From positions 1 to 64,000 of the IMG/VR virus record IMGVR_UViG_3300025919_000136: a stretch of DNA of 64,000 nucleotides. One strand, written 5' to 3'. The translations under genes were made by a program, and so were the position numbers. The stretch comes from a virus. Of this stretch, positions 1 to 64,000 are shown one piece after another. The notes below the pieces were generated by a model. The model was not told where the DNA came from. It did not search any database and worked only from the letters and a program-made list of their open reading frames with translations. Every line of letters begins with the position of its first letter. Within the stretch, counting starts at the first letter, position 1.

Positions 1-1008
1 ATGAGCGCACCAGCTATTAACATTATTGGTGGGGATCAAGCAATTGTACGCTTCCTGCCCGAATCTACGGACCTAGGAGTATACCCGTTCTCCAGCATGC
101 CCAATCCATCGACAGGGCCTGGAGGCACGCCGCAGTTAATGGGCATCACGCGGGTGCCGCAGAAAGACCGTCAGCGGAGCAACAAGAAGCTGTTCTCTGC
201 CGGTTCTCCATTCGGTATCGCCAACGTTCGTGGCGTGCGGGCGTACATGGTGAACGTAGAGATCAATATTGCGAACCTCGCAGTGTTGGCTTACTGCGTT
301 CGCAACGGATACAATAACAGCGTCCAGACTACCGGCTATAAAGGTCTGCCCGACTTATGTTTGTTCATCGACTACGTAGATACCTACGGTGAAGGCAACG
401 GCTATTCCTGGATGATCCGCTATGCCAAGTGCGATACAGGCTCCATCTCCATCCAGATGAATGGGCCGGAAATCACCGCTCAACTTCGCTTCATTGGCAT
501 CGCGGAGTATCCGAATGGTTCTCCACTTTCGATGACGATGGCTCAGTTAGATACCGCCATCCGCACCTTCGGTGAAGCCCTGACATACCACCACTTAGTG
601 TCGCTCACAGTGGGCAGCGACCTCCGCCCAATCCTGAGCGGTATCAACTATCAGTTCAACAACAACGTTCACGGATCGCAAGCTGCGCGGCCATCTTCTG
701 GGAGCGATGCTCGCCTATGGAACACGCACTACTCGCTGAAGCCTGGGAACCTGAATGCTTCCGCAGACTTGTCCTTGGATAGTGATATTCCAGCTGCGCT
801 GGCCACAAGTGCTTTCACTTCGGACGCGTGGGGCGACATCATCGCTACCATCAATAACTACGGTACGGGCGGGGCCAAGCAACAAGTAATTACCTTGACG
901 GACGCACTGCTAGGCACCGACTCCGCTGGCGGCGGAGACTCTGGCCAGGATATACCGTTCTCTGCTAACGTGACCGGCGATGCACTGGTAATTGCGAATA
1001 CGTACTAG
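1..1008 (+). CDS. Probable major tail (tube) protein
   Basis: 335-aa ORF directly upstream of a frameshifting chaperone pair and tape measure; call is from synteny. Confidence 0.6.
   Translation: MSAPAINIIGGDQAIVRFLPESTDLGVYPFSSMPNPSTGPGGTPQLMGITRVPQKDRQRSNKKLFSAGSPFGIANVRGVRAYMVNVEINIANLAVLAYCVRNGYNNSVQTTGYKGLPDLCLFIDYVDTYGEGNGYSWMIRYAKCDTGSISIQMNGPEITAQLRFIGIAEYPNGSPLSMTMAQLDTAIRTFGEALTYHHLVSLTVGSDLRPILSGINYQFNNNVHGSQAARPSSGSDARLWNTHYSLKPGNLNASADLSLDSDIPAALATSAFTSDAWGDIIATINNYGTGGAKQQVITLTDALLGTDSAGGGDSGQDIPFSANVTGDALVIANTY
689..714 (-). repeat. 28-bp dispersed element copy (intragenic)
   Basis: ggccatcttctgggagcgatgctcgc, read as RPSSGSDAR. Confidence 0.75.
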
Positions 1009-1019
1009 TAGTTTAGAAA

Positions 1020-1112
1020 GCCAATCTTCTGGGAGAGATGCTCCGCGTTCTTGGCTGTAAGCAACCTTGGTTCGCTAGCAGTGTGTGCGGAGATCTCTCC
1101 CAGAAGAGGGCC
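1020..1112. repeat. Inverted pair of the 28-bp element, GCGG ends facing (1020-1047 -, 1087-1112 +)
   Basis: gccaatcttctgggagagatgctccgcg and gcggagatctctcccagaagagggcc. Confidence 0.9.
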
Positions 1113-1141
1113 ATAAAATCCACCGAGAAAAGAGTACCAAG

Positions 1142-1699
1142 ATGACTGATGTATCCGAGAAGATGGCCGAAGCCGCAGCGAACGATCCCGAGAGCCAAGC
1201 CTACCTAGAGCGCAAGGCCCGCGAAGCTGAACAACAGCAAACCAAGTCCGTTGTCGGTGATACCAAGCGGTTGAAGTTCACTTCGGTAAACGGCAAGCAG
1301 ATGAAGTACACCACGCGCCCCTCGCAGCGCAATCAAGATACCTACGAACTTGCCATCCACCTGGAACCTGGGTTCGCCGTGGCCATCGATGCGTTGGATG
1401 ACATCCCGCTGAAGGAACGTACTCGCGAACTCCAGCGCATCCAGGCAGAAGGTCGCGACCTAGCCAAAAGCGAAGATCTTGCCGCAGCGTATACCAGGGC
1501 CGACGAACTCGCCGATGAGGAAAAGGCCCTCTACGTAGAGGTCATTCGATCGCAATGCAAAGGCTGGACCAACCTAGAACCGTTCGACATCGAGGCATTG
1601 CTGGCGGATCTGAACGTGATTGGCCGCACTACACTCGGGGACGAAATCATTGGTTCTTCCTCGACCGGTCGTCCGGGCACCGTTCCGCTAAAAAACTGA
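1142..1699 (+). CDS. Tail assembly chaperone (G-like)
   Basis: Acidic helical ORF between tail tube and tape measure, ending CTA AAA AAC TGA. Confidence 0.75.
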   Translation: MTDVSEKMAEAAANDPESQAYLERKAREAEQQQTKSVVGDTKRLKFTSVNGKQMKYTTRPSQRNQDTYELAIHLEPGFAVAIDALDDIPLKERTRELQRIQAEGRDLAKSEDLAAAYTRADELADEEKALYVEVIRSQCKGWTNLEPFDIEALLADLNVIGRTTLGDEIIGSSSTGRPGTVPLKN

Positions 1700-1950
1700 C
1701 CTACCGGGTCGTTGAACAGGGTGAACCGGCACTCCAGAAACTTGGTCGTGGAGAGACTCAAGCTGATATAGACCTACTGAAAGACTTCCTGTGGTCCTTA
1801 GGCTCACCGGAAGTCTTTTGTTTAGATGAAATGACACGAGATAACCAACTCCGTCTACGTGAACTGGCAGTTTCCTGGCATTTGAACCAAGCACATATCA
1901 TGTTCGACATCAGGAAACTTCTACTCAAGTTGCTGAATAAGCCTGTCTAA
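1690..1950 (+). CDS. -1 frameshift extension of the tail chaperone (GT-like)
   Basis: Slippery heptamer A AAA AAC at 1690-1696; the -1 frame (ORF 1555-1950) stays open to 1950. Confidence 0.75.
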   Translation, partial: KKLTYRVVEQGEPALQKLGRGETQADIDLLKDFLWSLGSPEVFCLDEMTRDNQLRLRELAVSWHLNQAHIMFDIRKLLLKLLNKPV

Positions 1951-1977
1951 CCACTACTACCGCTACCGCTACCGCTA

Positions 1978-3786
1978 ATGGCTTGGTTTAACAACGTAGC
2001 TTCCATCCGCACCAGAGCCCGCATCTCTAGCCATGGGGTGGGCGGTACCATCTCCGGCAATGCACTCGGCGGCGCTATTGCGGCACGCGCCCGCTTAGGT
2101 GCCCATCCCAGCTTGATGTTAGGCGGCAATCCAGAGACAGCCTTAGGCAGCGTAGTGCAGATGTCGGTGTTGGCGTTGGGTCTGTTCGGCACTGCACTAG
2201 GTAGCATTGTGCTCACCGTCCACAAAGTCGAACGGGCGATGAGCGAGTTCTCCAGCAATATCCAAACCCTATCCAATAACACTGGTATGGGGTACGGACA
2301 ATCTATTGGCGTACAGGGTCGCTTCGGGGCGTTCGGCATGAATGCGGCGGAGATGTTCTCTGGGACGGAGAACATGCCGATGTTCTTCCGCGCCAAGGCC
2401 CAAGGCTATGGTCTGCCAGGATATGAGGATCCCAACTTCATCTCTCGGTTAGCGGAGCGCTATCAGGCTCAGGCCCGCCAAGGTCCCACTGGGCTGCTCA
2501 TGGCGCGGACCATGTTGCAGAACCTAGGGCTGGATTCACCGGAAATGCTGAACACGGTGAACCTCTCTCCCAGAAGAATCCGCGAACAACAGCAGTTCCA
2601 GAACCGGATGCAAGGTGCGTTCGGATTGGACCCAGCTGCTATACGCCGTTGGGCGGAGGAGTTTCCGCTGCTTCAAGCCAGAGTGGGGTCATTCTTCCAA
2701 TTGCTCTGGGTGAAGATTGGTACGTTGGTCAGCCCCTATATTCTGGGAGCGCTCAACCTTGCCACCAATTTGATGGAACGGTTCGGCGGTACGATCGGTA
2801 AGGGTCTTCAGAAAGGCGCGGAGATCGGTACCTACTGGATAGGCAAGGTGCTTGGTCTGTTCTATGTGTACGGTCCGATGGCTTTCCTTGCAGTAGAGTC
2901 CGCAGCCTTGAAGATGCTCTCCGTGGTAGGTCATATTGCTATCTCCATCGCGGCGCTATATAAGAACACGATAGGAAGATTCACTCCAGGCATATTAGGG
3001 GATATGGCCTCCAAAGTACCTCAGGCTCTAGGCGACGCTTCTTTAGGTGCGCAGGCAGTAACAGATTGGGTAACTGGACACGTGGCCGCACCTATGGAAG
3101 ACCACTTCATAGTTGACAGCGCCCACGGTATCGGAGCCTCGGCTACCACTCGGCGAAACACTCCCGCTGCAGTGAAGCATCGTGCTGCGAATACGGTGCA
3201 CCACCATATCAAGGCTAGCCACATGGGCTTGGGCGGCTGGATTGATGATACCTTAAACCCGTTCATAGCTCACGGTATAGATAACCTGAAGTTCTTCCTC
3301 CGTCCAATGCCAGGCCATCACTATGGACTAGATGATCTGAAGGAAGGTGCACACTACGTTGGCGGTGGTATGGGTAGCCATACACAATACGTTCAGAAGC
3401 GTTCCGCCGACATCCAACGCCAGCACCAAGCCATCCAAGCATGGAAGGCTAGCGGCGCTAACCCACGCAATCGACCGGTCACGCCCGACATTCCGGCGGA
3501 GCAAGGCGGCTATCAGGGGCCAGAAGATAGCAACTTCATCACTGCCTTCACCGACCCGAAGATCTCCGAAATCGATAAGCAAATCGCCCAAATCAACACC
3601 GGTCAACGCCAGCAGGAGTGGGACAAAATATGGGGCGATATGTTGAAAGAGATTAAGGGTCTTCGCCAAGACATTGACGAGAAATCTGGGGCCGTTGGCT
3701 TCCCTGAGTTCCGTGCGCTGATGAAACTACTTGGCCGAGAGATGGGTTCGGACATTCTGCGAACCTCGTATAAAGGCGGTGGGTAG
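1978..3786 (+). CDS. Tape measure protein
   Basis: 602 aa, Ala/Gly-rich with hydrophobic helices, follows the chaperone pair. Confidence 0.7.
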   Translation: MAWFNNVASIRTRARISSHGVGGTISGNALGGAIAARARLGAHPSLMLGGNPETALGSVVQMSVLALGLFGTALGSIVLTVHKVERAMSEFSSNIQTLSNNTGMGYGQSIGVQGRFGAFGMNAAEMFSGTENMPMFFRAKAQGYGLPGYEDPNFISRLAERYQAQARQGPTGLLMARTMLQNLGLDSPEMLNTVNLSPRRIREQQQFQNRMQGAFGLDPAAIRRWAEEFPLLQARVGSFFQLLWVKIGTLVSPYILGALNLATNLMERFGGTIGKGLQKGAEIGTYWIGKVLGLFYVYGPMAFLAVESAALKMLSVVGHIAISIAALYKNTIGRFTPGILGDMASKVPQALGDASLGAQAVTDWVTGHVAAPMEDHFIVDSAHGIGASATTRRNTPAAVKHRAANTVHHHIKASHMGLGGWIDDTLNPFIAHGIDNLKFFLRPMPGHHYGLDDLKEGAHYVGGGMGSHTQYVQKRSADIQRQHQAIQAWKASGANPRNRPVTPDIPAEQGGYQGPEDSNFITAFTDPKISEIDKQIAQINTGQRQQEWDKIWGDMLKEIKGLRQDIDEKSGAVGFPEFRALMKLLGREMGSDILRTSYKGGG

Positions 3787-3804
3787 CCCTGGCGGGCAGT
3801 CAGT

Positions 3805-5685
3805 ATGGGAAGCTTCGATAAGCCCATCATCGGTGGCAAGCAATACTATCGCGTGACGGCGAATGCGCTGCCAGCCACGGACAGCAAGTGGGCGGGGCTA
3901 TATGCACCAACCATTACCAACATGAACGATGGGGATTGGTTCCTCTTCCCTTCAGGCGGCGAAAATAACTACGACGGTTTCTATACACACTTCGACACCT
4001 TCACGATAGACCTGCTATCGATCCCCACTACGATTAGTACCTTCGTGCCCAACGTCCACAACCCTGCAGGTTATGTGGTGACAGTTGGGCCAGCCACCTT
4101 CAGTATTGCTATCGATGCGACTGGATTCAACTTACCACTACTGGGATTGCTCTACTTCAAGTACGGTGGAATTCTTTACAGAGCCTACGTACAATTCTAC
4201 AAGTTCTTCTTCGGACGCGGAGTTGACTTCCACTTCGTAGTACTGTCTGGTAGTGCGATGGACCGTAGGATCACGATCGATTTCGTGACAGACCCGGATA
4301 GTGTACACCAAGCCACCACGGTAGACTGGCAGCTGATTGGCACGGACGGCAGCGTCACACACTTAGGTAACAATAAGCTGCTGGATGTGAACCTGACACC
4401 CTCTCAGTCTGGAGTGTATAACCACTATACCATATCGTCTGGTTTTGGATTCCCGGTCGCCCCGTACATCCAAGCAGTATGTAATAATGCCTTGAATGAA
4501 GGCCCTGGACAACTTCTCCCACCTACGTTCGGCCTCAACTACTTCGTTCCCGTTGCGAAGCTGAAGGTGGATAATGGCACAAACCTAGGTTCCGGCAACT
4601 GGAGCGTGCCGGACACACTCGCTATCCTGGACGCGTCTGATTCGTTCGACCCGGACGGGACCATCGTGAACTATCACTGGATGATTGGTTCTCCCGTCCA
4701 GAAGACGTACGACACCACAAATCCCGTTCTTCCGTTGGACTTCGATGAAGGCTTCAAATCACTAATCCAAGTGCAGGTGACCGACAACGAAGGCTTCCAA
4801 GCTACCAGCCCGTTTATCTCACTCCAGGTGGGTATTCGTGCGCGACTACTATACAACAAGCACCTGCGCGCCCTACATTACTTCTACGCGGATGCCTCGA
4901 TGAACGTGCTATGCGCGAGCAGCCTGAATCTGACCAGCTTCGATATAGCTTCGGCTGTCAAGACCTATTTTCTAGGACACGGAGTTAGCTCCTTGGCAGC
5001 CTTCATGATAGGCTCCATGCCTGTCGTGGCATACTCGACTTCGGACTATGGGATTCGCTTGTGCTACTCGAAGGACCACGGAGCCTCGTTCACGAATGTT
5101 GCCCTCTTCCCCAGCGCTATCCTTCGCGGAGGACTTTACAACGAGCATACCCGCTCCCTGTTCATGCTTGGGGTATCGGTGACTGGTGGGCCTATTCGCC
5201 GCTTCTGCGCTCGGTACAACGGTATGAACTGGACTACTGATGATATCACTGATATCCCATCGCTGCCCTCGACAGGCGTGGCGAATTGGCATCTTTTCTG
5301 GAGAGGATCCACGCTCACAGTTGTAGTGGAGCATGACGCTGTAGTTGAAATGTACGCTTCCACCGATGATGGCTATACCTTCACCCTACAGCACTCCATC
5401 GAGGGTGGCTATAGCCCGATGAGCGCCAGGTGGGATCAGCACACACTATCTGCCTTCATCCTGTCCAGAAAAACGGGCGCTGAAGTTTACCGCATCGTGG
5501 CCCGTACTAATGGCGCTGGCATATGGGACCACGATGATATAGCCACGGTAGACGGCCTAGTGGCCGACTCTACGGGACTTGCCCACGAGCTAGGCCAAGG
5601 GTCCGTCTATGCGATCTCACGCGCTGGCGCTGTGCTGAACGCAGTTATTAGTACCGACGAAGCATATAGCTATAGTGGTATCTAA
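3805..5685 (+). CDS. Tail protein with PKD domain and Asp-box (BNR) repeats
   Basis: DASDSFDPDGTIVNYHW...VTDNEG (PKD); SKDHGASF, STDDGYTF, STDEAYSY (Asp-boxes). Confidence 0.7.
   Translation: MGSFDKPIIGGKQYYRVTANALPATDSKWAGLYAPTITNMNDGDWFLFPSGGENNYDGFYTHFDTFTIDLLSIPTTISTFVPNVHNPAGYVVTVGPATFSIAIDATGFNLPLLGLLYFKYGGILYRAYVQFYKFFFGRGVDFHFVVLSGSAMDRRITIDFVTDPDSVHQATTVDWQLIGTDGSVTHLGNNKLLDVNLTPSQSGVYNHYTISSGFGFPVAPYIQAVCNNALNEGPGQLLPPTFGLNYFVPVAKLKVDNGTNLGSGNWSVPDTLAILDASDSFDPDGTIVNYHWMIGSPVQKTYDTTNPVLPLDFDEGFKSLIQVQVTDNEGFQATSPFISLQVGIRARLLYNKHLRALHYFYADASMNVLCASSLNLTSFDIASAVKTYFLGHGVSSLAAFMIGSMPVVAYSTSDYGIRLCYSKDHGASFTNVALFPSAILRGGLYNEHTRSLFMLGVSVTGGPIRRFCARYNGMNWTTDDITDIPSLPSTGVANWHLFWRGSTLTVVVEHDAVVEMYASTDDGYTFTLQHSIEGGYSPMSARWDQHTLSAFILSRKTGAEVYRIVARTNGAGIWDHDDIATVDGLVADSTGLAHELGQGSVYAISRAGAVLNAVISTDEAYSYSGI
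5288..5314 (-). repeat. Degenerate 28-bp element copy (intragenic)
   Basis: ggcatcttttctggagaggatccacgc. Confidence 0.5.
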
Positions 5686-5688
5686 ATA

Positions 5689-8379
5689 ATGCCCTACAAC
5701 CAAGCTACCGAAAACCGAATACGCGTCTACAATGCGAACTCCATCCCGAACTTGGACCGCAACTCCTACGCACATGCGGTGGACCTCACCAGCGTAATGG
5801 GCCGCAACTTCGGACAGAGCGCGGACAACCAGAACGTAGGCATGGGTTTGGCCGGCATTGGCAACACGCCCAATACCTGGTACGGACAGCCACAGTTCAA
5901 CGCGAATGAACTTTCATGGTTCCGACTGGGTCCGGATGGCACCTTCTACCAGGGTATGGATTCGCTCGGCCATACCAACGAACTTGGGCTCCAAGGCTTC
6001 ATGCTGGTGCGGCGGGAGTTACCGTACAACTGCCAGATCATCCCGGCTAAGGCGGGGGATGCGCTCCCGATAGGTAGCCTGGGCTTCAATGCGATGCATT
6101 GGATCCCTACGACCGGACTTACCCTACCAAATGGACAGAGCGCATGGAAAACGGTGGGGTCTTCTACTTCTCCGCTGGCTACGCGTATTGCGCACCTAGT
6201 GCAAGCGCCCAACCAACGTGTAATTGCTACATCGGCGGAGGCTGCTCCAGCGGACCTAAGTTTTATGGTCCCGATCGACTTCATGGGGATTGCAGAGGGA
6301 CACTTAGTCCCGCCCTACCTTCGCTATACATGGGCGAACGGGAAGTATGCCATTACCTTCATGCACAATCACTATCCGGTGATTGAGCGCTGGACCAATG
6401 ACCCGGCCTGGAACAACGGCGTACCATCGTTGGCTCCTTGGCGAACGCTCTCCGCAACGGCCAAGATTCGTATGGACGGGCCGAAGGCCCACAGCCATAT
6501 GGTGCTCATCGTACGGCAAGTTGGCGGTATGCTGGTCGTAGACTTGGACTTCGGCGACTTCTGCTACCGCGAATGGATTGCGGACATCGTGACACCTACG
6601 CTCTCTGCGGACAGCCCATGGGGCTCTCCCGGCAGCCAGGATATCCGCATCAGGGACATCTCGTGGGACAGTGGAGTGTACTCCGTGGAACTTTACGGAG
6701 CGCTAGCTACGGTTGGCTACGCCGCTATCGTGTACCGAGATGTACTCGTCCCAGGACACGAGGCAACCGGACTGTCAGGGACCTTCGAACAGTATATAGC
6801 TACTACCTATGCCCCACCTTCTGGGAGCGCTACGGGTGGCGGCTACGCGGCTGGTTGGATTCGCAAGAACACCAACGTAGATGTTCAAAGCACCTGGACC
6901 ACGGCCAACAAAGGCGGACTGCTCCACACTCGTGTCACGCTGAAGGCCGACGATCCGGAATATGTAGGCGCGGCTCCAGGAGTGCATAGCCCTGTCGTGT
7001 ACAGATACGTGACTAGCGCCACCAATCTACTCACGCCGGGAGGCCCTCCATACCTAGAGCTCCAGCAGTTCCTGAAGGGGTCGGGCAGCATCCAGTCCGG
7101 TGAAGAGGATGCCGTAATGGCGGAGGCCGACTTCACCCTCGACCGTGATCGGATGCAGGACACGCCTGGATATAGCGGTTGGCAAAGCTACTTGCAAGAT
7201 CGACATCTGGTTACGTGGGAGCAGCGCTGGACGGACTCAGCCCAATCGGTAGGCCCGTTCACGGAACTCTTCCGTGGTTACATTGCATATACTGACAACA
7301 CCACTGGATCCGAACCATTTGAGTTTGATGCCACAGTCCACATGCAGGACATGCTCATGTGGCTGAGCGAAGGCTACGCCGTTGTAGATGAACGCTACTT
7401 GCCGTTGGATTTCCTAGTGATGCAATCCGGCGAGCCGCTCTACGGTACGGCTGGATTCCGCTATATGATTCAAATGGTCTTCGGGCAGGACGAAGCGGAC
7501 AAAGTCAACGGTGGGCCGGACAATGACCTACGCTGGTTCTCTGCAGGACACGCAGCCCTCATCGACGGCATCAACGACCAGAACGGTATCGTCCCTTCGC
7601 TGACCACGCTCCAACTTCAACCGGCTACGCGCAGCGGATTCAAGTACCCACCGCCACGCGGAGATAGCGTACTCTCATGGGCAAACACCATCCGCGAACA
7701 AGATCGGGCGGTTATCATCTATGGCATCCCTCCGGGCCAGACCACGCGGTGCTTCATGTATGGGCGGCTGGACCTTATCGAGGCGGAGCGGGCTGCCCAA
7801 CCCCTGATCGAACTATTCGACACGAACTATACCACCGCTTCTATAGATGGGCTGCTAGGCGAGATGTCTACGCATACCTTGCCGGGCACATCCTACAACG
7901 TAATCGAAATCATCTGGGGTGGTGGGGTGAAGGCCAGTCAGTTGGGTATCCTACCCCCAGCCTTCGTAGTATCGGCCCGGTTACCAGACACCGACCCATA
8001 CAACTCCCCAGCTTTGACCGGCGAGCGTAAGCTAATCATGCAGCTGGAGTGGGTCACGGATCGACGCATGGCGCAGGAAATTGCGGACTACACGGTGAGC
8101 CTGTTCGCCAATACCCGCCACGAGACGATTCAGTTAAACGCCCTACGCGGCGTGCAAGGGACGGACTTTGGCAGGCTCTGCGCCCCACGGTTGAACGGTA
8201 CCTACTCGGATACTACGATCAACCTGAACGCATATGCGAGTGGAAGTAGCCCGCAACCTGACAGCGAGTTGCTAATCATGCACTACCGACACGACTTCGC
8301 CTTCGATGGCGACAGTCCCGACCGCGCGTTCACAACTAATCTTACGTGTCGCTTCAAAACAAGAGTAGCGGGAGCATAA
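5689..8379 (+). CDS. Large tail tip / baseplate hub-like protein
   Basis: 896-aa beta-rich ORF in the tail operon; function from position only. Confidence 0.55.
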   Translation: MPYNQATENRIRVYNANSIPNLDRNSYAHAVDLTSVMGRNFGQSADNQNVGMGLAGIGNTPNTWYGQPQFNANELSWFRLGPDGTFYQGMDSLGHTNELGLQGFMLVRRELPYNCQIIPAKAGDALPIGSLGFNAMHWIPTTGLTLPNGQSAWKTVGSSTSPLATRIAHLVQAPNQRVIATSAEAAPADLSFMVPIDFMGIAEGHLVPPYLRYTWANGKYAITFMHNHYPVIERWTNDPAWNNGVPSLAPWRTLSATAKIRMDGPKAHSHMVLIVRQVGGMLVVDLDFGDFCYREWIADIVTPTLSADSPWGSPGSQDIRIRDISWDSGVYSVELYGALATVGYAAIVYRDVLVPGHEATGLSGTFEQYIATTYAPPSGSATGGGYAAGWIRKNTNVDVQSTWTTANKGGLLHTRVTLKADDPEYVGAAPGVHSPVVYRYVTSATNLLTPGGPPYLELQQFLKGSGSIQSGEEDAVMAEADFTLDRDRMQDTPGYSGWQSYLQDRHLVTWEQRWTDSAQSVGPFTELFRGYIAYTDNTTGSEPFEFDATVHMQDMLMWLSEGYAVVDERYLPLDFLVMQSGEPLYGTAGFRYMIQMVFGQDEADKVNGGPDNDLRWFSAGHAALIDGINDQNGIVPSLTTLQLQPATRSGFKYPPPRGDSVLSWANTIREQDRAVIIYGIPPGQTTRCFMYGRLDLIEAERAAQPLIELFDTNYTTASIDGLLGEMSTHTLPGTSYNVIEIIWGGGVKASQLGILPPAFVVSARLPDTDPYNSPALTGERKLIMQLEWVTDRRMAQEIADYTVSLFANTRHETIQLNALRGVQGTDFGRLCAPRLNGTYSDTTINLNAYASGSSPQPDSELLIMHYRHDFAFDGDSPDRAFTTNLTCRFKTRVAGA

Positions 8380-8412
8380 TTCACCGATGTATATGTTTGT
8401 ACGAGGTATATA

Positions 8413-8634
8413 ATGGCTGAAGTCACTCCTCATCAATGGCAAGAACGACTACGCAACATGGCCGTGCGTAAGTCCGTAGATCAGTCCATCAAACTTGGAC
8501 CGCTGCGAGAAGCCACCCTAGCTGGTTCAACTCCGCCGACAGTAGGCTCCAGCGGCATGTTCCAACAAGACGGCAGCTTCGTAAGCTGGATGCGTTGCGG
8601 AGATCTGCCTGGGTCTGCTAAGCCGCTTATATGA
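8413..8634 (+). CDS. Small tail-associated protein
   Basis: 73 aa, GAGG ribosome-binding site upstream. Confidence 0.55.
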   Translation: MAEVTPHQWQERLRNMAVRKSVDQSIKLGPLREATLAGSTPPTVGSSGMFQQDGSFVSWMRCGDLPGSAKPLI

Positions 8635-8648
8635 ATACTAATTGCTAA

Positions 8649-8699
8649 CGCGAAGGACTCTCTCCAGAAGATGGCCGCTCTTCTGGGACAGGTCTCCGC
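8649..8699. repeat. Inverted doublet of the 28-bp element sharing GGCC
   Basis: cgcgaaggactctctccagaagatGGCCgctcttctgggacaggtctccgc, intergenic. Confidence 0.9.
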
Positions 8700-8721
8700 C
8701 TAACTCGTATAGGATACCACC

Positions 8722-11115
8722 ATGACTGCCACGCCTGCACTACAATTAGAAAACGACTTCATTAGTGGGACTTCTGTTTCGTTCCCTAATGGTACTCCTA
8801 TACCAGGACCTTACCTGAACCAACTATCCAACGACTTGGATACGTTCAGCCAGAGTCTTTGTGCGGCGTTAGGTGCGGGGTTGCTATCTTGGCCGTCCGC
8901 GAACTCCTTCGCGCTGAGCGTTGGCACCGGGGCGAACGTGAACGCGGCAAGCGGTGCGGCCATTGCGTATTCTTCGGCTCACGGGGCTTGGGTGCCGCTA
9001 CGAAGCACTTCAGCCCGCACCAATGCAGTGACTGGTGGCATCCCAGCTGGTACGTGGTTCCTCTTCGCTTCGGCAGGATTCTCTAGCACCCCCACCCTTG
9101 ACTCCGCTCAAAGTGGGTATAATTCAATTGCCTATGGTGCCACAGCAGTCATGGACGGCGGAGTACTACTTGCTAAAGCAGTATCCACCGGCAGTGCCAT
9201 TACCAGTCTTGTGGACATGCGCGACCAGACGCGACTGGTGCCGTGGGATCCCTTCGGCATGGATCCGACCACTACGACAGGCCTCATCTTCGGCACCAAG
9301 AAAGGTGTGACTAAAGATAGTAGCAGTGTATATCACTTGGTAGCTGCCAGCACCAGTACTTTAGCTGCCAGCACCGCGAACCAATTCCTGCAAGTCAACC
9401 CAGCTAACGGAGCGCTGTCCGTCACCACCACGCCCAACAATGCCTACGTGTCGCTATGGAGTTTCGATACTGACGGAGCAAATATCACGCGGGCGGACCG
9501 TCTGTTCCCCGCAGCACAACTTGGCGGGGCTGCCGGAGTGGCTTCCTTCACGGCCACGGCCCCGCTAACCAACACAGGTACCTCTACGGATCCTGTCGTG
9601 GCAATCAGTGCTGGCGGCATTACGGATACCTATACAGGTAACCGTACTATCGACCAGACGCAAGTTCCGGCTACAGATACGGACACGCCTACGAAGTTGC
9701 TAAGTTACTTAGCGAACCGAATCAAGCATATCACCAACAAGGCTAACTGGAAGACGGACGGCGATATCCAGTTGGATGCCGTGGCAACTCACGTAGCTGC
9801 AGCGGCCCCACACTCCGGACACCTGAAGGCGGATGGCACTGTAGCTTCCACTGCTGATCAGAACTTAGGTGGGTTCAAATACACCAACGCGGCGGATGGC
9901 GTGGCAGCTACGGACCTAGCTACAGTGGGACAGATGTCTGCTTTGGCTGGAGGCTACATCCCGGCTCGCGGCGTGAAAGCAGCGGCCACCGGTAACGTCA
10001 ATATTGCTAACCCAGGGACGGCAGTGTTCGACGGCATCACTCTGACCAATCCTGGCGCGGATCGGGTCTTGCTGCCGAATCAAACTACAACCACGGAGAA
10101 TGGGGTCTACATTTGGAATGGGTCTGCGGTCGCCATGACTCGTTCCAGTGACCTTAACTCCAGTGGGGAACTCGTTCCTGGTGTACGTGTTCCAGTAGAA
10201 GCCGGACCTACATACGGACACTATGCGCTATACATATACTCCGCAGGTACGATGGGGACGGATCCCATCCTCTGGCAGGTGGACGCAGGAAGCGTGGGTG
10301 GAGAAGCCAATACTGCTTCCAACCAAGGTTCGGGACAATCTCTCTTCTACCAGAAGAGCGGTATCGATCTACAGTTCTACGGGATTGCTGCGGCAGACAG
10401 TACTATTGCAGTAGCGTTGGACGGCACCAATAAGAACGTGACGGTTGGTGTAAACCAAGCGAACCTGGATGTGGCGAACTTCACCAATCTGGTCGGGCCT
10501 ACGAAGGGTGGAACTGGGCTGAGCGCGTTCGGTATCGGTAGTTTCCTGATTGCCACGGCAGCGAACGTATGGAGTGCACTCGCGGGCAACACCACTACTA
10601 CGCGCAAGCTACTGTTTAGTGTTGGCGTTAGCGGCGTAGCAACCGCGCCTTTTCTGGACACAATCCAGTCTGGTGACCTACCTATCATGGGGGCTAGCGG
10701 TGGGAGCCACGCGCCGGGAGCGGTAGGGGATCCGGGAGCTACTGCTGGAGCTACGCGCTACTGGCGGGAAGATGGTTCTTGGTCGGTCCCCGCAGCAGCC
10801 ACTCCAGGCGTGGTGCCATTGGACGGGTCCGCCAGCCCAATTGCCATCATTCCAGCTAACGGTAATATATTCAAAGCTTCCAGTGCAGCGGACCGAACCT
10901 TGGATGCTCCAGGCTCGATGGCCGAAGGTCAATGGTTCGAGGTATGGTGGAAGAACACGGATAGCTCCAGCCATACCCTGACGTTGAACGCCGCCTATGC
11001 CTTCAGCGCTAATGTCAGCGCACTTCCTACAGTACCCGCTGGCAAGACGCTACTACTGGTGTTCCGCGTGATTGACGGCGTGGCTACTGTGGTAGCAGAT
11101 AACCTGACGATATAA
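8722..11115 (+). CDS. Tail fibre protein
   Basis: 797 aa, Thr/Ala/Gly-rich; VKAAAT..DGITL..DRVLL.NQT...ENGVY fibre module. Confidence 0.7.
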   Translation: MTATPALQLENDFISGTSVSFPNGTPIPGPYLNQLSNDLDTFSQSLCAALGAGLLSWPSANSFALSVGTGANVNAASGAAIAYSSAHGAWVPLRSTSARTNAVTGGIPAGTWFLFASAGFSSTPTLDSAQSGYNSIAYGATAVMDGGVLLAKAVSTGSAITSLVDMRDQTRLVPWDPFGMDPTTTTGLIFGTKKGVTKDSSSVYHLVAASTSTLAASTANQFLQVNPANGALSVTTTPNNAYVSLWSFDTDGANITRADRLFPAAQLGGAAGVASFTATAPLTNTGTSTDPVVAISAGGITDTYTGNRTIDQTQVPATDTDTPTKLLSYLANRIKHITNKANWKTDGDIQLDAVATHVAAAAPHSGHLKADGTVASTADQNLGGFKYTNAADGVAATDLATVGQMSALAGGYIPARGVKAAATGNVNIANPGTAVFDGITLTNPGADRVLLPNQTTTTENGVYIWNGSAVAMTRSSDLNSSGELVPGVRVPVEAGPTYGHYALYIYSAGTMGTDPILWQVDAGSVGGEANTASNQGSGQSLFYQKSGIDLQFYGIAAADSTIAVALDGTNKNVTVGVNQANLDVANFTNLVGPTKGGTGLSAFGIGSFLIATAANVWSALAGNTTTTRKLLFSVGVSGVATAPFLDTIQSGDLPIMGASGGSHAPGAVGDPGATAGATRYWREDGSWSVPAAATPGVVPLDGSASPIAIIPANGNIFKASSAADRTLDAPGSMAEGQWFEVWWKNTDSSSHTLTLNAAYAFSANVSALPTVPAGKTLLLVFRVIDGVATVVADNLTI

Positions 11116-11119
11116 GAAT

Positions 11120-11737
11120 ATGTCTAATATACTCGTGTCTGGTGCAGGCTCTGCAGACTACAACGGCACTTACGCGCCTTCTGGTACTCACGGAGGCGTG
11201 CCCATGTATGCGCTGGACGGAACACATGTCCTATACTGCAATGCAGGCACATGGTACCTGGCACCAGATGTGTTCACCGTTTCAGTTGCCTACCACTCGA
11301 CAGTTATATCAACTCCGAACGTGTCGTTAACTGGATGGGTTACTGATTTTGGTACGGCTCCTGTACCAATACTTACAGGGGACATTACCCCAGCTGCTCC
11401 AACCCTATTCCCATTCCACACTCCGGGACCACAACCATCAATCACCATTGACACTCCAGCACAGCCATCTGGTGCGGATACATACTGCGATATCCAATAC
11501 TCCGACGATGGCGGCAGTACCTGGCACGACTGGGACACAGCAAACGTTCCGTGGTCCGGGTCGCGGACCTATAACTGGCCTTCTCCGGTTCCGCTGGTGC
11601 CAGGCGCGACCTATCAGTTTCGTTGTGTAGCCTACACCACCTACCACAGTGCTGGTTCTACTCCTGGAACTGCAGCCTCTTGTACCCTTCTCGGACCCAT
11701 TCAAACCGGTGGCGCAGGATTCTTCTTCGGCCCCTAA
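11120..11737 (+). CDS. Tail-associated protein with FN3-like C-terminus
   Basis: IQYSDDGGSTW...LVPGATYQFRCVA motif. Confidence 0.55.
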   Translation: MSNILVSGAGSADYNGTYAPSGTHGGVPMYALDGTHVLYCNAGTWYLAPDVFTVSVAYHSTVISTPNVSLTGWVTDFGTAPVPILTGDITPAAPTLFPFHTPGPQPSITIDTPAQPSGADTYCDIQYSDDGGSTWHDWDTANVPWSGSRTYNWPSPVPLVPGATYQFRCVAYTTYHSAGSTPGTAASCTLLGPIQTGGAGFFFGP

Positions 11738-11764
11738 CTGTTCGCTATATACCAATTACTAAGT

Positions 11765-11818
11765 GCGGAGCACTCTCTCCAGAAAAACGGCCCCATCTTC
11801 TGGACAGGATGCTCCGCG
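11765..11818. repeat. Inverted doublet of the 28-bp element at the convergent operon junction
   Basis: gcggagcactctctccagaaaaacGGCCccatcttctggacaggatgctccgcg. Confidence 0.9.
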
Positions 11819-12011
11819 GTCCGTAAATAGTAGTAGTATGGGTGTATAGCGGGTGGTGTTGGTTGCTCCGTTCGGCTGTAGCCCGCTTGGGCCGACGGCT
11901 GGCGGCTTGCGCAAAACCGGCGAGCCCACTGGGGCGGTTGGGCGGAAACTCGGCGGTTTTGGAAGGCGAAGCGACACGGAGAACAGAAGCGAAAGTAGTC
12001 TTCGGGCCATT

Positions 12012-12221
12012 CTACGGCCCGCTGAGGTAGGGGCGGTTAGCAGGTTCCAATAAACGCAGATCTTCCTCGGGGAAGCGAACCTTCCACTCCAGGTTGTATC
12101 CGGCTAGGAGGACCGTTAGTCCGCTATGCTCCCCTAGTAGGGCTATGACTTCTCCGACATCTCCGTGGACCTCAGAGTGATCCAGCACCTGCACCATATC
12201 TCCAACTTCGAATTTCTTCAT
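12012..12221 (-). CDS. Small SH3/KOW-like protein
   Basis: KFEVGDMVQV...GDVGEVI pattern; ATGA overlap with upstream gene. Confidence 0.55.
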   Translation of the reverse strand: MKKFEVGDMVQVLDHSEVHGDVGEVIALLGEHSGLTVLLAGYNLEWKVRFPEEDLRLLEPANRPYLSGP

Positions 12222-14341
12222 TCAGCCCTCCGAACCTTCACGCGCCTAATACTAGGCTTAGTTGGTGGGGTGACCTTCTTCAGCCCAGCCGCTTCCCACA
12301 GATTTGCCACATGATCCGTGGCACCATACAAGTAACGCGGAGCGCCCCGCCCAAACGGATTCTCCGTTCGTGTCTTGGTGACGGCTCCCAGCAAGTAGAG
12401 ATCCTCTAGTTGGTCGCGCAGAGTCGTCAATGGGATATCCAACTTCTCGCACAGTGGTTCAATGAAGAAGTCTCCATCGTTACAAAAAGCTGCCACAGCT
12501 TCTAGGTTGAATCCTACGCAAGTATCCAGTGCTACCCGGCTCACTATGGCGTAGTTGTCCTCGTCCAGTTTGGGCACGTGGGATAGGAGCGACAGTCCGT
12601 AGGTCAACTTGGTAAGCTGCTTGCCAATGCGGGTACCCATCTCGTGCTGGGGACGGTACTGCAACTTCTCTTGCCCTCCCGACCACGCTCGGTTCACGTT
12701 AGCGCGAAGGATGCCGACCAGCGAAGCTAAAGCGACGATCTTCGTGATGAGCCACTCAGGCATCGTTGGCAGAGAGTATGGATCGATCTTGACTTCAACG
12801 AACCGCTGGACGATTTCGTGCAGTCCTTCGCGCATGCCAATCTCGTGACCTACGTTGCCAATGGCCGTGCGAATGGCCGCGTCCGCGTTGGGATTGTGTC
12901 CAACTCCCTTGACCAAGTGGAACATCAAGAACCGCTCGCCTAGGGCTGCGGTTCGCTCACCGAACACGGCATGAGTGACGCCGCTGATCATGTTGAATTG
13001 AACTTCATAGTTGCGCACCAATCCGTTCCCATAGTGCTTGGTGACAGAACCGTCGTAGGCACCGCGTAGGGTGCCGTAGATTTCGTCACGTTGGGTGGAG
13101 GGGAGGTTCAGGATCTCGGTGAAGTCCTTCAGTACGAAGGTCTTCTTGTTCAGCTTAGGTAGCAAGGATGGATCACCACCACCCCGCGTGGCAAATCCCG
13201 AAACCAAACTATGTGCCGTTAAGGTACTAGCGAAGTAGCACGACGGGCAACCACTAAGGGGCATCAGGAGTTCCGTTTTCGCGGTTCCTGGAGGGGATAC
13301 GATATGCATCCAGAGCGGATCACCACCAATCTGGTTCGAGAGTACCACCGCGAAGATTAGCTTGAGCCCCGTCACCATATCGTCCGACATCTTCAAGTGC
13401 TGACGGAACACAGCCAGGACTTCCTCGAAGGTTGGACGATCCGTGGAGTCTGGAGGCGGAAGCGATTCTATGTGGGCAGCTTGCTCCGCCTGTTCGTTTA
13501 TGTCGGCTTCGGAAACGTAGGTGGTTACTAGGGACTGCAATTCTTCGTAAGTGCCACCAGCAACCACGAAGTCCCGGACATCAAACTTGTTAGGTAGTGA
13601 CTCAGGCCACTTGAGGTGCAGAAACTGAGTGGCATGTCCGGCCAACTTGCCCGACAATCTATCAGTGCCTTTTACTCCACCCAAGTCATGGTCGTAGCAG
13701 CAGATGACGGTCCGCCCCGACACATACTCCGACCAGCGCTCCTTCCATACTCCCGCTCCAGGGACTCCTATCACGCAGCCAACTTCGTTGGCTGTCTCCA
13801 GAAGATGGCGCAACGCGATGGCATCCCATTCGCCCTCGCAAATATATACTGGTTCGCAGGATTTTTCTAGATCCAGCAGGGCAGATAGGTTCCATATAGA
13901 GAGTTCCAGTCCCCAAATGGATTCTAGCTTGAAATCTTCACCGCACCTGCGGAAGTTAACAATCTTGCCGTGGCCATTGTAGATTGGGATGTACCAATGG
14001 ACCCCATCGTGGACGACTCCGGTTTGTTGTAGGACTTGAGGCGGTAGGTGGCGGCTAGCAGCCAGTTCGGCTAGCCATTCGGGTATTGGAGTGGTAATGG
14101 GTAGGTGGTACATTTTGTACCACTCCGCTAAGAATGTATAGGTATTACCGTTCAACCCACAGGAGCCAGCCTTGCAATCCCACTGGCCCGTTGCGGCGTT
14201 GATGTACAGCTTCTTGCGTCCTCCACAAAAGAGGCAGTCGCCGTAGTATTCGTCTCCCGCATGATTGTCCGCGTGATATTCGAAGCCTAATGCGATGAAC
14301 GGTCTAAGTTTGGGAGGAACTTCGGATGAGCTCCTCGCCAT
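12218..14341 (-). CDS. Primase-helicase fusion: Zn finger + TOPRIM + MCM-like AAA+ ATPase
   Basis: CLFC...CKAGSC; EGEWDA, YDHDLGG (TOPRIM); IVSPPGTAKTELL, ALGERF, GTRIGKQL (MCM-like); start coupled by TAATG overlap. Confidence 0.8.
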   Translation of the reverse strand: MARSSSEVPPKLRPFIALGFEYHADNHAGDEYYGDCLFCGGRKKLYINAATGQWDCKAGSCGLNGNTYTFLAEWYKMYHLPITTPIPEWLAELAASRHLPPQVLQQTGVVHDGVHWYIPIYNGHGKIVNFRRCGEDFKLESIWGLELSIWNLSALLDLEKSCEPVYICEGEWDAIALRHLLETANEVGCVIGVPGAGVWKERWSEYVSGRTVICCYDHDLGGVKGTDRLSGKLAGHATQFLHLKWPESLPNKFDVRDFVVAGGTYEELQSLVTTYVSEADINEQAEQAAHIESLPPPDSTDRPTFEEVLAVFRQHLKMSDDMVTGLKLIFAVVLSNQIGGDPLWMHIVSPPGTAKTELLMPLSGCPSCYFASTLTAHSLVSGFATRGGGDPSLLPKLNKKTFVLKDFTEILNLPSTQRDEIYGTLRGAYDGSVTKHYGNGLVRNYEVQFNMISGVTHAVFGERTAALGERFLMFHLVKGVGHNPNADAAIRTAIGNVGHEIGMREGLHEIVQRFVEVKIDPYSLPTMPEWLITKIVALASLVGILRANVNRAWSGGQEKLQYRPQHEMGTRIGKQLTKLTYGLSLLSHVPKLDEDNYAIVSRVALDTCVGFNLEAVAAFCNDGDFFIEPLCEKLDIPLTTLRDQLEDLYLLGAVTKTRTENPFGRGAPRYLYGATDHVANLWEAAGLKKVTPPTKPSIRRVKVRRAE

Positions 14342-15324
14342 TAGATAGTTGCTCCCTCCAGAAGTAAGCCACACTCGCGCAACTTATCCAGCAGATAGCT
14401 TCCCATGCAGTCGTCCACTAACTTCATGGTGGTGCCGAGTTCGTCGTAGGAGGAAATCCACGAAGGCTTGAGTGGTTCAGGGAAGTACTGCTTCGCCCCT
14501 TCAATCCAGCCTTCGCGGATCCACCGGCCAAGTTGCTCAGCAGTGGGACGGTCCCTCATAGCTAGTTGGGCAAGGTCCGGCAGGGTTAGCCCGGTGTTCT
14601 TCTGGACCTGAACCACACGATCATCCCAGAGGGATTGCATGCGGAAGTCCTTTACGTTCGTCACCGGCAATTCCAAGCCAATGTGCTTCTCGCACCACTT
14701 CTCCACTACGTCTCGAGCCTTGGAAGCATCCCTCGTGGGGTCGTCGCGGACAGATACCCGACTAGTAAAGATGCGCACGTCGTGGCCGTTGTAGAGCCAT
14801 TCGCGGACACGATCTACCATAAGCGGGATCGGTTCGCCAATGTGGTTGATCCCCTTCCAAGCGTCATACTCGGCCAAGGTACCGTCCAAGTCCACTCCAA
14901 TCCAACCATGACGCTTAACCATCTCTCCCAGAAAAACGGACACCCCACTTCCACCGAATGTGGAAGCGTGGGCGGCGTTGGTTGGGTGTGTAGTGTCAGG
15001 AGTACCTGCCATCCACAAATAAATGTCCTTGGCCCCTTCATACATGCGAAGGTAGCTACAAAACTTCGCTAGCTCTAGGCTAGGGCGGACTATATTTTCT
15101 GGCTGGAGGAAGTATTCCTGTCTGAGCGCGAACATCTTCGCGGTGCCTGCGGGCGTCCACATCAACATCTGGTGCATGCGATCCGAACGGACCTTGCGAA
15201 TGGCGAATAGGCAGCCATCATACTGCCCAACGCCACTGGTAATTTGGAAGCGGTGATCGGCTTCCTCGAGTTGGATGCCTTTTGGCTGTGGGGCTGGTTG
15301 CGGGACTTCAGTTGTCTGACACAT
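14341..15324 (-). CDS. Multi-domain protein with HAD phosphatase (PNK 3'-phosphatase-like)
   Basis: WIGVDLDGTLA, IFTSR, K...LWDDR HAD motifs. Confidence 0.7.
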   Translation of the reverse strand: MCQTTEVPQPAPQPKGIQLEEADHRFQITSGVGQYDGCLFAIRKVRSDRMHQMLMWTPAGTAKMFALRQEYFLQPENIVRPSLELAKFCSYLRMYEGAKDIYLWMAGTPDTTHPTNAAHASTFGGSGVSVFLGEMVKRHGWIGVDLDGTLAEYDAWKGINHIGEPIPLMVDRVREWLYNGHDVRIFTSRVSVRDDPTRDASKARDVVEKWCEKHIGLELPVTNVKDFRMQSLWDDRVVQVQKNTGLTLPDLAQLAMRDRPTAEQLGRWIREGWIEGAKQYFPEPLKPSWISSYDELGTTMKLVDDCMGSYLLDKLRECGLLLEGATI

Positions 15325-15339
15325 AAATATAGACTCCTT

Positions 15340-15576
15340 CTACGGCTTTGAACTGCTTTTCTGCTTCATCCATCTACGCTTCTGTCCGGTGCTCCGCTCG
15401 TTGCGACGGGCACGGAATTCTACATTTCCATCTACTATCCGGAACTCAAACTCGTGGACCAGCCCACAGTCGCAACACGAAATCTTGTGAACTGGAGCGT
15501 CGGGTCTAATCCAATAGGTCCAGTTCCCGTCGCCTTTCTCCCCGTCAACGTGCTGTATGTATGGCTTAGACATCAA
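15340..15576 (-). CDS. Small Cys/His phage protein
   Basis: CCDCGLVH; overlaps polymerase stop. Confidence 0.6.
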   Translation of the reverse strand: MMSKPYIQHVDGEKGDGNWTYWIRPDAPVHKISCCDCGLVHEFEFRIVDGNVEFRARRNERSTGQKRRWMKQKSSSKP

Positions 15577-17719
15577 TCGCTACCTTCTCATCCCAGGACG
15601 ACACACACCGTTTGAACTCAACCGGCATGGGCACATCAATACGGCCTTCGTTGTCGGACATGATGTCAATCATGCCGCGAACCAGCCACTTGTATGCGTC
15701 CCGTTGGTGTACCTCGAAGATGATTTCGTCATGCACGGGCATGACAACGTAGGCCCTAGCCCCAACCTCCTTGAAGTACTTCTCGCAGCGGATCATGGAA
15801 TCCTTCACCATGCACGCTGCAGTGGATTGGATCATGTAGTTGACGGCCTTGTAGGGCTTGTCTTCCTCGATGTGAACCTTGCGGCCATACGGGTTCACGA
15901 TATACCCATCCCGCGACGCTTGCTTGATGAGCATATCCATATACTGCCGCATCTCTGGGAGCGCTCCGCTCAGTTCGCGCAGGAACTGGGTGGCTTCCTG
16001 GAGCGAACAGTAGAGCAGTTCCGTAATGGTGCTAGGGCCACCACCATAGATCATGGCAAACATGATAACTTTGGCCCGCCCACGGCTGTTACTCTTGCCG
16101 ACGGACTTCTCTGCCTTCACGATATCATATCCGTGTCGTGCCAGAAAATGGTCCGCCAACTCCTGGGAGCGTTGGGAGTAGAAGCCATAGGTCATAGCTG
16201 CTTTGGAGTTCCACTCATACTCCTGCCAGAGAGCGGCCACTTCTGGGGATGATGGTTCGTTGCGGCCCAAGTCCAGCGCGTATGAAGCGGCCTTCAATGC
16301 AGAGGGATTGTTGCGTCCACCCCATGCCTTATTCGCGCAAGCGGAGTTGGGGTCCCTACCAGCGGATATCTCTTGCAGTAGGAAGGGGATTTGGCCTATT
16401 GCGGCAAATAAGCGAAGTTCTTGTTGCGAATAGTCTCCGGTGTACCAGATGTGATTTGCACGAGGACCAAATGGAATGCGGGGGCGATAAGACCCTATAT
16501 TTGCATGGGCGGTGCGAGGGTTACCAACCTGCATCATGTTAGGGCTATTTGCGCTTAATCTAAATGTCGTGGTTCCGCACTGGTTCACCGAAGGGTGGAC
16601 ACACATACCTCCTGGTGCCAACGGATCCGGCAGCATGAGTTCGAGGTACTTATCGAAGAACAGTTTAATGGCTTGCTCCGCAGCCCGGTAGCCTACAAGC
16701 TCCAACACAAACGGCTCCGTCATCAGTTCGCGGAGCGCATTCTTGTCGGTGGAGTATTCGCCGCTATCCGACGTCCGCGTGGTCGTCAGGCCAAGTCCGC
16801 CTTGTTCGGGCGCATTGTATAACAAGCGGCGAAGTTGGAGCGGGGAGTTGGGGTTGAATTCCAACGAAGTGGCGTCCGCTCCAGCAACGTATGCATCGGG
16901 ATTGTGTGGCCGTAGACCTTTCTCCGCAATCATGCCGAGCATAGACTGGTGGTGCTTGTTCAGCGCAGTAAGTGCCTTATCGTGCTCTTCCTTGACCTTA
17001 GTGGGGTCCAGACGCATACCTCGACGTTCCAACTTCACCATGATCGGCCACAGTTCTCGCTCTGCTTCGTACCCGGCACTAAGGACTTCGTCGTTGTCGA
17101 ACTTCTCCTGGTAGTACAGATGCAGCCCCATGGTGCGGAAGGTATCCATGCGACAGTACTTCTCGCAGCCTTCGGAATCCAGATCGAAACACTTAGGGAG
17201 CCAATAGTCTTGCTCCGCCACTTCGCCGAGTTTGATGAGTGGGCGGTTAGCTTTGGCCGCTACTCGGTTCAACGACTGGCAATGCCGTCGCCACTTCTTG
17301 ACTTCCTCGCGGAGCGTGGATTCGTCATCAATGGGGATGCCGAGATACTTACGGGCAAGTGCCTTCAAGCCGTAGGTATACTCCAGGTTATATGCCACGC
17401 GGGCCTCGATGTGGGTATCGTGGATTGGCCCGGCCATGGGGATACCCAGCGTCTCCAGCATGAAGCAGTCGAACTTGGCGTTATGGAAGATTTTGGGTAG
17501 GTCCTCGCGCGAACAGAGTTCGCGCAGCCACTCAATATCCTCCTCCACCACTTCCGGTTCCCTAGTATATGGATCCACGCCCCACTCGACGTAGGCCGTG
17601 TTGCCATCCTGATCACACAGTCCCACAGCGAACGGTTTGTCGCCATGCCAATGCATAATTCCGGTTGTCTCACAGTCTATAGCGACGGCCTCGGTTGGGT
17701 TGAACTTACCTATGTCCAT
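15566..17719 (-). CDS. Family A DNA polymerase with 3'-5' exonuclease
   Basis: DCETTG, HNAKFD, YCRMD (Exo I-III); DYSQQELR, RGRAKVIMFAMIYG, VHDE (motifs A-C). Confidence 0.95.
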   Translation of the reverse strand: MDIGKFNPTEAVAIDCETTGIMHWHGDKPFAVGLCDQDGNTAYVEWGVDPYTREPEVVEEDIEWLRELCSREDLPKIFHNAKFDCFMLETLGIPMAGPIHDTHIEARVAYNLEYTYGLKALARKYLGIPIDDESTLREEVKKWRRHCQSLNRVAAKANRPLIKLGEVAEQDYWLPKCFDLDSEGCEKYCRMDTFRTMGLHLYYQEKFDNDEVLSAGYEAERELWPIMVKLERRGMRLDPTKVKEEHDKALTALNKHHQSMLGMIAEKGLRPHNPDAYVAGADATSLEFNPNSPLQLRRLLYNAPEQGGLGLTTTRTSDSGEYSTDKNALRELMTEPFVLELVGYRAAEQAIKLFFDKYLELMLPDPLAPGGMCVHPSVNQCGTTTFRLSANSPNMMQVGNPRTAHANIGSYRPRIPFGPRANHIWYTGDYSQQELRLFAAIGQIPFLLQEISAGRDPNSACANKAWGGRNNPSALKAASYALDLGRNEPSSPEVAALWQEYEWNSKAAMTYGFYSQRSQELADHFLARHGYDIVKAEKSVGKSNSRGRAKVIMFAMIYGGGPSTITELLYCSLQEATQFLRELSGALPEMRQYMDMLIKQASRDGYIVNPYGRKVHIEEDKPYKAVNYMIQSTAACMVKDSMIRCEKYFKEVGARAYVVMPVHDEIIFEVHQRDAYKWLVRGMIDIMSDNEGRIDVPMPVEFKRCVSSWDEKVAIDV

Positions 17720-17742
17720 GGTTTACCAATGCCATTGCGGAG

Positions 17743-17793
17743 CGCGGAGATCTCTGCCAGAATACGGCCCCATCTTCTGGACAGAGTCTCTGC
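17743..17793. repeat. Inverted doublet of the 28-bp element upstream of the polymerase
   Basis: cgcggagatctctgccagaatacGGCCccatcttctggacagagtctctgc. Confidence 0.9.
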
Positions 17794-18111
17794 CTATAGT
17801 TCCCAGAACTTGTCGTACAATGCTAGTGTGCTCGCCCGTTCGTCGAGCGACATAGCCCGAAGTAGGTTAATACAGCGCTGGCACACATCGGCAAGGTGAG
17901 TGGATTCGCTTGGATCGGTTCGCGCTAGGTTTACTTGCTGCTGGCAGAAGTCTAGGTGCTCGTCTTCAAGGTTCCAGTCATCGATTACGATATGCAGGTG
18001 GCCACCAGTACTGTGCAGCTTGTATACCTCAGCGATCGCGGTGGCCGCCTGGTATACTAACGTAGATTGTATGGTTGGCGATCCATACTCCTGCCAGCAA
18101 CCATAGCACAT
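17794..18111 (-). CDS. Hypothetical protein (GGHLHIVIDDWN motif)
   Basis: ATG coupled to the SDR stop (TAATG). Confidence 0.6.
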   Translation of the reverse strand: MCYGCWQEYGSPTIQSTLVYQAATAIAEVYKLHSTGGHLHIVIDDWNLEDEHLDFCQQQVNLARTDPSESTHLADVCQRCINLLRAMSLDERASTLALYDKFWEL

Positions 18112-18902
18112 TAGACGCCCATCCCTCCCGGCATGGTCAGTACAGTGCCGGAGCATTGTTCGGGCAGACTGTTCACGGCGAAGTCATACAGCTTCCAGAC
18201 TTCGTCGAAAGTACATCCGCGCCCGAATGGGCTCTGGGAGAAGTACTTGGTGGCTTGCTCTTCGGACATACCTCGCGTCCGCTGAAGTTCGCGGATGGCT
18301 TGCGCCTTCATCTCCGTATCGTCAATGCCACCAGGGGCGATGGAACAGATGACGATAGGCAGCCGCCCCGCGAACTCCTTCGCGAAGACCTTCGTCAAGG
18401 CATCCAAACCAGCCTTCGAAGCACAGTACCCAGGGCTAGCCCGGAGGCTAATCTTGGTGCCCATGGACGAAGTATTCACGATGCGGCGCACTCCACTAAC
18501 AACGGCTTCATTACGGACTTGGCCGGTGCGTGTTTGCTCCGTTGAAACTTCGTTTTTAACCCGACGAGCGAATTCCCGGCAGAAAAGGAACGGAGCGACC
18601 AGGTTCACATTTAAAACGGCGCTGAAATCCCCCAAGGAGTGGTTCTCGAGGAAGTCGATCTTGGTCATCCCAGCGTTGTTGATGAGGCCGTCGATGGGGC
18701 CACCCATAGCGGCTTCGGCTTGGTCGAAGACGTGGTGGACTTCCTGCTCCATTGAGTACGGTTCGGGGTAGGTGGCGTTGAAGTCGCTCTCGAACTCCGG
18801 TCCGCCCAAACCCACTCCAAATACTGCATGCCCTTGCTCCAGCAGCCGTTCCCGGATATAGGCTCCAATGCTGCGCGAGCAGCCCGTCATTAAGATTCGC
18901 AT
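18111..18902 (-). CDS. Short-chain dehydrogenase/reductase (SDR)
   Basis: TGCSRSIG, NNAG, NTSS, YCASK, IAPGGIDD. Confidence 0.9.
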   Translation of the reverse strand: MRILMTGCSRSIGAYIRERLLEQGHAVFGVGLGGPEFESDFNATYPEPYSMEQEVHHVFDQAEAAMGGPIDGLINNAGMTKIDFLENHSLGDFSAVLNVNLVAPFLFCREFARRVKNEVSTEQTRTGQVRNEAVVSGVRRIVNTSSMGTKISLRASPGYCASKAGLDALTKVFAKEFAGRLPIVICSIAPGGIDDTEMKAQAIRELQRTRGMSEEQATKYFSQSPFGRGCTFDEVWKLYDFAVNSLPEQCSGTVLTMPGGMGV

Positions 18903-19270
18903 TCGTTCCCCTTGGTATTGTTTGTTGGGTTTCTCTGGTCTACACGCTTCGACAAGCGGGAGAAGTTCTCCATGTCATCGTAGGTATCTTCGTTATAGTT
19001 GTACGGTCGGGCCGCACGGATGGCCTTGACCATGACCATGACCAGTCCCGCTACGTGCGGTGGAATGGCGTGCGGCAACTTGATGTTGTAGTGTGCCTCG
19101 ATGAGCCCGGTGAGCGCGATGCCCGTAGCGCGGAAGGAGTCGTTGGGGTCGCCGTAGACCTTGGACCGTTCAGCGGTGATGGCATCCAGCTTGCTGTTGC
19201 CATTTAAATGGGGCTGAGCGCCATTTACAGGCGACTTGGACGGCTTGGCGAAGGAAGCGCCGTGGCTCAT
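18890..19270 (-). CDS. DUF6378-like protein
   Basis: ERSKVYGDP.DSF...MVMVKAIR...EDTYDD pattern. Confidence 0.6.
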   Translation of the reverse strand: MSHGASFAKPSKSPVNGAQPHLNGNSKLDAITAERSKVYGDPNDSFRATGIALTGLIEAHYNIKLPHAIPPHVAGLVMVMVKAIRAARPYNYNEDTYDDMENFSRLSKRVDQRNPTNNTKGNECES

Positions 19271-20481
19271 GATTGATCTCCTGGAAGGCCATTCATGGCG
19301 TCGAATCCCCATACCTCAGAGAACTTGGCCGCGTTGCGGTCGAGCATCTCGGCTTCGACGGGTCGGGTGGGGGTCCAGTTGCGGATGTCCTTAGCCTTGA
19401 GCGAGTCGGGTTCGTCCTCGAAAATCTCCTCCATCGGTGGCTTCCACGCTATGTCAACTCCAGATTCGGCAGCCTCTATCGCAGCCTGAGTCTCGTATCG
19501 CACCCACAAGGGGCAAGGTGGCATACCATCAGTACCTTGAATCCGCTCCACGTTCGTCCCAGCGACGGGGCAGCCCACGTACTTCCCCTTCTTGATGCAC
19601 TTGGGCAGGCCTACCACTGCGAACAGCGGGTCGACTTCCACCAAGCATTTGCGCATGCCCATGATGACAGGTTCCCAAAGGCCAGCCTGAGACACCCACG
19701 ACGAGCGCTTCCCCAGAATATGTATCATCGCGGCTAGGTTGACGGACCACGTGATATCTCCGGTGGCACCGACGGGGACGAGTTGGCGGCAGTCTTCGAT
19801 GTGGACGCCAGCTTTCTGGAGCGCACGGTAGGCTTCTTGAAGCGAAGCCATAGTGTTGCGGTAGTACTCCTCTGCGTCTATCGTAAGCGGTTCGCAGCCA
19901 GGGTGGTGCGCGATTTGTACTTGCTTTCCTTTCAGCGACTCCGGTACAATGTACCGACCTTCGTCGTAGAAGGTGTCGAACGGCACTACGCGGCTGGTTT
20001 GCGCCCACCACGAGGAATCGTGGAAGTTGGGAACCTGGTCCATGTGCTGCAAGTCGCCGTCCGCTAGCAGACCTTGGATAGGTTCGGGGATGATGTCGAT
20101 GCCGACGCGAGGGTCCAACTTGGTCCCCAGGCGGTGCCTGACTAGCTGTTCGCGAAGGGATATGGGAATGCCCTGCAAGTGGAAGACGAAGTTGAGGTTC
20201 TCCACGACCGGGATGCTCTCGGCAAGGATCATCTCAACTTCGGCGCGGATAGAGGCGGCGCAGTCCTGAGATTGACCACGCTTGAAACCCAACATTTCGA
20301 TAGCTTCGTAGTGCTCAGGCTCGAAGATGTCGGAGTCGTATTGGGCGGAAGCGTTCGGATACTTCAATAGCTGTTCTATCTGGCGTGGGCTCGGCAGTGG
20401 CTTGTTGCTGCGGCTTTGGCGCCAAATATAGAAAAGTGTGCCGACGGGGTGGGATGGGGCGGAGATGAGACTGACTTTCAT
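19267..20481 (-). CDS. thyX: Divergent flavin-dependent thymidylate synthase (ThyX-fold) protein
   Basis: FVFHLQGIPISLREQLVRHR, GVHIEDCRQLVP, VNLAAMIHILGKR; insertion after RHR and a Cys-rich tail. Confidence 0.75.
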   Translation of the reverse strand: MKVSLISAPSHPVGTLFYIWRQSRSNKPLPSPRQIEQLLKYPNASAQYDSDIFEPEHYEAIEMLGFKRGQSQDCAASIRAEVEMILAESIPVVENLNFVFHLQGIPISLREQLVRHRLGTKLDPRVGIDIIPEPIQGLLADGDLQHMDQVPNFHDSSWWAQTSRVVPFDTFYDEGRYIVPESLKGKQVQIAHHPGCEPLTIDAEEYYRNTMASLQEAYRALQKAGVHIEDCRQLVPVGATGDITWSVNLAAMIHILGKRSSWVSQAGLWEPVIMGMRKCLVEVDPLFAVVGLPKCIKKGKYVGCPVAGTNVERIQGTDGMPPCPLWVRYETQAAIEAAESGVDIAWKPPMEEIFEDEPDSLKAKDIRNWTPTRPVEAEMLDRNAAKFSEVWGFDAMNGLPGDQS

Positions 20482-20514
20482 GATTCTCGGTTCCTTTTTA
20501 ACGGCTTGGATTTG

Positions 20515-20541
20515 GGGCGGTTTTCTGGGCAGAGTCTCCGC
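20515..20541 (-). repeat. 28-bp element copy (intergenic)
   Basis: gggcggttttctgggcagagtctccgc. Confidence 0.75.
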
Positions 20542-21164
20542 TACAGACTAATGGAATGCCCTGCCCGCTTCATGATTTCCTTAACGAGATCTATCGTCTG
20601 GTCAACTAATGGACGGATGAAGTCGTATCGAGGGTTCATGAATATGGCGGTGTAGTCGCGCATAGTTTGGTAGTTCTCTACCACAGTGGAGTTAGCGTTC
20701 GTGACCTCCGCGTAGAGGTAGCTTACTACGGATAGGTAGTCGGCGAAGGCCACGATGGCCCCTTCATTAGTGGAGTCCTTCGCGTTGGCCCACATTACCG
20801 CCATGCGCGTGGCGTAGGTTGGTTCGTCGAACAGACTGAGAACGAGAGCCTCGATCTCTTGCTCGGCGGCTGCATCCAGCATGTCTTTGAGTTGCGGATT
20901 GGAGTATTTGAACGGGCGTTGAAAATCGCCTGTGCGGGCTTCGTCCATGTCATGGATTAACGCACGGCGGAGCACTTGGAGTTCATTGATGTCGCGGCGC
21001 TCCGTCTCCTTGCGAATCCAGTCGCAAATGAACATAGAGTAGATGGCGACGTACGCCGTATGCTCCGCTACTCCCTCTCGGTGCAATACCAAGCTGGTCG
21101 AATGTCTGGTAACGTATCTTAGCCTGTTAACATCTCCGGTTAACATAACTCTAATGTTTAGCAC
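20541..21164 (-). CDS. HD-domain deoxynucleotidase (YfbR/DatZ-like)
   Basis: VTRH, EGVAEH, ALIHDMDEARTGD, FADYL. Confidence 0.85.
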   Translation of the reverse strand: MLNIRVMLTGDVNRLRYVTRHSTSLVLHREGVAEHTAYVAIYSMFICDWIRKETERRDINELQVLRRALIHDMDEARTGDFQRPFKYSNPQLKDMLDAAAEQEIEALVLSLFDEPTYATRMAVMWANAKDSTNEGAIVAFADYLSVVSYLYAEVTNANSTVVENYQTMRDYTAIFMNPRYDFIRPLVDQTIDLVKEIMKRAGHSISL

Positions 21165-21684
21165 TGTTTTCCTCTCTTTTTCTGGCCCATCTTAGCTTGG
21201 CTGCCTCGCTAATCTTCTTTTTCGCTTCTTCTGAAACGGGCCTGCTCGTCATACTCATAGATGTGAGTAGTCTGGTATATTCAGATGCTGGTGGCCTTGC
21301 CCTTCGCTTCTCTCCAATCTTCTTTTTGGTCTCCTCAGAATGGTTGAATCCTGGAGGACGTCCCCCTAGTTTGTTTCCGTTGCGCAAAGCATCCAGTTGA
21401 TTCTCACGTCTACTACCCCAGTATAGGTTCTCCAACCTATCATCGTCTGGGATATCATTTTTATGGCATGCGCAGTATCCTGGAGGTCTAGGCCCAACAA
21501 ACGTTTCCAAAACGCCAGCAGCGACTCGTATAGCGGTGCGGGACGAGAATCCAAACCCTCTATAGTTGCCGCTAGGGTAGATGTGGACAGGCTCCTTAGT
21601 ATCCCAAGATCTGACATTCCCTTGATCGGAGATCTCAAAGTATGGGATTTCTGGATACTCTTCCCACCTTTCCTCGTCTGCCAT
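21151..21684 (-). CDS. HNH homing endonuclease (NUMOD4-HNH-NUMOD3)
   Basis: FEISDQGNVRS, FVGPRP, CHKNDIPDDDRLENLYW, HSEETKKKIG. Confidence 0.85.
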   Translation of the reverse strand: MADEERWEEYPEIPYFEISDQGNVRSWDTKEPVHIYPSGNYRGFGFSSRTAIRVAAGVLETFVGPRPPGYCACHKNDIPDDDRLENLYWGSRRENQLDALRNGNKLGGRPPGFNHSEETKKKIGEKRRARPPASEYTRLLTSMSMTSRPVSEEAKKKISEAAKLRWARKREENSAKH

Positions 21685-21686
21685 AT

Positions 21687-22394
21687 CTACGCCCCCACTT
21701 CGGCCCCACGCGGAGCACTTTCTCCAGAAGATGGGCCAACTTCCTGCTGGGCAGCCCAGGCCTCGCAAGCTGACCAATTGAAGTATTGAGCCTTCACTGG
21801 CAGATTGGCGAGCGCACCGCTAATGCCGTATACGCTGGTGAGGCGGCTACGCTCGTAGATAGAGTTGGGGATGTAGCCGCTGAGCGAAGCATCCAGGAAC
21901 TTCTCCAACGCGAAGTACCCAGACAGGAGTCCGTCTGTCCCGTGCGTCAACATAACGTTGAGGTGCTCGGCCTTCTTTGTGGGGTGGAAGCCGACGACCA
22001 GCTTACCCAAGCCACGCGCCAAGCCCATCTCCCAGGTGGCGCCGAGGTCAGGAAGTTCTAGCTCTCGTACGGGGATCGTGATATCTACACGGAGTCCGGT
22101 AGTGGCGGATTCCTTCGGTTCCAACTTGCAAGCGCAAATGCGCTCGTTGGGCGGCAAGGCGTAGGCCAACACTGCCAGGAGCAGATCGCATTCCTGGATG
22201 GAGTCTTCGTTCCAGTTGAAAAGTGGAAGCCAAGCGGCGGGATTGGATTTCTGATCGGGAGCAGGGAGGAACGGTTCGCTACCGAGTCGTGGAGAGAGGA
22301 ATTTGTGGCCGGAAGCGGTGATTATGTCTTCGATCGTGGTGATGATGCCACGTTGGGGCTCGTTGAAGAGCGGTGCGGCTATGTAGATTTTCAT
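21687..22394 (-). CDS. Nucleoside 2-deoxyribosyltransferase / dNMP N-glycosidase family
   Basis: IYIAAPLF, DLGATWEMGLARGLGK, NVML. Confidence 0.85.
   Translation of the reverse strand: MKIYIAAPLFNEPQRGIITTIEDIITASGHKFLSPRLGSEPFLPAPDQKSNPAAWLPLFNWNEDSIQECDLLLAVLAYALPPNERICACKLEPKESATTGLRVDITIPVRELELPDLGATWEMGLARGLGKLVVGFHPTKKAEHLNVMLTHGTDGLLSGYFALEKFLDASLSGYIPNSIYERSRLTSVYGISGALANLPVKAQYFNWSACEAWAAQQEVGPSSGESAPRGAEVGA
21709..21737 (+). repeat. 28-bp element copy (in NDT 3' end)
   Basis: cgcggagcactttctccagaagatgggcc, read as GPSSGESAPR. Confidence 0.9.
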
Positions 22395-22415
22395 TGTACT
22401 CCTTGAACGGCTTAC

Positions 22416-22448
22416 CCAGTAGGAAGCGCCTACGGCGCTTCCTACTGG
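22416..22448. terminator. Perfect 15-bp hairpin
   Basis: ccagtaggaagcgcc tac ggcgcttcctactgg; no U-tract on the coding strand. Confidence 0.6.
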
Positions 22449-22475
22449 TTTAGTTGTGTAACGAACAAACGACTA

Positions 22476-23237
22476 CTACGCCGCAGCTGGTACTTCCAGA
22501 CCTTCCGGTTCAACCTCGAGGTCGGAGTAAGCCACTTCATGCTTCACGAACTTACCGTTCGCACCCGGTACTTTGACCAGCGCGATCTCGGTGTCGTCGT
22601 CGAGGGAATCAACGACGCCTTCGGTGCGTGCACCGTCCAAGTCGAAGAATGCCTTCATACCCTTGCGGAGCTCCACTTCTTCTGGAGCGGATGGGGTGGC
22701 GGGTGCGGCAGCCGACCCATTCTGGTTCGACGGCTGTGCCGTCGCACCGGAACTGGACTGGGCGGGATCGGGGCGTGGCGTCGGAGCCGGTTCCCCTTCG
22801 TCCTCGGCATTGTAGTTGGGGAGCAGCTTCACGATGCGAAGATTCTGGAAGTCGGAGTTGGGTGGGGTCTTGAGCGTGAGCTTCATCACGAGGTGCCGCT
22901 CCACCAGTTCTTCCAGTACTGTCTCGAGTTGGGTCAGGTCGATTGCAGCGGCGTCCACGCCGAGGGCACTGAGCCGCCATACCAGCGGTTCCAGGCCACG
23001 CTGGCCTTCGAGACCAAGGTACTCGTACTTCGTGGTGCCAGCCTTATCGCCCTCAAGGAAGGTGTAGCCCCAGCGGATCTGGATCTTGCCGGAGTTCTTG
23101 GACTCGTCCAAGTCGGCGCTGGTGAGCTCGGCGATGTAGGCTCCGTCCGGTGGATTTTCGAAGTTGCCCTTCTTGGCCTTCTCGACGGTTTCAGCCCATT
23201 CTTGGTTCGCTGTCTTGAGGAATCTGTTGAGGTTCAT
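22476..23237 (-). CDS. Single-stranded DNA-binding protein (DUF669-like)
   Basis: PPDGAYIAEL...ESKNSGK OB-fold start, acidic tail, follows AAA gene. Confidence 0.65.
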   Translation of the reverse strand: MNLNRFLKTANQEWAETVEKAKKGNFENPPDGAYIAELTSADLDESKNSGKIQIRWGYTFLEGDKAGTTKYEYLGLEGQRGLEPLVWRLSALGVDAAAIDLTQLETVLEELVERHLVMKLTLKTPPNSDFQNLRIVKLLPNYNAEDEGEPAPTPRPDPAQSSSGATAQPSNQNGSAAAPATPSAPEEVELRKGMKAFFDLDGARTEGVVDSLDDDTEIALVKVPGANGKFVKHEVAYSDLEVEPEGLEVPAAA

Positions 23238-23317
23238 TTTGTCGGTTCCTTAACCTTTGTAGGTTACCTTTGCGTAGATTTGTTGGCATTGTGGTGCCTG
23301 TCATGTGGCAGAAAGTA

Positions 23318-23345
23318 GGCCCATCTTCTGGGAGAGGTACTCCGC
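23318..23345 (-). repeat. 28-bp element copy (intergenic)
   Basis: ggcccatcttctgggagaggtactccgc. Confidence 0.9.
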
Positions 23346-23381
23346 AGTCCATAGGTAGTTGGGTGCGCTGTGCGCACCCAA

Positions 23382-24299
23382 CTAACGACGGCCCGCAGGA
23401 AGCTTCGCCTTCGTCTCAGAGAGGCCGGTGCGGACCTTGGGTTCGTTGGTGTCCGTTTGCAAGTTATTGAAGGCGTCCAGGATGTTGGAGTAGCCCTCGG
23501 CGGCAGAGTTGCCCATGGGGATAGAGTGGATCCGCTTCTTGGGATCCTCAGAAGAAACGAAGTGACCATCGACACGGTGGCCAGCGTCAACCATATCGCT
23601 CCCAGAAATCGTGAGCAACCGGTCGTGACCGTAGTAGCCATAGTAGGCAATGATATCCACGAAGCCGGTCACGAACTTGCGCGCTTGTCCGGGCATGGTG
23701 GGGATAATCTTGTTGTACTTCCCGCCAGAAGCTTCCTGGAATTCGGACTCCGTAGCGTGACTGAGGAACATGACGCCAACACCGACCGCGATCAGGTCGA
23801 GAATGACGCTGGTGAACTCCTTCTTGATCATGCTCCAGGTCTTGCCGAAGTCGTTCATCTCGGATGGGTGGTCGAAGCCTTCACGTCGACCCACGTAGTC
23901 CGTGCACTTCTCGTAGGCGATGTCAATCGTGTCGATTACGATCGTGGAGTACTGTGATGGGTTGGCCTTGATCGCCTTGACGTAGCCCTTGAAGGCATCC
24001 CAGGAACCAATCTCCACTTGGTAGATGGAGAGCCCCTTGCCACCAGGCTCGAACATCATGAAGAGCGCGTCAGGGAACTGCGCTGCCAGGGAGGTCTTGC
24101 CGATCTTCCGCTCCCCGTAGATGAGCCAGGTGTAGTCGCCGAGTTCGTCGCGCGGCGTGGACTTGGTGGTTGGAAGAGCGAATGCACCGCCACCACTACC
24201 ACCAGATGGGGCGGGTGGTTGGGCACCGTTCGTTGCGAGTTGGTTGGTGGTGGGTGGTTGGTTGAGCGGGGTACTACTTCTTACGGGGATGGATGCCAT
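23382..24299 (-). CDS. AAA_24 ATPase (Sak4-like recombinase)
   Basis: LIYGERKIGKTS, TIVIDTID, FLSH. Confidence 0.8.
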   Translation of the reverse strand: MASIPVRSSTPLNQPPTTNQLATNGAQPPAPSGGSGGGAFALPTTKSTPRDELGDYTWLIYGERKIGKTSLAAQFPDALFMMFEPGGKGLSIYQVEIGSWDAFKGYVKAIKANPSQYSTIVIDTIDIAYEKCTDYVGRREGFDHPSEMNDFGKTWSMIKKEFTSVILDLIAVGVGVMFLSHATESEFQEASGGKYNKIIPTMPGQARKFVTGFVDIIAYYGYYGHDRLLTISGSDMVDAGHRVDGHFVSSEDPKKRIHSIPMGNSAAEGYSNILDAFNNLQTDTNEPKVRTGLSETKAKLPAGRR

Positions 24300-24651
24300 T
24301 GAAATACATCTCCTTTAACTGCTTGCTTGAAACGATGCTACGCTGTTGGTTGATTGGAAGTGGGATGTCAACGTCGTAGCGTATGTAAATGAAACGACAG
24401 TCTTCGTAGCCGGATCGATGACGATTAGGACATTGGGTGCGGATCTCTGACGGTGTCAGCTTCTTGAAGAGATTCTTATGGTCGTCCTCCCGTTCCAAGA
24501 CGATAGTTGCCCCGCAAGCTGAACACCTTCCACTTCGGCCCACCCACCATTTGTTAGGTAGACGAACAGGAGTGGAAGAGTTCAGCTTGCGTTGCCCACT
24601 ACTTATAGTTGTGGTGGTAGTGTGGGTCGAACTACACGACATTGTCCGCAC
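24274..24651 (-). CDS. Zn-ribbon hypothetical protein
   Basis: CSAC...CPN; start uncertain. Confidence 0.45.
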   Translation of the reverse strand: MRTMSCSSTHTTTTTISSGQRKLNSSTPVRLPNKWWVGRSGRCSACGATIVLEREDDHKNLFKKLTPSEIRTQCPNRHRSGYEDCRFIYIRYDVDIPLPINQQRSIVSSKQLKEMYFNGIHPRKK

Positions 24652-24934
24652 CTACCAAAGGCTCGCCGTCCGTGCCGACCGCAACCACATTCTGTTCCTG
24701 AAGGATTTGCTGATCCTCTGGAGAGAGCTTGGGTTGCTTGCTGGTCGCCTTGCGCTCCGCAATAGCTTTGGTACAAGTCGGGCACAGATCGATAATCGAC
24801 TGCAGCTTCCAACCTGCAGCGACGGCTTGCTGCTTCGCTTCAGCTGCCGAGGCAGCCTCGTAGTTAGCAGTGGAGCCCTCGTGCGGGTCGCCATTGGAAC
24901 ACTGGAGCGAGAGAACGAATCGTCCGTTTTTCAT
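24632..24934 (-). CDS. Hypothetical protein
   Basis: AGWK...DLCPTC; GGTG ribosome-binding site. Confidence 0.55.
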   Translation of the reverse strand: MKNGRFVLSLQCSNGDPHEGSTANYEAASAAEAKQQAVAAGWKLQSIIDLCPTCTKAIAERKATSKQPKLSPEDQQILQEQNVVAVGTDGEPLVGADNVV

Positions 24935-24942
24935 AATATCAC

Positions 24943-25104
24943 CTACTTCCGTTGCGTTCGATACATATCCGAAGGTTGAGTTGTCTTAGTAAGTTCTTCC
25001 AGCGCCTTCGCTATCCTAGTGAGCGGTTCGTGGACGTACATCGCTCCCAGAAAAACGGAGGCCGCAAGAAGAAAGATGGCGGTGGCTACAAGAATGGATT
25101 CCAT
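24943..25104 (-). CDS. Small membrane protein (53 aa, not in ORF track)
   Basis: MESILVATAIFLLAASVFLGAM... translated by hand. Confidence 0.5.
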   Translation of the reverse strand: MESILVATAIFLLAASVFLGAMYVHEPLTRIAKALEELTKTTQPSDMYRTQRK

Positions 25105-25116
25105 ATCTATTTATAG

Positions 25117-25593
25117 TTAGAATACATGAACCGAACAACACATAGCGGCAAGTTCAATTGCATTTTCTGGGGAGGGATCATCGTACCGTTCAGCGGTACT
25201 GAGAGCCTCCAGCATGGTTAGTTCGAACCGCTTCTGGTTCGGGTCGTCCTTGCAGGGTACATACGCCGAGTACTCTCCAGCCACCCACTTGCGTGAACCA
25301 CGGTGGGTGTTAGAGTTCAGTGTTTGCACTGCACCCCTCAATTGGGTGCGAAGGGTTTCCACCAGCGATCGGTGGGCCAAGTACGGTGGTTCCATTGGCG
25401 AGCATTCCTTGCACATCGGGCAGCGCCAAGAACCATCTACGTACTCGTTGGTAGTGATCCAACTTGTATCCATCTGGAACACGCAGTCACACTTGGGGCA
25501 TTCTTCCTGCCGAATGAGGGCTACATACTCCGTTGGCGGATAGTAGAACTCGTTCAAGTCGGCGTGAGTGTAGACTTTCTTGATTAGGTCCAT
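25117..25593 (-). CDS. Zn-finger hypothetical protein
   Basis: CPKC...CPMC. Confidence 0.55.
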   Translation of the reverse strand: MDLIKKVYTHADLNEFYYPPTEYVALIRQEECPKCDCVFQMDTSWITTNEYVDGSWRCPMCKECSPMEPPYLAHRSLVETLRTQLRGAVQTLNSNTHRGSRKWVAGEYSAYVPCKDDPNQKRFELTMLEALSTAERYDDPSPENAIELAAMCCSVHVF

Positions 25594-25699
25594 GGTTAGT
25601 CCACCGTCGCTACCAAATCACTGTTATCCAAACTACAACGCCTCTGAGTTCGTAATACAACTTGCAGTGCGTGCTCTCCGGGTAGCGCACGGTCGCCAA

Positions 25700-25999
25700 C
25701 TATCCATTCTGGTAAATCTGAATGTTGATGAAGTCGCGACTGACACCCTCACGCTCCAGTTCGTTGCCGGGATTGGCGTGACCCGACATCGAAACGCTGT
25801 AGGAATGGTCTCCTCCGCCCAAGGCGGTGCTCCTAAGAATCTCATAAACGGCACGCTTGGCACTCGCCGCCGCTGCGTCGCGCTCAGTCGGGCAGTCCGT
25901 GTTGCCCAACACTTCGGCGTCCATAATGGTCGCCTCTAGTGCCTCGACAGGAACCGTCCCTTTCGGGATTGTTACGCTTGCACTCCAACTCATAAACAC
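25700..25999 (-). CDS. Hypothetical protein
   Basis: SMSGHANPG motif; GGAGG ribosome-binding site. Confidence 0.55.
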   Translation of the reverse strand: MFMSWSASVTIPKGTVPVEALEATIMDAEVLGNTDCPTERDAAAASAKRAVYEILRSTALGGGDHSYSVSMSGHANPGNELEREGVSRDFINIQIYQNG

Positions 26000-26004
26000 C
26001 TCCG

Positions 26005-26208
26005 TTACAACCTTCTCAACCTCTCTCGCAACACACCCTCAACCGCCGCCACGCTCAGTTCCTCGCGCTCCGCGATGTCAAAGATGGTATCACCCGACAG
26101 AAACCGCTCAACGACTCTGCGATTGACTGAAGGCGCTACGCGTGTCAGTTGCGATAAGTCCCAGTCCGACTCGTCCATCTCGTGAGTGAGCCAGTCACCT
26201 GCGGTCAT
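26005..26208 (-). CDS. Small HTH-like protein
   Basis: GDTIFDIAEREELSVAAVEGVLR. Confidence 0.45.
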   Translation of the reverse strand: MTAGDWLTHEMDESDWDLSQLTRVAPSVNRRVVERFLSGDTIFDIAEREELSVAAVEGVLRERLRRL

Positions 26209-26437
26209 ATTGCGCTCCGTGCATTGCGCCAGACACCACCAGATAGGGCGAGTTGCGGTGACTTTCCTCAATCCACTGAGCCGATGCCGCCCCCATCTCA
26301 ATCAGCGCGGCCTGAATTGCCTCCCGCGCGGCTTTCTCGTGCTCCTGCGGTAGCCCCAACTCAATCATTTTTTCCAATAGGATTTTTGTCCGTTCTGTGT
26401 AATCCATTGCAGTCATCTCCATATGGTTTTGCAGCAA
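26195..26437 (-). CDS. Hypothetical protein
   Basis: Fills the gene chain. Confidence 0.45.
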   Translation of the reverse strand: MLQNHMEMTAMDYTERTKILLEKMIELGLPQEHEKAAREAIQAALIEMGAASAQWIEESHRNSPYLVVSGAMHGAQYDRR

Positions 26438-26455
26438 CCATACTGCGTGTTCGTC

Positions 26456-26665
26456 TTACCGTGCTCCCCAAACCTCGTCCACACGCTCGACACAGGCGTC
26501 TGTCACCTGTACCCAACGATGCCCATACAGCCAGCCGCCCACCTTGGCCCAACGTCCACCACGATTTCGGCGATACCACCGCAACTGCGACGGCTCAATA
26601 CCAAACAGCGGACCTATTAGCTGTATAATAAGGTACACTAAGATAACGTTTATGATAAACTTCAT
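26456..26665 (-). CDS. Small membrane protein (paralogue of 33013-33213)
   Basis: N-terminal TM + WYRRNRGGRWAK...RWVQVTD. Confidence 0.6.
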   Translation of the reverse strand: MKFIINVILVYLIIQLIGPLFGIEPSQLRWYRRNRGGRWAKVGGWLYGHRWVQVTDACVERVDEVWGAR

Positions 26666-26671
26666 TTAGTG

Positions 26672-28072
26672 TTAGTCTACCGTCGCTACCAAATCTCCGT
26701 CCAACTCTGGGAACACATGCTCCCGCGTCGTCAGGTTAACAGGGTCCTTGTAGGCGCAGAGGCGAAGGTATTCGCAGGGACGGTTCCACATCTGGCAGGC
26801 GCCTGAGTTGCGGTAGGTGCCTTCGTTGGAATTGGCCCAACGATATAGGTGGGCCATCATACGGGTGAGGTCGCGAGCGGCCCATTCGTCCAGTTCATCA
26901 GGCGTGATGGATACGTTATAGCGAACGAAGTATTCTTCTGGACGAGACTGGACGTCCGCCGTGATGCGGTCGCAGAAATCGTCGAGGGACTCCTTCACCT
27001 TCTGACGAAGCATGGGGCGCTTCACGATGTTATACAGCACTCCACGCGGAGTCTCGCCGTAGGTTTGTTTCATCGCCCACAGATACAGCATGACTTGCAG
27101 TTCGAAGTTCAGCCGGTCGGACAGGGACTGCTCATCAATGTAAGATTTCGTCTTGGTCTCGAAGAGCCACAAGTGGCCTGTAGGGGCCTCGGTGGTGGGG
27201 GCGGAGCGGAATACCCCGTCATACTTGCCACGAACGGGGAAGGTAACTAGGTTCTGTGGCCCGTTGAACGGATAGGTGAAGTTTACGTCACCAGGACCAA
27301 TTTTATATGTATAGGAAACACGGAAGGTCCGCTCCAGATCTACCCAGTTCAATTCGCGGAAGTCCGTCTCCCAATGGCGGAAGTACATCCGTAGCATAAC
27401 CTTCGCCAAGGAACAGTTTACCTCGAGGGCGATGAGTTCCGTGGGCGAAGCCGTCCCCTGCAGGAGGGCTTCACGGTCCGTCTGGTAGATCTGAATGATG
27501 GCATCTTCCACGAACGAGTCCATGTTGGTGATGAAGAACTCCGGAACGTATTCCGTTTGGGTGTCGTTGGCTTCCGCCTTCGCCAATCCGTAGACGTTAT
27601 CTAGGGCGCGGTGGAATACATCGCCGAAGGCTAAGGCTCCGGACTTGCTTGGGCTGGATAGGCCCTGCTTCATTTTGATTGCCGCTTTTTCTGGGCAGAG
27701 TGCCACAAGGGCAAGTAGTCCTTGCGTCACACCATCGCGGGTTAGTTGCCAGAAGTCGGTGGGCGGTTGGGTGGAGGTTATCGGTAATGTAGTAAGGAAC
27801 GTCTTCGATCCGTCGGAGGCGTAGTATTGCGAGCCGAGAGCCACTTTGTCTAGTATTTCGAGTTCTTCGCGCTGATCATCAACTCCGAAGAACTCCGCTT
27901 GGCTAGCCACCACTATAGGGTCCGGCGTGCCAACCGTCGCAGCCACGAGGTCCATGGCTTCCTTAGCGGAGAGACCGTCCAGGTTGGGCTGTCCGGTTGG
28001 TTGGGTCGAGCGGACTTTAACTTTAGCCACGATTCTCGCCTGCCTTTGTAAACTGTGCTCTGAATTCTTCAA
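26672..28072 (-). CDS. PD-(D/E)XK exonuclease (RecB/Cas4-like)
   Basis: GDVFH, GKYDG, FETKT, QVMLY, C-terminal Cys cluster; start uncertain. Confidence 0.8.
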   Translation of the reverse strand: MKNSEHSLQRQARIVAKVKVRSTQPTGQPNLDGLSAKEAMDLVAATVGTPDPIVVASQAEFFGVDDQREELEILDKVALGSQYYASDGSKTFLTTLPITSTQPPTDFWQLTRDGVTQGLLALVALCPEKAAIKMKQGLSSPSKSGALAFGDVFHRALDNVYGLAKAEANDTQTEYVPEFFITNMDSFVEDAIIQIYQTDREALLQGTASPTELIALEVNCSLAKVMLRMYFRHWETDFRELNWVDLERTFRVSYTYKIGPGDVNFTYPFNGPQNLVTFPVRGKYDGVFRSAPTTEAPTGHLWLFETKTKSYIDEQSLSDRLNFELQVMLYLWAMKQTYGETPRGVLYNIVKRPMLRQKVKESLDDFCDRITADVQSRPEEYFVRYNVSITPDELDEWAARDLTRMMAHLYRWANSNEGTYRNSGACQMWNRPCEYLRLCAYKDPVNLTTREHVFPELDGDLVATVD

Positions 28073-28301
28073 GGTCAGCTAGCTCCAAACCTAACGAATT
28101 ACCAATTCCTTGCCACTTCTCGGATATTCGCTTAACCGTCGCTGGAGATTGTTTAAGCCCACGGACGTAGGCATAATCTATTACGGAGTAGATGCCGAAC
28201 TCTGGTATTGCTAACTGCAACCCAACACGATAGTCGGTGTCGTCGTGCTCGACATACTGAATAATCCGCAATTCTCTATCTACGTTATTGTCAGTTGCCA
28301 T
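28023..28301 (-). CDS. Hypothetical protein
   Basis: Overlap-coupled ORF. Confidence 0.5.
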   Translation of the reverse strand: MATDNNVDRELRIIQYVEHDDTDYRVGLQLAIPEFGIYSVIDYAYVRGLKQSPATVKRISEKWQGIGNSLGLELADLEEFRAQFTKAGENRG

Positions 28302-28623
28302 TAGATTGATTATTCACCAGCTGTTCAATACGTACGTTACCTTCGTCGGTGAGTGGATTCCACCACAGGACCATACCAGGGTCTTCTCCATTCAGGAACT
28401 GCAACACGTCTTCAATGGCGCGTTCGTACCCATTATCGAAGCCTTGCTTCATACAAGTACCAGGGTGTCCGCTATTATAGTGCTTCGAGGTCACTAATTG
28501 TACTTCGATCAGCACTTCTCGCAGCTTTACCTTTAACTCCGTAACCTTCGTTGTAGGCGGGGGCGGAGTAGGCGGTGGTTTCGGTGGGTATACGCCTCCG
28601 GGCGGCGGGTTGTATATCTTCAT
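28291..28623 (-). CDS. Hypothetical protein with Pro-rich N-terminus
   Basis: ATGA overlap with upstream gene. Confidence 0.5.
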   Translation of the reverse strand: MKIYNPPPGGVYPPKPPPTPPPPTTKVTELKVKLREVLIEVQLVTSKHYNSGHPGTCMKQGFDNGYERAIEDVLQFLNGEDPGMVLWWNPLTDEGNVRIEQLVNNQSNGN

Positions 28624-28838
28624 TCGGAGGTAATTCGCTTCCTGGAAACCACTTTATATTGATCGGGGCGGAGCACCATACGGTAGCCTTTCATCACGAC
28701 TTCTACTGAACCGTTCGCTAGAAGCTGCTTAACCTGGTACTCCGACCCCTTCCAGAAAAGCTGCTCGTTCCGGCGAACATTGCAGCGGAGTTGGATACGA
28801 GTTGGAACCCTACGAAGTATGGGGACTGGTTGTGCCAT
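28620..28838 (-). CDS. Hypothetical protein
   Basis: 72 aa with ribosome-binding site. Confidence 0.5.
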   Translation of the reverse strand: MAQPVPILRRVPTRIQLRCNVRRNEQLFWKGSEYQVKQLLANGSVEVVMKGYRMVLRPDQYKVVSRKRITSE

Positions 28839-28889
28839 TCTAAATTATCCCTCTTTCAGCGGCCTTTGAGGGGCCTTTCAGAAAATAGA

Positions 28890-29186
28890 TTATGAGTTAT
28901 TTTGATACTTGTTGGCGTGGTGCGGCGTATGTAGAAACTTTCTACGCAAGCGAGCCGTAGCGTCCGCTTGATAGCGGGCGCGTTGCGCCTCAGGCACCAC
29001 GTTCGCCAACGCCTCGGTGGATTGCTTGGGTTGATCCAGCTGCCAAGCTGCAATTACCATCGCCACGGCTTGATCTTGGGTGTAGCGAAGCGTACGTAAG
29101 CAGTTCAGTATGGATTGTATGTCCTCCGCCGTATAAAGCGGTGCGGTGTGGCGGGCCAGTTTAATCGCCGTTCGTGAGAGGTTCAT
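28890..29186 (-). CDS. Hypothetical protein
   Basis: Gene chain. Confidence 0.45.
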   Translation of the reverse strand: MNLSRTAIKLARHTAPLYTAEDIQSILNCLRTLRYTQDQAVAMVIAAWQLDQPKQSTEALANVVPEAQRARYQADATARLRRKFLHTPHHANKYQNNS

Positions 29187-29754
29187 GGTTAATTGGTGGA
29201 GTTGTAGAAGAGAGATCTTCGGTTAGCTTGTCGCCGGGGATAGGTTCGTAGCGGATGGGGTCTTGGTCTAGGAACTTACTGGTGAAGCTACCGATGATTG
29301 GGTCTGGTATCCGAACGGGTTGAACTTTGTACTTCGGATATCGAACCTTCACTCCTGTTTGCAAGTTCCACGTTTCAAAGTACTCTCTATACTCCAGCAC
29401 CACGTGCACGTTATCCAGCCACGGACACAGCACCACTTCGATCGGGCGAAGGTAACTGGTGGGTTTGGACGGAGCGGTTCGTTCCTCAAGCATCGAGAGA
29501 AGATGGTGGTTCAACCGTACGGAGAGCGGGATGGTGTCGGCTATATGGCGGAGTTCCTCCATCCTCGTGTGCAAGTCGGCGAAGGTTATATGCGGAGTTG
29601 GTGCGGCGGAAGCCGTGGTAGCATTTAGGGCGAACAGACCGGATGGCGAATCGGTGGTAGGACGGATACCAACGAATTCGGCAAACTCCGCCGGTACGAC
29701 TGGCTTAGGTGGTGTAGTTGGTGTAGTTAGTTCAGAGTTCATTGTTTGTAGCAA
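29161..29754 (-). CDS. Hypothetical protein
   Basis: 197 aa in gene chain. Confidence 0.5.
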   Translation of the reverse strand: MLQTMNSELTTPTTPPKPVVPAEFAEFVGIRPTTDSPSGLFALNATTASAAPTPHITFADLHTRMEELRHIADTIPLSVRLNHHLLSMLEERTAPSKPTSYLRPIEVVLCPWLDNVHVVLEYREYFETWNLQTGVKVRYPKYKVQPVRIPDPIIGSFTSKFLDQDPIRYEPIPGDKLTEDLSSTTPPINHEPLTNGD

Positions 29755-30037
29755 ACCTTTCCATTCGTTCTATCTCTTCCATCGTCTGCGCGATGGGACC
29801 GGAGAAACCCAGGTATTGGTCCGGGGCTGCAGGTGACACCCATACAGTAATGCCAGCCTGAGCAAGATCTATCAAAGTTTCGCGCCACTGATCTGGGCAG
29901 GATACCCATGCATTCAACGACACTACAATCATACCTTCCGGTGGCGGGTCGCTGGGGCGGACGGGTATGAGTTGCCTCAGCTTGCCCATCGTGAGCAGGC
30001 CGATTTCGCGGGTGTGGTTCGGGTCGAAGAAGGGCAT
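29732..30037 (-). CDS. Hypothetical protein
   Basis: Gene chain. Confidence 0.5.
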   Translation of the reverse strand: MPFFDPNHTREIGLLTMGKLRQLIPVRPSDPPPEGMIVVSLNAWVSCPDQWRETLIDLAQAGITVWVSPAAPDQYLGFSGPIAQTMEEIERMERFATNNEL

Positions 30038-30040
30038 TGG

Positions 30041-30688
30041 TTACTGAGAACCTTTCGGTAGTGCAGCTGGCGGCATTGGCCCTGGAGCCATCGCTTCGCG
30101 GAGGTCTTCCACGTATTGCGCCTTGGCTGCTTCAAGGTCCAGTTGGCGGACCACCCACGACGGATGCCGCACGGCACGCAGGCGGAAAGTATGGCCGGAC
30201 AGCTTGGCAATATGCGGAGCATAGTCCAGCGGAACTTTGCCAGTTACGATGATTATCTTCGGTTGGAGCAGGCGCACGAGTTCGGTTAGGCGCGGTGCGC
30301 ATGCCTCGATTTCGTTATGGTCTGGGGCGCGGTTCGCTGGATGACTAGGGCGGAGCGCCCACGGACGGCAAGCCAGCAGATTCGTCAGGGTATACGGGGA
30401 CGTATTCCCTGTAGCCGCAATGCACTCCCGCAACAGCTGCCCTGCCGGGCCTACGAAGGGCCGTCCAAGGACGTTCTCCCCCACTCCAGGCCCCTCGCCG
30501 ATGAACATGAATGGTGGGCGTAGATTGGCGTAGAACGGTGTAGCATTGGTGGCTGGGTCGGGGGGCACCACAATTTCGAACAGTACATGATGCTTCGCGG
30601 AGGCTCCCAACGGGCATCGTTGGCAGGTAGACCACTCCTGGACGAGTGGTTCGAGGATAGGCAGGGAGCAAATGGAGGTGTCTGGCAT
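30041..30688 (-). CDS. Uracil-DNA glycosylase family 4
   Basis: CQRCPL, IGEGPG, PFVGPAG, TNLLACRP, NRAP..E...C, HPS. Confidence 0.9.
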   Translation of the reverse strand: MPDTSICSLPILEPLVQEWSTCQRCPLGASAKHHVLFEIVVPPDPATNATPFYANLRPPFMFIGEGPGVGENVLGRPFVGPAGQLLRECIAATGNTSPYTLTNLLACRPWALRPSHPANRAPDHNEIEACAPRLTELVRLLQPKIIIVTGKVPLDYAPHIAKLSGHTFRLRAVRHPSWVVRQLDLEAAKAQYVEDLREAMAPGPMPPAALPKGSQ

Positions 30689-30696
30689 TAGATGAT

Positions 30697-30912
30697 TTAT
30701 GGTTCCTTTGATCTATGGTGAATAATTCCACTTTTAGTAATGTAGGATGCAAATAGTGGATTTGGACTGACAGGAGTACGTCTCACACCCTCCATTGTCT
30801 GTGCTGCTTTGACAGCTTTGTTACTCAGTAACCTCATACAGTATGGGCACATCGTCGGATTGGATACAACCGGTTCGAACTCCTTGCTGCACGATGGATG
30901 AGGACATGTCAT
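30697..30912 (-). CDS. Small Zn-finger protein
   Basis: CPHPSC...CPYC. Confidence 0.5.
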   Translation of the reverse strand: MTCPHPSCSKEFEPVVSNPTMCPYCMRLLSNKAVKAAQTMEGVRRTPVSPNPLFASYITKSGIIHHRSKEP

Positions 30913-31196
30913 TAGATTGGTTCGTAGGACTGGGCGAATTCGTCTGGAGTTAGGACTCCAAAATGCCTACCTTCTACATGTTGAACTACCCAGTAGTCCG
31001 GTGGGATTTCTAGTGTGTCGGTTCCCAGCTGAATCACGAACATACCATTGTCGTGTGCGAACACCGCGCCGAAAGTCTCCGGAGCACGATAGAACCGATC
31101 GCGGAACCACGTTGGCCATTCCAAGTGAGCGTTCGCTTCGTACTTCATCTGGAAGGCTTCAACTTCGATTGGGCGATGGCGGTACTTATTCACCAT
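30912..31196 (-). CDS. Conserved-type phage hypothetical protein
   Basis: KYRHRPIEVEAFQ...PDEFAQSYE pattern. Confidence 0.6.
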   Translation of the reverse strand: MVNKYRHRPIEVEAFQMKYEANAHLEWPTWFRDRFYRAPETFGAVFAHDNGMFVIQLGTDTLEIPPDYWVVQHVEGRHFGVLTPDEFAQSYEPI

Positions 31197-31416
31197 TAGC
31201 TGGATCCTCTCCTCGATGATAGTTGTCGGCAAGCAACTGACGACGCAGAAACCCAGCGGCTCCCTCTAGGTACCTGACCCTCGGATACCCTACCACGAAC
31301 TCCGGCAGCCCAAGCGCCGCACAGCATCGTTCCTCCGCGAAGTGCTGCAAGCGGAGGAGCTCCTCCAGCGAAGGGGCATCCGGATTTAGTGGGATGAACT
31401 GGATTTGGATAGACAT
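31186..31416 (-). CDS. Hypothetical protein
   Basis: TAATG-coupled start. Confidence 0.4.
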   Translation of the reverse strand: MSIQIQFIPLNPDAPSLEELLRLQHFAEERCCAALGLPEFVVGYPRVRYLEGAAGFLRRQLLADNYHRGEDPANGE

Positions 31417-31646
31417 TAGGATTGCTTCGGTAATTGTAGCGGAACATTTGCCTCGCACCCTGGCGTCGGGCAGCCAATGTACCGCTTCAGGACCTTGTCG
31501 TGGTGGTCCTTCACTTCCACTACGCGCTGCGTATCGGTGGGTTCGATTTCGAACTGTGTGCCGCACTGGGGACAGGTACCAGTTGCGCCCACCAGGGGCG
31601 ATACGGATTTATGCTGGGAGATCTTGCCTGGCTTGGTGATTTTCAT
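31416..31646 (-). CDS. Zn-ribbon protein
   Basis: CPQC...CPTPGC. Confidence 0.55.
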   Translation of the reverse strand: MKITKPGKISQHKSVSPLVGATGTCPQCGTQFEIEPTDTQRVVEVKDHHDKVLKRYIGCPTPGCEANVPLQLPKQS

Positions 31647-31653
31647 TTGATTT

Positions 31654-31682
31654 GGCCTTCCTCTGGGAGAGATGTCTCCGCG
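31654..31682 (-). repeat. 28-bp element copy (intergenic)
   Basis: ggccttcctctgggagagatgtctccgcg. Confidence 0.9.
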
Positions 31683-31703
31683 AATAGTAAATACGAACAG
31701 TGG

Positions 31704-31907
31704 TCAGTTAACTACAATAATCGTCTTCTGCAGAACGGGTGTTGGCTTGCCGTTGGCTCCCCTGATGGCGAAGTAGCGGCCTTTGCCGGTGTAGTAAATG
31801 GAGAGTTGACCTTCGACTTCGACGGACTGCTTGCCGAAGAAGGGTACCGTCTTGGCGCGAATGGTGGTCTTTTGGTTGACGAGTTCTTCGAGTTGGTTCG
31901 TGGTCAT
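31704..31907 (-). CDS. Hypothetical protein
   Basis: ATGA overlap. Confidence 0.5.
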   Translation of the reverse strand: MTTNQLEELVNQKTTIRAKTVPFFGKQSVEVEGQLSIYYTGKGRYFAIRGANGKPTPVLQKTIIVVN

Positions 31908-32440
31908 GGGTTGGGCTTAGGCTTGGTCTGATCAAGTAGCGTAGCTACCTGTCCTAGTCGACGGGAGTTCCGCTCCAAGTCCTCGGTGATCTCGTGGATT
32001 GGGCGGAGTCCTATGTAGGTAGTAAGTGCGTCCTGGGTTTGCTGGGAGTTGATCACCATCCAGTAGTTGGGGCGGGTGATGGCGTCCAGCCCGGATAGTT
32101 TCTTCTTGAGTTCCGCGAAGGCTTCGAAGTAGTCGGTGAGTTCGGCGCGGAGTTGCTGAAGCTTATCGTGCAGAGACTCCTGCTCCGCTAGGAGTAGCGC
32201 CCGCTGGAGTATGGTGAGCGATTGTGGTTCGGTATTATCCGGATTGGTAATCGTGCTCTGCAGCCATTCGTGCATTGCGGAGTCGTAAGCGAGTTGAGCA
32301 GTTTCGTCTGCCTGGTAGTACTCCTGACAGGCTCCGGGCTGGTCCTGGAACTCCAACATGCACGACTGTAGGCGTTGCGCGGCTACGATGCGGCGTTGGT
32401 TGAGTTCGAGCAGGTCGTCGGGTAGTTTGGAGGTAGACAT
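31904..32440 (-). CDS. Coiled-coil hypothetical protein
   Basis: Leu/Gln/Glu heptads. Confidence 0.5.
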   Translation of the reverse strand: MSTSKLPDDLLELNQRRIVAAQRLQSCMLEFQDQPGACQEYYQADETAQLAYDSAMHEWLQSTITNPDNTEPQSLTILQRALLLAEQESLHDKLQQLRAELTDYFEAFAELKKKLSGLDAITRPNYWMVINSQQTQDALTTYIGLRPIHEITEDLERNSRRLGQVATLLDQTKPKPNP

Positions 32441-32444
32441 AATG

Positions 32445-33026
32445 TTAGTACTTCTTGCCACCTTCCTTGGCGCGAACGTGTGGCTTATGATCCTCGCGGA
32501 CGGAGTTGTAGGCCAACTTCTCCGCCATGATCTCCGGCAACTCCGGAGCATATTCGCCCGCTAGGTCGTAGATGCGAATGAGAGTATCCGCAAGTTCGCA
32601 AGCGAACATGGAGCGGTGGGGCAACTTGTCGTCGGGTAGACCCTTGCGGTGGCCTTCCATGGCCTCGGCGAGTTCGCTGACGGCAAGCATGAGCAGTTCG
32701 CCAATGTTGCGCTGAACGTATTCGCCAGTATGTGGGTCGTTCCACCAGCCGCAAGCGACGGCGTTGCCGTGGCATTGGGCGACTAGGATTTGGGTGGCAC
32801 CAGAGATCGCGACTGGATCCAGAGCGAAGGTTCCAGTAGAGGGATACGGCGCGGCTTCGAAGCGGTCGGTTTGGTAGAGCGGTTGCGGGGTGTTCGGATG
32901 ATCTGCTGGTGCGGACGGGTCGTTCAACGGAAGTCGGTGGATTTCTGGTTGGTTGGGCATCTCGGTTCCTTTTAAGTATTGTTCGCCTAAGTACTCTAAA
33001 TATGGCGAAGGTTCAGTATTGCTCAT
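32445..33026 (-). CDS. MazG-like NTP pyrophosphohydrolase
   Basis: SELAEAMEGHRK...ELADTLIRIYD...EKLAYN. Confidence 0.8.
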   Translation of the reverse strand: MSNTEPSPYLEYLGEQYLKGTEMPNQPEIHRLPLNDPSAPADHPNTPQPLYQTDRFEAAPYPSTGTFALDPVAISGATQILVAQCHGNAVACGWWNDPHTGEYVQRNIGELLMLAVSELAEAMEGHRKGLPDDKLPHRSMFACELADTLIRIYDLAGEYAPELPEIMAEKLAYNSVREDHKPHVRAKEGGKKY

Positions 33027-33213
33027 CTATTCGCTCCCGACACTGGTCGGTTACTCGGACCCAACGGTAGCCTGCAATACGACCTTGCAACTTGGCCCAA
33101 CGACCCCGCCTACGTCGGCGGTACCACTGGAACATCGATAGTTCCAAGCCTACGGACCAAGCGGTGGCGTATAGCAGAGCTATAGTAAATAGAATGCTGG
33201 CGATTGTGTTCAT
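33013..33213 (-). CDS. Small membrane protein (paralogue of 26456-26665)
   Basis: WYRRRRRGRWAK...RWVRVTD. Confidence 0.6.
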   Translation of the reverse strand: MNTIASILFTIALLYATAWSVGLELSMFQWYRRRRRGRWAKLQGRIAGYRWVRVTDQCRERIDEQY

Positions 33214-33764
33214 TAATAGTATACTCCTGGCTGTGGTTCTGGAGTGAGTTCGAAGGTGATCGGGATCTCGGTACTATGGCTATATGGTGCTCCGTAAGCC
33301 AGTTTGTATGATGTTTGATCGCTGTCCAGATGATACGGCGGTAGCAGCGTGTATGTAGGTAATTGGGCTTGGAGCGCCATATTGGTCTCTTCGGTCAGGC
33401 CAACAGAATTCTCCCAGCCGTCCAGTTGCAGTATGAAGAGCGCATTGCAACGGGCAAGCATACGTACATCGAAGGTTCGCCAGTAGTTCCAGCCGCGCCG
33501 CTTGCGTTCGGCTTGAACGGAGTCGGGCGGAGTGGTGGTTTCGATTAGCTTCGCCAGAGGATGGTTATGTACGATAGGGCTGTATACTACGTAGCCCTGC
33601 TCCATCAGGTAAGCGGTGGCGTGGAGGGCCGCTTCGAAGCGTTGCTCCATGATGTGGCCGAAGGGGTGGTTGTATGGGCTGGCAAGGTAGATCACGCCAC
33701 GGTTGCCGATGTAGCGGAGGGCCTGAATGGATTGTTCTCGGGAGTACTCCGTAGTAGTATTCAT
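33213..33764 (-). CDS. DUF1937-like protein (NDT-related fold)
   Basis: IYLASPY, VYSPIVHNH, LDGWENSVG..EE. Confidence 0.7.
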   Translation of the reverse strand: MNTTTEYSREQSIQALRYIGNRGVIYLASPYNHPFGHIMEQRFEAALHATAYLMEQGYVVYSPIVHNHPLAKLIETTTPPDSVQAERKRRGWNYWRTFDVRMLARCNALFILQLDGWENSVGLTEETNMALQAQLPTYTLLPPYHLDSDQTSYKLAYGAPYSHSTEIPITFELTPEPQPGVYY

Positions 33765-34252
33765 GCTTGGTTAAAATGTCCTTTAAGATGTAGTCCCATT
33801 CCCACTGCATCAGATATGTGTTCGTCGAACTTCATGCCAAGACGATGCTTAATGCGGCGATCAACGACCTTCTTCGGCATGGTTCCCTTCCATTCGTTAA
33901 CTGGGAGGAAGTGGTACTTGACTCCGTTGGTATGGCAGCACTGCGCTAATCGGCCTACCATTACGGACAGCTTCACTAAGTCACCTCTAGTGGCCGACGC
34001 AGCACCGGATCCGGTTGCTACCATGAGCGCAGGATACTCAATATGGGCGTCGGTAACCTTGCCGGTTAGCTGGAGTAGTAGCTGAGTAAACTGAACTACG
34101 ATACTATCGCAGCGCTCATCCCACTCAGCAGATGGCCGCTTAGGAGCGAAGCAATCCACGGCTACTGGCGGAACTAGTTGCTTCCACAGTGGATTGCTCC
34201 ATTGGGCAACTCCGGTGCCGCCTACGCCTGGATCAACGGTTAGGGTGAACAT
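33761..34252 (-). CDS. RuvC-like Holliday junction resolvase
   Basis: VDPGVGGTG, HIEYP, EWKG, SDAVGMG. Confidence 0.8.
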   Translation of the reverse strand: MFTLTVDPGVGGTGVAQWSNPLWKQLVPPVAVDCFAPKRPSAEWDERCDSIVVQFTQLLLQLTGKVTDAHIEYPALMVATGSGAASATRGDLVKLSVMVGRLAQCCHTNGVKYHFLPVNEWKGTMPKKVVDRRIKHRLGMKFDEHISDAVGMGLHLKGHFNQA

Positions 34253-34301
34253 TACTTGGTCTGTAGGGCCGTCGGCCCATTCTCGGTTCCTTTGTATATG
34301 G

Positions 34302-34646
34302 TTATTGGGTTGGGGGTTGGTTCCTCGGCAGCAACCGGCTATGTGCCTCTACGGAGGCAATCTCGTTGGAGTGGTTCACCTTCAGCAGTGGTTCGCAGAA
34401 CTTGGCATCATATGCGGCAATCCATGCCTCCACTACCGCAATCACGAAGGACTTCGTAATGTGGCCGCTGGTTCGCTGGAAGCGAATGCAGGCTCGCGTT
34501 AGCACCGCTTGGAGGCGTGGATTGAGTCTCCACAGTTCGAACGGCGGATCGTCGGTATGCTGGTCGTAAAGGTAGGTACGCGCATAGTCCAGCGATTCGG
34601 ACAGCGTGAGCCTGGTTATAGACTTCGTGACAGGGTTAAGTGGCAT
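34302..34646 (-). CDS. Hypothetical protein
   Basis: Gene chain. Confidence 0.45.
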   Translation of the reverse strand: MPLNPVTKSITRLTLSESLDYARTYLYDQHTDDPPFELWRLNPRLQAVLTRACIRFQRTSGHITKSFVIAVVEAWIAAYDAKFCEPLLKVNHSNEIASVEAHSRLLPRNQPPTQ

Positions 34647-34684
34647 GTTGGTGAAGGGACGTTTGGAGTGGGGTGAAGGCTCCG

Positions 34685-35167
34685 CTATGTATTGGTGGTG
34701 GGGTCGGGCGGCTCCGCGATGGGGCCGTACCAGAGACCTACCAAGTTAGTGATTGGACGTCCGACTTGATCGTGAAGGACGTTGGGATCTTGACACATTA
34801 TCCTTACTCCCCAGCCCAAGTTCAGTAGTATAGGGTTCCGACACTCGTTCATAAATACATATAATCCTGATTCGCAAGGGGAGTACTTAGACCAGTAAGG
34901 ACCGCTCTGTTTTGGCCCATCTTCTGGGAGAGATGCTCCGCCTGATTCATTCGCGTGGGGTTGGGCGTTGGCGTCAATGAAGTCCGCGATTTGACGGAGG
35001 AACTTTGCCCGTTCGTGACCGAAATAATGAGGTCTACCTTCAGGTGACTCATCGTCGTATATGGTAGTAAAGATCAATGTATTTATCACTTGTTCGGTGT
35101 CGAGCTCGACGTATTCGTACGGTGGGTCTTGGTCGGGGCGCGGAATACAAAGTTTGGTTCGGTGCAT
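34685..35167 (-). CDS. Hypothetical protein
   Basis: Two modules joined at a 28-bp element copy. Confidence 0.5.
   Translation of the reverse strand: MHRTKLCIPRPDQDPPYEYVELDTEQVINTLIFTTIYDDESPEGRPHYFGHERAKFLRQIADFIDANAQPHANESGGASLPEDGPKQSGPYWSKYSPCESGLYVFMNECRNPILLNLGWGVRIMCQDPNVLHDQVGRPITNLVGLWYGPIAEPPDPTTNT
34914..34941 (-). repeat. 28-bp element copy (intragenic)
   Basis: ggcccatcttctgggagagatgctccgc, read as GASLPEDGP. Confidence 0.9.
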
Positions 35168-35172
35168 GGTGG

Positions 35173-35199
35173 GCGGAGACTCCTTCCAGAAGATAGGCC
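35173..35199 (+). repeat. 28-bp element copy (intergenic)
   Basis: gcggagactccttccagaagataggcc. Confidence 0.85.
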
Positions 35200-35200
35200 T

Positions 35201-35434
35201 TCAATTATAGGTGGGTCTGTCGTCGTTGTTATCGCTGTTGGTATCGCCCCCAGAACAGTCCAAAACCCACGCCAGGGCCACCGCTGGCCAGAACAGAACC
35301 CAGCCCACGAAGCAGCATCCAGCCGCTGTGGCAGCCAAGATACGGCTGGGGGCGGAGTGTTGGTGGACGAACATCCGGATACTGAACAGGATGGAAACGA
35401 CGATGCCCGCGACGAGGTAGAGGAATAGGAGCAT
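35201..35434 (-). CDS. Small two-TM membrane protein
   Basis: Two hydrophobic stretches, LFWP motif. Confidence 0.5.
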   Translation of the reverse strand: MLLFLYLVAGIVVSILFSIRMFVHQHSAPSRILAATAAGCCFVGWVLFWPAVALAWVLDCSGGDTNSDNNDDRPTYN

Positions 35435-35436
35435 GA

Positions 35437-35673
35437 CTATTCGTACCTCTCGTAATGTCCTGGCAGGAGGAAGTAGTGACACCCGCCACTGAGCCGAACT
35501 ACGCGTCGGTTTGGATGCAACCACTTGGCGATCTCCTCGCCAGTCATGATGAGACCGTGACGCCTCATAACGCTTTGCAGGTTAGCGGTAGTAAAAACGT
35601 TGTCAGCGTTATCAAAGAATGATATGGCTTCTTCTATCGCGTTCATCTGGCTCGCTTCTAGGTCGTTTATCAT
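35437..35673 (-). CDS. Hypothetical protein
   Basis: TAATG-coupled to helicase. Confidence 0.5.
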   Translation of the reverse strand: MINDLEASQMNAIEEAISFFDNADNVFTTANLQSVMRRHGLIMTGEEIAKWLHPNRRVVRLSGGCHYFLLPGHYERYE

Positions 35674-37295
35674 TAGTTGTTTAGTTGCCTCCTCCAGAAG
35701 TTCGCATCAATCGCCGCCATGAATAGCTTCGCGTTAGTTACCTTAGCGTTGACAGCGGCTACGATGTCTTCGTCGATGGTGCGTTCGGTGACCAGATCTA
35801 TGTAGAGGAGCGGAGTAGTTTTCTTGGGGTGGTAGATCCGATCCTCGCTTTGGGCATTCACTTCACAGGAATACGAACGGCTGTAGTTGATGATGGTATC
35901 CGCTGCGGAGAGGTTCAGGCCCATCTTCACCAAGGCTACTTGGCAAAGCAGTACGCGGTTGGGCGGGCTGGCGGGGGACTGGAACCACTCCAGAATAGCG
36001 GAGCGCTCCTTGGTTGGCGTTGAGCCGACCAGGATATCGTTCGGTATATTGTTAGCGTTCAGTAGTTCGGCCACGTGACGCAGTTCGCTGTTGAAGCGGA
36101 AGTAGACTACGACGGGTTGGCCTTGGAGTTCGCCCGTTAGAAGACGATATAGTTCGTTCCGCTTGCCGGGGTAGAGTAGGTTACCTTCGATGTCGCATCC
36201 ACCGGCAAGGCGGGCGAGCCACAGCTGCTTCACTATGACGTGTTGGGTTTCGTGGCGAACCGTGTCCGTCTCGTGGCGGGTGGTGGCGGGGGTGTTGTGG
36301 TTGTCGGCGGTGATTTCGCTGTCGCTATCTGGTAAATCCAAAATGGCCGGGGGCGGTGGTTGGGCTGGGTTGTGCTGCGTTGTTGCTGCGATGGTGTGGT
36401 TGGCGTGTTCGGTAACTAGAGTGGCGAATTCGCGTTCAATCATCCGATACTGCTTGAGTTGTTCTGGAGTGGGGGGTATTGTGTATGTCTCTCGTACTTT
36501 ATGGTTCGGTAGGTTCACATCCTGACGACGGAGCACGAAGGCCTTGCTGTGGACGGCATCGTGAATGGTTTGGCGGGTGTCTGGTTTGGGGTCCCATCCG
36601 TCGCGCGAATCTACGCCGTTGGCCGGTTCGTAGAACTTAGCGCGGAAGTGGTAGTAGTTGTCGCAACCGAGGAACGTGTTGTGGAGGAACTTGAACTGTT
36701 GGAATAGGTCTAGGTCAGATTCAGGGCTGGGTAGGCCGCTTAGAATCATGCGATGGGGGACCATCCTAAAGCCCTTTGTCATTACCTTCGATATCTGGGC
36801 AGAGGGGTTACGGAATGTAGTTGATTCATCAGCGATCACAACTTTCCAGGCCATCGCGGCAATGGTGGGATCAGCACGAAGTGCCTCGTAGTTAAGGAGA
36901 ACCCAACGGCGTTGGTAGAGTGGCGTGGCCGGGTGGATTGGTCGTGATGGGGGGCGGTAGGCTGTAGGCTTGAAGGCCCACTGCATGCGGAAGCGCCGCT
37001 TCTCTGGAGAGAGTCCAGTTGATAGGATGAAGGTTTCTCGTTCCTCGGTTAGTTCGAGCCTCCAGGCGTTGAGTACGGTTAATGGGGCTAGCACTAGTAT
37101 GGGCATGGGTGTGGTGGTCGGGGTAGGATACCAACCTTGGACGGTCCTTATAGCTGTGAGGCTCTTCCCCAATCGCATATCCATGAGCCAAGCCGGATGG
37201 CGAACGGAATCTGTGGTCAGCCACCGCAGCGCATCCTGCTGGTGAGGCATGAGCGGGCGCTTGCTGGTTGGTGCGGTGGCGGTTGGAGTTGGCAT
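35673..37295 (-). CDS. SNF2-family helicase
   Basis: LMPHQ, DMRLGKS, NYEAL, ADES, LSGLP, GLNLSAA, QSEDR. Confidence 0.85.
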   Translation of the reverse strand: MPTPTATAPTSKRPLMPHQQDALRWLTTDSVRHPAWLMDMRLGKSLTAIRTVQGWYPTPTTTPMPILVLAPLTVLNAWRLELTEERETFILSTGLSPEKRRFRMQWAFKPTAYRPPSRPIHPATPLYQRRWVLLNYEALRADPTIAAMAWKVVIADESTTFRNPSAQISKVMTKGFRMVPHRMILSGLPSPESDLDLFQQFKFLHNTFLGCDNYYHFRAKFYEPANGVDSRDGWDPKPDTRQTIHDAVHSKAFVLRRQDVNLPNHKVRETYTIPPTPEQLKQYRMIEREFATLVTEHANHTIAATTQHNPAQPPPPAILDLPDSDSEITADNHNTPATTRHETDTVRHETQHVIVKQLWLARLAGGCDIEGNLLYPGKRNELYRLLTGELQGQPVVVYFRFNSELRHVAELLNANNIPNDILVGSTPTKERSAILEWFQSPASPPNRVLLCQVALVKMGLNLSAADTIINYSRSYSCEVNAQSEDRIYHPKKTTPLLYIDLVTERTIDEDIVAAVNAKVTNAKLFMAAIDANFWRRQLNN

Positions 37296-37377
37296 TGGAG
37301 TGGTCTGGGTAGGTTAAGCGTTCAGGATATCCCAACCGAACGGATCATACAAGTCGTGGTAGTCAGATCCGCCGTCA

Positions 37378-37404
37378 GCGGAGTCCTCTCCAGAGAAGTG
37401 GGCC
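37378..37404 (+). repeat. 28-bp element copy
   Basis: gcggagtcctctccagagaagtgggcc. Confidence 0.8.
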
Positions 37405-37465
37405 AAAACTGCGAACACGAGGCCTGCTAAGAGTAGGGAAGCGAAGGCAAGGATGAGTTTTGGTT

Positions 37466-37837
37466 TCATGACATTTTGGAGGTAGGTTCGTAATCAGTAG
37501 AGTTAGTTGGTTTTCCAGCTGCCTTGGTCTTGAACTTCGAATCTACCTTGTTCAGGTCTAGTACTTGGTTCCCTGGCTTCGAGAGTTCGTTGATCAAGAT
37601 GCGCGCTAGCTTATGGCCCGTCTCGGTAGAGGGAACGGAGATAAGCGGGATTGGGCGCTCATCGTCGGTTAGCTTGCAGTACAAGACCGGAGTCTTGGAA
37701 TTGGTAGTGTGGGCCGTCCACAGCTTCGATATGTGGGCGCAGTTAACAATGGTATGGAGTGTGGTGATCAGCCACTTCTGGGTGAGCTCCATCGGCATTG
37801 GTACTAGGGGCGGTTCGGGCTTCGGGTGGAGGGCCAT
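37466..37837 (-). CDS. Hypothetical protein
   Basis: TAATG-coupled. Confidence 0.5.
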   Translation of the reverse strand: MALHPKPEPPLVPMPMELTQKWLITTLHTIVNCAHISKLWTAHTTNSKTPVLYCKLTDDERPIPLISVPSTETGHKLARILINELSKPGNQVLDLNKVDSKFKTKAAGKPTNSTDYEPTSKMS

Positions 37838-38016
37838 TAGGATTGGTTCGGTAACTTAGATGGGAACTGGTTGTCCTTGGATAGGGCCGCATCCGTTCGC
37901 TTGCGGCGGAGCGAGTCGCGAAGCCGGGGCACGAAGAATGGGGCGTGGGAATCCATACCGACGCGGTAGGATAGGTAACAGATTAGGATGGTAAGCGGCG
38001 GGAGGATGTAGTTCAT
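37837..38016 (-). CDS. Small membrane protein
   Basis: N-terminal hydrophobic helix. Confidence 0.4.
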   Translation of the reverse strand: MNYILPPLTILICYLSYRVGMDSHAPFFVPRLRDSLRRKRTDAALSKDNQFPSKLPNQS

Positions 38017-38187
38017 AGGTTTAGTCTCCGGTACAGAATACGTAGAACAGGAACTCCCAAACGAGCGCCACGACCACCAACGACGCAACCAGACTGTAAT
38101 CACCTTGGCAGAGCAGATAAGTGTAGGCGCTGCCTTGAATGAAGCGGAGTACTTCCAGTGGTAACGTCTGGCGGCGGAATTTGCGGA

Positions 38188-38433
38188 TCATGGGCTTGTG
38201 GTGGTATGGAATGGTTCGTTCGCCTCGGCGGTGTATAGTCTGCGGTTGATGATTTCGATGACGAGATCGATACGTTGCCAGACGGATAGGTCGGTGTTCG
38301 GATGGAAATGGAACAGCTTTGCACGGCGGACTAGGGTTCGTTTCGGGTATAGCTTCATCATCCGCCGTGCGATTGCACGCTCCTTGTGGTCGAAGCCCTC
38401 GCAGGCTAGCAAGTATTCGTACGATGGTCTCAT
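38188..38433 (-). CDS. Hypothetical protein
   Basis: ATGA overlap. Confidence 0.45.
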   Translation of the reverse strand: MRPSYEYLLACEGFDHKERAIARRMMKLYPKRTLVRRAKLFHFHPNTDLSVWQRIDLVIEIINRRLYTAEANEPFHTTTSP

Positions 38434-38816
38434 GACTCAATCAGCGACTGGAGCACCTTCATATCGCCTTCGAGGAAAGTATAGCCGTTAGCGATCTTGT
38501 TCAGAAGGTAGATGGCGGAGATCTTCCAATTGCGGTTGTTGTCTTCGACTGCAAGTTTCCAGTCGTACTTGAATATGTATCGTTCGGCTTCCAGCGAAGC
38601 CAAGGATTTCTCCCGTTCGCATTCGTCTTCGATACCCAGGATCTGGTGGACGATGTTGCTCGTGATTTGGGCCGCTTCTCTGGGAGAGATCTCCGCTGTG
38701 GCAGACTGCTTTACGTGCCTGTCGGTGGTTTTCTTCTGTCCGCCGTATATGGTGGCGAACGTGCTGATCTGCGCTTGCTTGCGACGGCGCTGCATTTCTT
38801 GGGCGGTGATTGGCAT
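38430..38816 (-). CDS. Hypothetical protein
   Basis: AAGGAG ribosome-binding site. Confidence 0.55.
   Translation of the reverse strand: MPITAQEMQRRRKQAQISTFATIYGGQKKTTDRHVKQSATAEISPREAAQITSNIVHQILGIEDECEREKSLASLEAERYIFKYDWKLAVEDNNRNWKISAIYLLNKIANGYTFLEGDMKVLQSLIES
38669..38696 (-). repeat. 28-bp element copy (intragenic)
   Basis: gggccgcttctctgggagagatctccgc, read as AEISPREAA. Confidence 0.85.
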
Positions 38817-38863
38817 GGTTGGTTGGACTCCTTAGTAGGATTGTGGCTTGGTTACTTGAACGG

Positions 38864-39223
38864 CTAATCTATGCTGCTAACGTAGTAGACTCCAGTGAAT
38901 CGGCCTTTACTGAGTTGGACGGTACAAGGGTCGCCGTCCTTCAACGAACGGTATCGTTCAACGTAGGTCTCGGCTTCGTAGGAATGATGGTCGAAGCTGG
39001 TTTGGACGCGGATGTAGTAATGTTCGGGATTGTACTGCGGCATCATTTGCTTGCCGGTGTACATGTAGGTGGTAGACGGCGGAACGTAGCGGTGGCCGAG
39101 TACTATGGCTGCGGTGCTGTTAGACGGAGCCAGCAGCATGTCGGCGGCGAAGAATACTACCGACAGTATGATCAGTGCGAGCACGAGGCCGATGAGTTTC
39201 GTAGTCCGATCGTAGGTTTCCAT
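38864..39223 (-). CDS. Membrane-anchored hypothetical protein
   Basis: N-terminal TM, ends KGRFTG. Confidence 0.55.
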   Translation of the reverse strand: METYDRTTKLIGLVLALIILSVVFFAADMLLAPSNSTAAIVLGHRYVPPSTTYMYTGKQMMPQYNPEHYYIRVQTSFDHHSYEAETYVERYRSLKDGDPCTVQLSKGRFTGVYYVSSID

Positions 39224-39341
39224 GGCTAGGGTGGTTGTGGTAGTCTCGGTTACCGGATCCGGGGTCGGCTTGCCTACGCGTCCGGTCGCAAGCAGCCAAC
39301 GGCCTCTATATGGGTGGGTAGGCGTGGTTGGTGCGGGTTGG

Positions 39342-40226
39342 TTAGTTAAAAGACAGATGGATTTCCTGCTGGTCGGCGGCGACTTGGGTATAATCATCGA
39401 CCAAGGAGCGGAGTCGCTTGAGAGTGTTGAATTGTACGGCGGGACTGAACGACTTCACGACTTCGGTAGCTGAGTTGTAGAAGCTATATAAGGTGCGCGG
39501 TTCGAACTCGTCGTGGGTGGGGTTCTGCCAATTGTGGTAGACGGACTCAAGGTGCCGCCACTTGAAGATCCCTCGCTCCCCCGCCTTCATGATGGCATAA
39601 GAGGCATCGCGGTCGTCCATCGGGACTTGCTGCATGCCAACCGCTAGGAGTTGGACGGAGTCCAACTCTTGGAGGTAGTTTTCCACGCCTTCGGCGACGG
39701 TCTCTTCGAGATTGCGCTGGGAAAGTTCGCGGAGTTGGGCGTCGGTAAGCTGGGACAGGCCCGGAATGGGTTCGTTGTAGTTAGTGGTGGATTTGGACTG
39801 TAGATGTTGGTTTATTGATTGGGTGTTGGGGCGAAGGTGCCGATGCTTCAGCACGAAGTCCCCGGAGAACATGCCATTGGCGCAGACCGCAATGCGCGCA
39901 CCCACCGCGAAGGAGATCGCGTAGCGACCCAAATTATCATGGCGGACGCCAAGGGAGAACGTGGCCGGGGAGCCAGGGATATTGAGGGCGAAGTCGGTAT
40001 TGGAAGTGTCCAGGTCCAGCGCGCCGAAGAGGGCGCTGCCGTTGGGGTTGGTGTACCAACCTTCGTTGGTGATTTGGAGGCCGATCTTCTGGACATAGGA
40101 GGTAATGGTGTCCGCTAGGACACCGTGGTTGACGCCTTCCCACAGGCGACCTACGTCGGTTCGCGGTGGGACTGGGATGTCGTGGAGTTGGGCGCGGGTC
40201 TGGGCAATACCGGAGTTGTACAGCAT
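39342..40226 (-). CDS. DUF932-like protein
   Basis: RHDN, RIAVCANG, KHRH, TLYSFYNSATE; own promoter and AAGGAG site. Confidence 0.65.
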   Translation of the reverse strand: MLYNSGIAQTRAQLHDIPVPPRTDVGRLWEGVNHGVLADTITSYVQKIGLQITNEGWYTNPNGSALFGALDLDTSNTDFALNIPGSPATFSLGVRHDNLGRYAISFAVGARIAVCANGMFSGDFVLKHRHLRPNTQSINQHLQSKSTTNYNEPIPGLSQLTDAQLRELSQRNLEETVAEGVENYLQELDSVQLLAVGMQQVPMDDRDASYAIMKAGERGIFKWRHLESVYHNWQNPTHDEFEPRTLYSFYNSATEVVKSFSPAVQFNTLKRLRSLVDDYTQVAADQQEIHLSFN

Positions 40227-40280
40227 GGGGTGGGCTCCTTTGGTAGGGTCGGTCTTGGTATGACTTGGTTGACAGAGTAT

Positions 40281-40339
40281 ATTATGCCCGATCTTGGGGC
40301 GTTTGGGTGGGGTTTATTGGGGTATTTTCGGAATTATTT
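40281..40339 (-). promoter_or_regulatory. Repeated phage promoter copy 1
   Basis: AT tracts - CCCAAAC - GATCGGGCATAAT. Confidence 0.75.
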
Positions 40340-40533
40340 GTAGGTAGGTTTCGTACCCAGAAATCTTTGATGGCCGATTCTTGGTTCTCGTAAGTATATA
40401 GCGGAGTGGTATTGAACGGATACGAGGTTTGGTATAGCCTGGTGGTATAATAGTTGATCACGCGGAGAACGGCGCGGAGTTGTTTCCGGTGACGTTGGCT
40501 GCGGCGGTATAGGTGATGTGGGTTGCGGAGTTT

Positions 40534-40561
40534 GGGCGCTCTTCTGGGAGAGATGCTCCGC
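40534..40561 (-). repeat. 28-bp element copy
   Basis: gggcgctcttctgggagagatgctccgc. Confidence 0.85.
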
Positions 40562-40625
40562 TGTCCATAGATAGCATTCGATTGCCGCGTTGACGTGGGG
40601 TGGCCGTATGTGGTGGAGGGGTACT

Positions 40626-41705
40626 TCATTGTGGGTTGGGGTCGGGCTCGGGTTCGCTTGGCTGGCTGTGGTGATAGTGAACGGCACTTTGGATAAAGTC
40701 TTGGACGTGGTTCGCCAGCTGCACGTGATTAATGAACTGGACGTCCTTCACCTCTATGCAATTCAAATTGCCTGGGTGGCGGGATTCTGCCTCGCGGAGG
40801 AGGTCAAGCGGAAGGACGATATAGAAAAGGTGGATTTGGTAATTAGTTGGGTTAGTTGGTTGGACTGGGAACGCTGAGTAGTAGATCCAATCATCATAGT
40901 TGGTGGAAAGGCCGGTCGTGGCTTCGAAGGCTTCGGCCATAGCGTGGTTGAATGAGTATGATGGGTCGGGCTGGTCGGCTGGGTAGACGGTAGCTACTCC
41001 GCTCCACAAGTGATCGTCGTTGAGCGGAGGTAGGGTCAGCTTGTTGGACTTGCGCAGGAGTACTCGTTTGAAGTCGGGCGTGAAGGCGAAGCCGAGAACG
41101 TAGTCGGTGCGTGGGGTGGACTCGTTTGTTTGGGGTTGGGTGTTTGTAGCTATCTCCCCTAGTAGCTGGTCGTATATCTGCTCTGTCTGATGGTCTGATA
41201 ATAGACCTACTTCTTGGATGCTGGGACCACAGATACAAACTACGCGGAGGCTTGGGTATGTTTTATTGACTGATACCTGCAACTGGTGAGCTATTTCTTG
41301 TAGCTGCTCTAGACGGAAGTACTCAGCTGTATCTATACCAAAGTTTAGTAGAAGAAGTCCCGCTGATTCTAAGGCTTCGTTGGATAACAGTTGAGCGTTC
41401 GCCGACGGCACCACCATTAGGTTTATGTGTTGGGCTGGTGTGGCTGGTTGGGTGTCGGTGGGTGTGGGCGTAGGTTGGGCGAATGGATTCGGGGCGGGGC
41501 GGGGTAGGTCATATGGTGCGGAGGAATCGGTGGTGGCGTTGGCTTCTAGCATGGTTAGATAGTCTAGGAAGCCTTCGTAGGGGAAGGTCAGGTATTCTTC
41601 CTTGCCTAGCTCATGGCAACGCACCCTACCTTCAAGAATACTAGCCCTTAAGCCCAAGGCCTCAGCGCGAGCTAACGTTGATTGTTCGTTAGTAGTCGGT
41701 TCCAT
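40626..41705 (-). CDS. Multi-module protein with degenerate Nudix-like C-terminal domain
   Basis: YVLGFAF...VLLRK...WSG...AMAEAFEATTGL; Nudix box not intact. Confidence 0.55.
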   Translation of the reverse strand: MEPTTNEQSTLARAEALGLRASILEGRVRCHELGKEEYLTFPYEGFLDYLTMLEANATTDSSAPYDLPRPAPNPFAQPTPTPTDTQPATPAQHINLMVVPSANAQLLSNEALESAGLLLLNFGIDTAEYFRLEQLQEIAHQLQVSVNKTYPSLRVVCICGPSIQEVGLLSDHQTEQIYDQLLGEIATNTQPQTNESTPRTDYVLGFAFTPDFKRVLLRKSNKLTLPPLNDDHLWSGVATVYPADQPDPSYSFNHAMAEAFEATTGLSTNYDDWIYYSAFPVQPTNPTNYQIHLFYIVLPLDLLREAESRHPGNLNCIEVKDVQFINHVQLANHVQDFIQSAVHYHHSQPSEPEPDPNPQ

Positions 41706-41735
41706 TATATTAGTTCCTTTAGCTAGATACCGGAG

Positions 41736-41876
41736 TCAATCGTTGCCTAGTTCGTGGGAGCGAACTTTGCCTTCGAGGATGGTTGCCTGAAGTCCGAGGG
41801 CTTTGGCACGGTTGATAGTGTTTTGTTCGGAGGTTGTGGTTGGTTCAACGTTGGATGTAGACGTGGTTGGTTCCAT
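41736..41876 (-). CDS. 46-aa truncated duplicate of the N-terminus of 40626-41705
   Basis: ...INRAKALGLQATILEGKVRSHELG, translated by hand. Confidence 0.55.
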   Translation of the reverse strand: MEPTTSTSNVEPTTTSEQNTINRAKALGLQATILEGKVRSHELGND

Positions 41877-42093
41877 GGAGAGTGGGTTCCTTTGCTGGCT
41901 TGTTGGGTTTATAAACGGATTGTATGGATCGACCTAGGTTCTGCAGGTTAAGTGTTACGAACATGACCAACGCAGACCCAATTATGGTTTCTATGCTTCG
42001 GCCAGGGAAGATGTAGAGCGACAGAGCCAGAAGTGGCAGCATTTCTAGCCAGATGCCGAAGCCGTAGACTAGATAGCGAGCGAGTTTGTTCAT
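41845..42093 (-). CDS. Two-TM membrane protein
   Basis: Two hydrophobic helices. Confidence 0.5.
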   Translation of the reverse strand: MNKLARYLVYGFGIWLEMLPLLALSLYIFPGRSIETIIGSALVMFVTLNLQNLGRSIQSVYKPNKPAKEPTLHGTNHVYIQR

Positions 42094-42512
42094 TGTAGTT
42101 TTGGGCCGTCCTCTGGGAGAGATGTCTCCGCGTCAATATTCGGTGTGGGCGTGGTCTTGGGCGGAGCTAACGCTGCTACGTTTTCTAATGCTTGACGAGC
42201 GATGGATTTCAGATAGTTTGGGTCGTTGGCGTTGTAGATGGCCATAACTCCGTTCAGGCGGTGGGTTGGTGGCAGCTTGCGTATGATGGCGGCAATAGGA
42301 TCTACGATATCTTGTAGTGCTTGCGTAGCTAATTCAAGTTGGCGGTTAGCGGTGGTGGCGTTCCATTTGGTTGTAGCTAGTTCGGGTGTGGGTGCGGAGG
42401 GGCCGGTTGCGTCGCAGGTGTAGCAACCGGTCTGGACGTTGCCGTTGGATAAGGAGGCGTAGGATGGGTCTGTGTCGGTAGAGCCGCAGAAGGGGCAGGG
42501 GTTGGGTTTCAT
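42090..42512 (-). CDS. Lar-like (restriction alleviation) Zn-finger protein
   Basis: PCPFCGS...CYTCDATGP...KWN. Confidence 0.7.
   Translation of the reverse strand: MKPNPCPFCGSTDTDPSYASLSNGNVQTGCYTCDATGPSAPTPELATTKWNATTANRQLELATQALQDIVDPIAAIIRKLPPTHRLNGVMAIYNANDPNYLKSIARQALENVAALAPPKTTPTPNIDAETSLPEDGPKLQ
42103..42132 (-). repeat. 28-bp element copy (gene 3' end)
   Basis: gggccgtcctctgggagagatgtctccgcg, read as AETSLPEDGP. Confidence 0.9.
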
Positions 42513-42754
42513 TTTGTATCGGTTTGGGGTTTGGGCGGCATCTCTCCGTACTTGAAGAAGTATATAAGGCAGTCTTCGCAGAGATCAGGGAGCTCAGACT
42601 TCGGCCGATCATTAGTGCCGATGAATAGATGTACCTCCAGCGGGCGTGGAGACTTGAGAAGTGAGGGATTTGGATAGTAGTTGTGGGTGTGCTGGTAGCT
42701 CGCACCAGAATGCTTGAGGAGGGTACCGCAACCGTCGCATTTGATTTCTATCAT
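42509..42754 (-). CDS. Small Zn-finger protein
   Basis: CDGC...DLCEDC. Confidence 0.55.
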   Translation of the reverse strand: MIEIKCDGCGTLLKHSGASYQHTHNYYPNPSLLKSPRPLEVHLFIGTNDRPKSELPDLCEDCLIYFFKYGEMPPKPQTDTK

Positions 42755-42786
42755 AAGGTTTGGTGGACTTGTGGACTATGGATGAG

Positions 42787-43437
42787 TTACGTATTCGCCA
42801 GCAGATCATATAACGATGCAGTTCGTTCGCCGGATTCGTAGCGAAGAATACCTTCGTATAGTTGAACGGCGGTTGTGACTGAGATGCTGTGGTCGGCGAG
42901 GGTGGTATAGGTTCGTTGGGCGATGGCTTCCCACTGGGCTTCGACTCGACTGGTGGAGTTGGTTGGCTTAGTGGAACGGTAGTTCCAAGTGTGGCGGGCT
43001 GCACTGTGGGTGTAGCATTCGGGGCCGCGTGCGTTGCAGCCGGGGCATCGAACATAGTATATTGGTTCGTTGTAGGACGGGTGGTGTTCCTCGACGCAAA
43101 CTCGTGGGCTGGTGTGGTTGCAGAACGGGCAAGCGGAGAGTGGTGGGTGGGTTGGCTGTGGGGTTGGGGTGGGTTGGGATTGTATATTGGTTGGTTGTTC
43201 GGTCGTTAGTATGAGTATGTTGGTTGGCTTATAAATCGCTTGGAAGTAGACCGGCGGATATGGATCTCCGGGGTGGGCTTCGTTGGAGTTGGGTGGAAGG
43301 ATAGCAATGCCGCCGATAGGTTGCCAACCGGTGTTGTAGGTGGCTTGGGCGACTTGCTGGCATAGTTCGTAGCAGCCGTCAGCGGAGAGGATGCGGTAGT
43401 TTAGGTCGGGTGTGGGTTGGTTCATTTGGTTTGGCAT
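42787..43437 (-). CDS. DUF1737-like domain fused to a Lar-like domain
   Basis: YRIL...GWQPIGG...YFQAI; CPFC...CPGCNARGP...WN. Confidence 0.6.
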   Translation of the reverse strand: MPNQMNQPTPDLNYRILSADGCYELCQQVAQATYNTGWQPIGGIAILPPNSNEAHPGDPYPPVYFQAIYKPTNILILTTEQPTNIQSQPTPTPQPTHPPLSACPFCNHTSPRVCVEEHHPSYNEPIYYVRCPGCNARGPECYTHSAARHTWNYRSTKPTNSTSRVEAQWEAIAQRTYTTLADHSISVTTAVQLYEGILRYESGERTASLYDLLANT

Positions 43438-44066
43438 TCCTCGCTTGCATTAGTAGGTGGTGTAGGCGGCGCGATCGCTTCTATATTGTCTATAGCTTGG
43501 TGGGCGATGCATTTCAGGTAGTTAGGGTCGTTGGAGTTATATACGGCCATGGCACCCTCTAGCTTTTGATCTGGGAGTAGCTTGCGAGATATAGCCGCGA
43601 TAGGATCTATAATATCTTGTAGGGCTTGGGTGGCAAGCTGGAGTTGGTGCGATTGGGCGGCAAGGGTGGTTTGGAGGGCTTGGATGGTGTCGTTCTGTTG
43701 TTCGATGATGATTGGTAATGTGGTGCTGCGTGTCTTTACCTTCACTAACCGGTTGGGCGGTGGGCTGCGCTTGGGTAGCTTTGGACGGATAGTCAGGAGG
43801 TCGCGAACTTCGATGTACAGGTCTTCCAGTTTAGCTTCGTCTTGGCTGAAGTCCTCGACCTTCACCAGCAGCTTGAATAGGTCCAGGATGTAGGCTATGG
43901 CTGGGTATGGCAGGGCGGGGTCACAGAGTTCAAGGAGAACGTTGCGGGCCTCTTCGAATTTGGCTTCCCACTTCGCTTTGCGCCGCTTCTGCAAGTGAGG
44001 CGTGTCGAAGGGAGCGGCTTGAGGAGTGGTGAACTTACTAAGGTCAATTGGGGTTGGTTGGGTCAT
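43422..44066 (-). CDS. Hypothetical protein sharing a domain with 42090-42512
   Basis: LATQALQDI.DPIAAI.RKL...NDPNYLK.IA.QA. Confidence 0.55.
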   Translation of the reverse strand: MTQPTPIDLSKFTTPQAAPFDTPHLQKRRKAKWEAKFEEARNVLLELCDPALPYPAIAYILDLFKLLVKVEDFSQDEAKLEDLYIEVRDLLTIRPKLPKRSPPPNRLVKVKTRSTTLPIIIEQQNDTIQALQTTLAAQSHQLQLATQALQDIIDPIAAISRKLLPDQKLEGAMAVYNSNDPNYLKCIAHQAIDNIEAIAPPTPPTNASEECQTK

Positions 44067-44424
44067 CTGGAGACCTCTTGGGTGGGTTTTCGTATGGGAA
44101 GGCGGCTTCTAACCGTTCGTTGTCTTCGATATATTTTGCTCGGCGAATTGCAGTTCGGTAGGCTTCGCAGTTCTTTCTAAGGTTGTATTCGACTATAGCA
44201 ACCGCTTTCTTGTGACAGTTCTCACAAACCATACGTTGCTTGGTCATGAAACGGTCATTCAGATGATTGTGGAAAGTGTTAATCCGTTGGACGTATTCGG
44301 TAATGTAGCAGAAGTTGTACGAGCCACAGTAGTGGCAGCACATTAGCCGGTTCAGTTGATTTCTTACTTCACCTTCGCCCTCGAGCGTGACATCGGCGAC
44401 GGGCAAGTGGATATCGTCAGACAT
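44044..44424 (-). CDS. Zn-ribbon hypothetical protein
   Basis: CHYC...CENC. Confidence 0.5.
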   Translation of the reverse strand: MSDDIHLPVADVTLEGEGEVRNQLNRLMCCHYCGSYNFCYITEYVQRINTFHNHLNDRFMTKQRMVCENCHKKAVAIVEYNLRKNCEAYRTAIRRAKYIEDNERLEAAFPYENPPKRSPDDPTNPN

Positions 44425-44458
44425 TGGATGATTGGCCGAATCTTAGATTCTGGAACGA

Positions 44459-44932
44459 TCATAAATTTGGCTTTGGTTTCGGCCGCTGCTTGTAACCTTC
44501 GATTAGCTCATGGCAAAGAGAGGCTAGAAACTCGCCGTGGAGTTCCTGGGGTATTTGGTTGAAGAAGAATTTGAGACGATCTATGGTCTCGGTGCAGTTG
44601 TCGGTTAGTTGGCTGGCGTCGCCGTTGAGCTCCTTATATAAGGCTAAGGGGCGGATTTGCGTGATGACCTTGGCCCAACCGGAACGTCGCCCCATACGAA
44701 GGGCTCGCTGGGTTGGCGGCTTGCCAAATACGATATCGCCCGGATCCGCATCGCAAAGCGGGAATTCAGTAGCCAGCGAATGGTCCTTGAGCAGTTCAGC
44801 GGCGTTGCGGGTTTCCGGTGCTTGGCCGCGTAGGAACGCACATTCACGCGCCACCTCCGTGTAAACGTGGCGCTTCGGCAAGTCCTCGACCAGCTGGTGG
44901 TAGCCCAGGTACACGTAGTTTTTGCTTTGCAT
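44459..44932 (-). CDS. Hypothetical protein
   Basis: GGAGG site; first gene after promoter copy 2. Confidence 0.55.
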   Translation of the reverse strand: MQSKNYVYLGYHQLVEDLPKRHVYTEVARECAFLRGQAPETRNAAELLKDHSLATEFPLCDADPGDIVFGKPPTQRALRMGRRSGWAKVITQIRPLALYKELNGDASQLTDNCTETIDRLKFFFNQIPQELHGEFLASLCHELIEGYKQRPKPKPNL

Positions 44933-44948
44933 CGCGCCTCCACCAGAA

Positions 44949-45009
44949 ATTATGCCTCAATTTGAAGCGGCTGCGGGGACTGGGAGAAAATAAATCGAAG
45001 GTTATTTTC
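44949..45009 (-). promoter_or_regulatory. Repeated promoter copy 2 (divergent)
   Basis: GAAAATAA..TTATTTT tracts and GGCATAAT. Confidence 0.55.
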
Positions 45010-45037
45010 ATACCACCATGAGTATAGATTTGATTTT

Positions 45038-45065
45038 GGCCGTTCTCTGGGAGCGATACTCCGCG
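45038..45065 (-). repeat. 28-bp element copy, left flank of the non-coding centre
   Basis: ggccgttctctgggagcgatactccgcg. Confidence 0.85.
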
Positions 45066-45322
45066 TCGGGCGGGCCGTTTGGGGCCGGTAAGGCGGGTGG
45101 TCGTTCGCTACCCCACGATTCTTTTGATTGGTAAGGCGCAAAGCTGGGCTGGCCTAAACGCTTTTACGGAATTCGAGCAAATCGAGCAATAACTTTAAAA
45201 CGGCGTTTCGACCCCACGTACAGCCTTCGTTTCTGGGCGAATTTCGTAGATTTCCATCGGTGGCTTCGTGGGTCTACAACGCCGTTTAAATGCTTATTAC
45301 CCGATTTAGCCATAAATCGACT

Positions 45323-45711
45323 AAATCGGTCAACCCGTCTAAAAACGGCTGGGGGCGCGAAGACGGATGGCGCTCATGAAAACGCGTTATTTGTCGTATT
45401 TTCCGGTTTTGGTCGTATTTTGTGTTTTCGTATTTTTAGGCTTTGAAAATCTTGTTTTTTCGTAATTATTTACTAAACTTGACCATATCTTCAGATATGA
45501 TATTTATAAAATATAATATGACAAAAAGCAGACAGCGCATGACGAACGATACCACCAATTAAGGAGTCGACGCTGGACTCCCTGTTGCCGCTAACTTAAG
45601 ACGGATCAAGCAGAAGCCGGGCTGGCTCTTTTGGCTCAAACGATTTTGTAGAAAACAGACGCGCCATCCGTCTTCACCCCCCCAGCCGTTTTTAAGCGGT
45701 TTTACCGATTT
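45323..45711. other. Candidate origin (or terminus / packaging site): 51-bp inverted repeat around an AT-rich core
   Basis: Arms 45323-45373 and 45661-45711 match 45/51; TCGTATTTT x3; AT-rich 45440-45530. Confidence 0.6.
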
Positions 45712-45795
45712 GGCCCAAAACCGATATTCCGTAAATCCGCCAAAACCGCCCACTTCGCGCCCCCGCCCAACCCACCATCATTCGCTAACTATCAA

Positions 45796-45824
45796 CGCGG
45801 AGGATCTCTCCCAGAAGATGGGCC
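45796..45824 (+). repeat. 28-bp element copy, right flank of the non-coding centre
   Basis: cgcggaggatctctcccagaagatgggcc. Confidence 0.95.
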
Positions 45825-45860
45825 AAAAGAAAACCCCAGCAGCGCATAGCTGCTGGGGTT
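45825..45860 (-). terminator. Rho-independent terminator
   Basis: 12-bp stem aaccccagcagc/gctgctggggtt followed by a U-tract on -. Confidence 0.85.
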
Positions 45861-45878
45861 CACTCCGCCGACCACACC

Positions 45879-46256
45879 CTACATTCGATCCAACAACCCG
45901 CCCAACAGATGTACCATCATCGCGGCAGCCGCCGCCTCGCGGAAGTGGGAGACTTGCCAGCCGTCGCCGTTGTGGGAGACGGAGCCGGTGTGCAAGCCAA
46001 GCAACTTGTTCAAGGCGTAGTCGTAATCGCGCTGGACGGATTCCTTCAACTTGTCCTGCTCTGGGTACTGCAGCGCGATTTCGGTGGAGCGAATGTAGCT
46101 CAGCTTCGCCTTGGCGACGATCCAGGCTTCCACGTAGTTCTCGATCGATCCGGGATGGGCATAGCTGTCGGCAGCTTCGTTGACCGCCATATTCTTCGCG
46201 GCAACCTCTGCTTGGTGCAACGCCTCTACGACTTCGGCCACGTTCAATAGGTTCAT
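45879..46256 (-). CDS. Early hypothetical protein
   Basis: AAGGAG site. Confidence 0.6.
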   Translation of the reverse strand: MNLLNVAEVVEALHQAEVAAKNMAVNEAADSYAHPGSIENYVEAWIVAKAKLSYIRSTEIALQYPEQDKLKESVQRDYDYALNKLLGLHTGSVSHNGDGWQVSHFREAAAAAMMVHLLGGLLDRM

Positions 46257-46359
46257 GATGTCTCCTTTGTTTTCGCTGTCGGTTTCAAGTCAGGATTCCG
46301 CCCCAAGGCCGGTCTGGGGCACTGGGGCGGAATGCGGTAAAAGTGGGGCTAGCTTGGTG

Positions 46360-46659
46360 CTAAGGCCGGTTACAGTCCGCTGGAACGCCGCCCCACACGC
46401 CCAAGCAAGCGTTGGCATAGTCGTATGCTTTGATGCAACTATCGAAGCGGACGGTGGCGGTTATTGGGCTGCCCATCTCGATGTAGTACAACCCCTTCTT
46501 GTACAGGCGAGACGCGAACCGGGCGTATTCCGTGGCGTCCTTCAGCATGTTTGGGGTGCAGGTTGCGCGCAGTTCCTTGCGCTTGGCCTGGTAGAATTCC
46601 TTGGCCCGATCGGCATCGGTGCGAGCCTGGTTTAGCTTCGCTTCGGTAGTTGGGTGCAT
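46360..46659 (-). CDS. Early hypothetical protein
   Basis: AGGAGG site. Confidence 0.6.
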   Translation of the reverse strand: MHPTTEAKLNQARTDADRAKEFYQAKRKELRATCTPNMLKDATEYARFASRLYKKGLYYIEMGSPITATVRFDSCIKAYDYANACLGVWGGVPADCNRP

Positions 46660-46749
46660 CTTGTTTCCTCCTTGGATTCGGTTCCCCTTCGCGGGGACGG
46701 AGCGGCCCGGTCAAGTTGGGTCGCTCCCGCACGGATTGCACGCCACCGA

Positions 46750-46917
46750 TCACAGATTGTGCATGCGGCATTCCGCAGCGTAGGCGGCACGCTCTGCAGC
46801 TTCCTGGCCTTCGGCTTCCAGCCGCTTGGCTTCACGTTCGGAAATCTCGCGGGTGAACCAGACAACCTTGCCATTGGTCTCGGTACGGCAATCGTGAATG
46901 CGAACGGTCTTTTCCAT
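46750..46917 (-). CDS. 55-aa early protein (not in ORF track)
   Basis: MEKTVRIHDCRTE..., AGGAG site, directly after promoter copy 3. Confidence 0.55.
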   Translation of the reverse strand: MEKTVRIHDCRTETNGKVVWFTREISEREAKRLEAEGQEAAERAAYAAECRMHNL

Positions 46918-46950
46918 TGAATTCTCCTGTAATTGGTTCCGTCATCATTA

Positions 46951-47011
46951 ATTATAACCGATCGGTACAGGTTTGGGGGCCTTTTCCGAAAGTATTTTCG
47001 AAAATACTTTC
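46951..47011 (-). promoter_or_regulatory. Repeated promoter copy 3
   Basis: GTATTTTCGAAAATAC palindrome - CCCCCAAAC - CCGATCGGTTATAAT. Confidence 0.85.
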
Positions 47012-47157
47012 GGGCCGCTACCTGCCTGGGGCCTGTAGAAGGTGTCGCTGCTGAAAACGTTGCCTGTAGTGGGCCTAGAACGCGATAGATTCGTGCGACC
47101 GAAGGCTGTTACCGAAACGGGCCTAAGTCGCCGGGAAGCGGCCTCTAAACCAATTTA

Positions 47158-47190
47158 TAGCCTCACCACGCTTGAGGCATGGTGGGGCTA
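47158..47190 (-). terminator. Hairpin / probable terminator
   Basis: tagcctcaccacgc / gcatggtggggcta. Confidence 0.55.
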
Positions 47191-47199
47191 GGCGCGACA

Positions 47200-47228
47200 C
47201 GCGGAGCATTCTGCCCAGAGGATGGGCC
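47200..47228 (+). repeat. 28-bp element copy
   Basis: cgcggagcattctgcccagaggatgggcc, abuts a stop codon. Confidence 0.9.
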
Positions 47229-47740
47229 TATTCGACGCGGACCCACCGCTCCACGGTGCCATCAGTGTTGTAGATCACGAAATCGTTGGTCTTGTCGTTG
47301 TAGGTGATCAGGTCGATGTGGTTGGTGAGGCCTCCGGTGGAGATCCACCATTCGTCTCCTACGGGCTGGTTAGCCTCGACCCATTGCTGGCAGCGACCAC
47401 CGAAATCGGCGTAGCCGTTGACGTGATACAGGTGGTGGCCTGCCACCTTCATCGCGTAGACGGGGATGGGCTGTTGGCAATCGGTGACGATGGATTCGAT
47501 GTCTTCAGGTAGCATCTCGTTGGCGAGCAATTCGCGGAGCAGCGGCCAATTGCTGGCTTCGATGGCTTGGTTCAGCGAGACCACGAGCTCGTTAGCGGAG
47601 CGGAAATGGGGTGCGGGATCTTCGTTGCGATGCTTGACGGCGCGTAGGTTGCCACGCAATTTGGTGCCGTCTTCCAATGTGTAGAGAGCGTTGTTCTTGC
47701 CGATAGAACATTCTACGGCGAAGCGTCGGGTGATCTTCAT
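47228..47740 (-). CDS. Early hypothetical protein
   Basis: 170 aa, AAAGGT site. Confidence 0.6.
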   Translation of the reverse strand: MKITRRFAVECSIGKNNALYTLEDGTKLRGNLRAVKHRNEDPAPHFRSANELVVSLNQAIEASNWPLLRELLANEMLPEDIESIVTDCQQPIPVYAMKVAGHHLYHVNGYADFGGRCQQWVEANQPVGDEWWISTGGLTNHIDLITYNDKTNDFVIYNTDGTVERWVRVE

Positions 47741-47794
47741 ATAGGTACCTTTCAGCCCAGCCCCAAACGGGGCTGGGCTTGGTCGTTGTGGCGG

Positions 47795-48190
47795 TTATAG
47801 ATTCTCAGCGATTCGGGCTAGCTTCTCGAAGAAGCCCAGGTCATCCACACGGAGGCTGTCTTCCAGCAAGACGAATTCCTCCTTGGTGAGCACGGTGCGC
47901 AGCTTCTCCAGCAGCGCCTCCTGTTCGGGGCTGATAGAGCCGAACGGTTTGTGCATCCAGAAATGGGCCTTGGTTACCTGGTCGGGGGAGACCACGTAGC
48001 CCAATTCGGTTAGCTTCTTGCCGACAACTTCGGGGTTGGGGTCCTTGGCAGCTTCTTCAAGCTGGTCGCGGACGAGCACCGCTTGGGTGTAGCTGGGGAA
48101 GGAATCCACCTTCACGCTGCGGATCTCGTCCAGCTGCATGCAGACCATGGTGTGGCTGCCGGGCTCGGTTGGGGTGCTGGTGTAGAACAT
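47795..48190 (-). CDS. Early hypothetical protein
   Basis: TAATG-coupled. Confidence 0.55.
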   Translation of the reverse strand: MFYTSTPTEPGSHTMVCMQLDEIRSVKVDSFPSYTQAVLVRDQLEEAAKDPNPEVVGKKLTELGYVVSPDQVTKAHFWMHKPFGSISPEQEALLEKLRTVLTKEEFVLLEDSLRVDDLGFFEKLARIAENL

Positions 48191-48444
48191 TAATCGATCT
48201 CCTTTAGGCTGTCTGTAAATGGCTTGATGGATTTGGCTACGTCGGTACGACTGACCCTATGAGAGCCCCTGTGCCCAGGGTTTTCATGGTCTGGTCCGGT
48301 CGGTACGGCCCACACGCTGCACAGAGCGGTGGTATGGTCCCTGTAAATCCCCACAGCCTTCAGGTAGGCTTCGAGGATGGTGTCGTGGCGATTTGGGCTC
48401 AGGCTACCCGAATTGCAGACCGTTGTGTACTTCTCATTTTTCAT
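48190..48444 (-). CDS. Early hypothetical protein
   Basis: AAGGAGG site after promoter copy 4. Confidence 0.55.
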   Translation of the reverse strand: MKNEKYTTVCNSGSLSPNRHDTILEAYLKAVGIYRDHTTALCSVWAVPTGPDHENPGHRGSHRVSRTDVAKSIKPFTDSLKEID

Positions 48445-48467
48445 GTGGATTGGCCTCCTTACCTTAC

Positions 48468-48528
48468 ATTATGCCTGACGCGAACGGCTTTGGGTAGTAA
48501 ATCTGAAAATATTTTCAGGAATATTTTC
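48468..48528 (-). promoter_or_regulatory. Repeated promoter copy 4
   Basis: GAAAATATT x2 - CCCAAAG - TCAGGCATAAT. Confidence 0.8.
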
Positions 48529-48553
48529 TGGGGCTGTTCGCTGGGTATGGTTA

Positions 48554-48582
48554 GCGGAGGTATCTCTCCCAGAAGATGGGCC
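48554..48582 (+). repeat. 28-bp element copy
   Basis: gcggaggtatctctcccagaagatgggcc. Confidence 0.95.
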
Positions 48583-48662
48583 TAAAGCTGGATGCCTTCC
48601 CAGCCGCCATTGTAGCGGGTTGCGCCGATTTCCTTGGGGATGTTCACGAGAATTGGTTCCAT
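48582..48662 (-). CDS. 26-aa peptide with its own promoter
   Basis: MEPILVNIPKEIGATRYNGGWEGIQL, AGGAG site. Confidence 0.45.
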   Translation of the reverse strand: MEPILVNIPKEIGATRYNGGWEGIQL

Positions 48663-48703
48663 TTGCTGCACGCTCCTGTTGGTTTTAACGACTTACAAGA
48701 GAT

Positions 48704-48764
48704 ATTATAACTGATTCGTAGGCGTTTGGGTGGGTTTTGGAGAAGTATTTTCGAAAATATTTTT
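48704..48764 (-). promoter_or_regulatory. Repeated promoter copy 5
   Basis: TATTTTCGAAAATA - CCCAAAC - ATCAGTTATAAT. Confidence 0.85.
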
Positions 48765-48767
48765 ACG

Positions 48768-48800
48768 AAAATACCAGCCCACCTTGCGGTGGGCTGGTAT
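48768..48800 (-). terminator. Rho-independent terminator
   Basis: 13-bp stem with GCAA loop, then TTT. Confidence 0.8.
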
Positions 48801-48823
48801 CGTGGCTTAGCAGTTTGGTTGGC

Positions 48824-49849
48824 TTATCCCTCGGCGGGTGCTTCCGTCGGCTCCGCATGGGCTTCGGTAGTCGCTTCCGCCGACTCTGTTGATTCAGGCG
48901 CGTTCTCCGGCGTGGCCTGCTTGCCCTTGGGCGCATTCACCTTCAGCGAGTAGTCGTACGGATGGCCACCGTTGGCTACGAACTCGTCGGCCTTCGCCTT
49001 GGCTTCCTCCGCCATCTGGACCCGTTCGCGAGCGGACTTGACCTTCTTCGCGGCGATAGGACTGAAGGGATGGATGCGCTGGTCCATCAGGGCCCAGTTC
49101 AACGAAGCGGTGGCGTTCTCCACGCGGGCCTGAGCCAGTTCGACCACGGTCGGCTTGGGGCCGATACCCTCGGCCTTGGGGCCGAACTTCGCGGCGAACT
49201 TCTCTTCGCGGAGGCGCAGCTTCTCTTCGCGGATGGCGGCGAGCTCTTCCGGCGACTTCGCAGGCTTGGGCGTGCGCGGCTGCTTCGGCTCACGTGGTTG
49301 GCGCACCTTGTTGTTCTGCACGTCGACGTAGATGGCATGCGCTTCGCGACCCTTGTCGGTGAGCGTGACCTCGTTGGTGGTCTGGTCCACTTCGATCAGC
49401 TTGCGGTTGCCCAACGAACCGATGATGGCTACGGCCGTCAGCGCATCGCCGTACTCGCGGGTGACGTTCTGCAGCTGGATGGACGGATTGTCCTGCACGA
49501 TCGTCAGCACCTTGAAGTCACGCGTGGTGATGGTGGGCTGCTTACGTTCCTGGCGAGTGGGGTCTCCATCGGCTCCGGGCTTCGGTGCGTTGTCGGTACC
49601 ATCGCCAGCGGTGGACTGGGTGGGCGTGGCCGCTTCGGGGTTGGTTGCTTCCTGGGTATCCGTACCCAGATGGCCATTTAGTGCGGCTTCGGCTTCGGCA
49701 CGCGACTTGAACTTATCGCCGATGACATGATCGCCATGGGTTGCGGTCCAGGTCTTGCGGTCCTTGTTCACTGCGACGCGGACATCGGTGCCTTCGTGGG
49801 TGCCAGCATAGATATGCTTTCCCTCCGCCAACTTACTTAATTGTAACAC
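48824..49849 (-). CDS. Charged early protein with winged-helix-like segment
   Basis: GTG start after AAGGAG; LGNRKLIEV...VTLTDKGRE wing pattern. Confidence 0.6.
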   Translation of the reverse strand: MLQLSKLAEGKHIYAGTHEGTDVRVAVNKDRKTWTATHGDHVIGDKFKSRAEAEAALNGHLGTDTQEATNPEAATPTQSTAGDGTDNAPKPGADGDPTRQERKQPTITTRDFKVLTIVQDNPSIQLQNVTREYGDALTAVAIIGSLGNRKLIEVDQTTNEVTLTDKGREAHAIYVDVQNNKVRQPREPKQPRTPKPAKSPEELAAIREEKLRLREEKFAAKFGPKAEGIGPKPTVVELAQARVENATASLNWALMDQRIHPFSPIAAKKVKSARERVQMAEEAKAKADEFVANGGHPYDYSLKVNAPKGKQATPENAPESTESAEATTEAHAEPTEAPAEG

Positions 49850-49928
49850 TTTCGGCTCCTTTTGGAGGGGTGGGATATAGTTGGTCCCTCCAGATCTACT
49901 AAACACATGCGAACGGCTTGTACACTAT

Positions 49929-49989
49929 ATTATGCCTGATCCGCCAGCCTCTGAGTAGGTATTATCATGATATTCAAAATAATATTTGA
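49929..49989 (-). promoter_or_regulatory. Repeated promoter copy 6
   Basis: AT tracts and GATCAGGCATAAT; divergent -35. Confidence 0.65.
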
Positions 49990-50123
49990 GTATTTTTATT
50001 ACCTTATGGTACACATACCGATGATGATGATAGTGTCGGCACATGCTCTAGAAGTAGGAAAAGTAGCGCATCTTTTTGCCGGAGGATTCGTCGGGATTTA
50101 TAGTTCGCTCAAGTGGAGGTTGT

Positions 50124-50816
50124 ATGGAAGGACGAATTTCTATTGCTGGAGTATACAGCATATGCTGCACTTCTAACGGTGCGTTGTATGTAGGTAGTAG
50201 TATCAATTTATATGGTAGGTTGAACAGGCACTTGCAGGCGTTGAGAAACGGGGATCACCAAAATAAACGTATGCAAGGATGCTGGAACAAATACGGGGAG
50301 GCTTCGTTTAAAATTGAGATACTGACGGCTTGTCACGTAGACAAGCTGCTTGAAGAAGAGCAGAATTGGATAGACAAGTTGGAACCTTGTCTTAATGGCA
50401 AGAAGATAGTTGCGATCTCTCCAGAGGATTTAAGTAGGTTTACTCGAGGCACCAAAAGAGGCCCAATGTCGGACGAGGCTAGGCGAAACATGTCTCTCGC
50501 TAAATTAGGCAAACCAAGGAAAACTCCGATCACTGAGGAAGCCAAGATGAGAATGTCGGAGGCTGCCAAGCGAAGAGGGATGAATATGTCTGCTGAGTCC
50601 CGGAGGAAGGCTGCTGAGAGTAGACGGGGCAAGAAGCGTGGTCCAATGTCTGACGAGACTAGAGCTAAAATGTCCGAATCAGCAAAGAAGCGACCAATGC
50701 CATTCACAGCCGAATCTAGGCGAAAAGCAGCAGAAACAAAACGGAGCAAGACAGCGCTCAGGAGATTGGAAAAGGAGGCTCAGCTCATTACGCCTTTGGC
50801 TGAGCCTCAATCCTAA
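50124..50816 (+). CDS. GIY-YIG homing endonuclease with NUMOD3 repeats
   Basis: GVYSI...YVGSS...RLNRH...EEQNWI; repeated MSDE.R.KMS; opposite strand, AT-richer. Confidence 0.85.
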   Translation: MEGRISIAGVYSICCTSNGALYVGSSINLYGRLNRHLQALRNGDHQNKRMQGCWNKYGEASFKIEILTACHVDKLLEEEQNWIDKLEPCLNGKKIVAISPEDLSRFTRGTKRGPMSDEARRNMSLAKLGKPRKTPITEEAKMRMSEAAKRRGMNMSAESRRKAAESRRGKKRGPMSDETRAKMSESAKKRPMPFTAESRRKAAETKRSKTALRRLEKEAQLITPLAEPQS

Positions 50817-50832
50817 CTGTTTTGTCTTGGCT

Positions 50833-51207
50833 TTACCTATATGAGTCGGGGCCGAGATCGGTGTCGTCGGCCTGGAACTTCGCGGGTACGGAGCATATCT
50901 CGGTCACGGCGTCGCCCACCTGCAGCCGGAGCGCAAAGTAGAGCGTGGAGTCGTTGGGAATCAAGAAGCGGAGTTCGGGGCGGGCGTCCACTAGTTGCTT
51001 CCAGGTTTTGGTGGTGGATTCGACGGTTGGGCTGGTTTCGCGGTATTGGCGGACGTCGAACTTTGCGGCTGCTTGGGCGCAAGCCGATTCGTAGTCGCGG
51101 CCTTGTGCAGCCAATTCGCGGGCTTCGGTCACCTGCGGTTTGGTCAGGCCATGCTTCCGCTCCACGGCGGCACGGAACACAGGTGGTTCGATCGTGATGG
51201 TGTTCAT
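50833..51207 (-). CDS. Early hypothetical protein
   Basis: GAGGA site supplied by a 28-bp element copy. Confidence 0.55.
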   Translation of the reverse strand: MNTITIEPPVFRAAVERKHGLTKPQVTEARELAAQGRDYESACAQAAAKFDVRQYRETSPTVESTTKTWKQLVDARPELRFLIPNDSTLYFALRLQVGDAVTEICSVPAKFQADDTDLGPDSYR

Positions 51208-51216
51208 GGTGTAGTG

Positions 51217-51241
51217 TGGATCCTCTCCAGAAGACGGGGCC
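51217..51241 (+). repeat. Degenerate 28-bp element copy
   Basis: tggatcctctccagaagacggggcc. Confidence 0.7.
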
Positions 51242-51247
51242 TGAAAA

Positions 51248-51664
51248 TTACAGGTCGTCGGGTACTGTGTCGTAGGGGAAGCTGCGAACGTAGTTCCAGG
51301 TGCTATTGCCGGAGCGTTCGTACTGCAGGACTACTGTGCCAGCAAGCTGCAACCGGAAGAATCGGCCATCGGCCATGACCCGCTCCAGTTTGCCAGACAC
51401 TGCCTTGTAGCCACGTTCGCGCATTCGGTTTACGAAGTCGAAGCGTACAATGTGCATTGGATCTTCCGACGAAGGTGGATTGATAGCTGCGCTTTCCGCT
51501 AAGGCCAATTTCAGTAGATACTTCGCGGAGAGTACAATCGACCCTTCAGGGCATAGGAAGCGGAGCTCGATATCTCCGTCGTGGGTACCGCCAACGTATA
51601 CGTGGTTCGGCATCCCGCCAAGGTTCCTTATGTGTTGGCGTAGACGTTGCTTGTCTTGTTCCAT
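51248..51664 (-). CDS. Early hypothetical protein
   Basis: Gene chain. Confidence 0.5.
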   Translation of the reverse strand: MEQDKQRLRQHIRNLGGMPNHVYVGGTHDGDIELRFLCPEGSIVLSAKYLLKLALAESAAINPPSSEDPMHIVRFDFVNRMRERGYKAVSGKLERVMADGRFFRLQLAGTVVLQYERSGNSTWNYVRSFPYDTVPDDL

Positions 51665-51669
51665 AGGAT

Positions 51670-51900
51670 TTATAACTTCATTCCGACCAGCTGATCCTTT
51701 TCGTTCAGCGACAGTTGCGAGTAGTATCCGGAGGTGATACGGATCCATCCGGTGCCGTGCTTCACTTCGTTGCGGGCCGCAACTTTGGACAGCTTCATCC
51801 GGCGGACGGAACCGCTACGGTCGATTTTCTGGTAGTGGCCGAAGCGATCCTTCTTGTAGTCGTGGCGGATGCACCACGCTTCGAACTCTTGTTGTGTCAT
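51670..51900 (-). CDS. Early protein (paralogue of 59842-60063)
   Basis: MT.Q....W...H......R.KL.....R.E.....GW......Y..L......L.G. Confidence 0.6.
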   Translation of the reverse strand: MTQQEFEAWCIRHDYKKDRFGHYQKIDRSGSVRRMKLSKVAARNEVKHGTGWIRITSGYYSQLSLNEKDQLVGMKL

Positions 51901-51988
51901 GTGAACTCCTTAGGTGGCTTGGGTATGAGGGCCTGGGCTTGGAACCAGGGCTGCCGCATTACGGCCCGGATGGGGCCGTCCTCTGCGA

Positions 51989-52339
51989 TTAGAAGGAATC
52001 GTCCTCCACGTCGTCGGCAAACTCCGCGAAGGCCAGTTCCTGCGCTTCGATGTAGGCATCGAAGGCGGCTTCGTTGGCGTCCGTTTCGGTCGGACTAGGA
52101 ACGAATACGGAATCGTTCGCCATATCGAACACGCGGATGCCGTTGGAGCGGCAATACGGTGCGTTCACGTTGCAAGGGCCATACACACCCAACATGGCAT
52201 CTGGGTGGAAGATGCACATTTCGCGCATAGCGGCGTCGGCATAGGCTTTGTCGCCCACTACGACGGCAATGGCGGCTCCAGCCACCAAACGCCCGTTCCC
52301 TGCATCTTCGCATAGCACGATCGAATAACCCTGTTGCAT
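51989..52339 (-). CDS. Early protein with acidic tail
   Basis: AGGAG site after promoter copy 7. Confidence 0.6.
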   Translation of the reverse strand: MQQGYSIVLCEDAGNGRLVAGAAIAVVVGDKAYADAAMREMCIFHPDAMLGVYGPCNVNAPYCRSNGIRVFDMANDSVFVPSPTETDANEAAFDAYIEAQELAFAEFADDVEDDSF

Positions 52340-52379
52340 TGTTCGCTCCTGAAAACGTTGGAATTGCCTTACAAGAGAT

Positions 52380-52439
52380 ATTATGACTGATCGGTATGAG
52401 TTTGAGGGGATTTTTCAGGAAAATTATTAATTATTTTCC
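52380..52439 (-). promoter_or_regulatory. Repeated promoter copy 7
   Basis: GGAAAATAATTAATAATTTTCC - CTCAAAC - CCGATCAGTCATAAT. Confidence 0.85.
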
Positions 52440-52544
52440 GGATTTCTTTCGCCCGCCTACGAAGCAGGTACTCATCGATGTTCGGTAGGAGGTCCGCGCC
52501 AAGCAGCCCGACCAAGTCTAGGCGCAATCTGCCGTCGGCGGATA

Positions 52545-52571
52545 GCGGAGGTATCTCCTCCAGAGAATGGG
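52545..52571 (+). repeat. 28-bp element copy
   Basis: gcggaggtatctcctccagagaatggg. Confidence 0.75.
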
Positions 52572-52574
52572 AGT

Positions 52575-52808
52575 TCACAGTTCACCAAGATCCTTCATGA
52601 TGCGGTCCAGGTCCAGCTTGCTCAGGTCTTCGGGGCCGAGCAGATGGCGGACGGCGGCTAGATCGCCAGCCTCGACGAAGTCGTTCAATACTTCACCGAA
52701 CATGTCGATTCGGAATAGCTTGTCGTCTGAGACGATGCGAATCTTGTCTTTCGCAACGGTGACGTAGTCCAAGGCGAAGCCTTGGGTAATGGTGGAAACT
52801 TCGAACAT
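52575..52808 (-). CDS. Acidic early protein
   Basis: Follows the protease gene. Confidence 0.55.
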   Translation of the reverse strand: MFEVSTITQGFALDYVTVAKDKIRIVSDDKLFRIDMFGEVLNDFVEAGDLAAVRHLLGPEDLSKLDLDRIMKDLGEL

Positions 52809-52809
52809 A

Positions 52810-53592
52810 TCAATACCCTTTCAGTTGTTCCAGTCGCTGTGCGGCGAGCTCCAGCGGGATGCATTTCAGCTTGCCCGCCCCAGTTGCACTGGCAAGAAGA
52901 TCGGCGCTAGAAAGGCCTCCAAACCGCTCCAGTAGCACTATGTAGATCCCCACCCATCCTGGACCGTGGCCCGGCTCGGAGTCTTCATGGCGGCGGTTGA
53001 TATTTTGTATTTTGTACTCCCAGCGCGTTTGGAAGATGTGGGCTAGCTCGTGGATGACAATCCACGGACATAGGTCGCGGGGCGTGGAGTAGCGGATCAG
53101 GTAGTCGCCGCGAGCGATGGAGGTTCGGGCGTTGCGCAGGAATTCGATACGCGGCGGAGCAATACCTAACTCACGACAGATGTGCGCTGTTAGCGCAGCT
53201 GTAGAAGCCTCGTCGAACTTGGTTGCCAGCGGAGTTGGCTTGATGGTTAACCGCTCCCAGGCGTAGGCCTTGGCGCGTTGCGAATCGCGGGCGAAGTAGA
53301 AGGATGATTTCGGTTCGAAGCCTTCGGGTTGCCACCCTATCGCCGTCCACCACAGGAACTTACCACAATTGGGGCACTTCTGGCAGAAGCGAGCGTAGTC
53401 GTCGGTGGAGTCATAGACCCGCTCCAGCCAATAGGTCAGCTGACCTTCGGGGTGCTTACAGCGGGTGCACCAGGTATAGGTGACGCGGCCTTGCACGCCA
53501 CGCCGCAGAATCATGAGGCGCTTGACCTCTGCGTAGGTTAGATCGCGGAAGTTTTCGCCAGGAGCCAAAATGGATTCGGTGGGTTTGCTCAT
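52810..53592 (-). CDS. Zn-finger + SprT-like zinc metalloprotease
   Basis: CTRC...CPNC; IHELAH...GHGPGW. Confidence 0.7.
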   Translation of the reverse strand: MSKPTESILAPGENFRDLTYAEVKRLMILRRGVQGRVTYTWCTRCKHPEGQLTYWLERVYDSTDDYARFCQKCPNCGKFLWWTAIGWQPEGFEPKSSFYFARDSQRAKAYAWERLTIKPTPLATKFDEASTAALTAHICRELGIAPPRIEFLRNARTSIARGDYLIRYSTPRDLCPWIVIHELAHIFQTRWEYKIQNINRRHEDSEPGHGPGWVGIYIVLLERFGGLSSADLLASATGAGKLKCIPLELAAQRLEQLKGY

Positions 53593-53639
53593 TGGTATGA
53601 ACCTTTCTTGAGACGGCTTGGAGTTCAACGACACCAATC

Positions 53640-53699
53640 ATTATAACTGATCGGTAGGGGTTTGGGGGCCTTTTCTGGAAATATTTTCTAATATTTCTG
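53640..53699 (-). promoter_or_regulatory. Repeated promoter copy 8
   Basis: GAAAATATTTC - CCCCCAAAC - CCGATCAGTTATAAT. Confidence 0.85.
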
Positions 53700-53834
53700 G
53701 TTGGCCTTGAGCAGCCAGCGAATTGAAGCTATCCGACTTGTAGCCTCCATGCGGTTGGATCGGGTGATGCGGGCGTATTCCGCAGCGGTGGCAGCGTTGG
53801 AGTGGGCTAATGTTGAGTACTACCAGTTGGGTGC

Positions 53835-54224
53835 TTATGATATCCTCCGCCATATGTCTTTGGTTACATGGATGAACTGCTTGCCATCGATCTTCATTGG
53901 CCGTTGGTCCGTCGGTTCCCAAACCGTGCAGCATTCCTCCTCGATGGCGGCATCCTGCCAGTTGCGAAGCAGTACGGTACAGCGGAGTTCCAGTTGGGTG
54001 TACTTGATTTGGAAGTCGGGGCCTTGGCCGGTCGTGTCGGTGATGGGGTAGGTGCGTACGATGTATTCGCGACCATCCCGCAGAATATCCCACAGCTTTT
54101 GCTGCATCGAAGAGTGCATATAACCTTCGAAGCGAGTGCGATCATTGCCCTCGAAGGACATCTTTATGTCGAACCAACCAGTGCGTTTAATCATCTTCGA
54201 TCGACTCCCCATGTTCCAGCTCAT
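53835..54224 (-). CDS. Early hypothetical protein
   Basis: Gene chain; start uncertain. Confidence 0.5.
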   Translation of the reverse strand: MSWNMGSRSKMIKRTGWFDIKMSFEGNDRTRFEGYMHSSMQQKLWDILRDGREYIVRTYPITDTTGQGPDFQIKYTQLELRCTVLLRNWQDAAIEEECCTVWEPTDQRPMKIDGKQFIHVTKDIWRRIS

Positions 54225-54522
54225 CCTTGAACTTAGCCAGCCCTAGCATCAGCGCCCGGCACACTTCCTGTCCGCTATATGCCCCGGCGGAGATCCGGTC
54301 CAGAAAAGTGGGCTCCGGGATTCCGAGGGCCTCCGCCGTCCACATGGCCGCATCGAAGCCGTACCTTGGCAACGCCTGGACGATGGCTTTCTGGCGGATT
54401 GGGTCGTCCCAGTCGCGTACCTTGTTCAGTGCCACATAGAGGTTGTGTTGGGCTTCTGGCGGCCACTCCGCAAGTAAGGCCGTGGCCTCCACGAACTGCT
54501 TGATTTGAAGGTGGTTCATCAT
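54187..54522 (-). CDS. Early hypothetical protein
   Basis: ATGA overlap. Confidence 0.55.
   Translation of the reverse strand: MMNHLQIKQFVEATALLAEWPPEAQHNLYVALNKVRDWDDPIRQKAIVQALPRYGFDAAMWTAEALGIPEPTFLDRISAGAYSGQEVCRALMLGLAKFKDELEHGESIEDD
54287..54313 (+). repeat. Degenerate 28-bp element copy (intragenic)
   Basis: gcggagatccggtccagaaaagtgggc. Confidence 0.65.
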
Positions 54523-54761
54523 ATTATCATTCCAAGCGCGAAGTCGATGGATTCTTCATCGTGAATTGGGGCGGCTATGTCGAGCTCGGCCTCGTTCGGT
54601 TCGATGAGGGCTGGAGTGAATATATAGCCCTTGCCCGCACCTAGGTCGGCCACGAAGACGATGTGCTCGCCCTGTGGTCCGACCATTGGTGTGGCTTGGG
54701 TGGTGCTATTGGCGACGAACCCACGCTTGGTGAGTTCGACCATGATTTCGTTTGGGTTCAC
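54519..54761 (-). CDS. Acidic early protein (paralogue of 60060-60293)
   Basis: L...GF...T...G...V.V...YIF...P..D.E.ID.A. Confidence 0.55.
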   Translation of the reverse strand: MNPNEIMVELTKRGFVANSTTQATPMVGPQGEHIVFVADLGAGKGYIFTPALIEPNEAELDIAAPIHDEESIDFALGMII

Positions 54762-55300
54762 GAATGCTCCGTTCTCCGCTTATTGGCGTTATATTCCTTC
54801 AGCTTCCGCGATTGTTCGGCGCGTTGTTCGGGCGTCCAGGGACGGGCGTATTTGCTGCGGGCTGTTTTCTGGAGCGAAGGCGGGGTCGTAGCCGGTTGGT
54901 TCAATTCCGTAATCAGCCTGTAGGTGCTGTCCAAGTGACGCTCCACTTCGTCGCGGTGGAGCATGTAAAGGCAGCCACGCAGCGATTTGAGTTCGGCGGT
55001 GTTCTCGGCAACGGCCTGCACTAATTCAGCTTGGGCCTCCGCGTTCAGCACCATAGCGGCGGAGACGTCTTGCAGCTGCCGGAGCAGGGCCTGATGTTGG
55101 GTGGTTTGCTCGGCGCGAAGCTGACGGTCAGCGGCTTGCTGCTGGTCGTCCAGGGCTTCGAGCAGGTTGCTTAGCTTGGCGGAGATGCCTTGCTGGGAGA
55201 CCAGGTGGCGAATGGCTAGCTCAGCGATGCCGTTAGCATCGGAGACGTCTTCGCCAATTTGGTAGACGAGGTTGGGTCGGGGTGGATACTTGTTGCTCAT
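54758..55300 (-). CDS. Coiled-coil early protein
   Basis: Gln/Ala heptads, WTPEQRAEQS tail. Confidence 0.55.
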   Translation of the reverse strand: MSNKYPPRPNLVYQIGEDVSDANGIAELAIRHLVSQQGISAKLSNLLEALDDQQQAADRQLRAEQTTQHQALLRQLQDVSAAMVLNAEAQAELVQAVAENTAELKSLRGCLYMLHRDEVERHLDSTYRLITELNQPATTPPSLQKTARSKYARPWTPEQRAEQSRKLKEYNANKRRTEHS

Positions 55301-55509
55301 GATCTAGGATACCCCTCAGACTCGTCGTCCGAGGTGCCCAGAGTCCACTCTATGGGGTCTAGCTCTGCGGCGTGCTTGGCTACTGCCACTAGTAGCTGCT
55401 CGTCCTGCTCGTCCATCAGTTCGGCCAGGTCTAGGAATTCCTGCTTGGTCAGCTTCTGCTTCAACGTCTCTACTGTCTGTTCTACAGTTGCCATGGTAGG
55501 CTCCTTCAT
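55297..55509 (-). CDS. Acidic early protein
   Basis: AAGGAG site. Confidence 0.5.
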   Translation of the reverse strand: MKEPTMATVEQTVETLKQKLTKQEFLDLAELMDEQDEQLLVAVAKHAAELDPIEWTLGTSDDESEGYPRS

Positions 55510-55549
55510 GTTTAAATGGCTCTATACGGTCGATCGTAATGGAGGTAAC

Positions 55550-55702
55550 TTAGCGGTCCTTCCGGCCACGGTTGAAGCGAATCTCGTCGATGATTGCATC
55601 TCGCGCATCGATGATCCGGCAGACCAGATGATGGGTCGCACCGAGAATGAGGAGCATTATGAGAACGCTCATCGCGCAGATACAATTGATGATGCTGTCC
55701 AT
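55550..55702 (-). CDS. Small membrane protein
   Basis: AAAGGA site, hydrophobic N-terminus. Confidence 0.45.
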   Translation of the reverse strand: MDSIINCICAMSVLIMLLILGATHHLVCRIIDARDAIIDEIRFNRGRKDR

Positions 55703-55743
55703 GTCGTTGGTTCCTTTTGGGATCGGGGAGCTGGGCAACGGCC

Positions 55744-56034
55744 CTACTCGCCTAGAATGCTGTCTCTAAGAGTTTGCAGACTCTCGTCTCGCTCCTTATC
55801 TAGTTGTGCCTGCAAGACTGCTCCGTCCGGGGTATGATCCGGGTGAACGCTCAGGTAGACTCTGACTTCTTCTCCCTTCTTGTTGGCGAAGTAAAGCCTG
55901 CCGGTCGCAGTGGACTGAACCGATAGACCACGGCGTGCTTGTGTCGCTGCTTGGTCGTAGGTTTTACAGTGGGTCATTCCGCCCACCGTCTTGACGTCTT
56001 TTGTATTGCGGTGGTGATAGCAGTTGGTTTTCAT
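55744..56034 (-). CDS. Early hypothetical protein
   Basis: Gene chain. Confidence 0.5.
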   Translation of the reverse strand: MKTNCYHHRNTKDVKTVGGMTHCKTYDQAATQARRGLSVQSTATGRLYFANKKGEEVRVYLSVHPDHTPDGAVLQAQLDKERDESLQTLRDSILGE

Positions 56035-56087
56035 GATTTTCCATGGCGCTCCGGGGAGGGGCCACTCACGCACCCCCCTATAGCACG

Positions 56088-57110
56088 CTAGCTAGCGGCC
56101 TCCGCGAAGAACTGATCCAACGCCCGCCCACTCAGCGAACAACCCATTAGCAACTCCGGAGCAATGTGGCCTTCGTACCGCATGGGATGGCGGCGGGATT
56201 TCTTGGTGGGTTTGGGTGTGGGAGCACATTGAATGGCAGGCTTTGCGGCACGCCCACGCGGAGCATCCGTCCCAGAAGAGGGGCCATCTACGTTCAGCTT
56301 CGCCACAACCTGATGGCGAATCTCTACACGATCCGGCGCACGCTCGTAGACTGGATAGGAATTCAATACATTCTGGACTTCCTGCTGGATCTCGGCTTCG
56401 GTTGGGGCCAACGGCAACGGATCGCTTAGATCGATCGCCGGGACTTCCACGGCCACCGCCCCACCATGCTGCGGGTGGGGCAAGCCGTAGTGCTCGGCGC
56501 AGACCGGGCCGTAGCCAACTTCCACGGAACCTTCCTCTTCCAGCGTCCGACTGCAGAAGCAACAGGCCCCTAGCAGCTTGCCATACTCGGCGGCAACTTG
56601 TACCGGGTTGGCGGCGAACCGCAGCACTACTTCGCGAATGGCAGGAGTCATGGACTTGCCCTCCACCAGACGGCCATCAGGGTCGATGCGCCCGAACCAG
56701 GTACGGTCTTCGTATGAACCGGACGAGACAACCGAGAGGGATTGTGGGTGCTTGCTAGCCGAAGTATTCGGCAAGATGCGGAAGTCTACAACCTCCCCGG
56801 ACGGGGTGGTGGCTTGCAGCCGAACCTTGGGTCGCTTGAGTGCTTTGGCAGCCACCGCAAATAACTCGTAGATTTTGGCGACTTCGCCAACGGAAATGGG
56901 GGTGGACTTGGCGGCATCCATGGCCAGCTTGTGTACCCACCACCATTGTTCGCTGCTCAGTTGGCCCTTAGAGGTGAAGTCCGCGACCAACTTCGCGGCG
57001 AAGGAGTCGGGTTTACCTTCGGCCAACCCTACCAACGCTTCCATAGCTTCCCGGTACGTAAACGGCGATTCCAACGTTCCCCGCTTGCCTGCTACACGAT
57101 TCCGAATCAT
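56088..57110 (-). CDS. DUF6011-containing protein
   Basis: CCFCSRTLEEEGSVEVGYGPVCA; AAGGAGG site. Confidence 0.7.
   Translation of the reverse strand: MIRNRVAGKRGTLESPFTYREAMEALVGLAEGKPDSFAAKLVADFTSKGQLSSEQWWWVHKLAMDAAKSTPISVGEVAKIYELFAVAAKALKRPKVRLQATTPSGEVVDFRILPNTSASKHPQSLSVVSSGSYEDRTWFGRIDPDGRLVEGKSMTPAIREVVLRFAANPVQVAAEYGKLLGACCFCSRTLEEEGSVEVGYGPVCAEHYGLPHPQHGGAVAVEVPAIDLSDPLPLAPTEAEIQQEVQNVLNSYPVYERAPDRVEIRHQVVAKLNVDGPSSGTDAPRGRAAKPAIQCAPTPKPTKKSRRHPMRYEGHIAPELLMGCSLSGRALDQFFAEAAS
56257..56285 (+). repeat. 28-bp element copy (intragenic)
   Basis: cgcggagcatccgtcccagaagaggggcc, read as GPSSGTDAPR. Confidence 0.9.
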
Positions 57111-57140
57111 ATCACGACCTCCTTGACTGACTTACCATTA

Positions 57141-57200
57141 AGTATAACTCATCAGAGAAGGTTTGGGGGCCTTTTTATCGAAAATAATTTAATTATTTTC
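57141..57200 (-). promoter_or_regulatory. Repeated promoter copy 9
   Basis: GAAAATAATTAAATTATTTTC - CCCCCAAAC - GTTATACT. Confidence 0.8.
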
Positions 57201-57222
57201 CAAGAGATTTGGGAGCGTGGCC

Positions 57223-57768
57223 CTACTGGTCCGCCTGACGAAGGCGACCTTGGCGCTTCTGAGCAGGGTTGCTCCATGCGGAATGGGCCGTATGCTTCGG
57301 ACCGAAAACACCCACTTCGGTGGCTGTCCCAACTTCAGGAAAGTCGCTGCGGTCCAAGTCGTGGGAAGCAAGCGGCTTGCGCAAGCATCCACAGGACTTC
57401 GCCACGCCTTGGATCATTTTTCCAACTGCAACCCTGGCGGTATTACCACAGTCACATTGACAGAGCCACATGGTGCTCTGGTTACCTGACTTTGAGATTC
57501 GCTTGCCGTCGTAGCGCACCGCCGTCAGCAGACCACTCCGAAGGCCGGTGATATCTTTGCGTTGGCATTGGGGTAGAGTGCTCTTGTAGCAACCGCTCAT
57601 GCCGCAGGACTTCACCCGACCAAGGCGCAAGTTTTGGGAGACTTGGGTCGTAATACGACCGCAATCACAGCGACAAATCCAATGGGCTCCGCCACGATTA
57701 TTCGAAGTCTGCTCGATGGCAACCAGTCTTCCAAATCGCTGCCCGGCAAGGTTAATGGCTTTTGGCAT
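57223..57768 (-). CDS. Homing-endonuclease-type Zn-binding repeats without a nuclease domain
   Basis: Two G.R.G.L...W.C.CDCG...KSCG repeats; no HNH follows. Confidence 0.65.
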   Translation of the reverse strand: MPKAINLAGQRFGRLVAIEQTSNNRGGAHWICRCDCGRITTQVSQNLRLGRVKSCGMSGCYKSTLPQCQRKDITGLRSGLLTAVRYDGKRISKSGNQSTMWLCQCDCGNTARVAVGKMIQGVAKSCGCLRKPLASHDLDRSDFPEVGTATEVGVFGPKHTAHSAWSNPAQKRQGRLRQADQ

Positions 57769-57802
57769 ATTCGTTCCTTTTGGTTTTAACGACTTACCTT
57801 AT

Positions 57803-57862
57803 ATTATGACTGATTGGGATGGGTTTGGGGGACTTTCAGAAAATATTCTCAACTATTTTTCC
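57803..57862 (-). promoter_or_regulatory. Repeated promoter copy 10
   Basis: AT tracts - CCCCCAAAC - ATCAGTCATAAT. Confidence 0.85.
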
Positions 57863-57866
57863 AACG

Positions 57867-57896
57867 AAAAGGGGCAGGGGCCGAAGCCCCCGCCCC
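57867..57896 (-). terminator. Rho-independent terminator
   Basis: GC stem with cUUCGg loop, then TTTT. Confidence 0.8.
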
Positions 57897-57912
57897 CAAA
57901 GCACCACGCCAA

Positions 57913-58116
57913 CTAAACATTGCGGGCAACGGCTTCGCCCATTTCTTCGTGAAACCACTCGGCCATCGCCGGGATTTCGAGCAACCGGGCAACCTCTTCG
58001 AGGATCACGATTTGATTTTCCTCACCTTCGCACAGATTCGGCTTCGCGCGCAAGGTTTGCGCCTTTTCGCGGCAGGCCAGGATGACCAATTCGGTGGTTC
58101 GGGTTTCGACGATCAT
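57913..58116 (-). CDS. Early hypothetical protein
   Basis: Single gene between promoter copy 11 and a terminator. Confidence 0.55.
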   Translation of the reverse strand: MIVETRTTELVILACREKAQTLRAKPNLCEGEENQIVILEEVARLLEIPAMAEWFHEEMGEAVARNV

Positions 58117-58161
58117 GGATTTCTCCCAGAAAACCGGCGCTACATTCTGCCGGCACCAAAC

Positions 58162-58222
58162 AGTATAACCGATCGGGACGGGTTTGAGTGGGTTTTGGAG
58201 AAGTATTTTGGAAAATATTTTC
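58162..58222 (-). promoter_or_regulatory. Repeated promoter copy 11
   Basis: TATTTTCCAAAATAC - CTCAAAC - CCGATCGGTTATACT. Confidence 0.85.
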
Positions 58223-58230
58223 GGAGCAAT

Positions 58231-58260
58231 GAGGGGAGCGCCTGAAAGCGCTCCCCACTC
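58231..58260 (-). terminator. Hairpin / probable terminator
   Basis: ggggagcgc / gcgctcccc. Confidence 0.55.
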
Positions 58261-58264
58261 CCCA

Positions 58265-58522
58265 CTAGAACGTTTGCTCAATCCCTGTAGGCTGCCAGTA
58301 GGATTCGTCCTTGCCTCCGCCACCGTTGGCAGAGTCGTCATGCTCCGGACGGATTACCAAACCGAGAACTTCGGGATTGTTCGGCTGGGCTACCACCATC
58401 AACCCTGTTACCGAATTCTCCTCGGGCGTCCACCACTGGCAAGGAACGCCCACGAGAACGGGCGTGTCCTCAGGAATCGGGAGTTCCTGCAGGGCCTTTA
58501 CGAATTGCTTCAACGTAATCAT
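58265..58522 (-). CDS. Early hypothetical protein
   Basis: MITLKQFVKALQELP, AAAGGAG site. Confidence 0.6.
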   Translation of the reverse strand: MITLKQFVKALQELPIPEDTPVLVGVPCQWWTPEENSVTGLMVVAQPNNPEVLGLVIRPEHDDSANGGGGKDESYWQPTGIEQTF

Positions 58523-58562
58523 TCTGTCTCCTTTGAACGGCTTGAATTGAACAACAAGCATC

Positions 58563-58635
58563 AGTATAACCGATCGCGCAGCGTTTGGGACATAAGCCCT
58601 TACGTCGAATTTGGGAATTTTCCAAAGTATTTTTC
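58563..58635 (-). promoter_or_regulatory. Repeated promoter copy 12
   Basis: CCCAAAC - CGATCGGTTATACT. Confidence 0.8.
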
Positions 58636-58680
58636 TTGACCTATATTCTGGAGCGAGCACCCCCCAAACTGCTCGCTATT

Positions 58681-58708
58681 CGCGGAGCATCCTGCCCAGA
58701 GGATGGCC
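58681..58708 (+). repeat. 28-bp element copy
   Basis: cgcggagcatcctgcccagaggatggcc. Confidence 0.9.
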
Positions 58709-58815
58709 CAACCATTTAAAGCGGTCTAGCAGCCGGTTTAAAGCGACTTTATAGCAGTAGGCCTTAGTGGTCCGGGGGCGCGAAAATCGTTTTTACGGCT
58801 CTATACGTCAAAAGG

Positions 58816-59049
58816 TTACTCCGTGTAGTCATCCACGATCGCTTGGATTTCGAAGGTTTGGAGTGGCGCAGCCAAGGTTAGCGAACAGATGCTCAAGTGG
58901 AAGGTAAGCGAGTCGTGGTCCTGGTGTTCGCGGGAGAGGCATTCCAGTTGAGTCTCGGCATTGTTATCGTGGTTATACTTTCCCACCAACACCTGCTCGC
59001 CAGAGCCATTGAACGAATAGTAGATCAAGTTGCCTTCGCGAATGAACAT
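58816..59049 (-). CDS. Early hypothetical protein
   Basis: TAATG-coupled. Confidence 0.5.
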   Translation of the reverse strand: MFIREGNLIYYSFNGSGEQVLVGKYNHDNNAETQLECLSREHQDHDSLTFHLSICSLTLAAPLQTFEIQAIVDDYTE

Positions 59050-59255
59050 TAGTCCTCTTCGTCCCCTTCCCGCTTCACGGTGCGATCGATCGAAATCACG
59101 ACCGTGGCTCCAGCGGCATCCTCAACCCTCAACCAATTGCGGCCAATGGTTCGCACGATGCCGCGTTGCGGGGTGGTGTTGCCATGTCCGTTTTCGTACT
59201 GCACGATGTCGTACTCGTTGAAGTCGGCGGCTGTGGGTATAGCGGTGGATTTCAT
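59049..59255 (-). CDS. Small SH3-like early protein
   Basis: FNEYDIVQY...RGIVRTIG; AAAGGA site. Confidence 0.5.
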   Translation of the reverse strand: MKSTAIPTAADFNEYDIVQYENGHGNTTPQRGIVRTIGRNWLRVEDAAGATVVISIDRTVKREGDEED

Positions 59256-59264
59256 ATTTGTCCT

Positions 59265-59450
59265 TTAGCGGAACCGAATGACGTCTGCAATGTGCAGCGC
59301 ACGTTCGGTGTCGGTCATGTGCGGGTGGCGGAAGGCGTAGGTCATCTCGGCTACGAAGAAGAATGCTGCTAGAGTCCAAAGTAGGTAAATGGCAGCCTTC
59401 CACAGCTTGATCTCGGTTTGGATGTCTATCCTTGGCTTTTTCATGGTCAT
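59265..59450 (-). CDS. Small membrane protein
   Basis: TM + FRHPHMTDTER. Confidence 0.5.
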   Translation of the reverse strand: MTMKKPRIDIQTEIKLWKAAIYLLWTLAAFFFVAEMTYAFRHPHMTDTERALHIADVIRFR

Positions 59451-59845
59451 CCTGAAGAATCTACTCGGTTCGACACGCCGCACTTCGAGCAGGTATTCGT
59501 GTGGTCGAACATAGCATGGGTGACCGTCGTCCAGATGTGCTCGCAGCCAATGTAGAAGTAGCGCGTATGCTCGTTCTGGTTGCGTGGACGCATGCGGCCT
59601 ACCGCCCACTGGTCGAACCAGACGATGTCGAGCGCACGGAAGGACAAGCCTTGGTCCCCCTCAAAGTTCATCAGTTGGCGGTGCTCTTCGAAGCGGGACT
59701 GCGGATAGATTCGGCCGTAGTACTCGTGCTCCGAGATCTCGACCATTGGTTGCGGTGGTCGGTTGTGGTTGCCAAACTCTTGCAGCCAAGGCCGATCGAC
59801 GAATTCGATTTCGGGCGTCTGGCACCAGACCAAGCGGTAGCTCAT
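59447..59845 (-). CDS. Hypothetical protein with C-terminal Zn motif
   Basis: GCEHIW...CSKCG...VDSSG. Confidence 0.6.
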   Translation of the reverse strand: MSYRLVWCQTPEIEFVDRPWLQEFGNHNRPPQPMVEISEHEYYGRIYPQSRFEEHRQLMNFEGDQGLSFRALDIVWFDQWAVGRMRPRNQNEHTRYFYIGCEHIWTTVTHAMFDHTNTCSKCGVSNRVDSSG

Positions 59846-60063
59846 TTAATCTCCTGCAGCCCGGACAGCTTCCCCTCTGGAGAAATGGTTAGCTTCCTAT
59901 ACTCGCCATACTTCAGCCCCATCCAACCGCCACCAGCGCGCGACTCCAGGCGAACGTAGCGCTCGTTCAGCTTCAGCCGCTTGTTAGCCTTATATAAGTG
60001 GTTGTTCTGGCCGACGGTCCAACCTTTGGACTTGGCCCAGTCTACCAGTGCTTGCTTGGTCAT
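59842..60063 (-). CDS. Early protein (paralogue of 51670-51900)
   Basis: Alignable by eye over its full length. Confidence 0.6.
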   Translation of the reverse strand: MTKQALVDWAKSKGWTVGQNNHLYKANKRLKLNERYVRLESRAGGGWMGLKYGEYRKLTISPEGKLSGLQEIK

Positions 60064-60293
60064 TCACGCCCCCATACGGCTTCGTCGATTTCTTCCTTAT
60101 CCTCGACCGGTTGCGGCGTGTTGGTGCTCTCTTCCTCCGCAAAGTAGGTCACGAAGATGTATGGCTCCCCGTCCATTTCGACCAACACTACAACATCACC
60201 TTCGTCGTTGGAAAGTACTTGGGCGGTGGAACCGTCGGTGGTGGGCGTGAAGCCCAAAGTGGAGAGATGAAATGCTGCTTCGGAGACTTTCAT
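60060..60293 (-). CDS. Acidic early protein (paralogue of 54519-54761)
   Basis: TAAGGA site. Confidence 0.55.
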   Translation of the reverse strand: MKVSEAAFHLSTLGFTPTTDGSTAQVLSNDEGDVVVLVEMDGEPYIFVTYFAEEESTNTPQPVEDKEEIDEAVWGRE

Positions 60294-60315
60294 TGGATTC
60301 CTTAAGATAGAGGTA

Positions 60316-60592
60316 GCAAGGCTGGTTGAGCTACTGACGATCATCGCACTACGCTGCAGCGCGTAGGCTCCCGAGGTTCGCTCTCAGTCGGGTTATCAGC
60401 AAGTCGAACACTGCATGTATACGACAGCGGCAGCAAACTTGCTCTCGCCGGACCATGCCGACTCTCCACGGAACCAGCCTTGCCCCATGCAAGCAAACCA
60501 GGAGGCAGGACTCAACTACCTAGCGGGATAGCTGGGGTACAATCGCGAAGTCTTACGACCGTGCCATACGTCCCGAATTGTTCCTGGTTGCT
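60316..60592 (-). ncRNA. Candidate two-domain structured non-coding RNA
   Basis: Closing helices AGCAACCAGGA/TCCTGGTTTGCT and GCAAGGCTGGTT/AACCAGCCTTGC with nested stems; no credible ORF. Confidence 0.6.
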
Positions 60593-60593
60593 C

Positions 60594-60670
60594 TGGGAAC
60601 TCCGATCGGGCTCGAACCGATACTGTAGCCGAATTACTCGGGTGCCTCTGCCAGTTGGGCTACGAAGTTC
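60594..60670 (-). tRNA. tRNA-like gene with aberrant anticodon arm
   Basis: Acceptor AACTTCG/CGGAGTT, D arm TAGCCCAACTGGCAGAGGC, T arm ATCGG TTCGAGC CCGAT, encoded CCA; anticodon loop only GTAAT. Confidence 0.75.
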
Positions 60671-60698
60671 TTAGGAGCCACAGCAGGCTCCACCGTAT

Positions 60699-60768
60699 AT
60701 TATGCCCCAAGCGAACAGCTTTGGGGGCCGTTTTCTCTTGTATACGAAAATAACTGGGTAGTTATTTT
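60699..60768 (-). promoter_or_regulatory. Repeated promoter copy 13 (drives tRNA-like / ncRNA unit)
   Basis: AAAATAACT..AGTTATTTT palindrome - CCCCCAAAG - GGCATAAT. Confidence 0.75.
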
Positions 60769-60871
60769 GATAGGACCCTGCCAGAACCGCTCAGGATCCG
60801 CTAATTAAGGCATACTTGCTGCGGTAGCGAGAACCGCACCGAGCCCCTAACCAGCCCAGGAAACTGTTGGC

Positions 60872-61249
60872 ATGGAATACAGCAACGACACTATCACATA
60901 CTGGGAATGTCCAGTATGCTTGCGGCAAATAGACTCTTGGGAATTCGATGTTCACCTCTTCCGTCACTTAGCGGAGGACACCCCAACTACTAACGGCAAC
61001 GGACATTGTGGGCACGACCACGGAACCTTAGTAGCTGCAGCTATAGATTTGCTAGGGGCGGGCGCTACGAATGGCTTCGGCGTGGTGGAAGTTGGTGATC
61101 CCGGACTGGAAGAGTTCCTGACGAAGCAAGAGGCGGAACTGATGGAGTTCGACGTCTGGTTGAGTTGCGAACAGTTACGACGCTACCGCATCTACTGGGA
61201 GCGACACTACAGGAAATACCGAGCCGAGGAAGATGGAGGGGATGATTAG
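60872..61249 (+). CDS. Protein with C2H2-like Zn finger
   Basis: CPVC...HLFRH. Confidence 0.55.
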   Translation: MEYSNDTITYWECPVCLRQIDSWEFDVHLFRHLAEDTPTTNGNGHCGHDHGTLVAAAIDLLGAGATNGFGVVEVGDPGLEEFLTKQEAELMEFDVWLSCEQLRRYRIYWERHYRKYRAEEDGGDD

Positions 61250-61674
61250 TGGCCATAATAGACCCTGGATGGAACCGAGCCAACTTCAGCTCCGACCCAT
61301 TCCGTCTCATGTTCGACAATTACTTCCTTCGAACCGGGACGCGCCACCCAGCAGACCCCAAGTACAAGGAATGGCAGGAAGCACAAAGCGTACCACCTGG
61401 CAACCCTTCGGCTGGACGTGGAGCATCTCCTCCAGAAGATGGGCCAAAATCCAAAGTTCCATACGTATCGCTAGAGGTTCGCAGGGCTGCAGATTTTCTG
61501 GCAGCGAACTCGACGGTGCGCTCTGACTACATAACCACATCGCCAGAGCGAATGAAAGCGGCTTTCCGCGAAGCGACTCAGAAGTTACGCCCCGACCTTG
61601 GCCGCAACCACGAAGCTTCGGTTCAGTTGAACGCAGCCTACGCCACGCTGAAGCGATTCCATGGTGTTCGGTGA
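61249..61674 (+). CDS. Protein with C-terminal J-domain-like module (RPD in place of HPD)
   Basis: MKAAFREATQKLRPDLG...VQLNAAYATLK. Confidence 0.6.
   Translation: MAIIDPGWNRANFSSDPFRLMFDNYFLRTGTRHPADPKYKEWQEAQSVPPGNPSAGRGASPPEDGPKSKVPYVSLEVRRAADFLAANSTVRSDYITTSPERMKAAFREATQKLRPDLGRNHEASVQLNAAYATLKRFHGVR
61417..61445 (+). repeat. 28-bp element copy (intragenic)
   Basis: cgtggagcatctcctccagaagatgggcc, read as RGASPPEDGP. Confidence 0.9.
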
Positions 61675-61725
61675 AGGGTCCAATAAGTACGGCAGCCGTT
61701 TCTGACAGCAAACGACTAAACCTTA

Positions 61726-62004
61726 ATGGAATCCGTAACTCGCCGTACTACTATGACGGTTTCGGGAGTGTGGGTGCGTGGAGCACTCTACGTAGGTGCG
61801 GCGATGCTGAACGATATTTATGCGTTCCTAACCAGCGATGCAGTTCCTCGATGGTCGGTTATAGTGTGCAAACTTGCCCTGACTTGTGTCATCACAGTCC
61901 GCACTTTTATCGATCAGTCGCCAACTCAGCAAACTGTTGCAGGACAGGTACGGGCGGGGGAATCCAACGCGGTTGTAGTCTCGGGTATCGAAGGGAATAA
62001 GTGA
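61726..62004 (+). CDS. Putative holin
   Basis: 92 aa, two hydrophobic helices, precedes the lysins. Confidence 0.5.
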   Translation: MESVTRRTTMTVSGVWVRGALYVGAAMLNDIYAFLTSDAVPRWSVIVCKLALTCVITVRTFIDQSPTQQTVAGQVRAGESNAVVVSGIEGNK

Positions 62005-62008
62005 GATT

Positions 62009-62722
62009 ATGAAGGGCAACCAACTCGAAGGTGACGGAACTTGGTCGTGGTTAAAAGTCGAGGTTGATGGCGCTGACCTGGTGCTGCGTAGTGCTACTTC
62101 CACTTGGTTCGGTGGCGCTCACGATCCTGAGGACTCCGGTGCTACGGCTAGCGGCGTCTCCACGAAGTTGCACCCTGACATATTGGGATGCGCACTCCCC
62201 ATGGCCGGATTCGGTCATGCTACGCAAGGTTCCCCGATTCCCCGCTTGCCGTGGCACACCCTCGTGAAGGTCTTCTGCTACGAGACGCACAAGGAAGTGG
62301 AGGTCGAACTCATCGATCTCGGCCCTTCCAAGTACACCCACCATGGGCTGGACTTGACTGTAGCCGCCTTCGCGGAGTTGGGCATTTCGCTGGACCAGGG
62401 AACTTGTCGCTGCGATGCCCGCATTGTGGATGGGGCGCGGCACATTAAAGGCTTCCACGCGGCGCTAAGCGGCGTAGTGGAAGGGGCCGAACTAGCCAAC
62501 GGCGAACCGCAGCCGGACTATAATCCACAGCGAGTCTTGCCGCTGGAGGAGTCCGAGGAAGAGCCCACTAACGAAGCGGACCCGAACCACGGGATTCCCG
62601 CCTCCGTGCTACGCGGAGCGTCTCGACCCAACTTAGTTGAGAGTGGCACTCCAGCCACCGCGAACGACCAAGCGGACACAGACGGAGTGGCGGAACCAGC
62701 TACTTCCACCACCACCGACTAA
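62009..62722 (+). CDS. RlpA/DPBB-like lytic enzyme with acidic tail
   Basis: STWFGG, CALP, VELIDLGP, LDLTVAAF. Confidence 0.6.
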   Translation: MKGNQLEGDGTWSWLKVEVDGADLVLRSATSTWFGGAHDPEDSGATASGVSTKLHPDILGCALPMAGFGHATQGSPIPRLPWHTLVKVFCYETHKEVEVELIDLGPSKYTHHGLDLTVAAFAELGISLDQGTCRCDARIVDGARHIKGFHAALSGVVEGAELANGEPQPDYNPQRVLPLEESEEEPTNEADPNHGIPASVLRGASRPNLVESGTPATANDQADTDGVAEPATSTTTD

Positions 62723-62725
62723 CCC

Positions 62726-63283
62726 ATGCTCGATACCCTCACCCAGAAAATACGCGAGTTCTTCGCACCGCAGCCCGTTGCGGCCAACCATGGCATGTCG
62801 CGCCCTCCGGGAATGCAAGTTCACGAGTGGGAAGCGTACCTGGCAGCTTGCGCGGAAGCAGGCGTATCGCCAGATAGAATCATCCAGGTAGTAGGGGATG
62901 CACCCGCTTCCCAAGGCTTCCACCTACCGGACGGCAGATTCACTAACTCCAACGGCCAACTTGAAGACTATACTGCGGCGCTGGACCTTTCCGTCAAGCA
63001 CCCTAACGGACACTTGACGGTCGAACAGATTAAGCGACTCCTTGACTGTCTAGCGAAGCGTGGGTTCATTGGTTGGTATCGGCCCTGGGGCGATAACGAG
63101 CACATTCACGTCGTCTACTGCGGATTGCCGATGAAGGAAAAGCTGCGCAACCAAGTACATGACTGGTTCAAGCACTTGGACGGTTTAGTGGACCACTCCT
63201 ATGATGGATTCGTGTTGCCGACCGCAGCCGAGATGAACTTCTGTCGGGCATTGTTCTTGGCCCACAACCCGGCGAACGGGTAG
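62726..63283 (+). CDS. M15-like zinc peptidase endolysin
   Basis: SQGFH...ALDLS...EHIHV (H-D-HxH). Confidence 0.6.
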   Translation: MLDTLTQKIREFFAPQPVAANHGMSRPPGMQVHEWEAYLAACAEAGVSPDRIIQVVGDAPASQGFHLPDGRFTNSNGQLEDYTAALDLSVKHPNGHLTVEQIKRLLDCLAKRGFIGWYRPWGDNEHIHVVYCGLPMKEKLRNQVHDWFKHLDGLVDHSYDGFVLPTAAEMNFCRALFLAHNPANG

Positions 63284-63292
63284 AGGTATATT

Positions 63293-63466
63293 ATGGTTGC
63301 TGCTATCGTCGAGATCATCTTCATCGGTCTGATTGTATGGGCGGTGAACGCCTTCCTACCCATCCCAGCCACCTTCAAGAACATCGTTATGTTCCTCGGA
63401 GTGTTGGCCGTCATCATGGTACTGTGGGGCTTATTCGGCGGACACCCAATCGTATCGGTTCGATAG
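63293..63466 (+). CDS. 57-aa two-TM membrane protein (not in ORF track)
   Basis: MVAAIVEIIFIGLIVWAVNAFLPIPATFKNI..., GAGGT site. Confidence 0.6.
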   Translation: MVAAIVEIIFIGLIVWAVNAFLPIPATFKNIVMFLGVLAVIMVLWGLFGGHPIVSVR

Positions 63467-63475
63467 GAATGGTCA

Positions 63476-63503
63476 GCGGAGGACCTGTCCCAGAAGATGG
63501 GCC
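63476..63503 (+). repeat. 28-bp element copy (intergenic)
   Basis: gcggaggacctgtcccagaagatgggcc. Confidence 0.9.
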
Positions 63504-63540
63504 CTAAATCATATAGACTACTGTAGGGGAGGTGATTTGA

Positions 63541-63924
63541 ATGAACTATATGTCAATCGTAATCCAGGGTGTCCTCGCTTGGATTGCCGCTCACAAGGAC
63601 ATGAGCGATCGGTTGCTGCAGATCAAGCCAGTGCTAGTCAAGCTGCACGACATCATCGAGGTGGTCTACCCGGATATCGCTCAACGCTCTGGCGATCAGC
63701 ATCTGCTAGCTGCACGACGCGAGTTGGATAGTGGGTCGATCGGAGTTGATGGCAGCGATAGTACATCGGAAGTCGGAGCTACTGCACCGGATTCTGACGT
63801 TACTGCCGTCTCCGGCAAGGATTCCACCGGAACTGGTGCACAGGACACTCCTGCCAACGCAGGTGCAGCCCCGCAGAATGCGGGCGATGTTCAGCGCGTA
63901 CCGGATGTACCGGGCGCGGAGTAA
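63541..63924 (+). CDS. Hypothetical protein with low-complexity tail
   Basis: GGAGGTG site. Confidence 0.55.
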   Translation: MNYMSIVIQGVLAWIAAHKDMSDRLLQIKPVLVKLHDIIEVVYPDIAQRSGDQHLLAARRELDSGSIGVDGSDSTSEVGATAPDSDVTAVSGKDSTGTGAQDTPANAGAAPQNAGDVQRVPDVPGAE

Positions 63925-64000
63925 TCTAGTACTAGTAACTCTGTACCTGAGGTTACTGGACAACAGTAGTCGTATAGACCGCTCCCAGCTGACTTGATTA

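Follow-up and report, generated by a model that had tools for sequence, protein, structure and literature searches.

Why should the genome of an uncultured soil phage contain about 50 evenly spread copies of one asymmetric DNA word of 28 bases? The word, GCGGAG-N(6-9)-CCAGARGAnGGSCC, was noticed in a sequence-only reading of the window, a stretch of 64,000 nt from a virus record of 88,424 bp (G000), as a bipartite element occurring genome-wide, inside and between genes. Copies were scored with a 34-nt position weight matrix, derived from the motif copies and used in a fixed register, with a cut-off of at least 14 bits. The element is real: 30 of the 31 coordinates initially listed coincide, within 1-4 nt, with copies reaching the cut-off, and the remaining one (37378..37404, plus strand) is a true copy with a 6-nt spacer, which scores only 8.9 bits because the register of the matrix is fixed. 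The spacer varies by about 1 nt, with a full range of 6-9 nt.

The window holds 36 copies of at least 14 bits and the whole record 50, one site per 1.8 kb, against 0-1 in shuffles (0 in five mononucleotide shuffles). The 14-nt half CCAGAAGATGGGCC, with up to two mismatches, has 23 matches in the window compared to 0.69 expected, the largest value in any shuffle being 3. The excess also persists over the codon-preserving shuffle that the first reading had asked for: 30 runs left 3-9 matches each. In 40 further codon-preserving shuffles matches fell at 14 of the original intragenic places, since much of the DNA sequence is dictated by the peptide xGASLPEDGP, and just 8 other places gave matches, 1-2 times each. 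The excess is therefore real.

Selection keeps the motif at the DNA level, even inside genes. The four peptides quoted in the sequence-only reading (GASLPEDGP, GPSSGESAPR, AEISPREAA and EPTFLDRISA) are correct, but the different frames and strands of the intragenic copies, offered there as proof of a constraint on the nucleic acid, are insufficient alone; the proof comes from divergence at synonymous sites. The collinear relative G001 (about 80% nucleotide identity) carries 52 copies, and 35 of the 50 copies of G000 have their counterpart at orthologous places. At codon position 3 the core differs between the two genomes by 16.7% (25/150) against a background of 35.7% (binomial p = 2e-7), and in spacers between genes by 12.1%, the flanks differing by 26.8% (Fisher p = 2e-9), which confirms the constraint itself. 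Moreover, the segment of TerL overlain by a copy aligns without gaps to nine TerL sequences (that of G001 and eight more distant homologues, 37-49% identical), and therefore this copy, the sole intragenic one compared with distant homologues, arose by substitution and not by the clean insertion that had been envisaged for orthologous genes. Codon choice produced it within a conserved stretch of the terminase.

The copies left of a gene-free hub at about 45 kb occupy very different contexts. Near the left end, a minus-strand copy (688..715; 33 bits, weaker orthologue in G001) lies inside the plus gene 1-1008. The intergenic copies 1019..1046 (minus; 36-39 bits; core identical in G001, flanks with indels) and 1086..1113 (plus; 31-32 bits; identical in G001; 28 nt before the ATG at 1142) form a divergent pair, and 5288..5315 (minus; 23-25 bits; orthologue in G001) is inside the plus gene 3805-5685. 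Four overlapping inverted doublets, at 8.66, 11.8, 17.75 and 83.8 kb, are all far from the hub and sit at gene boundaries. In the window they are composed of 8650..8677 (plus, intergenic) and 8673..8700 (minus), folding at -21.1 kcal/mol (z -2.1); 11765..11792 (plus) and 11790..11817 (minus), at the convergent gene junction 11737/12012, folding at -28.1 kcal/mol (z -4.3) and also a doublet in G001; and 17743..17770 (plus) and 17767..17794 (minus), between two minus genes, folding at -27.1 kcal/mol (z -3.9). Several sites first taken for half-sites (13794, 14919, 25039 and 58117) proved to be weak copies of 15-22 bits, whereas 2560 scores 12.6 bits and 27681 and 36995 are marginal (10.8 and 6.8). 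These weak copies, all on the plus strand, extend over 13784..13811 (inside the primase gene; 15-16 bits), 14914..14941 (inside gene 14341-15324; 19-22 bits), where G001 carries an added inverted partner, 25033..25060 (intergenic; 15-16 bits) and 58112..58139 (22-25 bits).

A degenerate intergenic copy is found at 20515..20542 (minus; 23-24 bits), and G001 has an extra gene of about 350 bp beside its counterpart. Strong copies are located at 21710..21737 (plus; 40-42 bits; orthologue in G001), inside the minus gene 21687-22394 and read as GPSSGESAPR, at 23318..23345 (minus, intergenic; 39-43 bits) and at 34914..34941 (minus; 45 bits), inside a minus gene and read as GGASLPEDGP. Two intergenic copies lie at 31351..31378 (plus; 22-25 bits; orthologue in G001) and 31653..31680 (minus; 9-nt spacer; 27-30 bits), and 35172..35199 (plus; 33-35 bits) fills a 33-nt spacer between two minus genes. 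The minus-strand copies 38670..38697 (32-36 bits), 40534..40561 (37-39 bits) and 42103..42130 (9-nt spacer; 32-37 bits) are placed inside a minus gene, inside a small minus ORF and at the end of the minus gene 42090-42512, respectively.

The hub itself (44933..45878) contains an inverted repeat with 51-nt arms (45323-45373 and 45661-45711), three direct repeats of about 21 nt (45391-45445), an AT-rich core and overlapping divergent sigma-70-like promoter matches (45490-45524), the two best of the 19.5 kb scanned. The core with this promoter-like pair is conserved in three genomes; G001 and L058 keep the pair but not the direct repeats. On the left the hub is flanked by the copy 45037..45064 (minus; 32-33 bits), present also in G001 and L058, and on the right by the top-scoring copy 45797..45824 (plus; 44-46 bits), around which about 100 nt are nearly invariant across the three genomes. 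Each of the two outward leaders carries this inverted-repeat arm and, beyond it, a motif copy in the same sense.

To the right of the hub most copies of the window are on the plus strand. Those at 47201..47228 (33-36 bits; overlapping a stop codon, in a segment missing from G001), 48555..48582 (intergenic; 36-38 bits) and 52546..52573 (intergenic; 26-28 bits) are antisense to minus genes, and 51213..51240 (22-28 bits) fills a 40-nt spacer between two minus genes. The copies 54286..54313 (22-24 bits) and 56258..56285 (38-39 bits) are inside the minus genes 54187-54522 and 56088-57110, read as EPTFLDRISA and GPSSGTDAPR. They are followed by a weak minus copy (58638..58665; 16-17 bits) and by the plus copies 58682..58709 (intergenic; 36 bits), 61418..61445 (41-42 bits; inside the plus gene 61249-61674, read as RGASPPEDGP) and 63476..63503 (intergenic, 37 nt before the ATG at 63541; 38-42 bits).

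Two properties of the array emerge at the scale of the genome. The sites are spaced more evenly than by chance: the null model gives a CV of about 0.92, and the observed values are 0.63 in G000 (P = 0.003) and 0.61 in G001 (P = 0.0016). Their orientation (31 plus and 19 minus over the 50 copies) ignores gene direction, only 25 of 50 being co-oriented with the local gene strand, and depends on the side of the hub: right of 45.4 kb there are 21 plus and 5 minus copies, and left of it 10 plus and 14 minus (Fisher p = 0.008), the left arm alone not being significantly polar (p = 0.54). Of the 10 copies, 9 in the minus-strand gene block at 45.4-60.5 kb, whose gene strand is confirmed by an excess of third-position substitutions, are antisense, and 12 of the 16 in the region 60.5-88.4 kb are sense. 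Segmentation by orientation places a breakpoint exactly at the hub in three of four runs. A two-breakpoint permutation test, which counts the permutations attaining the observed value, is significant only for the strong copies of G000 (58/2000) and for G001 (27 and 11/2000), whose test is not independent of that of G000; for the full set of single copies in G000 it is not significant (383/2000). Strong copies on the "wrong" strand at 1086, 21710 and 35172 are conserved in G001.

Taken as a general claim, the motif is probably a selected protein-binding DNA site, as the first reading had proposed; its conservation as DNA, the unstructured single copies without covariation and the in situ origin of the TerL copy all support this. 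About 70 of the 118 predicted genes were scanned against Pfam and/or PHROGs, and no DNA-binding protein was identified among them. Among the closest known systems are the 17-bp repeats of Cluster O mycobacteriophages, which have unknown function and exceed 30 copies genome-wide; roughly a third of them are intragenic, and related phages carry them in similar positions (PMC4351075). These are palindromic and have no meaningful orientation, whereas our motif is asymmetric and strand-biased.

Control of transcription offers a possible explanation, in which the effect of a bound regulator on RNA polymerase depends on the side from which the polymerase arrives. The site could work as a stoperator-like roadblock or "one-way valve", or else provide periodic licensing or antitermination. 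Outward transcription both ways from the hub would meet every site head-first, and the ORFan block at 45.9-60.3 kb, transcribed hubward, would meet them tail-first and be shut off or spared. The conserved promoter-like elements of the hub point towards transcription, as do its two similar leaders, the uniform orientation within each block and the position of the doublets at gene boundaries, one of them the convergent junction at 11.8 kb. In P1, operators lie at promoters and some of them are overlapping inverted pairs, like the doublets here. Precedents exist in phages: the P1 genome (about 94 kb) contains 22 asymmetric C1 operators of 17 bp at dispersed places (PMC8546580), and in Cluster A mycobacteriophages monomeric repressors of the L5 gp71 type, with two DNA-binding domains, bind more than 20 asymmetric 13-mers, whose reversal abolishes repression (PMC9283540). 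Like our motif, these Cluster A operators and stoperators occur in tens of copies genome-wide, in spacers and sometimes in genes, at conserved places; a stoperator is read by one protein, with an effect that depends on orientation (PMC9283540). However, they are 13-mers and their direction follows transcription, a rule that fails for a 28-nt bipartite motif with a variable spacer and half of its copies against the genes; and no repressor, HTH protein, sigma factor, integrase or lysogeny gene was found in the family scans. Compared to P1, the sites here are twice as many, evenly spaced and not enriched for an upstream -10-like hexamer (4 of 25 intergenic copies vs 13% in random spacer DNA). The minus copies at 688, 1019 and 5288 oppose late plus genes, distances to start codons scatter from 5 to 215 nt, intragenic copies do not prefer gene ends, misoriented roadblocks inside essential genes would do harm, and the outward-licensing variant requires 14.5 kb of antisense transcription. 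It is unlikely that the motif itself serves as promoter or initial transcribed region of a host RNA polymerase that a phage factor redirects, turning on middle and late genes as well as, in the ORFan block, antisense RNAs that switch off early genes. The density and length of the motif are comparable to those of the phage-specific promoters of T7-type phages, the spacer varies as in two-element promoters, a C-rich box is enriched upstream (CCCAA 12 times vs 2.9 expected, in 11 of 45 copies, mostly the top-scoring ones), and 10 intergenic single copies face a downstream gene start. But 11 intergenic single copies face the wrong way, overlapping convergent doublets would be senseless for promoters, the end of some copies is only 5-7 nt away from the start codon that follows, 23 of the 50 are intragenic at any relative position, -10-like hexamers are not enriched, and no phage RNA polymerase or sigma domain was found, in a search whose RNA_pol control was silent.

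Even less probable is the recognition sequence of a phage nickase that leaves virion DNA with single-strand breaks at defined sites, as happens in T5, phiKMV-like phages and phage tf. Such sites are dispersed asymmetric words, one of them bipartite (the phiKMV nick consensus is a 4 + N5 + 10 word, and tf has 14 nicks), which do not follow gene direction and keep comparable positions among related phages, but every case described has its 4-14 major sites in one strand (PMC3517423), against 50 sites here on both strands; no nickase candidate was found, and the only HNH domain lies within an intein. An RNA role, as a box with a small hairpin for nut-like antitermination or as a processing site in long transcripts, is very doubtful. 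The 3' half of the best copies can form CCCA-GARRA-UGGG, a 4-bp stem closing an all-purine pentaloop and preceded by a 6-nt box and an 8-nt spacer, a layout resembling boxA-spacer-boxB of lambdoid nut sites; of 99 distinct copies, 92 have GAAGA, GAAAA, GAGGA or GAGAA as the loop. Nevertheless, just 44% of the 99 copies form all three inner pairs, and each pair forms as often as expected from shuffles. The 5' arm is invariant, and changes in the 3' arm are not compensated. The proposed stems lack covariation, single copies are no more stably folded than shuffled sequence (z -0.4 to +0.7), Rfam has no family matching the motif, and half of the copies are antisense to genes. The tiny self-propagating element once considered, a selfish REP/REPIN- or MITE-like repeat with the doublets as its complete form, is the most improbable of all. 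Singlets combined with inverted doublets are reminiscent of REP and REPIN arrangements, some indels between G000 and G001 adjoin copies, and the motif is restricted to one lineage. Against it stand the orthologous copies with a core more conserved than the flanks, the TerL copy, the in-frame position of the intragenic copies, the absence of a hairpin in single copies, and the four doublets, where inspection by eye showed no consistent target duplication. When the spacer bias is kept, copies are not significantly associated with mosaic junctions (13 of 54 junctions, P = 0.28). Six-frame searches with Pfam Y1_Tnp and Phage_integrase revealed no transposase, as already noted from the sequence, and no tyrosine integrase; the motif is not repeated in any species-representative genome scanned, and no host with several copies emerged from them.

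Since the site is asymmetric and its direction is set by the side of the hub and not by the genes, we tentatively read the array as a direction-sensitive signal of replication or recombination, with the hub as the origin, a role placed slightly ahead of transcription control. Chi, KOPS and Ter are comparable in that their strand bias reverses at the origin, they disregard genes and they are distributed along the replichores; a Ter site is an asymmetric, protein-bound word of about 23 bp, but such sites are few in number and clustered at the terminus, and Chi and KOPS, of 5-8 nt, are read by host translocases. The motif differs from these in its 28 nt, in its density of one per 1.8 kb and in having only the right arm clearly polar, and GC skew shows no sign change at the hub. 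The comparisons suggested earlier, with stoperators, parS, Ter and KOPS, identify no system to which it belongs; the known polar words of replication or recombination, such as Chi and KOPS, measure 5-8 nt, and none is known from a phage. In the replication or recombination reading, one sequence-specific, probably phage-encoded protein would recognise the motif, probably through two DNA-reading parts, as proposed from the bipartite site with its variable spacer. Selection would keep a site roughly every 2 kb, codon choice building it in coding DNA where no free spacer is available. Machinery travelling outward from the hub, the replication or recombination apparatus being the first candidate, would read the array with the motif strand on the lagging-strand template of outward-moving forks, and the inverted doublets, in the half far from the hub, would work for forks from both directions. 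For this phage lineage, the array may therefore act in fork-polar pausing, in loading or priming, or in the control of a nuclease.

The dispersed motif is an asymmetric bipartite word whose consensus, obtained with an iterated weight matrix, consists of GCGGAG, 8 pyrimidine-rich nucleotides (approximately CATCTCTC) and CCAGAAGATGGGCC, with AAAA often following. Information peaks in CCAGA.GA and GCGGAG and spans about 28 nt in two boxes, and the spacer between the boxes varies from 6 to 9 nt. At a score of at least 14 bits the motif occurs 50 times in the 88,424-bp record G000, whose first 64,000 bases are the window, 36 of these copies being within the window, and 52 times in its collinear relative G001, while mononucleotide shuffles contain none. 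Matches to the 14-nt half-site, two mismatches at most being allowed, number 23 in the window against 0.69 expected. Thirty of the 31 places listed by the sequence-only reading are copies at the same threshold, and the one at 37378 has a 6-nt spacer. In codon-preserving shuffles the excess proved real, with new places appearing about 0.2 times per shuffle, but 3-9 matches per shuffle persist where intragenic copies already stood, much of the DNA there being dictated by the encoded peptide. Three unrelated metagenome contigs of 65% GC (L048, L049 and L053) each hold a single copy of one near-identical motif-like stretch, which is probably a conserved coding segment resembling the motif by chance.

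The genomic setting was drawn with a simple caller of our own (codon log-odds and greedy choice), whose crude calls give 118 genes in G000. Plus-strand genes occupy 1-11,737 and 60,872-88,424 and encode terminase, portal, major capsid, head decoration and other structural proteins; minus-strand genes fill 12,012-60,293. The latter include, at 12-37 kb, a replication module (Toprim primase, family A polymerase, UDG-like protein, AAA_24, DUF669, exonuclease and helicase) alongside a nucleotide-modification cluster, both on the minus strand, and at 45.9-60.3 kb a minus-strand block made exclusively of small ORFans. For two adjacent minus-strand genes, at 42090-42512 and 42787-43425, Pfam and PHROGs both give matches to Lar-like restriction-alleviation families. 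Within the ORFan block, a match to the Rfam type-P5 twister ribozyme (51933-51987, minus; 50.6 bits, gathering score 37.6, E 1.4e-7) sits in the gap between two small genes of the minus strand. From 32000 to 44000, C and A are strongly enriched on the coding (minus) strand, with a plus-strand GC skew of +0.13 to +0.32, and this composition is far more skewed than the remainder of the same gene block.

Among cultured phages, megablast with 44 kb of the window found no close relative, and the capsid protein is less than 35% identical to any record. G001 (85,035 bp) is collinear, with about 80% nucleotide identity across 67% of G000. Both ends of the G000 record are phage structural genes, and in G001 they are bridged by about 6 kb of additional structural genes; moreover, a contig of 94,285 bp, which exceeds the record by 5,861 bp, encodes an identical capsid protein. 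For these two reasons the 'provirus' label of G000 is probably a trimming artefact, and we infer a full genome of about 94 kb with about 6 kb of it outside the record. A 55%-identical capsid homologue sits on a 95,697-bp contig. Neither the motif nor any other obvious repeat was present in 17 loci found with this homologue or in 16 loci found with TerL (31-45% identity). A DNA polymerase search for distant relatives returned G001 alone, and the comparative statistics are drawn from this one full relative and fragments.

In G000 a 1052-aa protein (69292-72450) contains an intein (Intein_splicing, E 3e-40) bearing an HNH_3 endonuclease, and the G001 contig breaks around this region. Adjoining the terminase gene, a 532-aa protein (74385-75983) has a C-terminal match to an ADP-ribosyltransferase domain (E 1.4e-7); its gene is wholly missing in G001, which has 10 nt in place of 1779 nt.

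Motif copies are concentrated outside genes without being confined there. In fact, 27 of the 50 are not wholly within a gene, against a non-coding share of 12.7% in the record (binomial p 4e-12), and 23 are intragenic, at relative positions in the gene from 0.06 to 0.93. The reading frames used by intragenic copies yield small, flexible residues: the peptide xGASLPEDGP is encoded by 9 of the 13 sense copies and a GPSSGxxAPR-like peptide by 6 of the 10 antisense copies. Co-oriented intergenic copies lie 5 to 215 nt from the next start codon. A first impression that intergenic copies directly follow a -10-like hexamer and a TTCGCTA box was rejected, the hexamer not being enriched (it stands within 9 nt upstream of 4/25 intergenic copies, and random spacer DNA gives 13%). 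TTCGCTA itself occurs 25 times in G000 against 9.4 expected (2.6-fold), in the majority of cases in coding DNA and remote from the motif; a few of its copies stand 3-20 nt upstream of motif copies (1071, 11741, 25007 and 45781). C-rich words such as CCCAA are enriched immediately upstream of the top-scoring motif copies.

The comparison with G001 bears out the claim of the sequence-only reading that the constraint acts on the nucleic acid. A same-strand counterpart exists at the mapped G001 place for 35 of the 50 G000 copies, and closer alignment adds four more (11763, 11786, 20511 and 45033); copies lacking a counterpart lie in segments missing or replaced in G001. In spacers the motif core differs at 12.1% of positions (60/496) against 26.8% in the 25-nt flanks (149/555; Fisher p 2e-9), and several motifs, for example those at 1019 and 1086, are identical despite indel-rich flanks. 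Within genes, third codon positions of the core differ at 16.7% (25/150) against 35.7% genome-wide (p 2e-7). A copy at 73,504 in the large terminase gene shows how such a site can arise: it overlies the segment DLSGEILSRELGYEHLCLP, which aligns without insertion with DLSGHILSK-GGYEHLCLP-like segments of motif-less TerL homologues (37-49% identical), and therefore the site was made by substitutions and codon choice. Without this copy a gap of 5.3 kb would separate its neighbouring sites. On such sequence comparisons, the motif is probably a selected protein-binding DNA site.

The arrangement of the copies is also ordered. With copies no more than 100 nt apart merged, site spacing has a coefficient of variation of 0.63 (G000) and 0.61 (G001), where random placement would give about 0.92 (P 0.003 and 0.0016). 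Four pairs of copies form overlapping inverted doublets with the common sequence CCAGAAGA...TCTTCTGG, at 8.66, 11.8, 17.75 and 83.8 kb, and the predicted fold of each doublet is a long hairpin (-21 to -30 kcal/mol, z -2.1 to -4.6). Orientation does not follow the genes, since only 25 of the 50 copies point the same way as the genes of the block they lie in. At 45.9-60.3 kb, where an excess of substitutions at third codon positions (0.55-0.80) in the long minus ORFs confirms that the genes are on the minus strand, 9 of the 10 motif copies are plus. Overall G000 has 31 plus and 19 minus copies; to the right of 45.4 kb the count is 21+:5- (p 0.0025), to the left 10+:14- (p 0.54), and the two sides differ (Fisher p 0.008). 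All five minus copies of the right arm score at most 21 bits or are doublet partners. In a two-breakpoint segmentation the observed value was reached by 383/2000 permutations with all single copies and 58/2000 with strong copies in G000, and by 27/2000 and 11/2000 in G001, the two genomes being non-independent samples for orientation statistics; a breakpoint fell exactly between the same two neighbouring copies, at 45037 and 45797, in at least three of four runs. Given these strand counts and segmentation results, motif polarity holds for the right arm but is weak in the left one.

These two copies (45037-, 45797+) point outward from a hub at 44,933-45,878 that is free of genes in our calls. 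The hub contains an inverted repeat with 51-nt arms, 88% complementary and 287 nt apart, three direct repeats of about 21 nt and a core very rich in AT; of the sigma-70-like matches in the 19.5 kb scanned, the best two both lie in the hub, overlapping and divergent. In a three-genome alignment the promoter-like core, a stretch of about 45 nt after it and about 100 nt around the right-hand copy are conserved, the core and the surroundings of the copy being nearly invariant. The direct repeats are not conserved in this alignment, and the inverted arms differ in sequence among the three genomes while complementarity is retained within each. Adjoining the best motif copy, a strong terminator-like hairpin on the minus strand (45,831-45,861; 13 pairs, then a T-run) is likely the terminator ending the ORFan block. 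GC skew, taken as a sign of replication direction, does not switch at the hub. Judging from these features the hub may serve as an origin, as a divergent promoter switch or in both roles. Four of six rhizosphere DNA runs (assembled contigs) mapped to 38-58 kb: in the probable source run one 47-kb contig spans the hub, and the others gave short pieces; joints and loose ends at motif places resemble cross-mapping between copies.

Readings of the motif as RNA or as a selfish repeat are less probable than a site tracked by replication or transcription. Candidate RNA stems pair no more than shuffled columns; of the small CCCA-GARRA-UGGG hairpin seen in the best copies, the three inner pairs are all formed in only 44% of the 99 distinct copies, and changes in its 3' arm are uncompensated. 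Single copies fold as shuffles do (z -0.4 to +0.7), so that a boxB-like or other hairpin was rejected, and the conserved or covarying hairpin that accompanies the box in nut-type RNA is not found in the motif. At gathering score no Rfam family matches the motif, the twister-P5 ribozyme elsewhere being the sole match in the window. As to repeats, units of REP/REPIN families are imperfect palindromes that form hairpins, lie outside genes and have a cognate Y1 (RAYT) transposase. The motif differs in having no single-copy hairpin, 23 intragenic copies of 50 and no Y1_Tnp. The earlier remark that no transposase is visible holds for Y1_Tnp and tyrosine integrase, neither of which was found in six-frame searches, the one for Y1_Tnp having a control positive in seven genomes. 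Copies of a MITE arise by insertion, carry terminal inverted repeats and are flanked by target duplications; the TerL copy, the one intragenic copy compared with distant homologues, is not an insertion, and no target duplication common to the four doublets was seen by eye. Motif copies as recombination linkers were also rejected (13 of 54 mosaic junctions; P 0.055 for a naive null, rising to 0.28 when spacer bias is kept). A tiny self-propagating element, one of the two explanations first offered, is not supported, most copies being orthologous, the TerL copy having been built in situ and the junction link not being significant; the motif is not obviously mobile. Nor does it appear to be a host repeat: the strict pattern gave 12 single matches in 12 unrelated species-representative genomes, a collection that may lack the host, and in metagenomes multiple copies occur solely on fragments of the same phage lineage.

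The other explanation, a protein binding-site system, stands insofar as a selected DNA site fits it, but one of the comparisons offered with it, the stoperator, fails in orientation. Promoters of T7-type phage RNA polymerases are co-oriented with genes, and the polymerase gene is present; the motif differs in being co-oriented in 25/50 cases. No RNA polymerase domain is present in the large proteins of unknown function, and searches gave no match for sigma-70 region 2 or for RNA_pol (T7-type), the control for the latter being silent. A classical promoter was rejected on this co-orientation, the convergent doublets, the lack of -10-like enrichment and the lack of a phage RNA polymerase or sigma domain. 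P1 operators are known to include overlapping pairs. Dispersed operators of P1 type overlap promoters, unlike the motif (-10-like hexamer at 4/25 copies against 13%). Chi/KOPS-type words have 5-8 nt, are read by a translocating enzyme and switch strand bias at origin and terminus; the motif differs in its information of about 28 nt in two boxes, and for a switch of this type at the hub, a putative origin, the counts (21+:5- right, 10+:14- left) come with mixed permutation results. Cluster A stoperators are, like the motif with its 50 copies, asymmetric and dispersed in more than 20 copies, but their orientation follows transcription (PMC9283540), whereas only half of the motif copies are co-oriented; the defining rule of a strict stoperator model thus fails. 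Stoperators also go with a cognate immunity repressor and a temperate life style; among about 70 of the 118 predicted proteins, in Pfam and/or PHROGs scans that left out about 47 small ORFs, no HTH or repressor protein was found, and the family search for tyrosine integrase was negative. Nick sites of T5, phiKMV and tf, single-strand interruptions in virion DNA, are all in one strand (PMC3517423), unlike the 31+:19- of the motif; the promoter and nick-site readings are likewise less probable. An operator model without constraints on placement does not predict the even spacing and the right-arm polarity.

Two models in which a tracking machine reads the motif remain. Reading by replication or recombination machinery is possible and tentatively proposed: it fits the independence from genes, the spacing, the construction of sites within genes and the hub-distal doublets, and misoriented copies would be harmless, but the left arm is leaky and there is no skew switch. 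To our knowledge a polar word of this type has no phage precedent. Reading by the transcription machinery, an alternative only slightly less favoured, has good precedents in Cluster A stoperators (PMC9283540) and P1 C1 operators (PMC8546580), and the hub promoters are conserved and their leaders symmetric; however, it entails either misoriented roadblocks that would do harm in late genes or antisense transcription over 14.5 kb. A more specific form of the replication reading, which we consider unlikely, is a replichore-like phage chromosome in which a protein-read 28-bp word every 2 kb or so would program priming, pausing or reloading of the replisome. The word would lie on the template for lagging-strand synthesis at forks that move out from a central origin, its sites would set defined Okazaki starts or fork-polar checkpoints, and the inverted doublets would mark the zone reachable by forks from either side.

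Dispersed protein-binding words are known from a few phage groups, mostly without known function. The measurable additions made here are nucleotide selection at synonymous sites, a terminase site made by codon choice, an over-even spacing and a strand rule that is indifferent to genes and shifts at a central non-coding hub. Under either reading, the 28-mer may be used as bait for finding the protein and as a metagenome marker of this phage lineage. If the reader is an RNA polymerase, this uncultured and apparently lytic soil phage would possess a stoperator-like system whose orientation obeys another logic; if it is a replisome or recombination enzyme, the motif would be the first polar signal of chromosome architecture encoded by a phage.

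Follow-up and report, generated by a model that had tools for sequence, protein, structure and literature searches.

A polar 28-nt element of an uncultured rhizosphere phage, its conserved head-to-head pairs, and a possible role in replication and recombination

The window analyzed here, the first 64 kb of an 88,424-nt record (88.4 kb, G000) of an uncultured rhizosphere (soil) phage, contains many copies of a short directional element, some of which are fused in inverted pairs. Do these pairs constitute a unit of their own, for instance hairpins or bidirectional terminators, do they mark a zone where two polarities meet, as the original prediction also considered, and what does the element itself signal? 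The record, which covers less than the whole phage genome, was compared with G001, a relative ~80% identical to it, and with more distant relatives.

The 28-nt element (E) is polar, following the one-directional pattern GCGGAG-N3-5-YCYSYCC-AGAAGATGGGCC; it is an asymmetric, two-block site in which 8–10 nt of variable spacer separate GCGGAG from CCAGA. An nhmmer profile (E-value < 0.05) found 40 copies in the 88,424-nt record, 29 of them inside the window. The 13-mer CCAGAAGATGGCC, with ≤ 2 mismatches, gave 27 matches vs. 2.15 expected, a number reached in 0/100 shuffles, and a stricter two-block pattern gave 27 copies vs. 0–1 in 20 shuffles. Strong copies occur about once per 2.8 kb; 17 of the 32 are intergenic (vs. 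13.8% expected), and the remaining 15 lie inside ORFs, the portal gene among them. E is often found in short intergenic spaces, 0–36 nt downstream of a stop codon, and the + series (n = 20, mean gap 2,165 nt) is spaced more evenly than random (CV 0.44, P = 0.0002). Four copies are placed 6–9 nt upstream of a start codon, three of them with a Shine-Dalgarno-like AGAGGA variant. The intergenic excess and the start-codon copies look like gene-expression signals; the same picture would arise from a DNA signal forced into short spacers.

Read directly, the sequences at 8.67, 11.79, and 17.77 kb are each two inverted copies of E sharing a central GGCC, which makes palindromes of ~50 nt, just as predicted, and all three of these window doublets are intergenic, in agreement with their claimed position at gene junctions. 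The pair near 1.03/1.10 kb, which had been said to face the other way, is indeed back-to-back. The halves and the related pairs are the following:

1019..1046, − strand: left half of the back-to-back pair, pointing into the 3' end of the + gene 1-1008 (E-value 6e-9; G001 counterpart at 22198)
1087..1113, + strand: right half of the same pair, after a 40-nt spacer and 28 nt before a likely ATG at 1142 (G001 counterpart at 22272)
8650..8676, + strand: + half of doublet D1, a GCGAAG variant (E-value 3e-4), 45 nt before the ATG at 8722 of a 797-aa gene
8673..8699, − strand: − half of D1 (E-value 2e-6); the GGCC at 8673-8676 is common to both halves
11765..11792, + strand: + half of doublet D2, where the + and − gene arms converge (E-value 0.004); its counterpart at 33105 of G001 lies in an unaligned gap of that genome
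11790..11817, − strand: − half of D2 (E-value 8e-7)
16226..16254, no strand: degenerate, core-only head-to-head pair (CCAGAGAGCGGCCACTTCTGG) within the polA coding sequence, kept in G001
17744..17770, + strand: + half of doublet D3, antisense to the − strand operon around it (E-value 6e-5)
17766..17793, − strand: − half of D3, a GCAGAG variant (E-value 0.004), 46 nt before the polA ATG at 17719 and beginning directly after the stop of gene 17794-18156
83795-83845, both strands: fused pair D5, outside the window, within a 962-aa ORF
88173: second degenerate core-only pair

Head-to-head fused pairs, counted as CCAGA anchors 15–30 nt apart, occur four times in the record vs. 0.066 expected, which 0 of 20,000 random placements reached, and the excess persists (P = 0.0015) even if all copies are placed in the intergenic DNA only (12,235 nt). 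Their register is fixed, with the anchors 20–22 nt apart in 4/4 fused pairs. The five pairs recur at the same places in G001 with every half present, the exception in detail being the − half of D5, which is found there without its GCGGAG block. The pairs are confirmed as real and conserved. Their arms are not recent copies of each other, and the spacers differ among arms of different doublets; a doublet is best explained not as a unit of its own but as two independent copies of E that meet head to head in one fixed register. The claim that fused doublets are absent beyond 18 kb held for full pairs in the window and failed for the record (D5 and the degenerate pair at 88173), in which no pair, full or degenerate, occurs from 22 to 83 kb.

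According to a very unlikely alternative, the doublets are RNA or extruded-DNA hairpins that serve as bidirectional terminators, RNase III/stability sites, or REPIN-like mobile palindromes. Each doublet does fold into an imperfect 20–25-bp stem (−21 to −35 kcal/mol, z −1.6 to −4.9) with fixed loop geometry, the back-to-back pair reaches −51 to −55 kcal/mol, and D2 is placed precisely where two converging arms would require a stop: the + arm ends at 11737 and the − arm at 12012, which bears out the predicted junction, and a consensus scan for a classical terminator there returned only a weak site inside D2 itself, as anticipated. However, the stems of D1 and D5, the two that are of equal length and comparable base for base between G000 and G001, show 0 compensatory changes, one pair kept by a one-sided change, and seven broken pairs; with no covariation between the halves, the data give no support to selection for a hairpin, terminator or REPIN, or to a general role of this kind as originally suggested. 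No U-tract follows any of the doublets, D5 lies within a long ORF, D3 is located between two genes of the polA operon, 24 nt upstream of polA, and RNAalifold on 65 single copies found no structure. REP, BIME, and REPIN sequences resemble E as short repeats at gene junctions, often in hairpin-capable inverted pairs, but a single E is not palindromic, it stands at conserved rather than variable places in the ~80%-identical relative, the pair arms are not near-identical, and no HUH/RAYT-type transposase was found in Pfam and PHROG scans. The density of E, ~1 per 2–3 kb, is also far above that of bacterial REP.

The orientation of E tracks position, not the local gene. On both sides, copies point away from a non-coding centre at 45.4 kb, with three single copies set against the arm polarity:

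44933..45878, no strand: centre where the polarity switches, 946 nt non-coding, with an AT-rich stretch and AAAACGG boxes
45040..45064, − strand: opens the − series to the left of the centre, ~105 nt before the first − arm gene, kept in G001 and L066
45797..45824, + strand: opens the + series to the right of the centre; a 13-bp hairpin follows
689..717, − strand: against arm polarity, inside the + gene 1-1008 (E-value 8e-5; the G001 counterpart is weak, E-value 0.59)
21710..21737, + strand: against arm polarity, at the 3' end of the − gene 21687-22394; the G001 counterpart has a degenerate inverted partner
35173..35199, + strand: against arm polarity, only 10 kb from the centre

All copies from 45.8 to 83.8 kb are + (14 strong ones in a row), even across 15 kb of early genes to which they run antisense. 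In the interval 45.8–58.7 kb, for instance, 8/8 copies (five strong, three weak) are + and the genes are on the − strand, with the exception of a GIY-YIG homing-endonuclease ORF (50076-50816 +) and two doubtful small + calls. In two of the three domains the polarity of E coincides largely with gene direction. Two-domain concordance reached 26/32 in G000 (P = 0.07) and 29/33 in G001 (P = 0.003); with the loose core motif it was not significant (G000 P = 0.28, G002 P = 0.94, G004 P = 0.09). Since the loose core shows no significant polarity in any genome, the polarity belongs to the long element and to one lineage. The centre holds 51-nt inverted repeats (45323-45373 / 45661-45711), conserved promoter-like hexamers in both directions, and a promoter-like core of TTGACC type that is likewise conserved. 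The sequence of its upstream half is not kept between close relatives, and the best-kept part of the centre resembles a sigma-70 promoter plus operator. In − strand sense, the 13-bp hairpin is a hairpin with T-run terminator ending the early genes.

A fork-trap-like zone where the two polarities meet is compatible with these data and modestly supported, by the clustering of all five pairs within 0.25–0.30 of the circle (P = 0.02–0.04) and by the uniform + orientation from 45.8 to 83.8 kb. On the other side of the balance, base composition gives no sign of replichores (side coefficients of 0.001 in GC skew and 0.016 in AT skew vs. 0.106 for gene strand), the skews following gene strand only, and two-domain polarity is not significant in unidirectionally transcribed relatives. 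As for the proposed antipode of 45.4 kb, the centre of the pairs is as near to the gene-arm convergence as to the antipode, in a record that is not the whole genome.

The core YYCCAGARRA is several-fold to ~20-fold enriched over dinucleotide shuffles in relatives with 31–39% polA identity and 35–62% GC, and not enriched in farther polA relatives. The richest loci have 6–12 core sites each (L096 12 vs. 0.6 expected, L104 10 vs. 0.7, L105 10 vs. 0.8), and three full genomes have 35, 30, and 12, compared with 2, 6, and 0 for the backwards pattern; spacing CV in three genomes is 0.64–0.75 (P 0.002–0.013). About two thirds of the core sites in relatives are in genes, on both strands, and where gene calls are almost all on one strand, 19/50 in-gene sites are antisense. 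By tblastn, what G000 has in common with three complete relatives is limited to the replication-recombination and nucleotide genes, together with a weak match to a terminase. ORF clustering across 17 sources (four whole records and 13 polA-centred loci) recovered no family present in G000 and at least 6 of the 17 beyond replication-recombination/nucleotide genes and shadow ORFs. The core of the element thus co-occurs with the replication module across the clade. In this phage, the replication-recombination set consists of a T7 gp4-like primase (zinc motif, Toprim domain, P-loop), a family-A polymerase, an SNF2 helicase, a PD-(D/E)XK nuclease, a Sak4-type annealase, and a RuvC-like protein.

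The explanation that we tentatively prefer, as a real possibility, is that E is a strand-specific DNA signal read by the replication-recombination machinery, with the pairs offering it on both strands where the polar series overlap. With the centre as a putative origin, bidirectional forks would leave 45.4 kb in both directions and, given its outward direction on either side of the centre, E would lie 5'→3' on the lagging-strand template of these forks. In the most specific version, E would be a single-strand-initiation-like site at which the primase-helicase preferentially primes or re-loads; within the same frame, it could instead be a Chi-like stop signal for a nuclease-helicase. In the far third (83.8 → 21.7 kb) forks could come from either side, and there E is present in both orientations and in fused pairs, a head-to-head placement that would put the signal on both strands at one spot. 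We infer the origin at the centre, the bidirectional forks, the protein that reads E, and the effect of its binding. The copy at 35173..35199, set against arm polarity so near the centre, counts against such a signal. Read in reverse complement, it provides the GGAAGGAG ribosome-binding site for the − gene starting at 35167. Known phage primases read 3–5 nt, and we know of no tailed phage with a described polar replication signal of 28 nt. Chi, KOPS, and Ter/Tus share with E the orientation switch at origin and terminus, in-gene sites, and opposed series in the terminus region; Chi and KOPS are 5–8 nt long and Ter is 23 nt with the Tus protein, and to our knowledge no such polar motifs are known in tailed phages. 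They differ in that this phage shows no skew or other trace of an origin and no Tus-, RecBCD-, or FtsK-like reader was identified. The ssiA/ssiB single-strand initiation signals of RSF1010-type plasmids, as well as primosome assembly sites, are likewise strand-specific priming signals of some tens of nt, and in RSF1010 two of them stand on opposite strands as an inverted pair, a model for a possible role of the doublets; yet such signals occur once, at the origin, and are hairpin-dependent, while E occurs ~40 times with no conserved fold.

Three other readings compete with the replication-recombination signal. E may be a middle/late promoter, or another sense-carried signal, of two long divergent transcription domains starting from the 45.4-45.5 kb hub, which we consider unlikely; early-region copies would then drive or belong to late transcripts antisense to the early genes, and doublets would be face-to-face promoters making antisense RNAs near the arm convergence. 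Conserved 25–30-nt directional intergenic repeats in phages are usually promoters (T7-, N4-, SPO1-, T4-type), and the T7-class, T4 late, and SPO1 promoters, as well as T4-type promoter-stem-loop cassettes, are directional motifs repeated through the genome. E-derived words are the only ones recurring upstream of middle and late genes, with +1 at the G of GAAGAT the element would span −17 to +11, the size of a T7-type promoter, and the intergenic enrichment, the hexamers facing both ways at the hub, and the AGAGGA variants 6–9 nt from start codons fit as well. Promoter-stem-loop cassettes also flank gene cassettes that differ between relatives; here, gene 74346-75983 (1.8 kb, G000 only) carries a copy for itself, and a block of three genes has a direct copy on either side in G000, where G001 has a single one. 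Nevertheless, no cognate RNA polymerase, sigma domain or other conserved regulator was found in G000 or in common to the core-keeping relatives (the PF00940 search among these was run without a positive control), and the 150 nt upstream of the major capsid, portal, and terminase genes have no copy. The in-gene copies and the antisense sites of relatives also speak against promoters, overlapping face-to-face promoters at four places would have no obvious use, and positions −4 to −1 are CCCA, not AT-rich.

Distinctly unlikely, in our view, is a stoperator-like bipartite site at which a monomeric phage DNA-binding protein halts RNA polymerase from one direction, so that sense copies would silence the middle/late arms while the protein is present, reversed early-region copies would spare the early genes, and reverse copies and doublets near 11.8 kb would keep transcription of the opposite arm from running through. 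One account describes >20 13-mer sites for the L5 repressor, where reversing a site abolished the block; it presents the stoperators of cluster A mycobacteriophages as asymmetric sites (>20 per genome) that occupy short intergenic spaces, have an orientation linked to direction, and are read as two half-blocks by one protein (PMC9283540). The asymmetric blocks with their variable spacer, the dispersal and even spacing of E, its orientation in two arms, and the copies against polarity that flank the convergence point, with D2 exactly on it, match that distribution. A stoperator is 13 nt long, however, about half of E, and goes with a known repressor and a temperate lifestyle; this phage has no sign of lysogeny, its 'provirus' label being best explained by trimming, the search for a repressor, an integrase or another conserved DNA-binding protein found none, and relatives with only replication genes in common retain the core. 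E also occurs in genes, reversed to 15 kb of early genes, and in fused head-to-head pairs, and the in-operon doublets (before polA, in the 962-aa ORF) would block essential genes of the phage itself. That E marks strand-specific nicks in virion DNA, with doublets nicked on both strands, is highly doubtful, even though a strand-specific motif at this density, in genes as well as between them, and the link to a module that includes a PD-(D/E)XK nuclease would fit. The nick sites of T5, phiKMV/LUZ19, and tf/LUZ24 have strand-specific consensus sequences of 9–19 nt, several to 14 per genome, placed regardless of gene direction; phage tf has 14 in 46 kb, on one strand only, across two convergent gene sets (PMC3517423). 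But the published consensus sequences (TACT/RTGMC, CGACxxxxxCCTA/CTCCGG, R/GCGCRGG) are unlike E and the nicks described there are all on one strand (PMC3517423), whereas E switches strand at the centre and forms inverted pairs, and a packaged genome nicked on both strands, 20–45 nt apart, at four or five places would be weakened.

Among the in-gene sense copies of G000, 8/12 are in one frame, in which, read by eye, they encode a Gly/Ala/Ser/Pro/Glu/Asp linker; as a DNA signal, E appears to be kept at the protein's cost.

The three fused doublets at 8.67 kb (D1), 11.79 kb (D2) and 17.77 kb (D3), and the back-to-back pair at 1.03/1.10 kb, were found by direct reading of the sequence exactly where the original prediction had placed them. 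Each doublet consists of two head-to-head copies of an element, E, whose family was not found in Rfam (no match at E) or in the cultured phages of the database. E is asymmetric, 28 nt long, and consists of GCGGAG, 3–5 variable bases, a pyrimidine run and CCAGAAGATGGGCC. A 13-mer search (≤ 2 mismatches) gave 27 matches vs. 2.15 expected, a two-block pattern 27 copies vs. 0–1 by chance, and a profile search of the whole record 40 copies at an E-value < 0.05 (29 of them inside the window), with 32 strong copies at < 0.001. Across 65 aligned copies, taken from two genomes, CCAGA, one spacer A and one A after the core were invariant, a third A was kept in 64 copies, the distance separating the two blocks varied by 1–2 nt, and RNAalifold, run on the 65 single copies, found no structure, which together is the signature of protein recognition rather than of a folded RNA. 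Hairpins inside a single E (GGAG/CTCC; a boxB-like CCA-GARRA-UGG; a Y-run/R-run stem) were examined by eye and with RNAalifold and were dropped, as their 5′ side is invariant, their 3′ side variable, and covariation absent. Sigma-70 (−10/−35), sigma-54 and MotA-box-like readings of E were also rejected, the spacing being unfit and the would-be T(−7) weakly conserved (T in 41 of 65 copies).

The 88,424-nt record (G000), of which the window covers bases 1–64000, comes from a rhizosphere metagenome. Its first codon is an ATG and its end a stop codon, CheckV completeness is 71%, approximately 6.0 kb separate the homologues of its end and start in a collinear relative (G001), and a contig of the likely source run extends 3,602 nt further before window position 1; hence the record is not the whole genome. 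The IMG/VR classification as a trimmed 'provirus' probably results from the trimming itself, and the full genome is probably nearer 94 kb. In three DNA runs containing the phage, examined as assembled contigs, there were no joints or breaks at the doublets, and the phage was listed in no RNA run. Genes (108) were called with our own codon-usage method and domains were assigned by PHROG (98 ORFs) and Pfam (subsets of 25 and 16 ORFs) scans of this incomplete record. Megablast and tblastn searches of the phage database with the region, an 896-aa protein and the family-A polymerase (polA) of a relative gave no match, capsid and polA were only 23–33% identical to those of cultured phages, and we found neither a cultured relative of the clade in that database nor literature on it. 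No polA relative exceeded ~30% identity in its best segment in bacterial genomes, apart from four partial matches (75–130 residues, 31–33% identity), so a host clue is absent. The genes of G000 fall into three domains, namely a + arm, a − arm and a 46–60 kb block of − genes.

Gene domains and landmark genes of the record
60.8 kb to the record end, then 1 to 11.7 kb, + strand: + arm, structural/late genes
72.7 kb, + arm: terminase
76.4 kb, + arm: portal
85.2 kb, + arm: major capsid
1–11 kb, + arm: tail-like proteins
45 kb down to 12 kb, − strand: − arm, replication, recombination and nucleotide genes
15.6–17.7 kb, − arm: family-A polymerase (polA)
12.2–14.4 kb (12218–14374), − arm: primase with zinc motif, Toprim and P-loop
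46–60 kb, − strand: small genes with a repeated TATAAT-type promoter-like element

The − arm also encodes an SNF2 helicase (35673–37295), a PD-(D/E)XK nuclease (26672–28072), a Sak4-type AAA_24 protein, DUF669, and UDG-like and ThyX-like proteins, and the 46–60 kb block is taken to be the early genes. Several smaller features were recorded along this layout. The ThyX-like, HD and nucleoside-deoxyribosyltransferase-like genes at 17794–22394, together with a small neighbour (18890–19312), recur in 6–10 of 17 clustered sources, so that this candidate base-modification set is a clade feature and not a one-off. Just upstream of the terminase and outside the window, a 1056-aa ORF (record 69280–72450; L001:5280–8450) carries an intein with an HNH endonuclease (Pfam Intein_splicing 3e-40, residues 629–1003); its extein matches no family. 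The early region holds free-standing GIY-YIG (50076–50816, +, opposite to its neighbours) and HNH (57223–57768, −) homing-endonuclease genes, and the spacer separating two early − genes contains an Rfam match to the type-P5 twister self-cleaving ribozyme (51933–51987, −; 50.6 bits vs. a gathering score of 37.6, full model length).

Strong copies of E lie on the − strand from 45.05 down to 23 kb and, in a run of 14, on the + strand across 45.8–83.8 kb. The part at 45.8–58.7 kb contains eight copies (five strong, three weak), every one of them + over − genes, and their orientation is thus independent of the local gene; several adjoin stop codons of these genes (0–4 nt). Five copies in the + arm run against its polarity (83.83, 75.0 (weak), 0.70, 1.03 and 8.69 kb), as do four in the − arm (11.78, 17.76, 21.7 and 35.2 kb). 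The best partition into two domains reached P = 0.07 in G000 and P = 0.003 in G001 (permutation test). Chi- or KOPS-like polar motifs would switch at the origin irrespective of gene strand; the polarity of E shows such independence at 46–60 kb in both genomes, and only there. Spacing in the + series from 45.8 to 86.9 kb (20 copies) is more even than chance (mean gap 2,165 nt, CV 0.44, P = 0.0002), and in the other series weaker (P 0.02–0.36). Seventeen of the 32 strong copies are intergenic (13.8% expected) and 15 lie in ORFs, the portal gene among them; 8 of 12 in-gene sense copies share one frame, which we read as a Gly/Ala/Ser/Pro/Glu/Asp linker.

The switch itself falls in a non-coding stretch at 45.4 kb, referred to as the centre, and a second repeat family of 12 sites, read on the − strand, is found mostly around the early genes. 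In its copies AAAAGGCCCCCAAAC comes before a terminal GTTATAAT, which is a −10-like hexamer; several copies follow a palindrome with 14-bp arms, and a TTGACA-like −35 is absent. This family probably marks early promoters.

The centre and the second repeat family
45.4 kb: polarity switch of E, 946-nt non-coding stretch with an AT-rich core, two-way promoter-like hexamers, AAAACGG boxes and 51-nt inverted repeats
40269–40326, 46939–47013, 48456–48530, 48692–48766, 49927–49990, 52368–52425, − strand: second repeat family
53628–53702, 57136–57175, 57798–57837, 58150–58224, 58562–58587, 60694–60733, − strand: second repeat family, continued

Both G001 and a third relative retain the promoter-like core of the centre and a short following stretch, but not its upstream part. 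The best-conserved part (45490–45620: TTGACC, a 14-nt palindrome, a −10-like hexamer, then a 14-codon ORF and a hairpin) is kept, including the ORF, in G001 and in L066, the third relative (74% identical).

G001 was the one relative found by a pattern scan of viral contigs (85,035 nt, collinear, 68–91% identity over 60.7 kb of alignments); beyond it, the scan gave just short pieces from one or two close relatives, and the other single matches were chance. Of the 40 copies in G000, 37 have a same-strand counterpart in G001 at the mapped place or in the same unaligned gap, one lies in a region outside the G001 record and two in a gene that G001 lacks. G001 retains both halves of every fused pair, four in all, and of the back-to-back pair. 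The fourth fused pair, D5 (83795–83845, inside a 962-aa ORF), lies outside the window; inside the window, the statement of the original prediction that no fused doublets occur beyond 18 kb holds for full pairs. About 50 nt beyond D5 the similarity to G001 stops. All fused pairs have GGCC in common to both halves, with the CCAGA anchors 20–22 nt apart, and four such pairs contrast with 0.066 expected (0 of 20,000 random placements; P = 0.0015 with all copies restricted to intergenic DNA). Core-only pairs were seen at 16226 (in polA) and 88173, and neither full nor core-only pairs between 22 and 83 kb of the record.

The pairs are thus confined to the far third of the genome, with modest significance: the five full pairs fall within 0.25 of the circularised record (P = 0.02), or 0.30 when the missing 6 kb are included (P = 0.04). 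Their mean position falls between the antipode of 45.4 kb (5.8–7.6 kb away) and the convergent gene junction (4.9–6.1 kb away), and they fit the antipode or the convergence point alike. A fork trap would have asymmetric sites in two opposed groups around a terminus opposite the origin; here two opposed series meet, at 11.8 kb, with the pairs gathered in 0.25–0.30 of the circle. To this extent the suggestion of a fork-trap-like zone where the polarities meet is compatible with the data and modestly supported; against it, base-composition skews follow gene strand with no effect of side, and the Pfam and PHROG scans gave no family match to a Tus-like contrahelicase.

The alternative suggestion, that the doublets act as REPIN-like hairpins or bidirectional terminators, appears improbable, as it fails the covariation and U-tract tests and suits the placement of one doublet only. 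The hairpins do form in predicted folds, and the 11.8-kb pair alone is placed where a bidirectional stop is needed, at the convergent gene junction (D2). D1 lies between two co-directional genes, D3 inside an operon before polA, and D5 within an ORF. No U-tract or T-run follows the doublets on either strand, and the single match of a terminator scan was a weak site within D2. In the stems of equal length (D1 and D5), the comparison of G000 with G001, two genomes only and therefore of low power, counted 0 compensatory changes, 1 one-sided change with pairing kept and 7 broken pairs. Each half varies inside E's own consensus, and one half of the 83.8-kb pair lacks the GCGGAG block in G001. Since the halves drift within this consensus and the stems do not co-evolve, the doublets are, on these two genomes, two sites and not one hairpin. 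A REP/REPIN unit should further be an imperfect palindrome with a conserved 5′ tetranucleotide, while the invariant CCAGA of E forms no stem; the scans of the incomplete record (98 ORFs against PHROG, 25 and 16 against Pfam) gave no match to RAYT (HUH Y1 transposase); and in contrast to the spread of near-identical units into variable places, spacers are not the same from arm to arm in the four doublets and every doublet is at the same place in G001. Whichever way E is read, palindromy alone is no ground for annotating the doublets as terminators or REPINs.

The distribution of the core was followed through viral contigs found via polA homologues (31–39% polA identity, 35–62% GC; the relatives P0002–P0006, at 48–56% identity, are not among them). 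In the majority of these loci, with some exceptions, YYCCAGARRA exceeded shuffles several-fold to ~20-fold (e.g., 12 vs. 0.6 sites in L096, 10 vs. 0.7 in L104, and 10 vs. 0.8 in L105), with no enrichment in farther polA relatives. Three complete distant genomes (G002–G004) hold 35, 30 and 12 core sites vs. 2, 6 and 0 for the pattern read backward. In the AT-rich G002, the + copies have a longer consensus, GCAGA/GGAAA, a few bases and TTCTCTTCCAGAGAA, in which both blocks of E have a parallel. These full relatives, whose gene calls are almost all on one strand, have about two thirds of their sites in genes (in-gene sense 31/50). Core-site spacing is likewise more even than chance in G000, G001 and G002 (CV 0.64–0.75, P 0.002–0.013), which does not extend to G003 or G004. 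Two-domain polarity of the core motif was not significant (G002 P = 0.94, G003 P = 0.80, G004 P = 0.09, G000 P = 0.28), and head-to-head core pairs were not in excess in G002–G004 (6, 3 and 5 vs. 3.0, 2.0 and 6.8 expected). An E-type site between Sak4 and DUF669 is present in G000, G002, G003 and G004, in the last on the other strand. By tblastn, G000 has in common with the three full relatives only replication, recombination and nucleotide genes and a weak terminase match; likewise, in ORF clustering of 17 sources, made up of four whole records and 13 loci centred on polA, the families present in G000 and in at least six sources were only replication, recombination and nucleotide genes and shadow ORFs.

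A directional repeat that switches at the centre and occurs in both directions far away is compatible with three logics, i.e., replication, transcription and a polymerase block. Where phages carry dispersed directional repeats, these have so far proved to be promoters, repressor sites or nick sites, and promoter is the usual meaning. That E is a promoter, or another sense signal of two divergent transcription domains, nevertheless seems unlikely to us. Copies are enriched in intergenic DNA, most of those in the arms of late and middle genes are sense, E is the sole recurrent upstream motif there (no second late-promoter motif was found, and CACTTGG words are scattered within genes), gene cassettes in which G000 and G001 differ have E inside them or on their flanks, and AGAGGA variants appear where a start codon follows 6–9 nt downstream; antisense RNAs also occur in other phages (PMC5563952). 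Against this stand the eight antisense copies out of eight in the early region, the almost half of the strong copies that sit in ORFs, the many in-gene and antisense sites of the relatives, the lack of any copy ahead of the genes for capsid, portal and terminase, and the odd arrangement that overlapping face-to-face promoters would be. No cognate polymerase or factor was found: RNA polymerase and sigma factors were absent from the PHROG and Pfam scans, the DxDGD motif was absent, six-frame searches for PF00940 (run without a positive control), PF04542 and PF08281 had no match, and the six phage-like ORFs (125–422 aa) in the 6 kb of G001 between the record ends included no RNA polymerase match.

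A stoperator-like role, as a polar block to RNA polymerase of the kind described for mycobacteriophage L5 (PMC9283540), would neatly explain both the reversed early copies and the reverse copies around the convergence point. Asymmetric sites in short intergenic spaces, oriented with transcription, are seen in two arms; in the early region they are reversed, and many sites lie in genes. We consider this role quite unlikely, given the lack of any sign of lysogeny and of a candidate binding protein (repressor/HTH families are absent from the scans and from the genes common to the core-keeping relatives). If E were a promoter or stoperator after all, an unrecognised transcription factor would be conserved in a large uncultured clade. 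Localized nick sites in virion DNA are a very unlikely meaning of E, even though its density and strand specificity fit those reported for the nick sites of phage tf (PMC3517423); a strand-specific consensus repeated along the genome, which this class requires, is present.

We tentatively favour, at less than even chances, a replication/recombination signal tied to fork direction. This reading has the edge because the replication module is the only detectable companion of the core, in-gene sites are kept on both strands, the spacing is even and approximates the size of Okazaki fragments, no copy precedes the main structural genes, and the orientation of E ignores the early genes. The 5′ to 3′ arrow of E away from the centre would lie on the strand that a gp4-like primase-helicase would travel, and E may therefore be a preferred priming or re-loading site; in the same frame, it could instead be a Chi-like signal for a nuclease-helicase. 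The doublets would then place the signal on both strands in the least space, via the common palindromic GGCC. From association and layout we infer an origin at the centre, a reader protein and an effect of its binding. Among candidate readers, a 163-aa conserved protein (33761–34252) has a RuvC-like look (from an atlas lead only), and a 360-aa early protein gave weak matches only. We know of no precedent for so long a signal in tailed phages.

The most interesting reading that the evidence allows, and in our view the likeliest, is a replichore-like one. Its full form, a bacterial-like chromosome with a long polar signal placed every ~2 kb and pointing away from an internal origin on both arms, a phage primase- or nuclease-helicase as reader, both-strand fused pairs where forks meet and a clade-wide core, is a possibility we hold as less likely than not; as part of it, the core of the signal would have travelled with the replication module through an uncultured clade spanning 35 to 62% GC. 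Here the core persists across phages with only replication-recombination genes in common; its copies within genes are kept even though they add odd linker peptides to the proteins, and one lineage has expanded it into the 28-nt E with a genome-wide switch of direction. If the replication reading is true, a tailed phage would for the first time show a replichore-like cis architecture, and a defined oligonucleotide together with a short list of proteins would give a handle on fork priming or restart.

Two gene-content differences between G000 and G001 involve copies of E. A 545-aa ORF outside the window (record 74346–75983; L001:10346–11983), with a C-terminal ADP-ribosyltransferase domain and its own E copy near the 5′ end, is present in G000 and absent from G001. 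At 47201–48582, three genes lie between two direct E copies, where G001 (at 63980) has one copy and no genes, which, judged from the sequences, looks like a deletion or insertion by recombination between E copies.

Follow-up and report, generated by a model that had tools for sequence, protein, structure and literature searches.

Known systems

Classical hypermodification, as found in the phages SPO1, M6, ViI and SH-Ab 15599, employs a ThyA-type dUMP hydroxymethylase, a dTTPase/dUTPase, 5-HMUDK and aGPT-Pplase. Its logic is to place a one-carbon transferase acting on C5 of dUMP beside nucleotide-degrading enzymes, within the replication genes (PMC8989533, PMC13458397). Z-genome phages, which encode PurZ, DatZ and MazZ, combine a synthase with an HD phosphohydrolase. 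The ThyX fold also occurs in a role beyond dTMP supply: PolB (4p5a, 4p5b), a cellular Streptomyces enzyme encoded in a natural-product cluster, methylates UMP/dUMP at C5 in polyoxin synthesis. In the Pseudomonas phage PB1, a Pbunavirus, the gene for a ThyX-like protein, gp61, lies a few genes ahead of that for the DNA polymerase. A preprint reports, from LC-MS, that the Pbunaviruses F8 and 14-1 carry hypermodified thymidine, and describes both as lacking known modification genes; the passages in question draw no link between gp61 and the modification (PMC12191111).

The viral locus described here shares the logic of the classical loci and the position of gp61, but its synthase has the ThyX rather than the ThyA fold, and no DNA-level step was recognized. 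How much of the known biochemistry can be carried over to it?

A conserved module upstream of the polymerase gene

The window, a stretch of 64,000 nt (positions 1 to 64,000 of the IMG/VR record IMGVR_UViG_3300025919_000136), belongs to an 88-kb record rated 71% complete by CheckV. Five gene types, NDT, HD, ThyX, DUF6378 and SDR, lie at 17794–22394, all on the minus strand (Table 1). The preliminary description had proposed five nucleotide- or redox-type genes for this interval, and family matches bear it out for each; it had overlooked an HNH/NUMOD homing endonuclease gene, and the low end of the interval is occupied by a 120-aa ORF (orf120) with no match in Pfam, PHROGs or NCBIfam. The full order is NDT, homing endonuclease, HD, ThyX, DUF6378, SDR and orf120, leading into PolA. 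The interval had also been placed between SSB and the polymerase; the polymerase side stands, and the upstream gene encodes a DUF669 protein, a putative SSB going by phage annotation. A DUF669 gene precedes NDT in relatives as well.

Table 1. Features of the module and related genes in the window.
Feature	Position	Strand	Evidence and remarks
HAD/PNK-like protein	14341–15324		phrog_415 E 5e-7 only
Family A DNA polymerase (PolA) with 3'-5' exonuclease domain	15566–17719	-	PF00476 E 4.9e-54, PF01612; downstream neighbor
Dispersed element, second copy	17755–17793	.	after orf120
orf120, Cys/His-rich, 120 aa	17794–18156	-	alternative ATG 18111 overlaps SDR stop
Classical SDR, 263 aa, phage-only subfamily	18111–18902	-	PF00106 E 2.8e-27
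DUF6378 four-helix protein	18890–19312 as ORF; likely 18890–19270	-	PF19905 E 6.7e-7, 29.9 bits (cut-off 27.1)
Remodeled ThyX-fold flavoprotein, 404 aa	19267–20481	-	PF02511 E 7.2e-16; RHR 115–117, T162/R164, R232, R259, C295/C304/C323
Dispersed element copy	20523–20541	.	in HD–ThyX spacer
HD phosphohydrolase, YfbR/OxsA/DatZ type, 207 aa	20541–21164	-	PF12917 (YfbR-like) E 1.1e-21; phrog_7076 E 4.9e-19
HNH/NUMOD homing endonuclease	21151–21777	-	PF13392, NUMOD3/4, phrog_1492 E 4.2e-27; between NDT and HD
Nucleoside 2-deoxyribosyltransferase-family protein (NDT), 235 aa, internal insertion	21687–22394	-	PF05014 E 1.8e-10
Hairpin, perfect 15-bp stem	22416–22448	.	DUF669–NDT gap, ~20 nt upstream of NDT start
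DUF669 protein (presumed SSB)	22476–23237	-	PF05037 E 2.5e-5; upstream neighbor
UDG	30041–30688		PF03167
MazG-like protein	32445–33026		phrog_5658 E 1e-51
NDT-clan-like DUF1937/DUF4406 protein	33213–33764		second NDT-fold protein

Overlapping stops and starts, noted earlier, are present at three junctions: the ThyX stop shares an ATGA (19270–19267) with the ATG at 19270 that is the likely DUF6378 start, the DUF6378 frame runs 13 nt into SDR, and the TAATG at 18113–18109 holds both the stop of SDR and an ATG of orf120. The genes from ThyX to orf120 are translationally coupled; the HD–ThyX gap is 59 nt. The homing endonuclease, which likely starts at the ATG at 21684, directly past the NDT stop, is an insertion: the nearest relative lacks the gene, and a 33-aa trace is its sole match in loci L002 and L074. 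The same two loci are the only ones in which orf120 is conserved (86% identity). The MazG, second NDT-fold, UDG and HAD genes announced earlier for other parts of the window were all found.

This arrangement is non-random and recurs across related viral contigs. PolA-type relatives keep the order NDT-HD-(DUF6378)-ThyX-PolA, and in the 24 such loci that reach from NDT/HD as far as PolA, the slot ahead of ThyX is taken by an SDR in six, a radical SAM/SPASM enzyme in eight and a second ThyX paralogue in four; three of the last also carry NADAR and two DUF488-N3a. SDR and radical SAM genes do not co-occur at these relatives' loci. In L045, which ends short of PolA, a SAM methyltransferase gene directly precedes ThyX. 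Nine of the 24 lack SDR, radical SAM enzyme and paralogue alike, and two are bare NDT-HD-ThyX-PolA loci. In a second lineage, whose polymerase is DNA polymerase III alpha, ThyX of this clade has other company: a class III aminotransferase gene in 28 loci, one for an FAD-Rossmann protein in 26, a Tmk-like, kinase-type gene in 25 and a HAD/PNK-like gene in 29. The data support a conserved, replication-linked unit.

The ThyX clade itself appears only in viral or metagenomic DNA. At E<=1e-30 it comprises 252 representatives; 60 homologues all lie on contigs of at most 94 kb, Atlas clusters are 88–100% viral, and a pattern scan of 185,579 species genomes yielded no relatives of the clade.

A remodeled thymidylate synthase and its partners

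The ThyX fold is clear in structural comparison (3hzg, Z 13.5, rmsd 3.0 over 205 residues), and the phage protein is indeed divergent: about 200 of its 404 residues align with solved ThyX-family chains, at 17–22% identity, and its score against the NCBIfam thyX equivalog (48.4 bits) falls below the cut-off of 87.9. As in canonical ThyX/FDTS (PF02511; T. maritima TM0449, M. tuberculosis ThyX), RHR is kept, and so are the arginines opposite T. maritima R90, R147 and R174. RHR, R164, R232 and R259, whose canonical counterparts bind FAD and dUMP, occur in 180 or more of the 181 clade sequences, except R117 (160 R, 14 K). Unlike the canonical enzymes, the clade inserts 24–43 residues into the signature motif (43 residues separate RHR from Q161 in this protein; 135 of 181 relatives have 24), carries Thr or Ser at the Ser88 position and has nothing conserved opposite T. 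maritima His53 (D 51, G 27, S 18, A 17; n=181). It is also some 200 residues longer, in part through a C-terminal extension with three Cys, C295, C304 and C323, found in 181/181 sequences. C261 (165/181) and H241 (163/181) are typical of the clade as well; the window's own ThyX has S261 and G241 instead. Judged from the alignment, selection on these clade-specific features is strong.

A sister protein is PB1 gp61 (hhalign probability 99.1 to the clade), whose cysteines include counterparts of C261, C295 and C304. It differs in that RTR replaces RHR, the insertion is missing and position 323 is not a Cys; its gene neighbors differ too, and by BLASTP only ThyX is shared with the window. By analogy, a cultured proxy for the clade exists in Pbunavirus gp61, which we count in favor of a non-canonical product.

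What do the partners contribute? The preliminary description had likened NDT to MilB and DNPH1, which cleave modified NMPs, but its residues (D116, G118, E122, N146 and M148, invariant across 19 relatives) are those predicted for a true deoxyribosyltransferase, not a dNMP hydrolase; the nearest solved chain is an N-deoxyribosyltransferase (6evs, E 1.7e-7). The HD protein is, by sequence, nearer to Lin2634, OxsA and YfbR than to DatZ (E-values of the PDB matches: 3mzo 6.3e-9, OxsA 5.5e-6, YfbR 3.7e-5, DatZ 1.7e-3). The 88-kb record (71% complete) contains no PurZ, so the proposed PurZ/DatZ/MazZ parallel holds only as an analogy. DUF6378, modeled with a pLDDT of 78.8, has MazG-like but weak structural neighbors, none convincing; a match to the S-2L MazZ chain (7ody, Z 4.9, weak) suggests that it may share the MazG-like helical fold.

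The SDR matches FabG-type ketoreductases and belongs to a subfamily set off from generic SDRs by a drop from 102 to 66 bits, with G7, G13, G78, S146, Y159 and K163 invariant in eight sequences and NNAG in seven. Viral loci with an SDR at least 36% identical have HD and ThyX in 5/5 and NDT in 4/5, the exception, L075, being cut by the contig end; by this co-occurrence the subfamily is dedicated to the ThyX module. Across the spanning loci, an SDR is found in just 6/24.

Plain dTMP or something else?

We assign a probability of about 0.42 to the reading that the module serves a non-canonical pyrimidine pathway. The earlier proposal, a base-modification operon making a redox-modified pyrimidine or sugar nucleotide, survives in its conserved unit, non-canonical ThyX and module-tied SDR, whose slot relatives fill with other enzymes of a tailoring type, but not in its Z-genome parallel or its NMP-cleaving NDT. 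Since the arginines for FAD and dUMP are kept, the simplest reading of the enzyme is dUMP to dTMP, and plain dTMP synthesis is nearly as likely: ThyX would make dTMP, HD, as a 5'-deoxynucleotidase, and NDT would rebalance or salvage deoxynucleosides from host DNA, and DUF6378, SDR and orf120 would be accessory, with no base chemistry. The clear fold fits, as do the true deoxyribosyltransferase residues and the minimal loci, and phage enzymes commonly diverge strongly without a change of function. No ThyA was found in this record (G000) or 31 related ones (eight at least 90% complete), and a PF02511 search matched only the module's ThyX; without a second thymidylate synthase, the phage has no other dTMP source of its own. 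Nor does any phage dNMP/thymidylate kinase score above cut-off in the 32 records, so the product must be accepted by host kinases. Simple supply, however, explains neither the coupling of ThyX with DUF6378, SDR and orf120, nor a dedicated SDR subfamily, nor the invariant cysteines and rebuilt cofactor site; it likewise gives no account of the radical SAM enzyme, methyltransferase, NADAR, DUF488, ThyX paralogue, aminotransferase and FAD-Rossmann protein beside the clade in two lineages. Counted against a non-canonical product are the kept arginines, the missing second synthase and kinase, the 9/24 loci without tailoring genes, the fit of NDT and HD to plain salvage and G241/S261 in the window's ThyX, as is the absence of classical hypermodification genes: the 88-kb record (71% complete) has neither a ThyA-type hydroxymethylase or other ThyA family member nor the 5-HMUDK helical domain.

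Could the SDR instead serve dTMP synthesis by helping a rebuilt NADPH/folate site, regenerating reduced pterin/folate or free flavin, much as T4 encodes DHFR beside ThyA? The clade-wide loss of the His53-aligned residue and the coupling of SDR to ThyX are in line with this, and the SDR fold is known from pteridine/dihydrofolate reductases (FolM, PTR1) and from flavin reductases. It is nonetheless improbable: this SDR is FabG-like, with no pteridine reductase among its 60 best solved chains or 25 best NCBIfam models; its glycine motif is TGxxxSxG, against TGxxxRxG in FolM/PTR1; 18/24 spanning relatives lack it; and ThyX chemistry yields tetrahydrofolate, so that no DHFR is needed. Less probable still is a product that never enters DNA, a free modified nucleoside or base acting on the host as antimetabolite or counter-defense molecule, for which the synthase homologue would modify an NMP, the phosphatase and NDT-fold enzyme would free or transfer the base, and the reductase would tailor it. 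Thymidylate synthase and NDT-fold glycosidase are paired in bacimethrin and mildiomycin synthesis, OxsA-type enzymes of oxetanocin synthesis are among those nearest to HD, and PolB scores level with the ThyX chains in structural comparison with the phage protein (4p5b, Z 12.6), a kinship seen in fold only; the missing kinase also fits a product never made into a dNTP. But what HD shares with OxsA is generic to the YfbR family, genes for export or resistance are not seen, and in two lineages the module always sits among the replication genes, with the polymerase gene coming directly after it.

Under the reading that we favor tentatively, a non-canonical pyrimidine pathway, the module would prepare pyrimidine deoxynucleotides for use by the DNA polymerase whose gene lies immediately downstream. 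The virus-only, remodeled ThyX would still bind FAD and dUMP and deliver a one-carbon group to C5; the rebuilding of its cofactor site and substrate loop would let it release a product other than, or besides, plain dTMP, for example a 5-hydroxymethyl-type or otherwise functionalized dUMP. The coupled DUF6378 and SDR would then act on this nucleotide, tailoring or handling it through NAD(P)(H)-dependent redox chemistry, and the HD phosphohydrolase and deoxyribosyltransferase would clear or recycle canonical deoxynucleotides. The outcome of the module may be an altered thymine-like building block for phage DNA.

Gene Organization of the Module

The module lies in an 88,424-bp IMG/VR virus record that is flagged as a "provirus" and has a CheckV completeness of 71%. 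The minus strand carries every gene from 23237 down to 15566. Assignments with Pfam, PHROGs and NCBIfam bear out the five gene types, and their order, that the preliminary description had recognized; its gene list lacked the HNH gene present between NDT and HD.

Genes of the module and its flanks (positions in the window)
Gene product	Coordinates	Strand	Family assignment
DUF669 protein	22476-23237	-	PF05037
Nucleoside 2-deoxyribosyltransferase family protein (NDT)	21687-22394	-	PF05014, E 1.8e-10
HNH/NUMOD homing endonuclease	21151-21777	-	phrog_1492, E 4.2e-27
HD phosphohydrolase	20541-21164	-	PF12917, E 1.1e-21
ThyX homologue	19267-20481	-	PF02511, E 7.2e-16
DUF6378 protein	18890-19312	-	PF19905, 29.9 bits (cut-off 27.1)
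Classical SDR	18111-18902	-	PF00106, E 2.8e-27
orf120	17794-18156	-	no family match
Family A DNA polymerase (PolA)	15566-17719	-	PF00476

The ThyX, DUF6378, SDR and orf120 genes form one coupled unit because their stops and starts overlap: ATGA at 19270-19267 is common to the ThyX stop and an ATG of DUF6378 (a DUF6378 protein starting from the Met at that ATG is also present in the Atlas), DUF6378 and SDR share 13 nt, and TAATG is common to the SDR stop and an ATG of orf120. The Cys/His-rich orf120 product, coupled in this way to the SDR stop, is conserved in the closest relative only. In this nearest relative (locus L002/L074), the proteins of the main genes are 76-93% identical to those of the window, NDT abuts HD, and the HNH gene is matched by a 33-residue trace only; thus, the HNH gene is a recent mobile insertion.

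Two further elements lie between genes. A perfect hairpin (22416-22448; 15-bp stem, 3-nt loop) separates the DUF669 gene from NDT, whose start is about 20 nt further downstream; it may serve in termination, processing or regulation. The gene junctions at 17755-17793, 20523-20541, 21710-21747 and 23306-23345 carry copies, each roughly 20-38 nt long, of a dispersed element; those at 20523-20541 and 17755-17793 bracket the ThyX-DUF6378-SDR-orf120 unit.

A Remodelled ThyX

Is the ThyX homologue a ThyX at all? It passes the PF02511 gathering score (59 versus 24.8 bits, in two stretches) and falls under the equivalog cut-off of NCBIfam TIGR02170 (thyX; 48.4 versus 87.9 bits). In an AlphaFold model based on 31 relatives (pLDDT 84.8, pTM 0.79), disorder is confined to residues 118-158. 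Foldseek matches the model to solved ThyX chains with a probability of 1.00 and to nothing else of note; in VIA, it aligns with M. tuberculosis ThyX (3hzg_A) at Z 13.5, rmsd 3.0 and 19% identity over 205 residues, with T. maritima ThyX, an atypical ThyX from C. glutamicum and PolB, a UMP/dUMP methylase, all scoring within one Z unit of this match. As 205 residues align to a solved ThyX, about half of the 404 residues belong to the core and the other half are additions.

Residues were placed by a profile alignment with T. maritima ThyX, and their conservation was counted in the ThyX clade, the viral branch of the fold that includes the window protein, using as its 181 members the sequences of 270-500 aa among 194 proteins. 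The arginines aligned to T. maritima R78, R80, R90, R147 and R174 are retained: RHR 115-117 aligns to R78-H79-R80, R232 to R147 and R259 to R174. Across the clade, R164 is present in 181/181 members, R115, R232 and R259 each in 180, Q112 in 174, H116 in 173 and R117 in 160 (with Lys in 14 more); the Ser88 position is occupied by Ser in 95 members and by Thr in 80. The canonical ThyX signature is a contiguous RHRx7SxR motif. This contiguous form is absent from the window protein, where 43 residues lie between RHR 115-117 and Q161-T162-S163-R164; the spacing from RHR to Q-[ST]-x-R is 24 residues in 135 of the 181 members.

The cofactor site is also altered. In ThyX, a His53-type residue stacks on folate/NADPH. 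As E94-N95 aligns to T. maritima E58-H59, the His53 position in the window protein would be S89, in a register taken from the HMM alignment and not from a structure; in the same register, no conserved His53-type residue was found in the clade, and the position varies (Asp in 51, Gly in 27, Ser in 18 and Ala in 17 of the 181 members). C295, C304 and C323, by window numbering, are present in all 181 members, Cys at position 261, two residues past the catalytic Arg, in 165, and His at position 241 in 163; the window protein and its L002 relative are exceptional in having G241 and S261. Even if it makes plain dTMP, its rebuilt cofactor site sets the window protein apart from ordinary ThyX enzymes.

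This clade extends well beyond a single contig, since a full profile search retrieves 252 representative clusters at E<=1e-30 (4530 at E<=1e-3). All 60 homologues found by a word-indexed search are on metagenomic or viral contigs of <=94 kb, and the Atlas neighbours are 88-100% viral. When one genome per species was scanned with the clade pattern, 67 stretches matched across 185,579 prokaryote species, and no relative was confirmed among them. The whole block has no blastn match in 50,697 phage records; by tblastn, ThyX finds two records at 24% identity, and for PolA the best 25 of the 2340 matching records stand at <=26.2% and all 2340 below 60%. Judged by these sequence searches, no cultured phage is close to the window phage.

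Partner Enzymes

The SDR carries the glycine motif TGxxxSxG (as TGCSRSIG), LINNAG and S146/Y159/K163; G7, G13, G78, S146, Y159 and K163 are invariant in eight sequences, seven of which retain NNAG. It resembles FabG-type ketoreductases and sugar/polyol dehydrogenases, far under any equivalog cut-off. As a candidate FabG (3-oxoacyl-ACP reductase), it scores 89.2 bits against a TIGR01830 cut-off of 297.75 and falls short. The pteridine reductases FolM and PTR1 carry TGxxxRxG; this assignment is not supported, because the window SDR has Ser at the Arg position and neither enzyme is among its best 60 solved chains or 25 best NCBIfam models. The subfamily comprises about 35 metagenomic clusters, after which scores fall from 102 bits to the 66 bits of generic SDRs. 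Viral loci with an SDR >=36% identical to that of the window have HD and ThyX in 5/5 cases and NDT in 4/5 (L075 is cut by the contig end).

NDT passes PF05014 (41.4 versus 28.8 bits) and keeps the catalytic Glu motif D-x-G-x-x-W-E-x-G plus N-x-M, with D116, G118, E122, N146 and M148 invariant in 19 sequences; its best alignment is to a solved N-deoxyribosyltransferase, 6evs, not to DNPH1/Rcl. The HD protein scores 77.8 bits against 25.9 for PF12917 and 44.9 against 122 for the NF003009 equivalog. Its nearest solved relatives are Lin2634, OxsA and YfbR. DatZ, the HD dATPase of Z-genome phages, ranks sixth (E 1.7e-3), and the 88-kb record (71% complete) has no PurZ (PF00709); both DatZ identity and a Z-genome reading were rejected on these grounds.

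The DUF6378 model is a four-helix bundle with weakly MazG-like structural neighbours in VIA. The top row is AF_0060 (Z 6.3), which we take to be MazG-like, and S-2L MazZ scores 4.9; seven of the best 21 rows are MazG-type by title, with rows 2-21 at Z 4.1-4.9, below the trust range. Foldseek gives no match at E<=0.001 and a PDB profile search none at E<=10; G54, K96, R99, D109 and D113 are invariant. In a viral Atlas cluster of 73 members, DUF6378 is fused to the NDT-clan domain DUF4406, and in the window a DUF1937/DUF4406-like protein is encoded on its own (33213-33764). A complex prediction for NDT and DUF6378, prompted by these fusions, gave no answer (score 0.00). In PDB searches, the MazG-like protein of the window has no match and the DUF1937 protein a single one, the hypothetical protein 1t1j.

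Neighbourhoods in Relatives

With the ThyX alignment, 71 viral loci were retrieved, and these were searched by tblastn with the window proteins; contig ends cut many of them, so the counts are lower bounds. At least 32 of the 71 carry PolA, at least 29 HD, at least 24 AAA_24, at least 19 DUF6378, at least 18 NDT, at least 15 DUF669, at least 9 UDG and at least 7 the SDR. Clustering of all ORFs separates two lineages, A (the window's) and B. The order in lineage A is helicase, UDG, PD-(D/E)XK, AAA_24, DUF669, NDT, HD, (DUF6378), a variable slot, ThyX, PolA and primase-helicase. Relatives have the order DUF6378-SDR-ThyX; in the window and L002, the DUF6378-SDR pair follows ThyX.

What occupies the slot? 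Among the 24 lineage A loci that span NDT/HD to PolA, it is an SDR in six, a radical SAM/SPASM enzyme in eight and a second ThyX, a more divergent paralogue, in four, three of which also have radical SAM; all three types are absent from nine. SDR and radical SAM were not found together in any locus. Loci with the paralogue additionally carry NADAR (PF08719, E 1.9e-25; three loci) and DUF488-N3a (two loci), and in L045 a SAM methyltransferase directly precedes ThyX. The paralogue, seen in L025, L054, L068, L015 and L017, has an HRH-type motif and the same Cys pattern and is without the insertion; in three of the paralogue loci it precedes the main ThyX in the company of DUF488-N3a, NADAR and radical SAM/SPASM genes, so that heteromeric ThyX enzymes are conceivable.

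The replication genes of lineage B differ from those of lineage A and include DNA polymerase III alpha and CobS/CobT-like genes. Its ThyX clade member is accompanied in 29 loci by a HAD/PNK-like protein, in 28 by a class III aminotransferase (PF00202, E 9.5e-75), in 26 by an FAD-Rossmann protein and in 25 by a thymidylate-kinase-like protein. In L010, L014 and L026-L067, ThyX sits between the HAD/PNK-like and aminotransferase genes; nearby, upstream of DNA polymerase III alpha, are the FAD-Rossmann, Tmk-like and CobS/CobT-like genes and two copies of an unknown 346-aa protein.

A Sister Protein in PB1-Like Phages

Pseudomonas phage PB1 gp61 (L073, 8998-9915), annotated as an FAD-dependent thymidylate synthase, is a sister ThyX-like protein (hhalign probability 99.1). 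It has Cys at three of the four positions that characterise the clade, and RTR in place of RHR. No PB1 neighbour gene other than ThyX matches the window; among the loci, gp59 matches one small ORF in L057 and gp53 a cluster in L062. According to the accessible text of a 2025 preprint, LC-MS of the Pbunavirus phages F8 and 14-1 shows new thymidine derivatives that replace about a quarter of thymidine, known modification genes are lacking in both phages, and the chemistry is not assigned to gp61 (PMC12191111). The literature searched yielded neither a role for ThyX in DNA hypermodification nor a cysteine/metal ThyX.

What Does the Module Make?

We favour a non-canonical pyrimidine nucleotide pathway, at a probability of roughly 0.4. 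Three features point to chemistry beyond plain dTMP: (i) the remodelled, virus-only, cysteine-bearing ThyX; (ii) the dedicated SDR coupled to it; and (iii) the way tailoring-type enzymes gather at one slot in two unrelated lineages. The preliminary description, which proposed a base-modification operon, is partly supported; against it stand the intact arginines for dUMP and FAD, the want of any other thymidylate synthase, the failure to find a phage dNMP kinase, and relatives without a tailoring gene. The same four observations favour ordinary dTMP supply plus salvage; ThyA is absent from 31 records of lineage A, of which 8 are >=90% complete, and no ThyX outside the clade was found. We regard this reading as almost as likely, somewhat short of even odds. 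No thymidylate kinase scored above cut-off in 32 records. A classical thymidine hypermodification cluster was rejected because the ThyA family (PF00303) and the 5-HMUDK helical domain (PF18723) are both absent from the 88-kb record. That the SDR acts as a redox helper in dTMP synthesis seems quite improbable, and that the product is a free nucleoside very improbable; other readings share the small remainder.

What could a non-canonical pathway look like? One proposal, tentative and rather unlikely as a whole, is that the ThyX clade consists of virus-only flavin enzymes that would functionalise C5 of dUMP without completing the methyl reduction, seeding undescribed pre-replicative thymidine substitutes to be tailored by lineage-specific partners; on this view, the sister enzyme of PB1-like phages would supply the entry step still lacking for their unexplained thymidine hypermodification. 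The tailoring partner would be the SDR in the window; a radical SAM enzyme, a methyltransferase, NADAR or the second paralogue in sister phages; and the aminotransferase, flavoprotein and kinase in lineage B.

To our knowledge, the known phage pathways of thymine replacement or decoration all start from a ThyA-type enzyme or act on finished DNA. Entry through a ThyX-type enzyme, if true, would be a second, independent route to altered thymine and would give ThyX chemistry a non-dTMP product in DNA metabolism; it could explain modified thymidine in phages without known modification genes, such as the PB1-like phages, and would provide new enzymes useful for modified nucleotide synthesis. ThyX enzymes are antibiotic targets; if the window protein is a plain dTMP maker, it would bear on how ThyX enzymes bind folate and NADPH.
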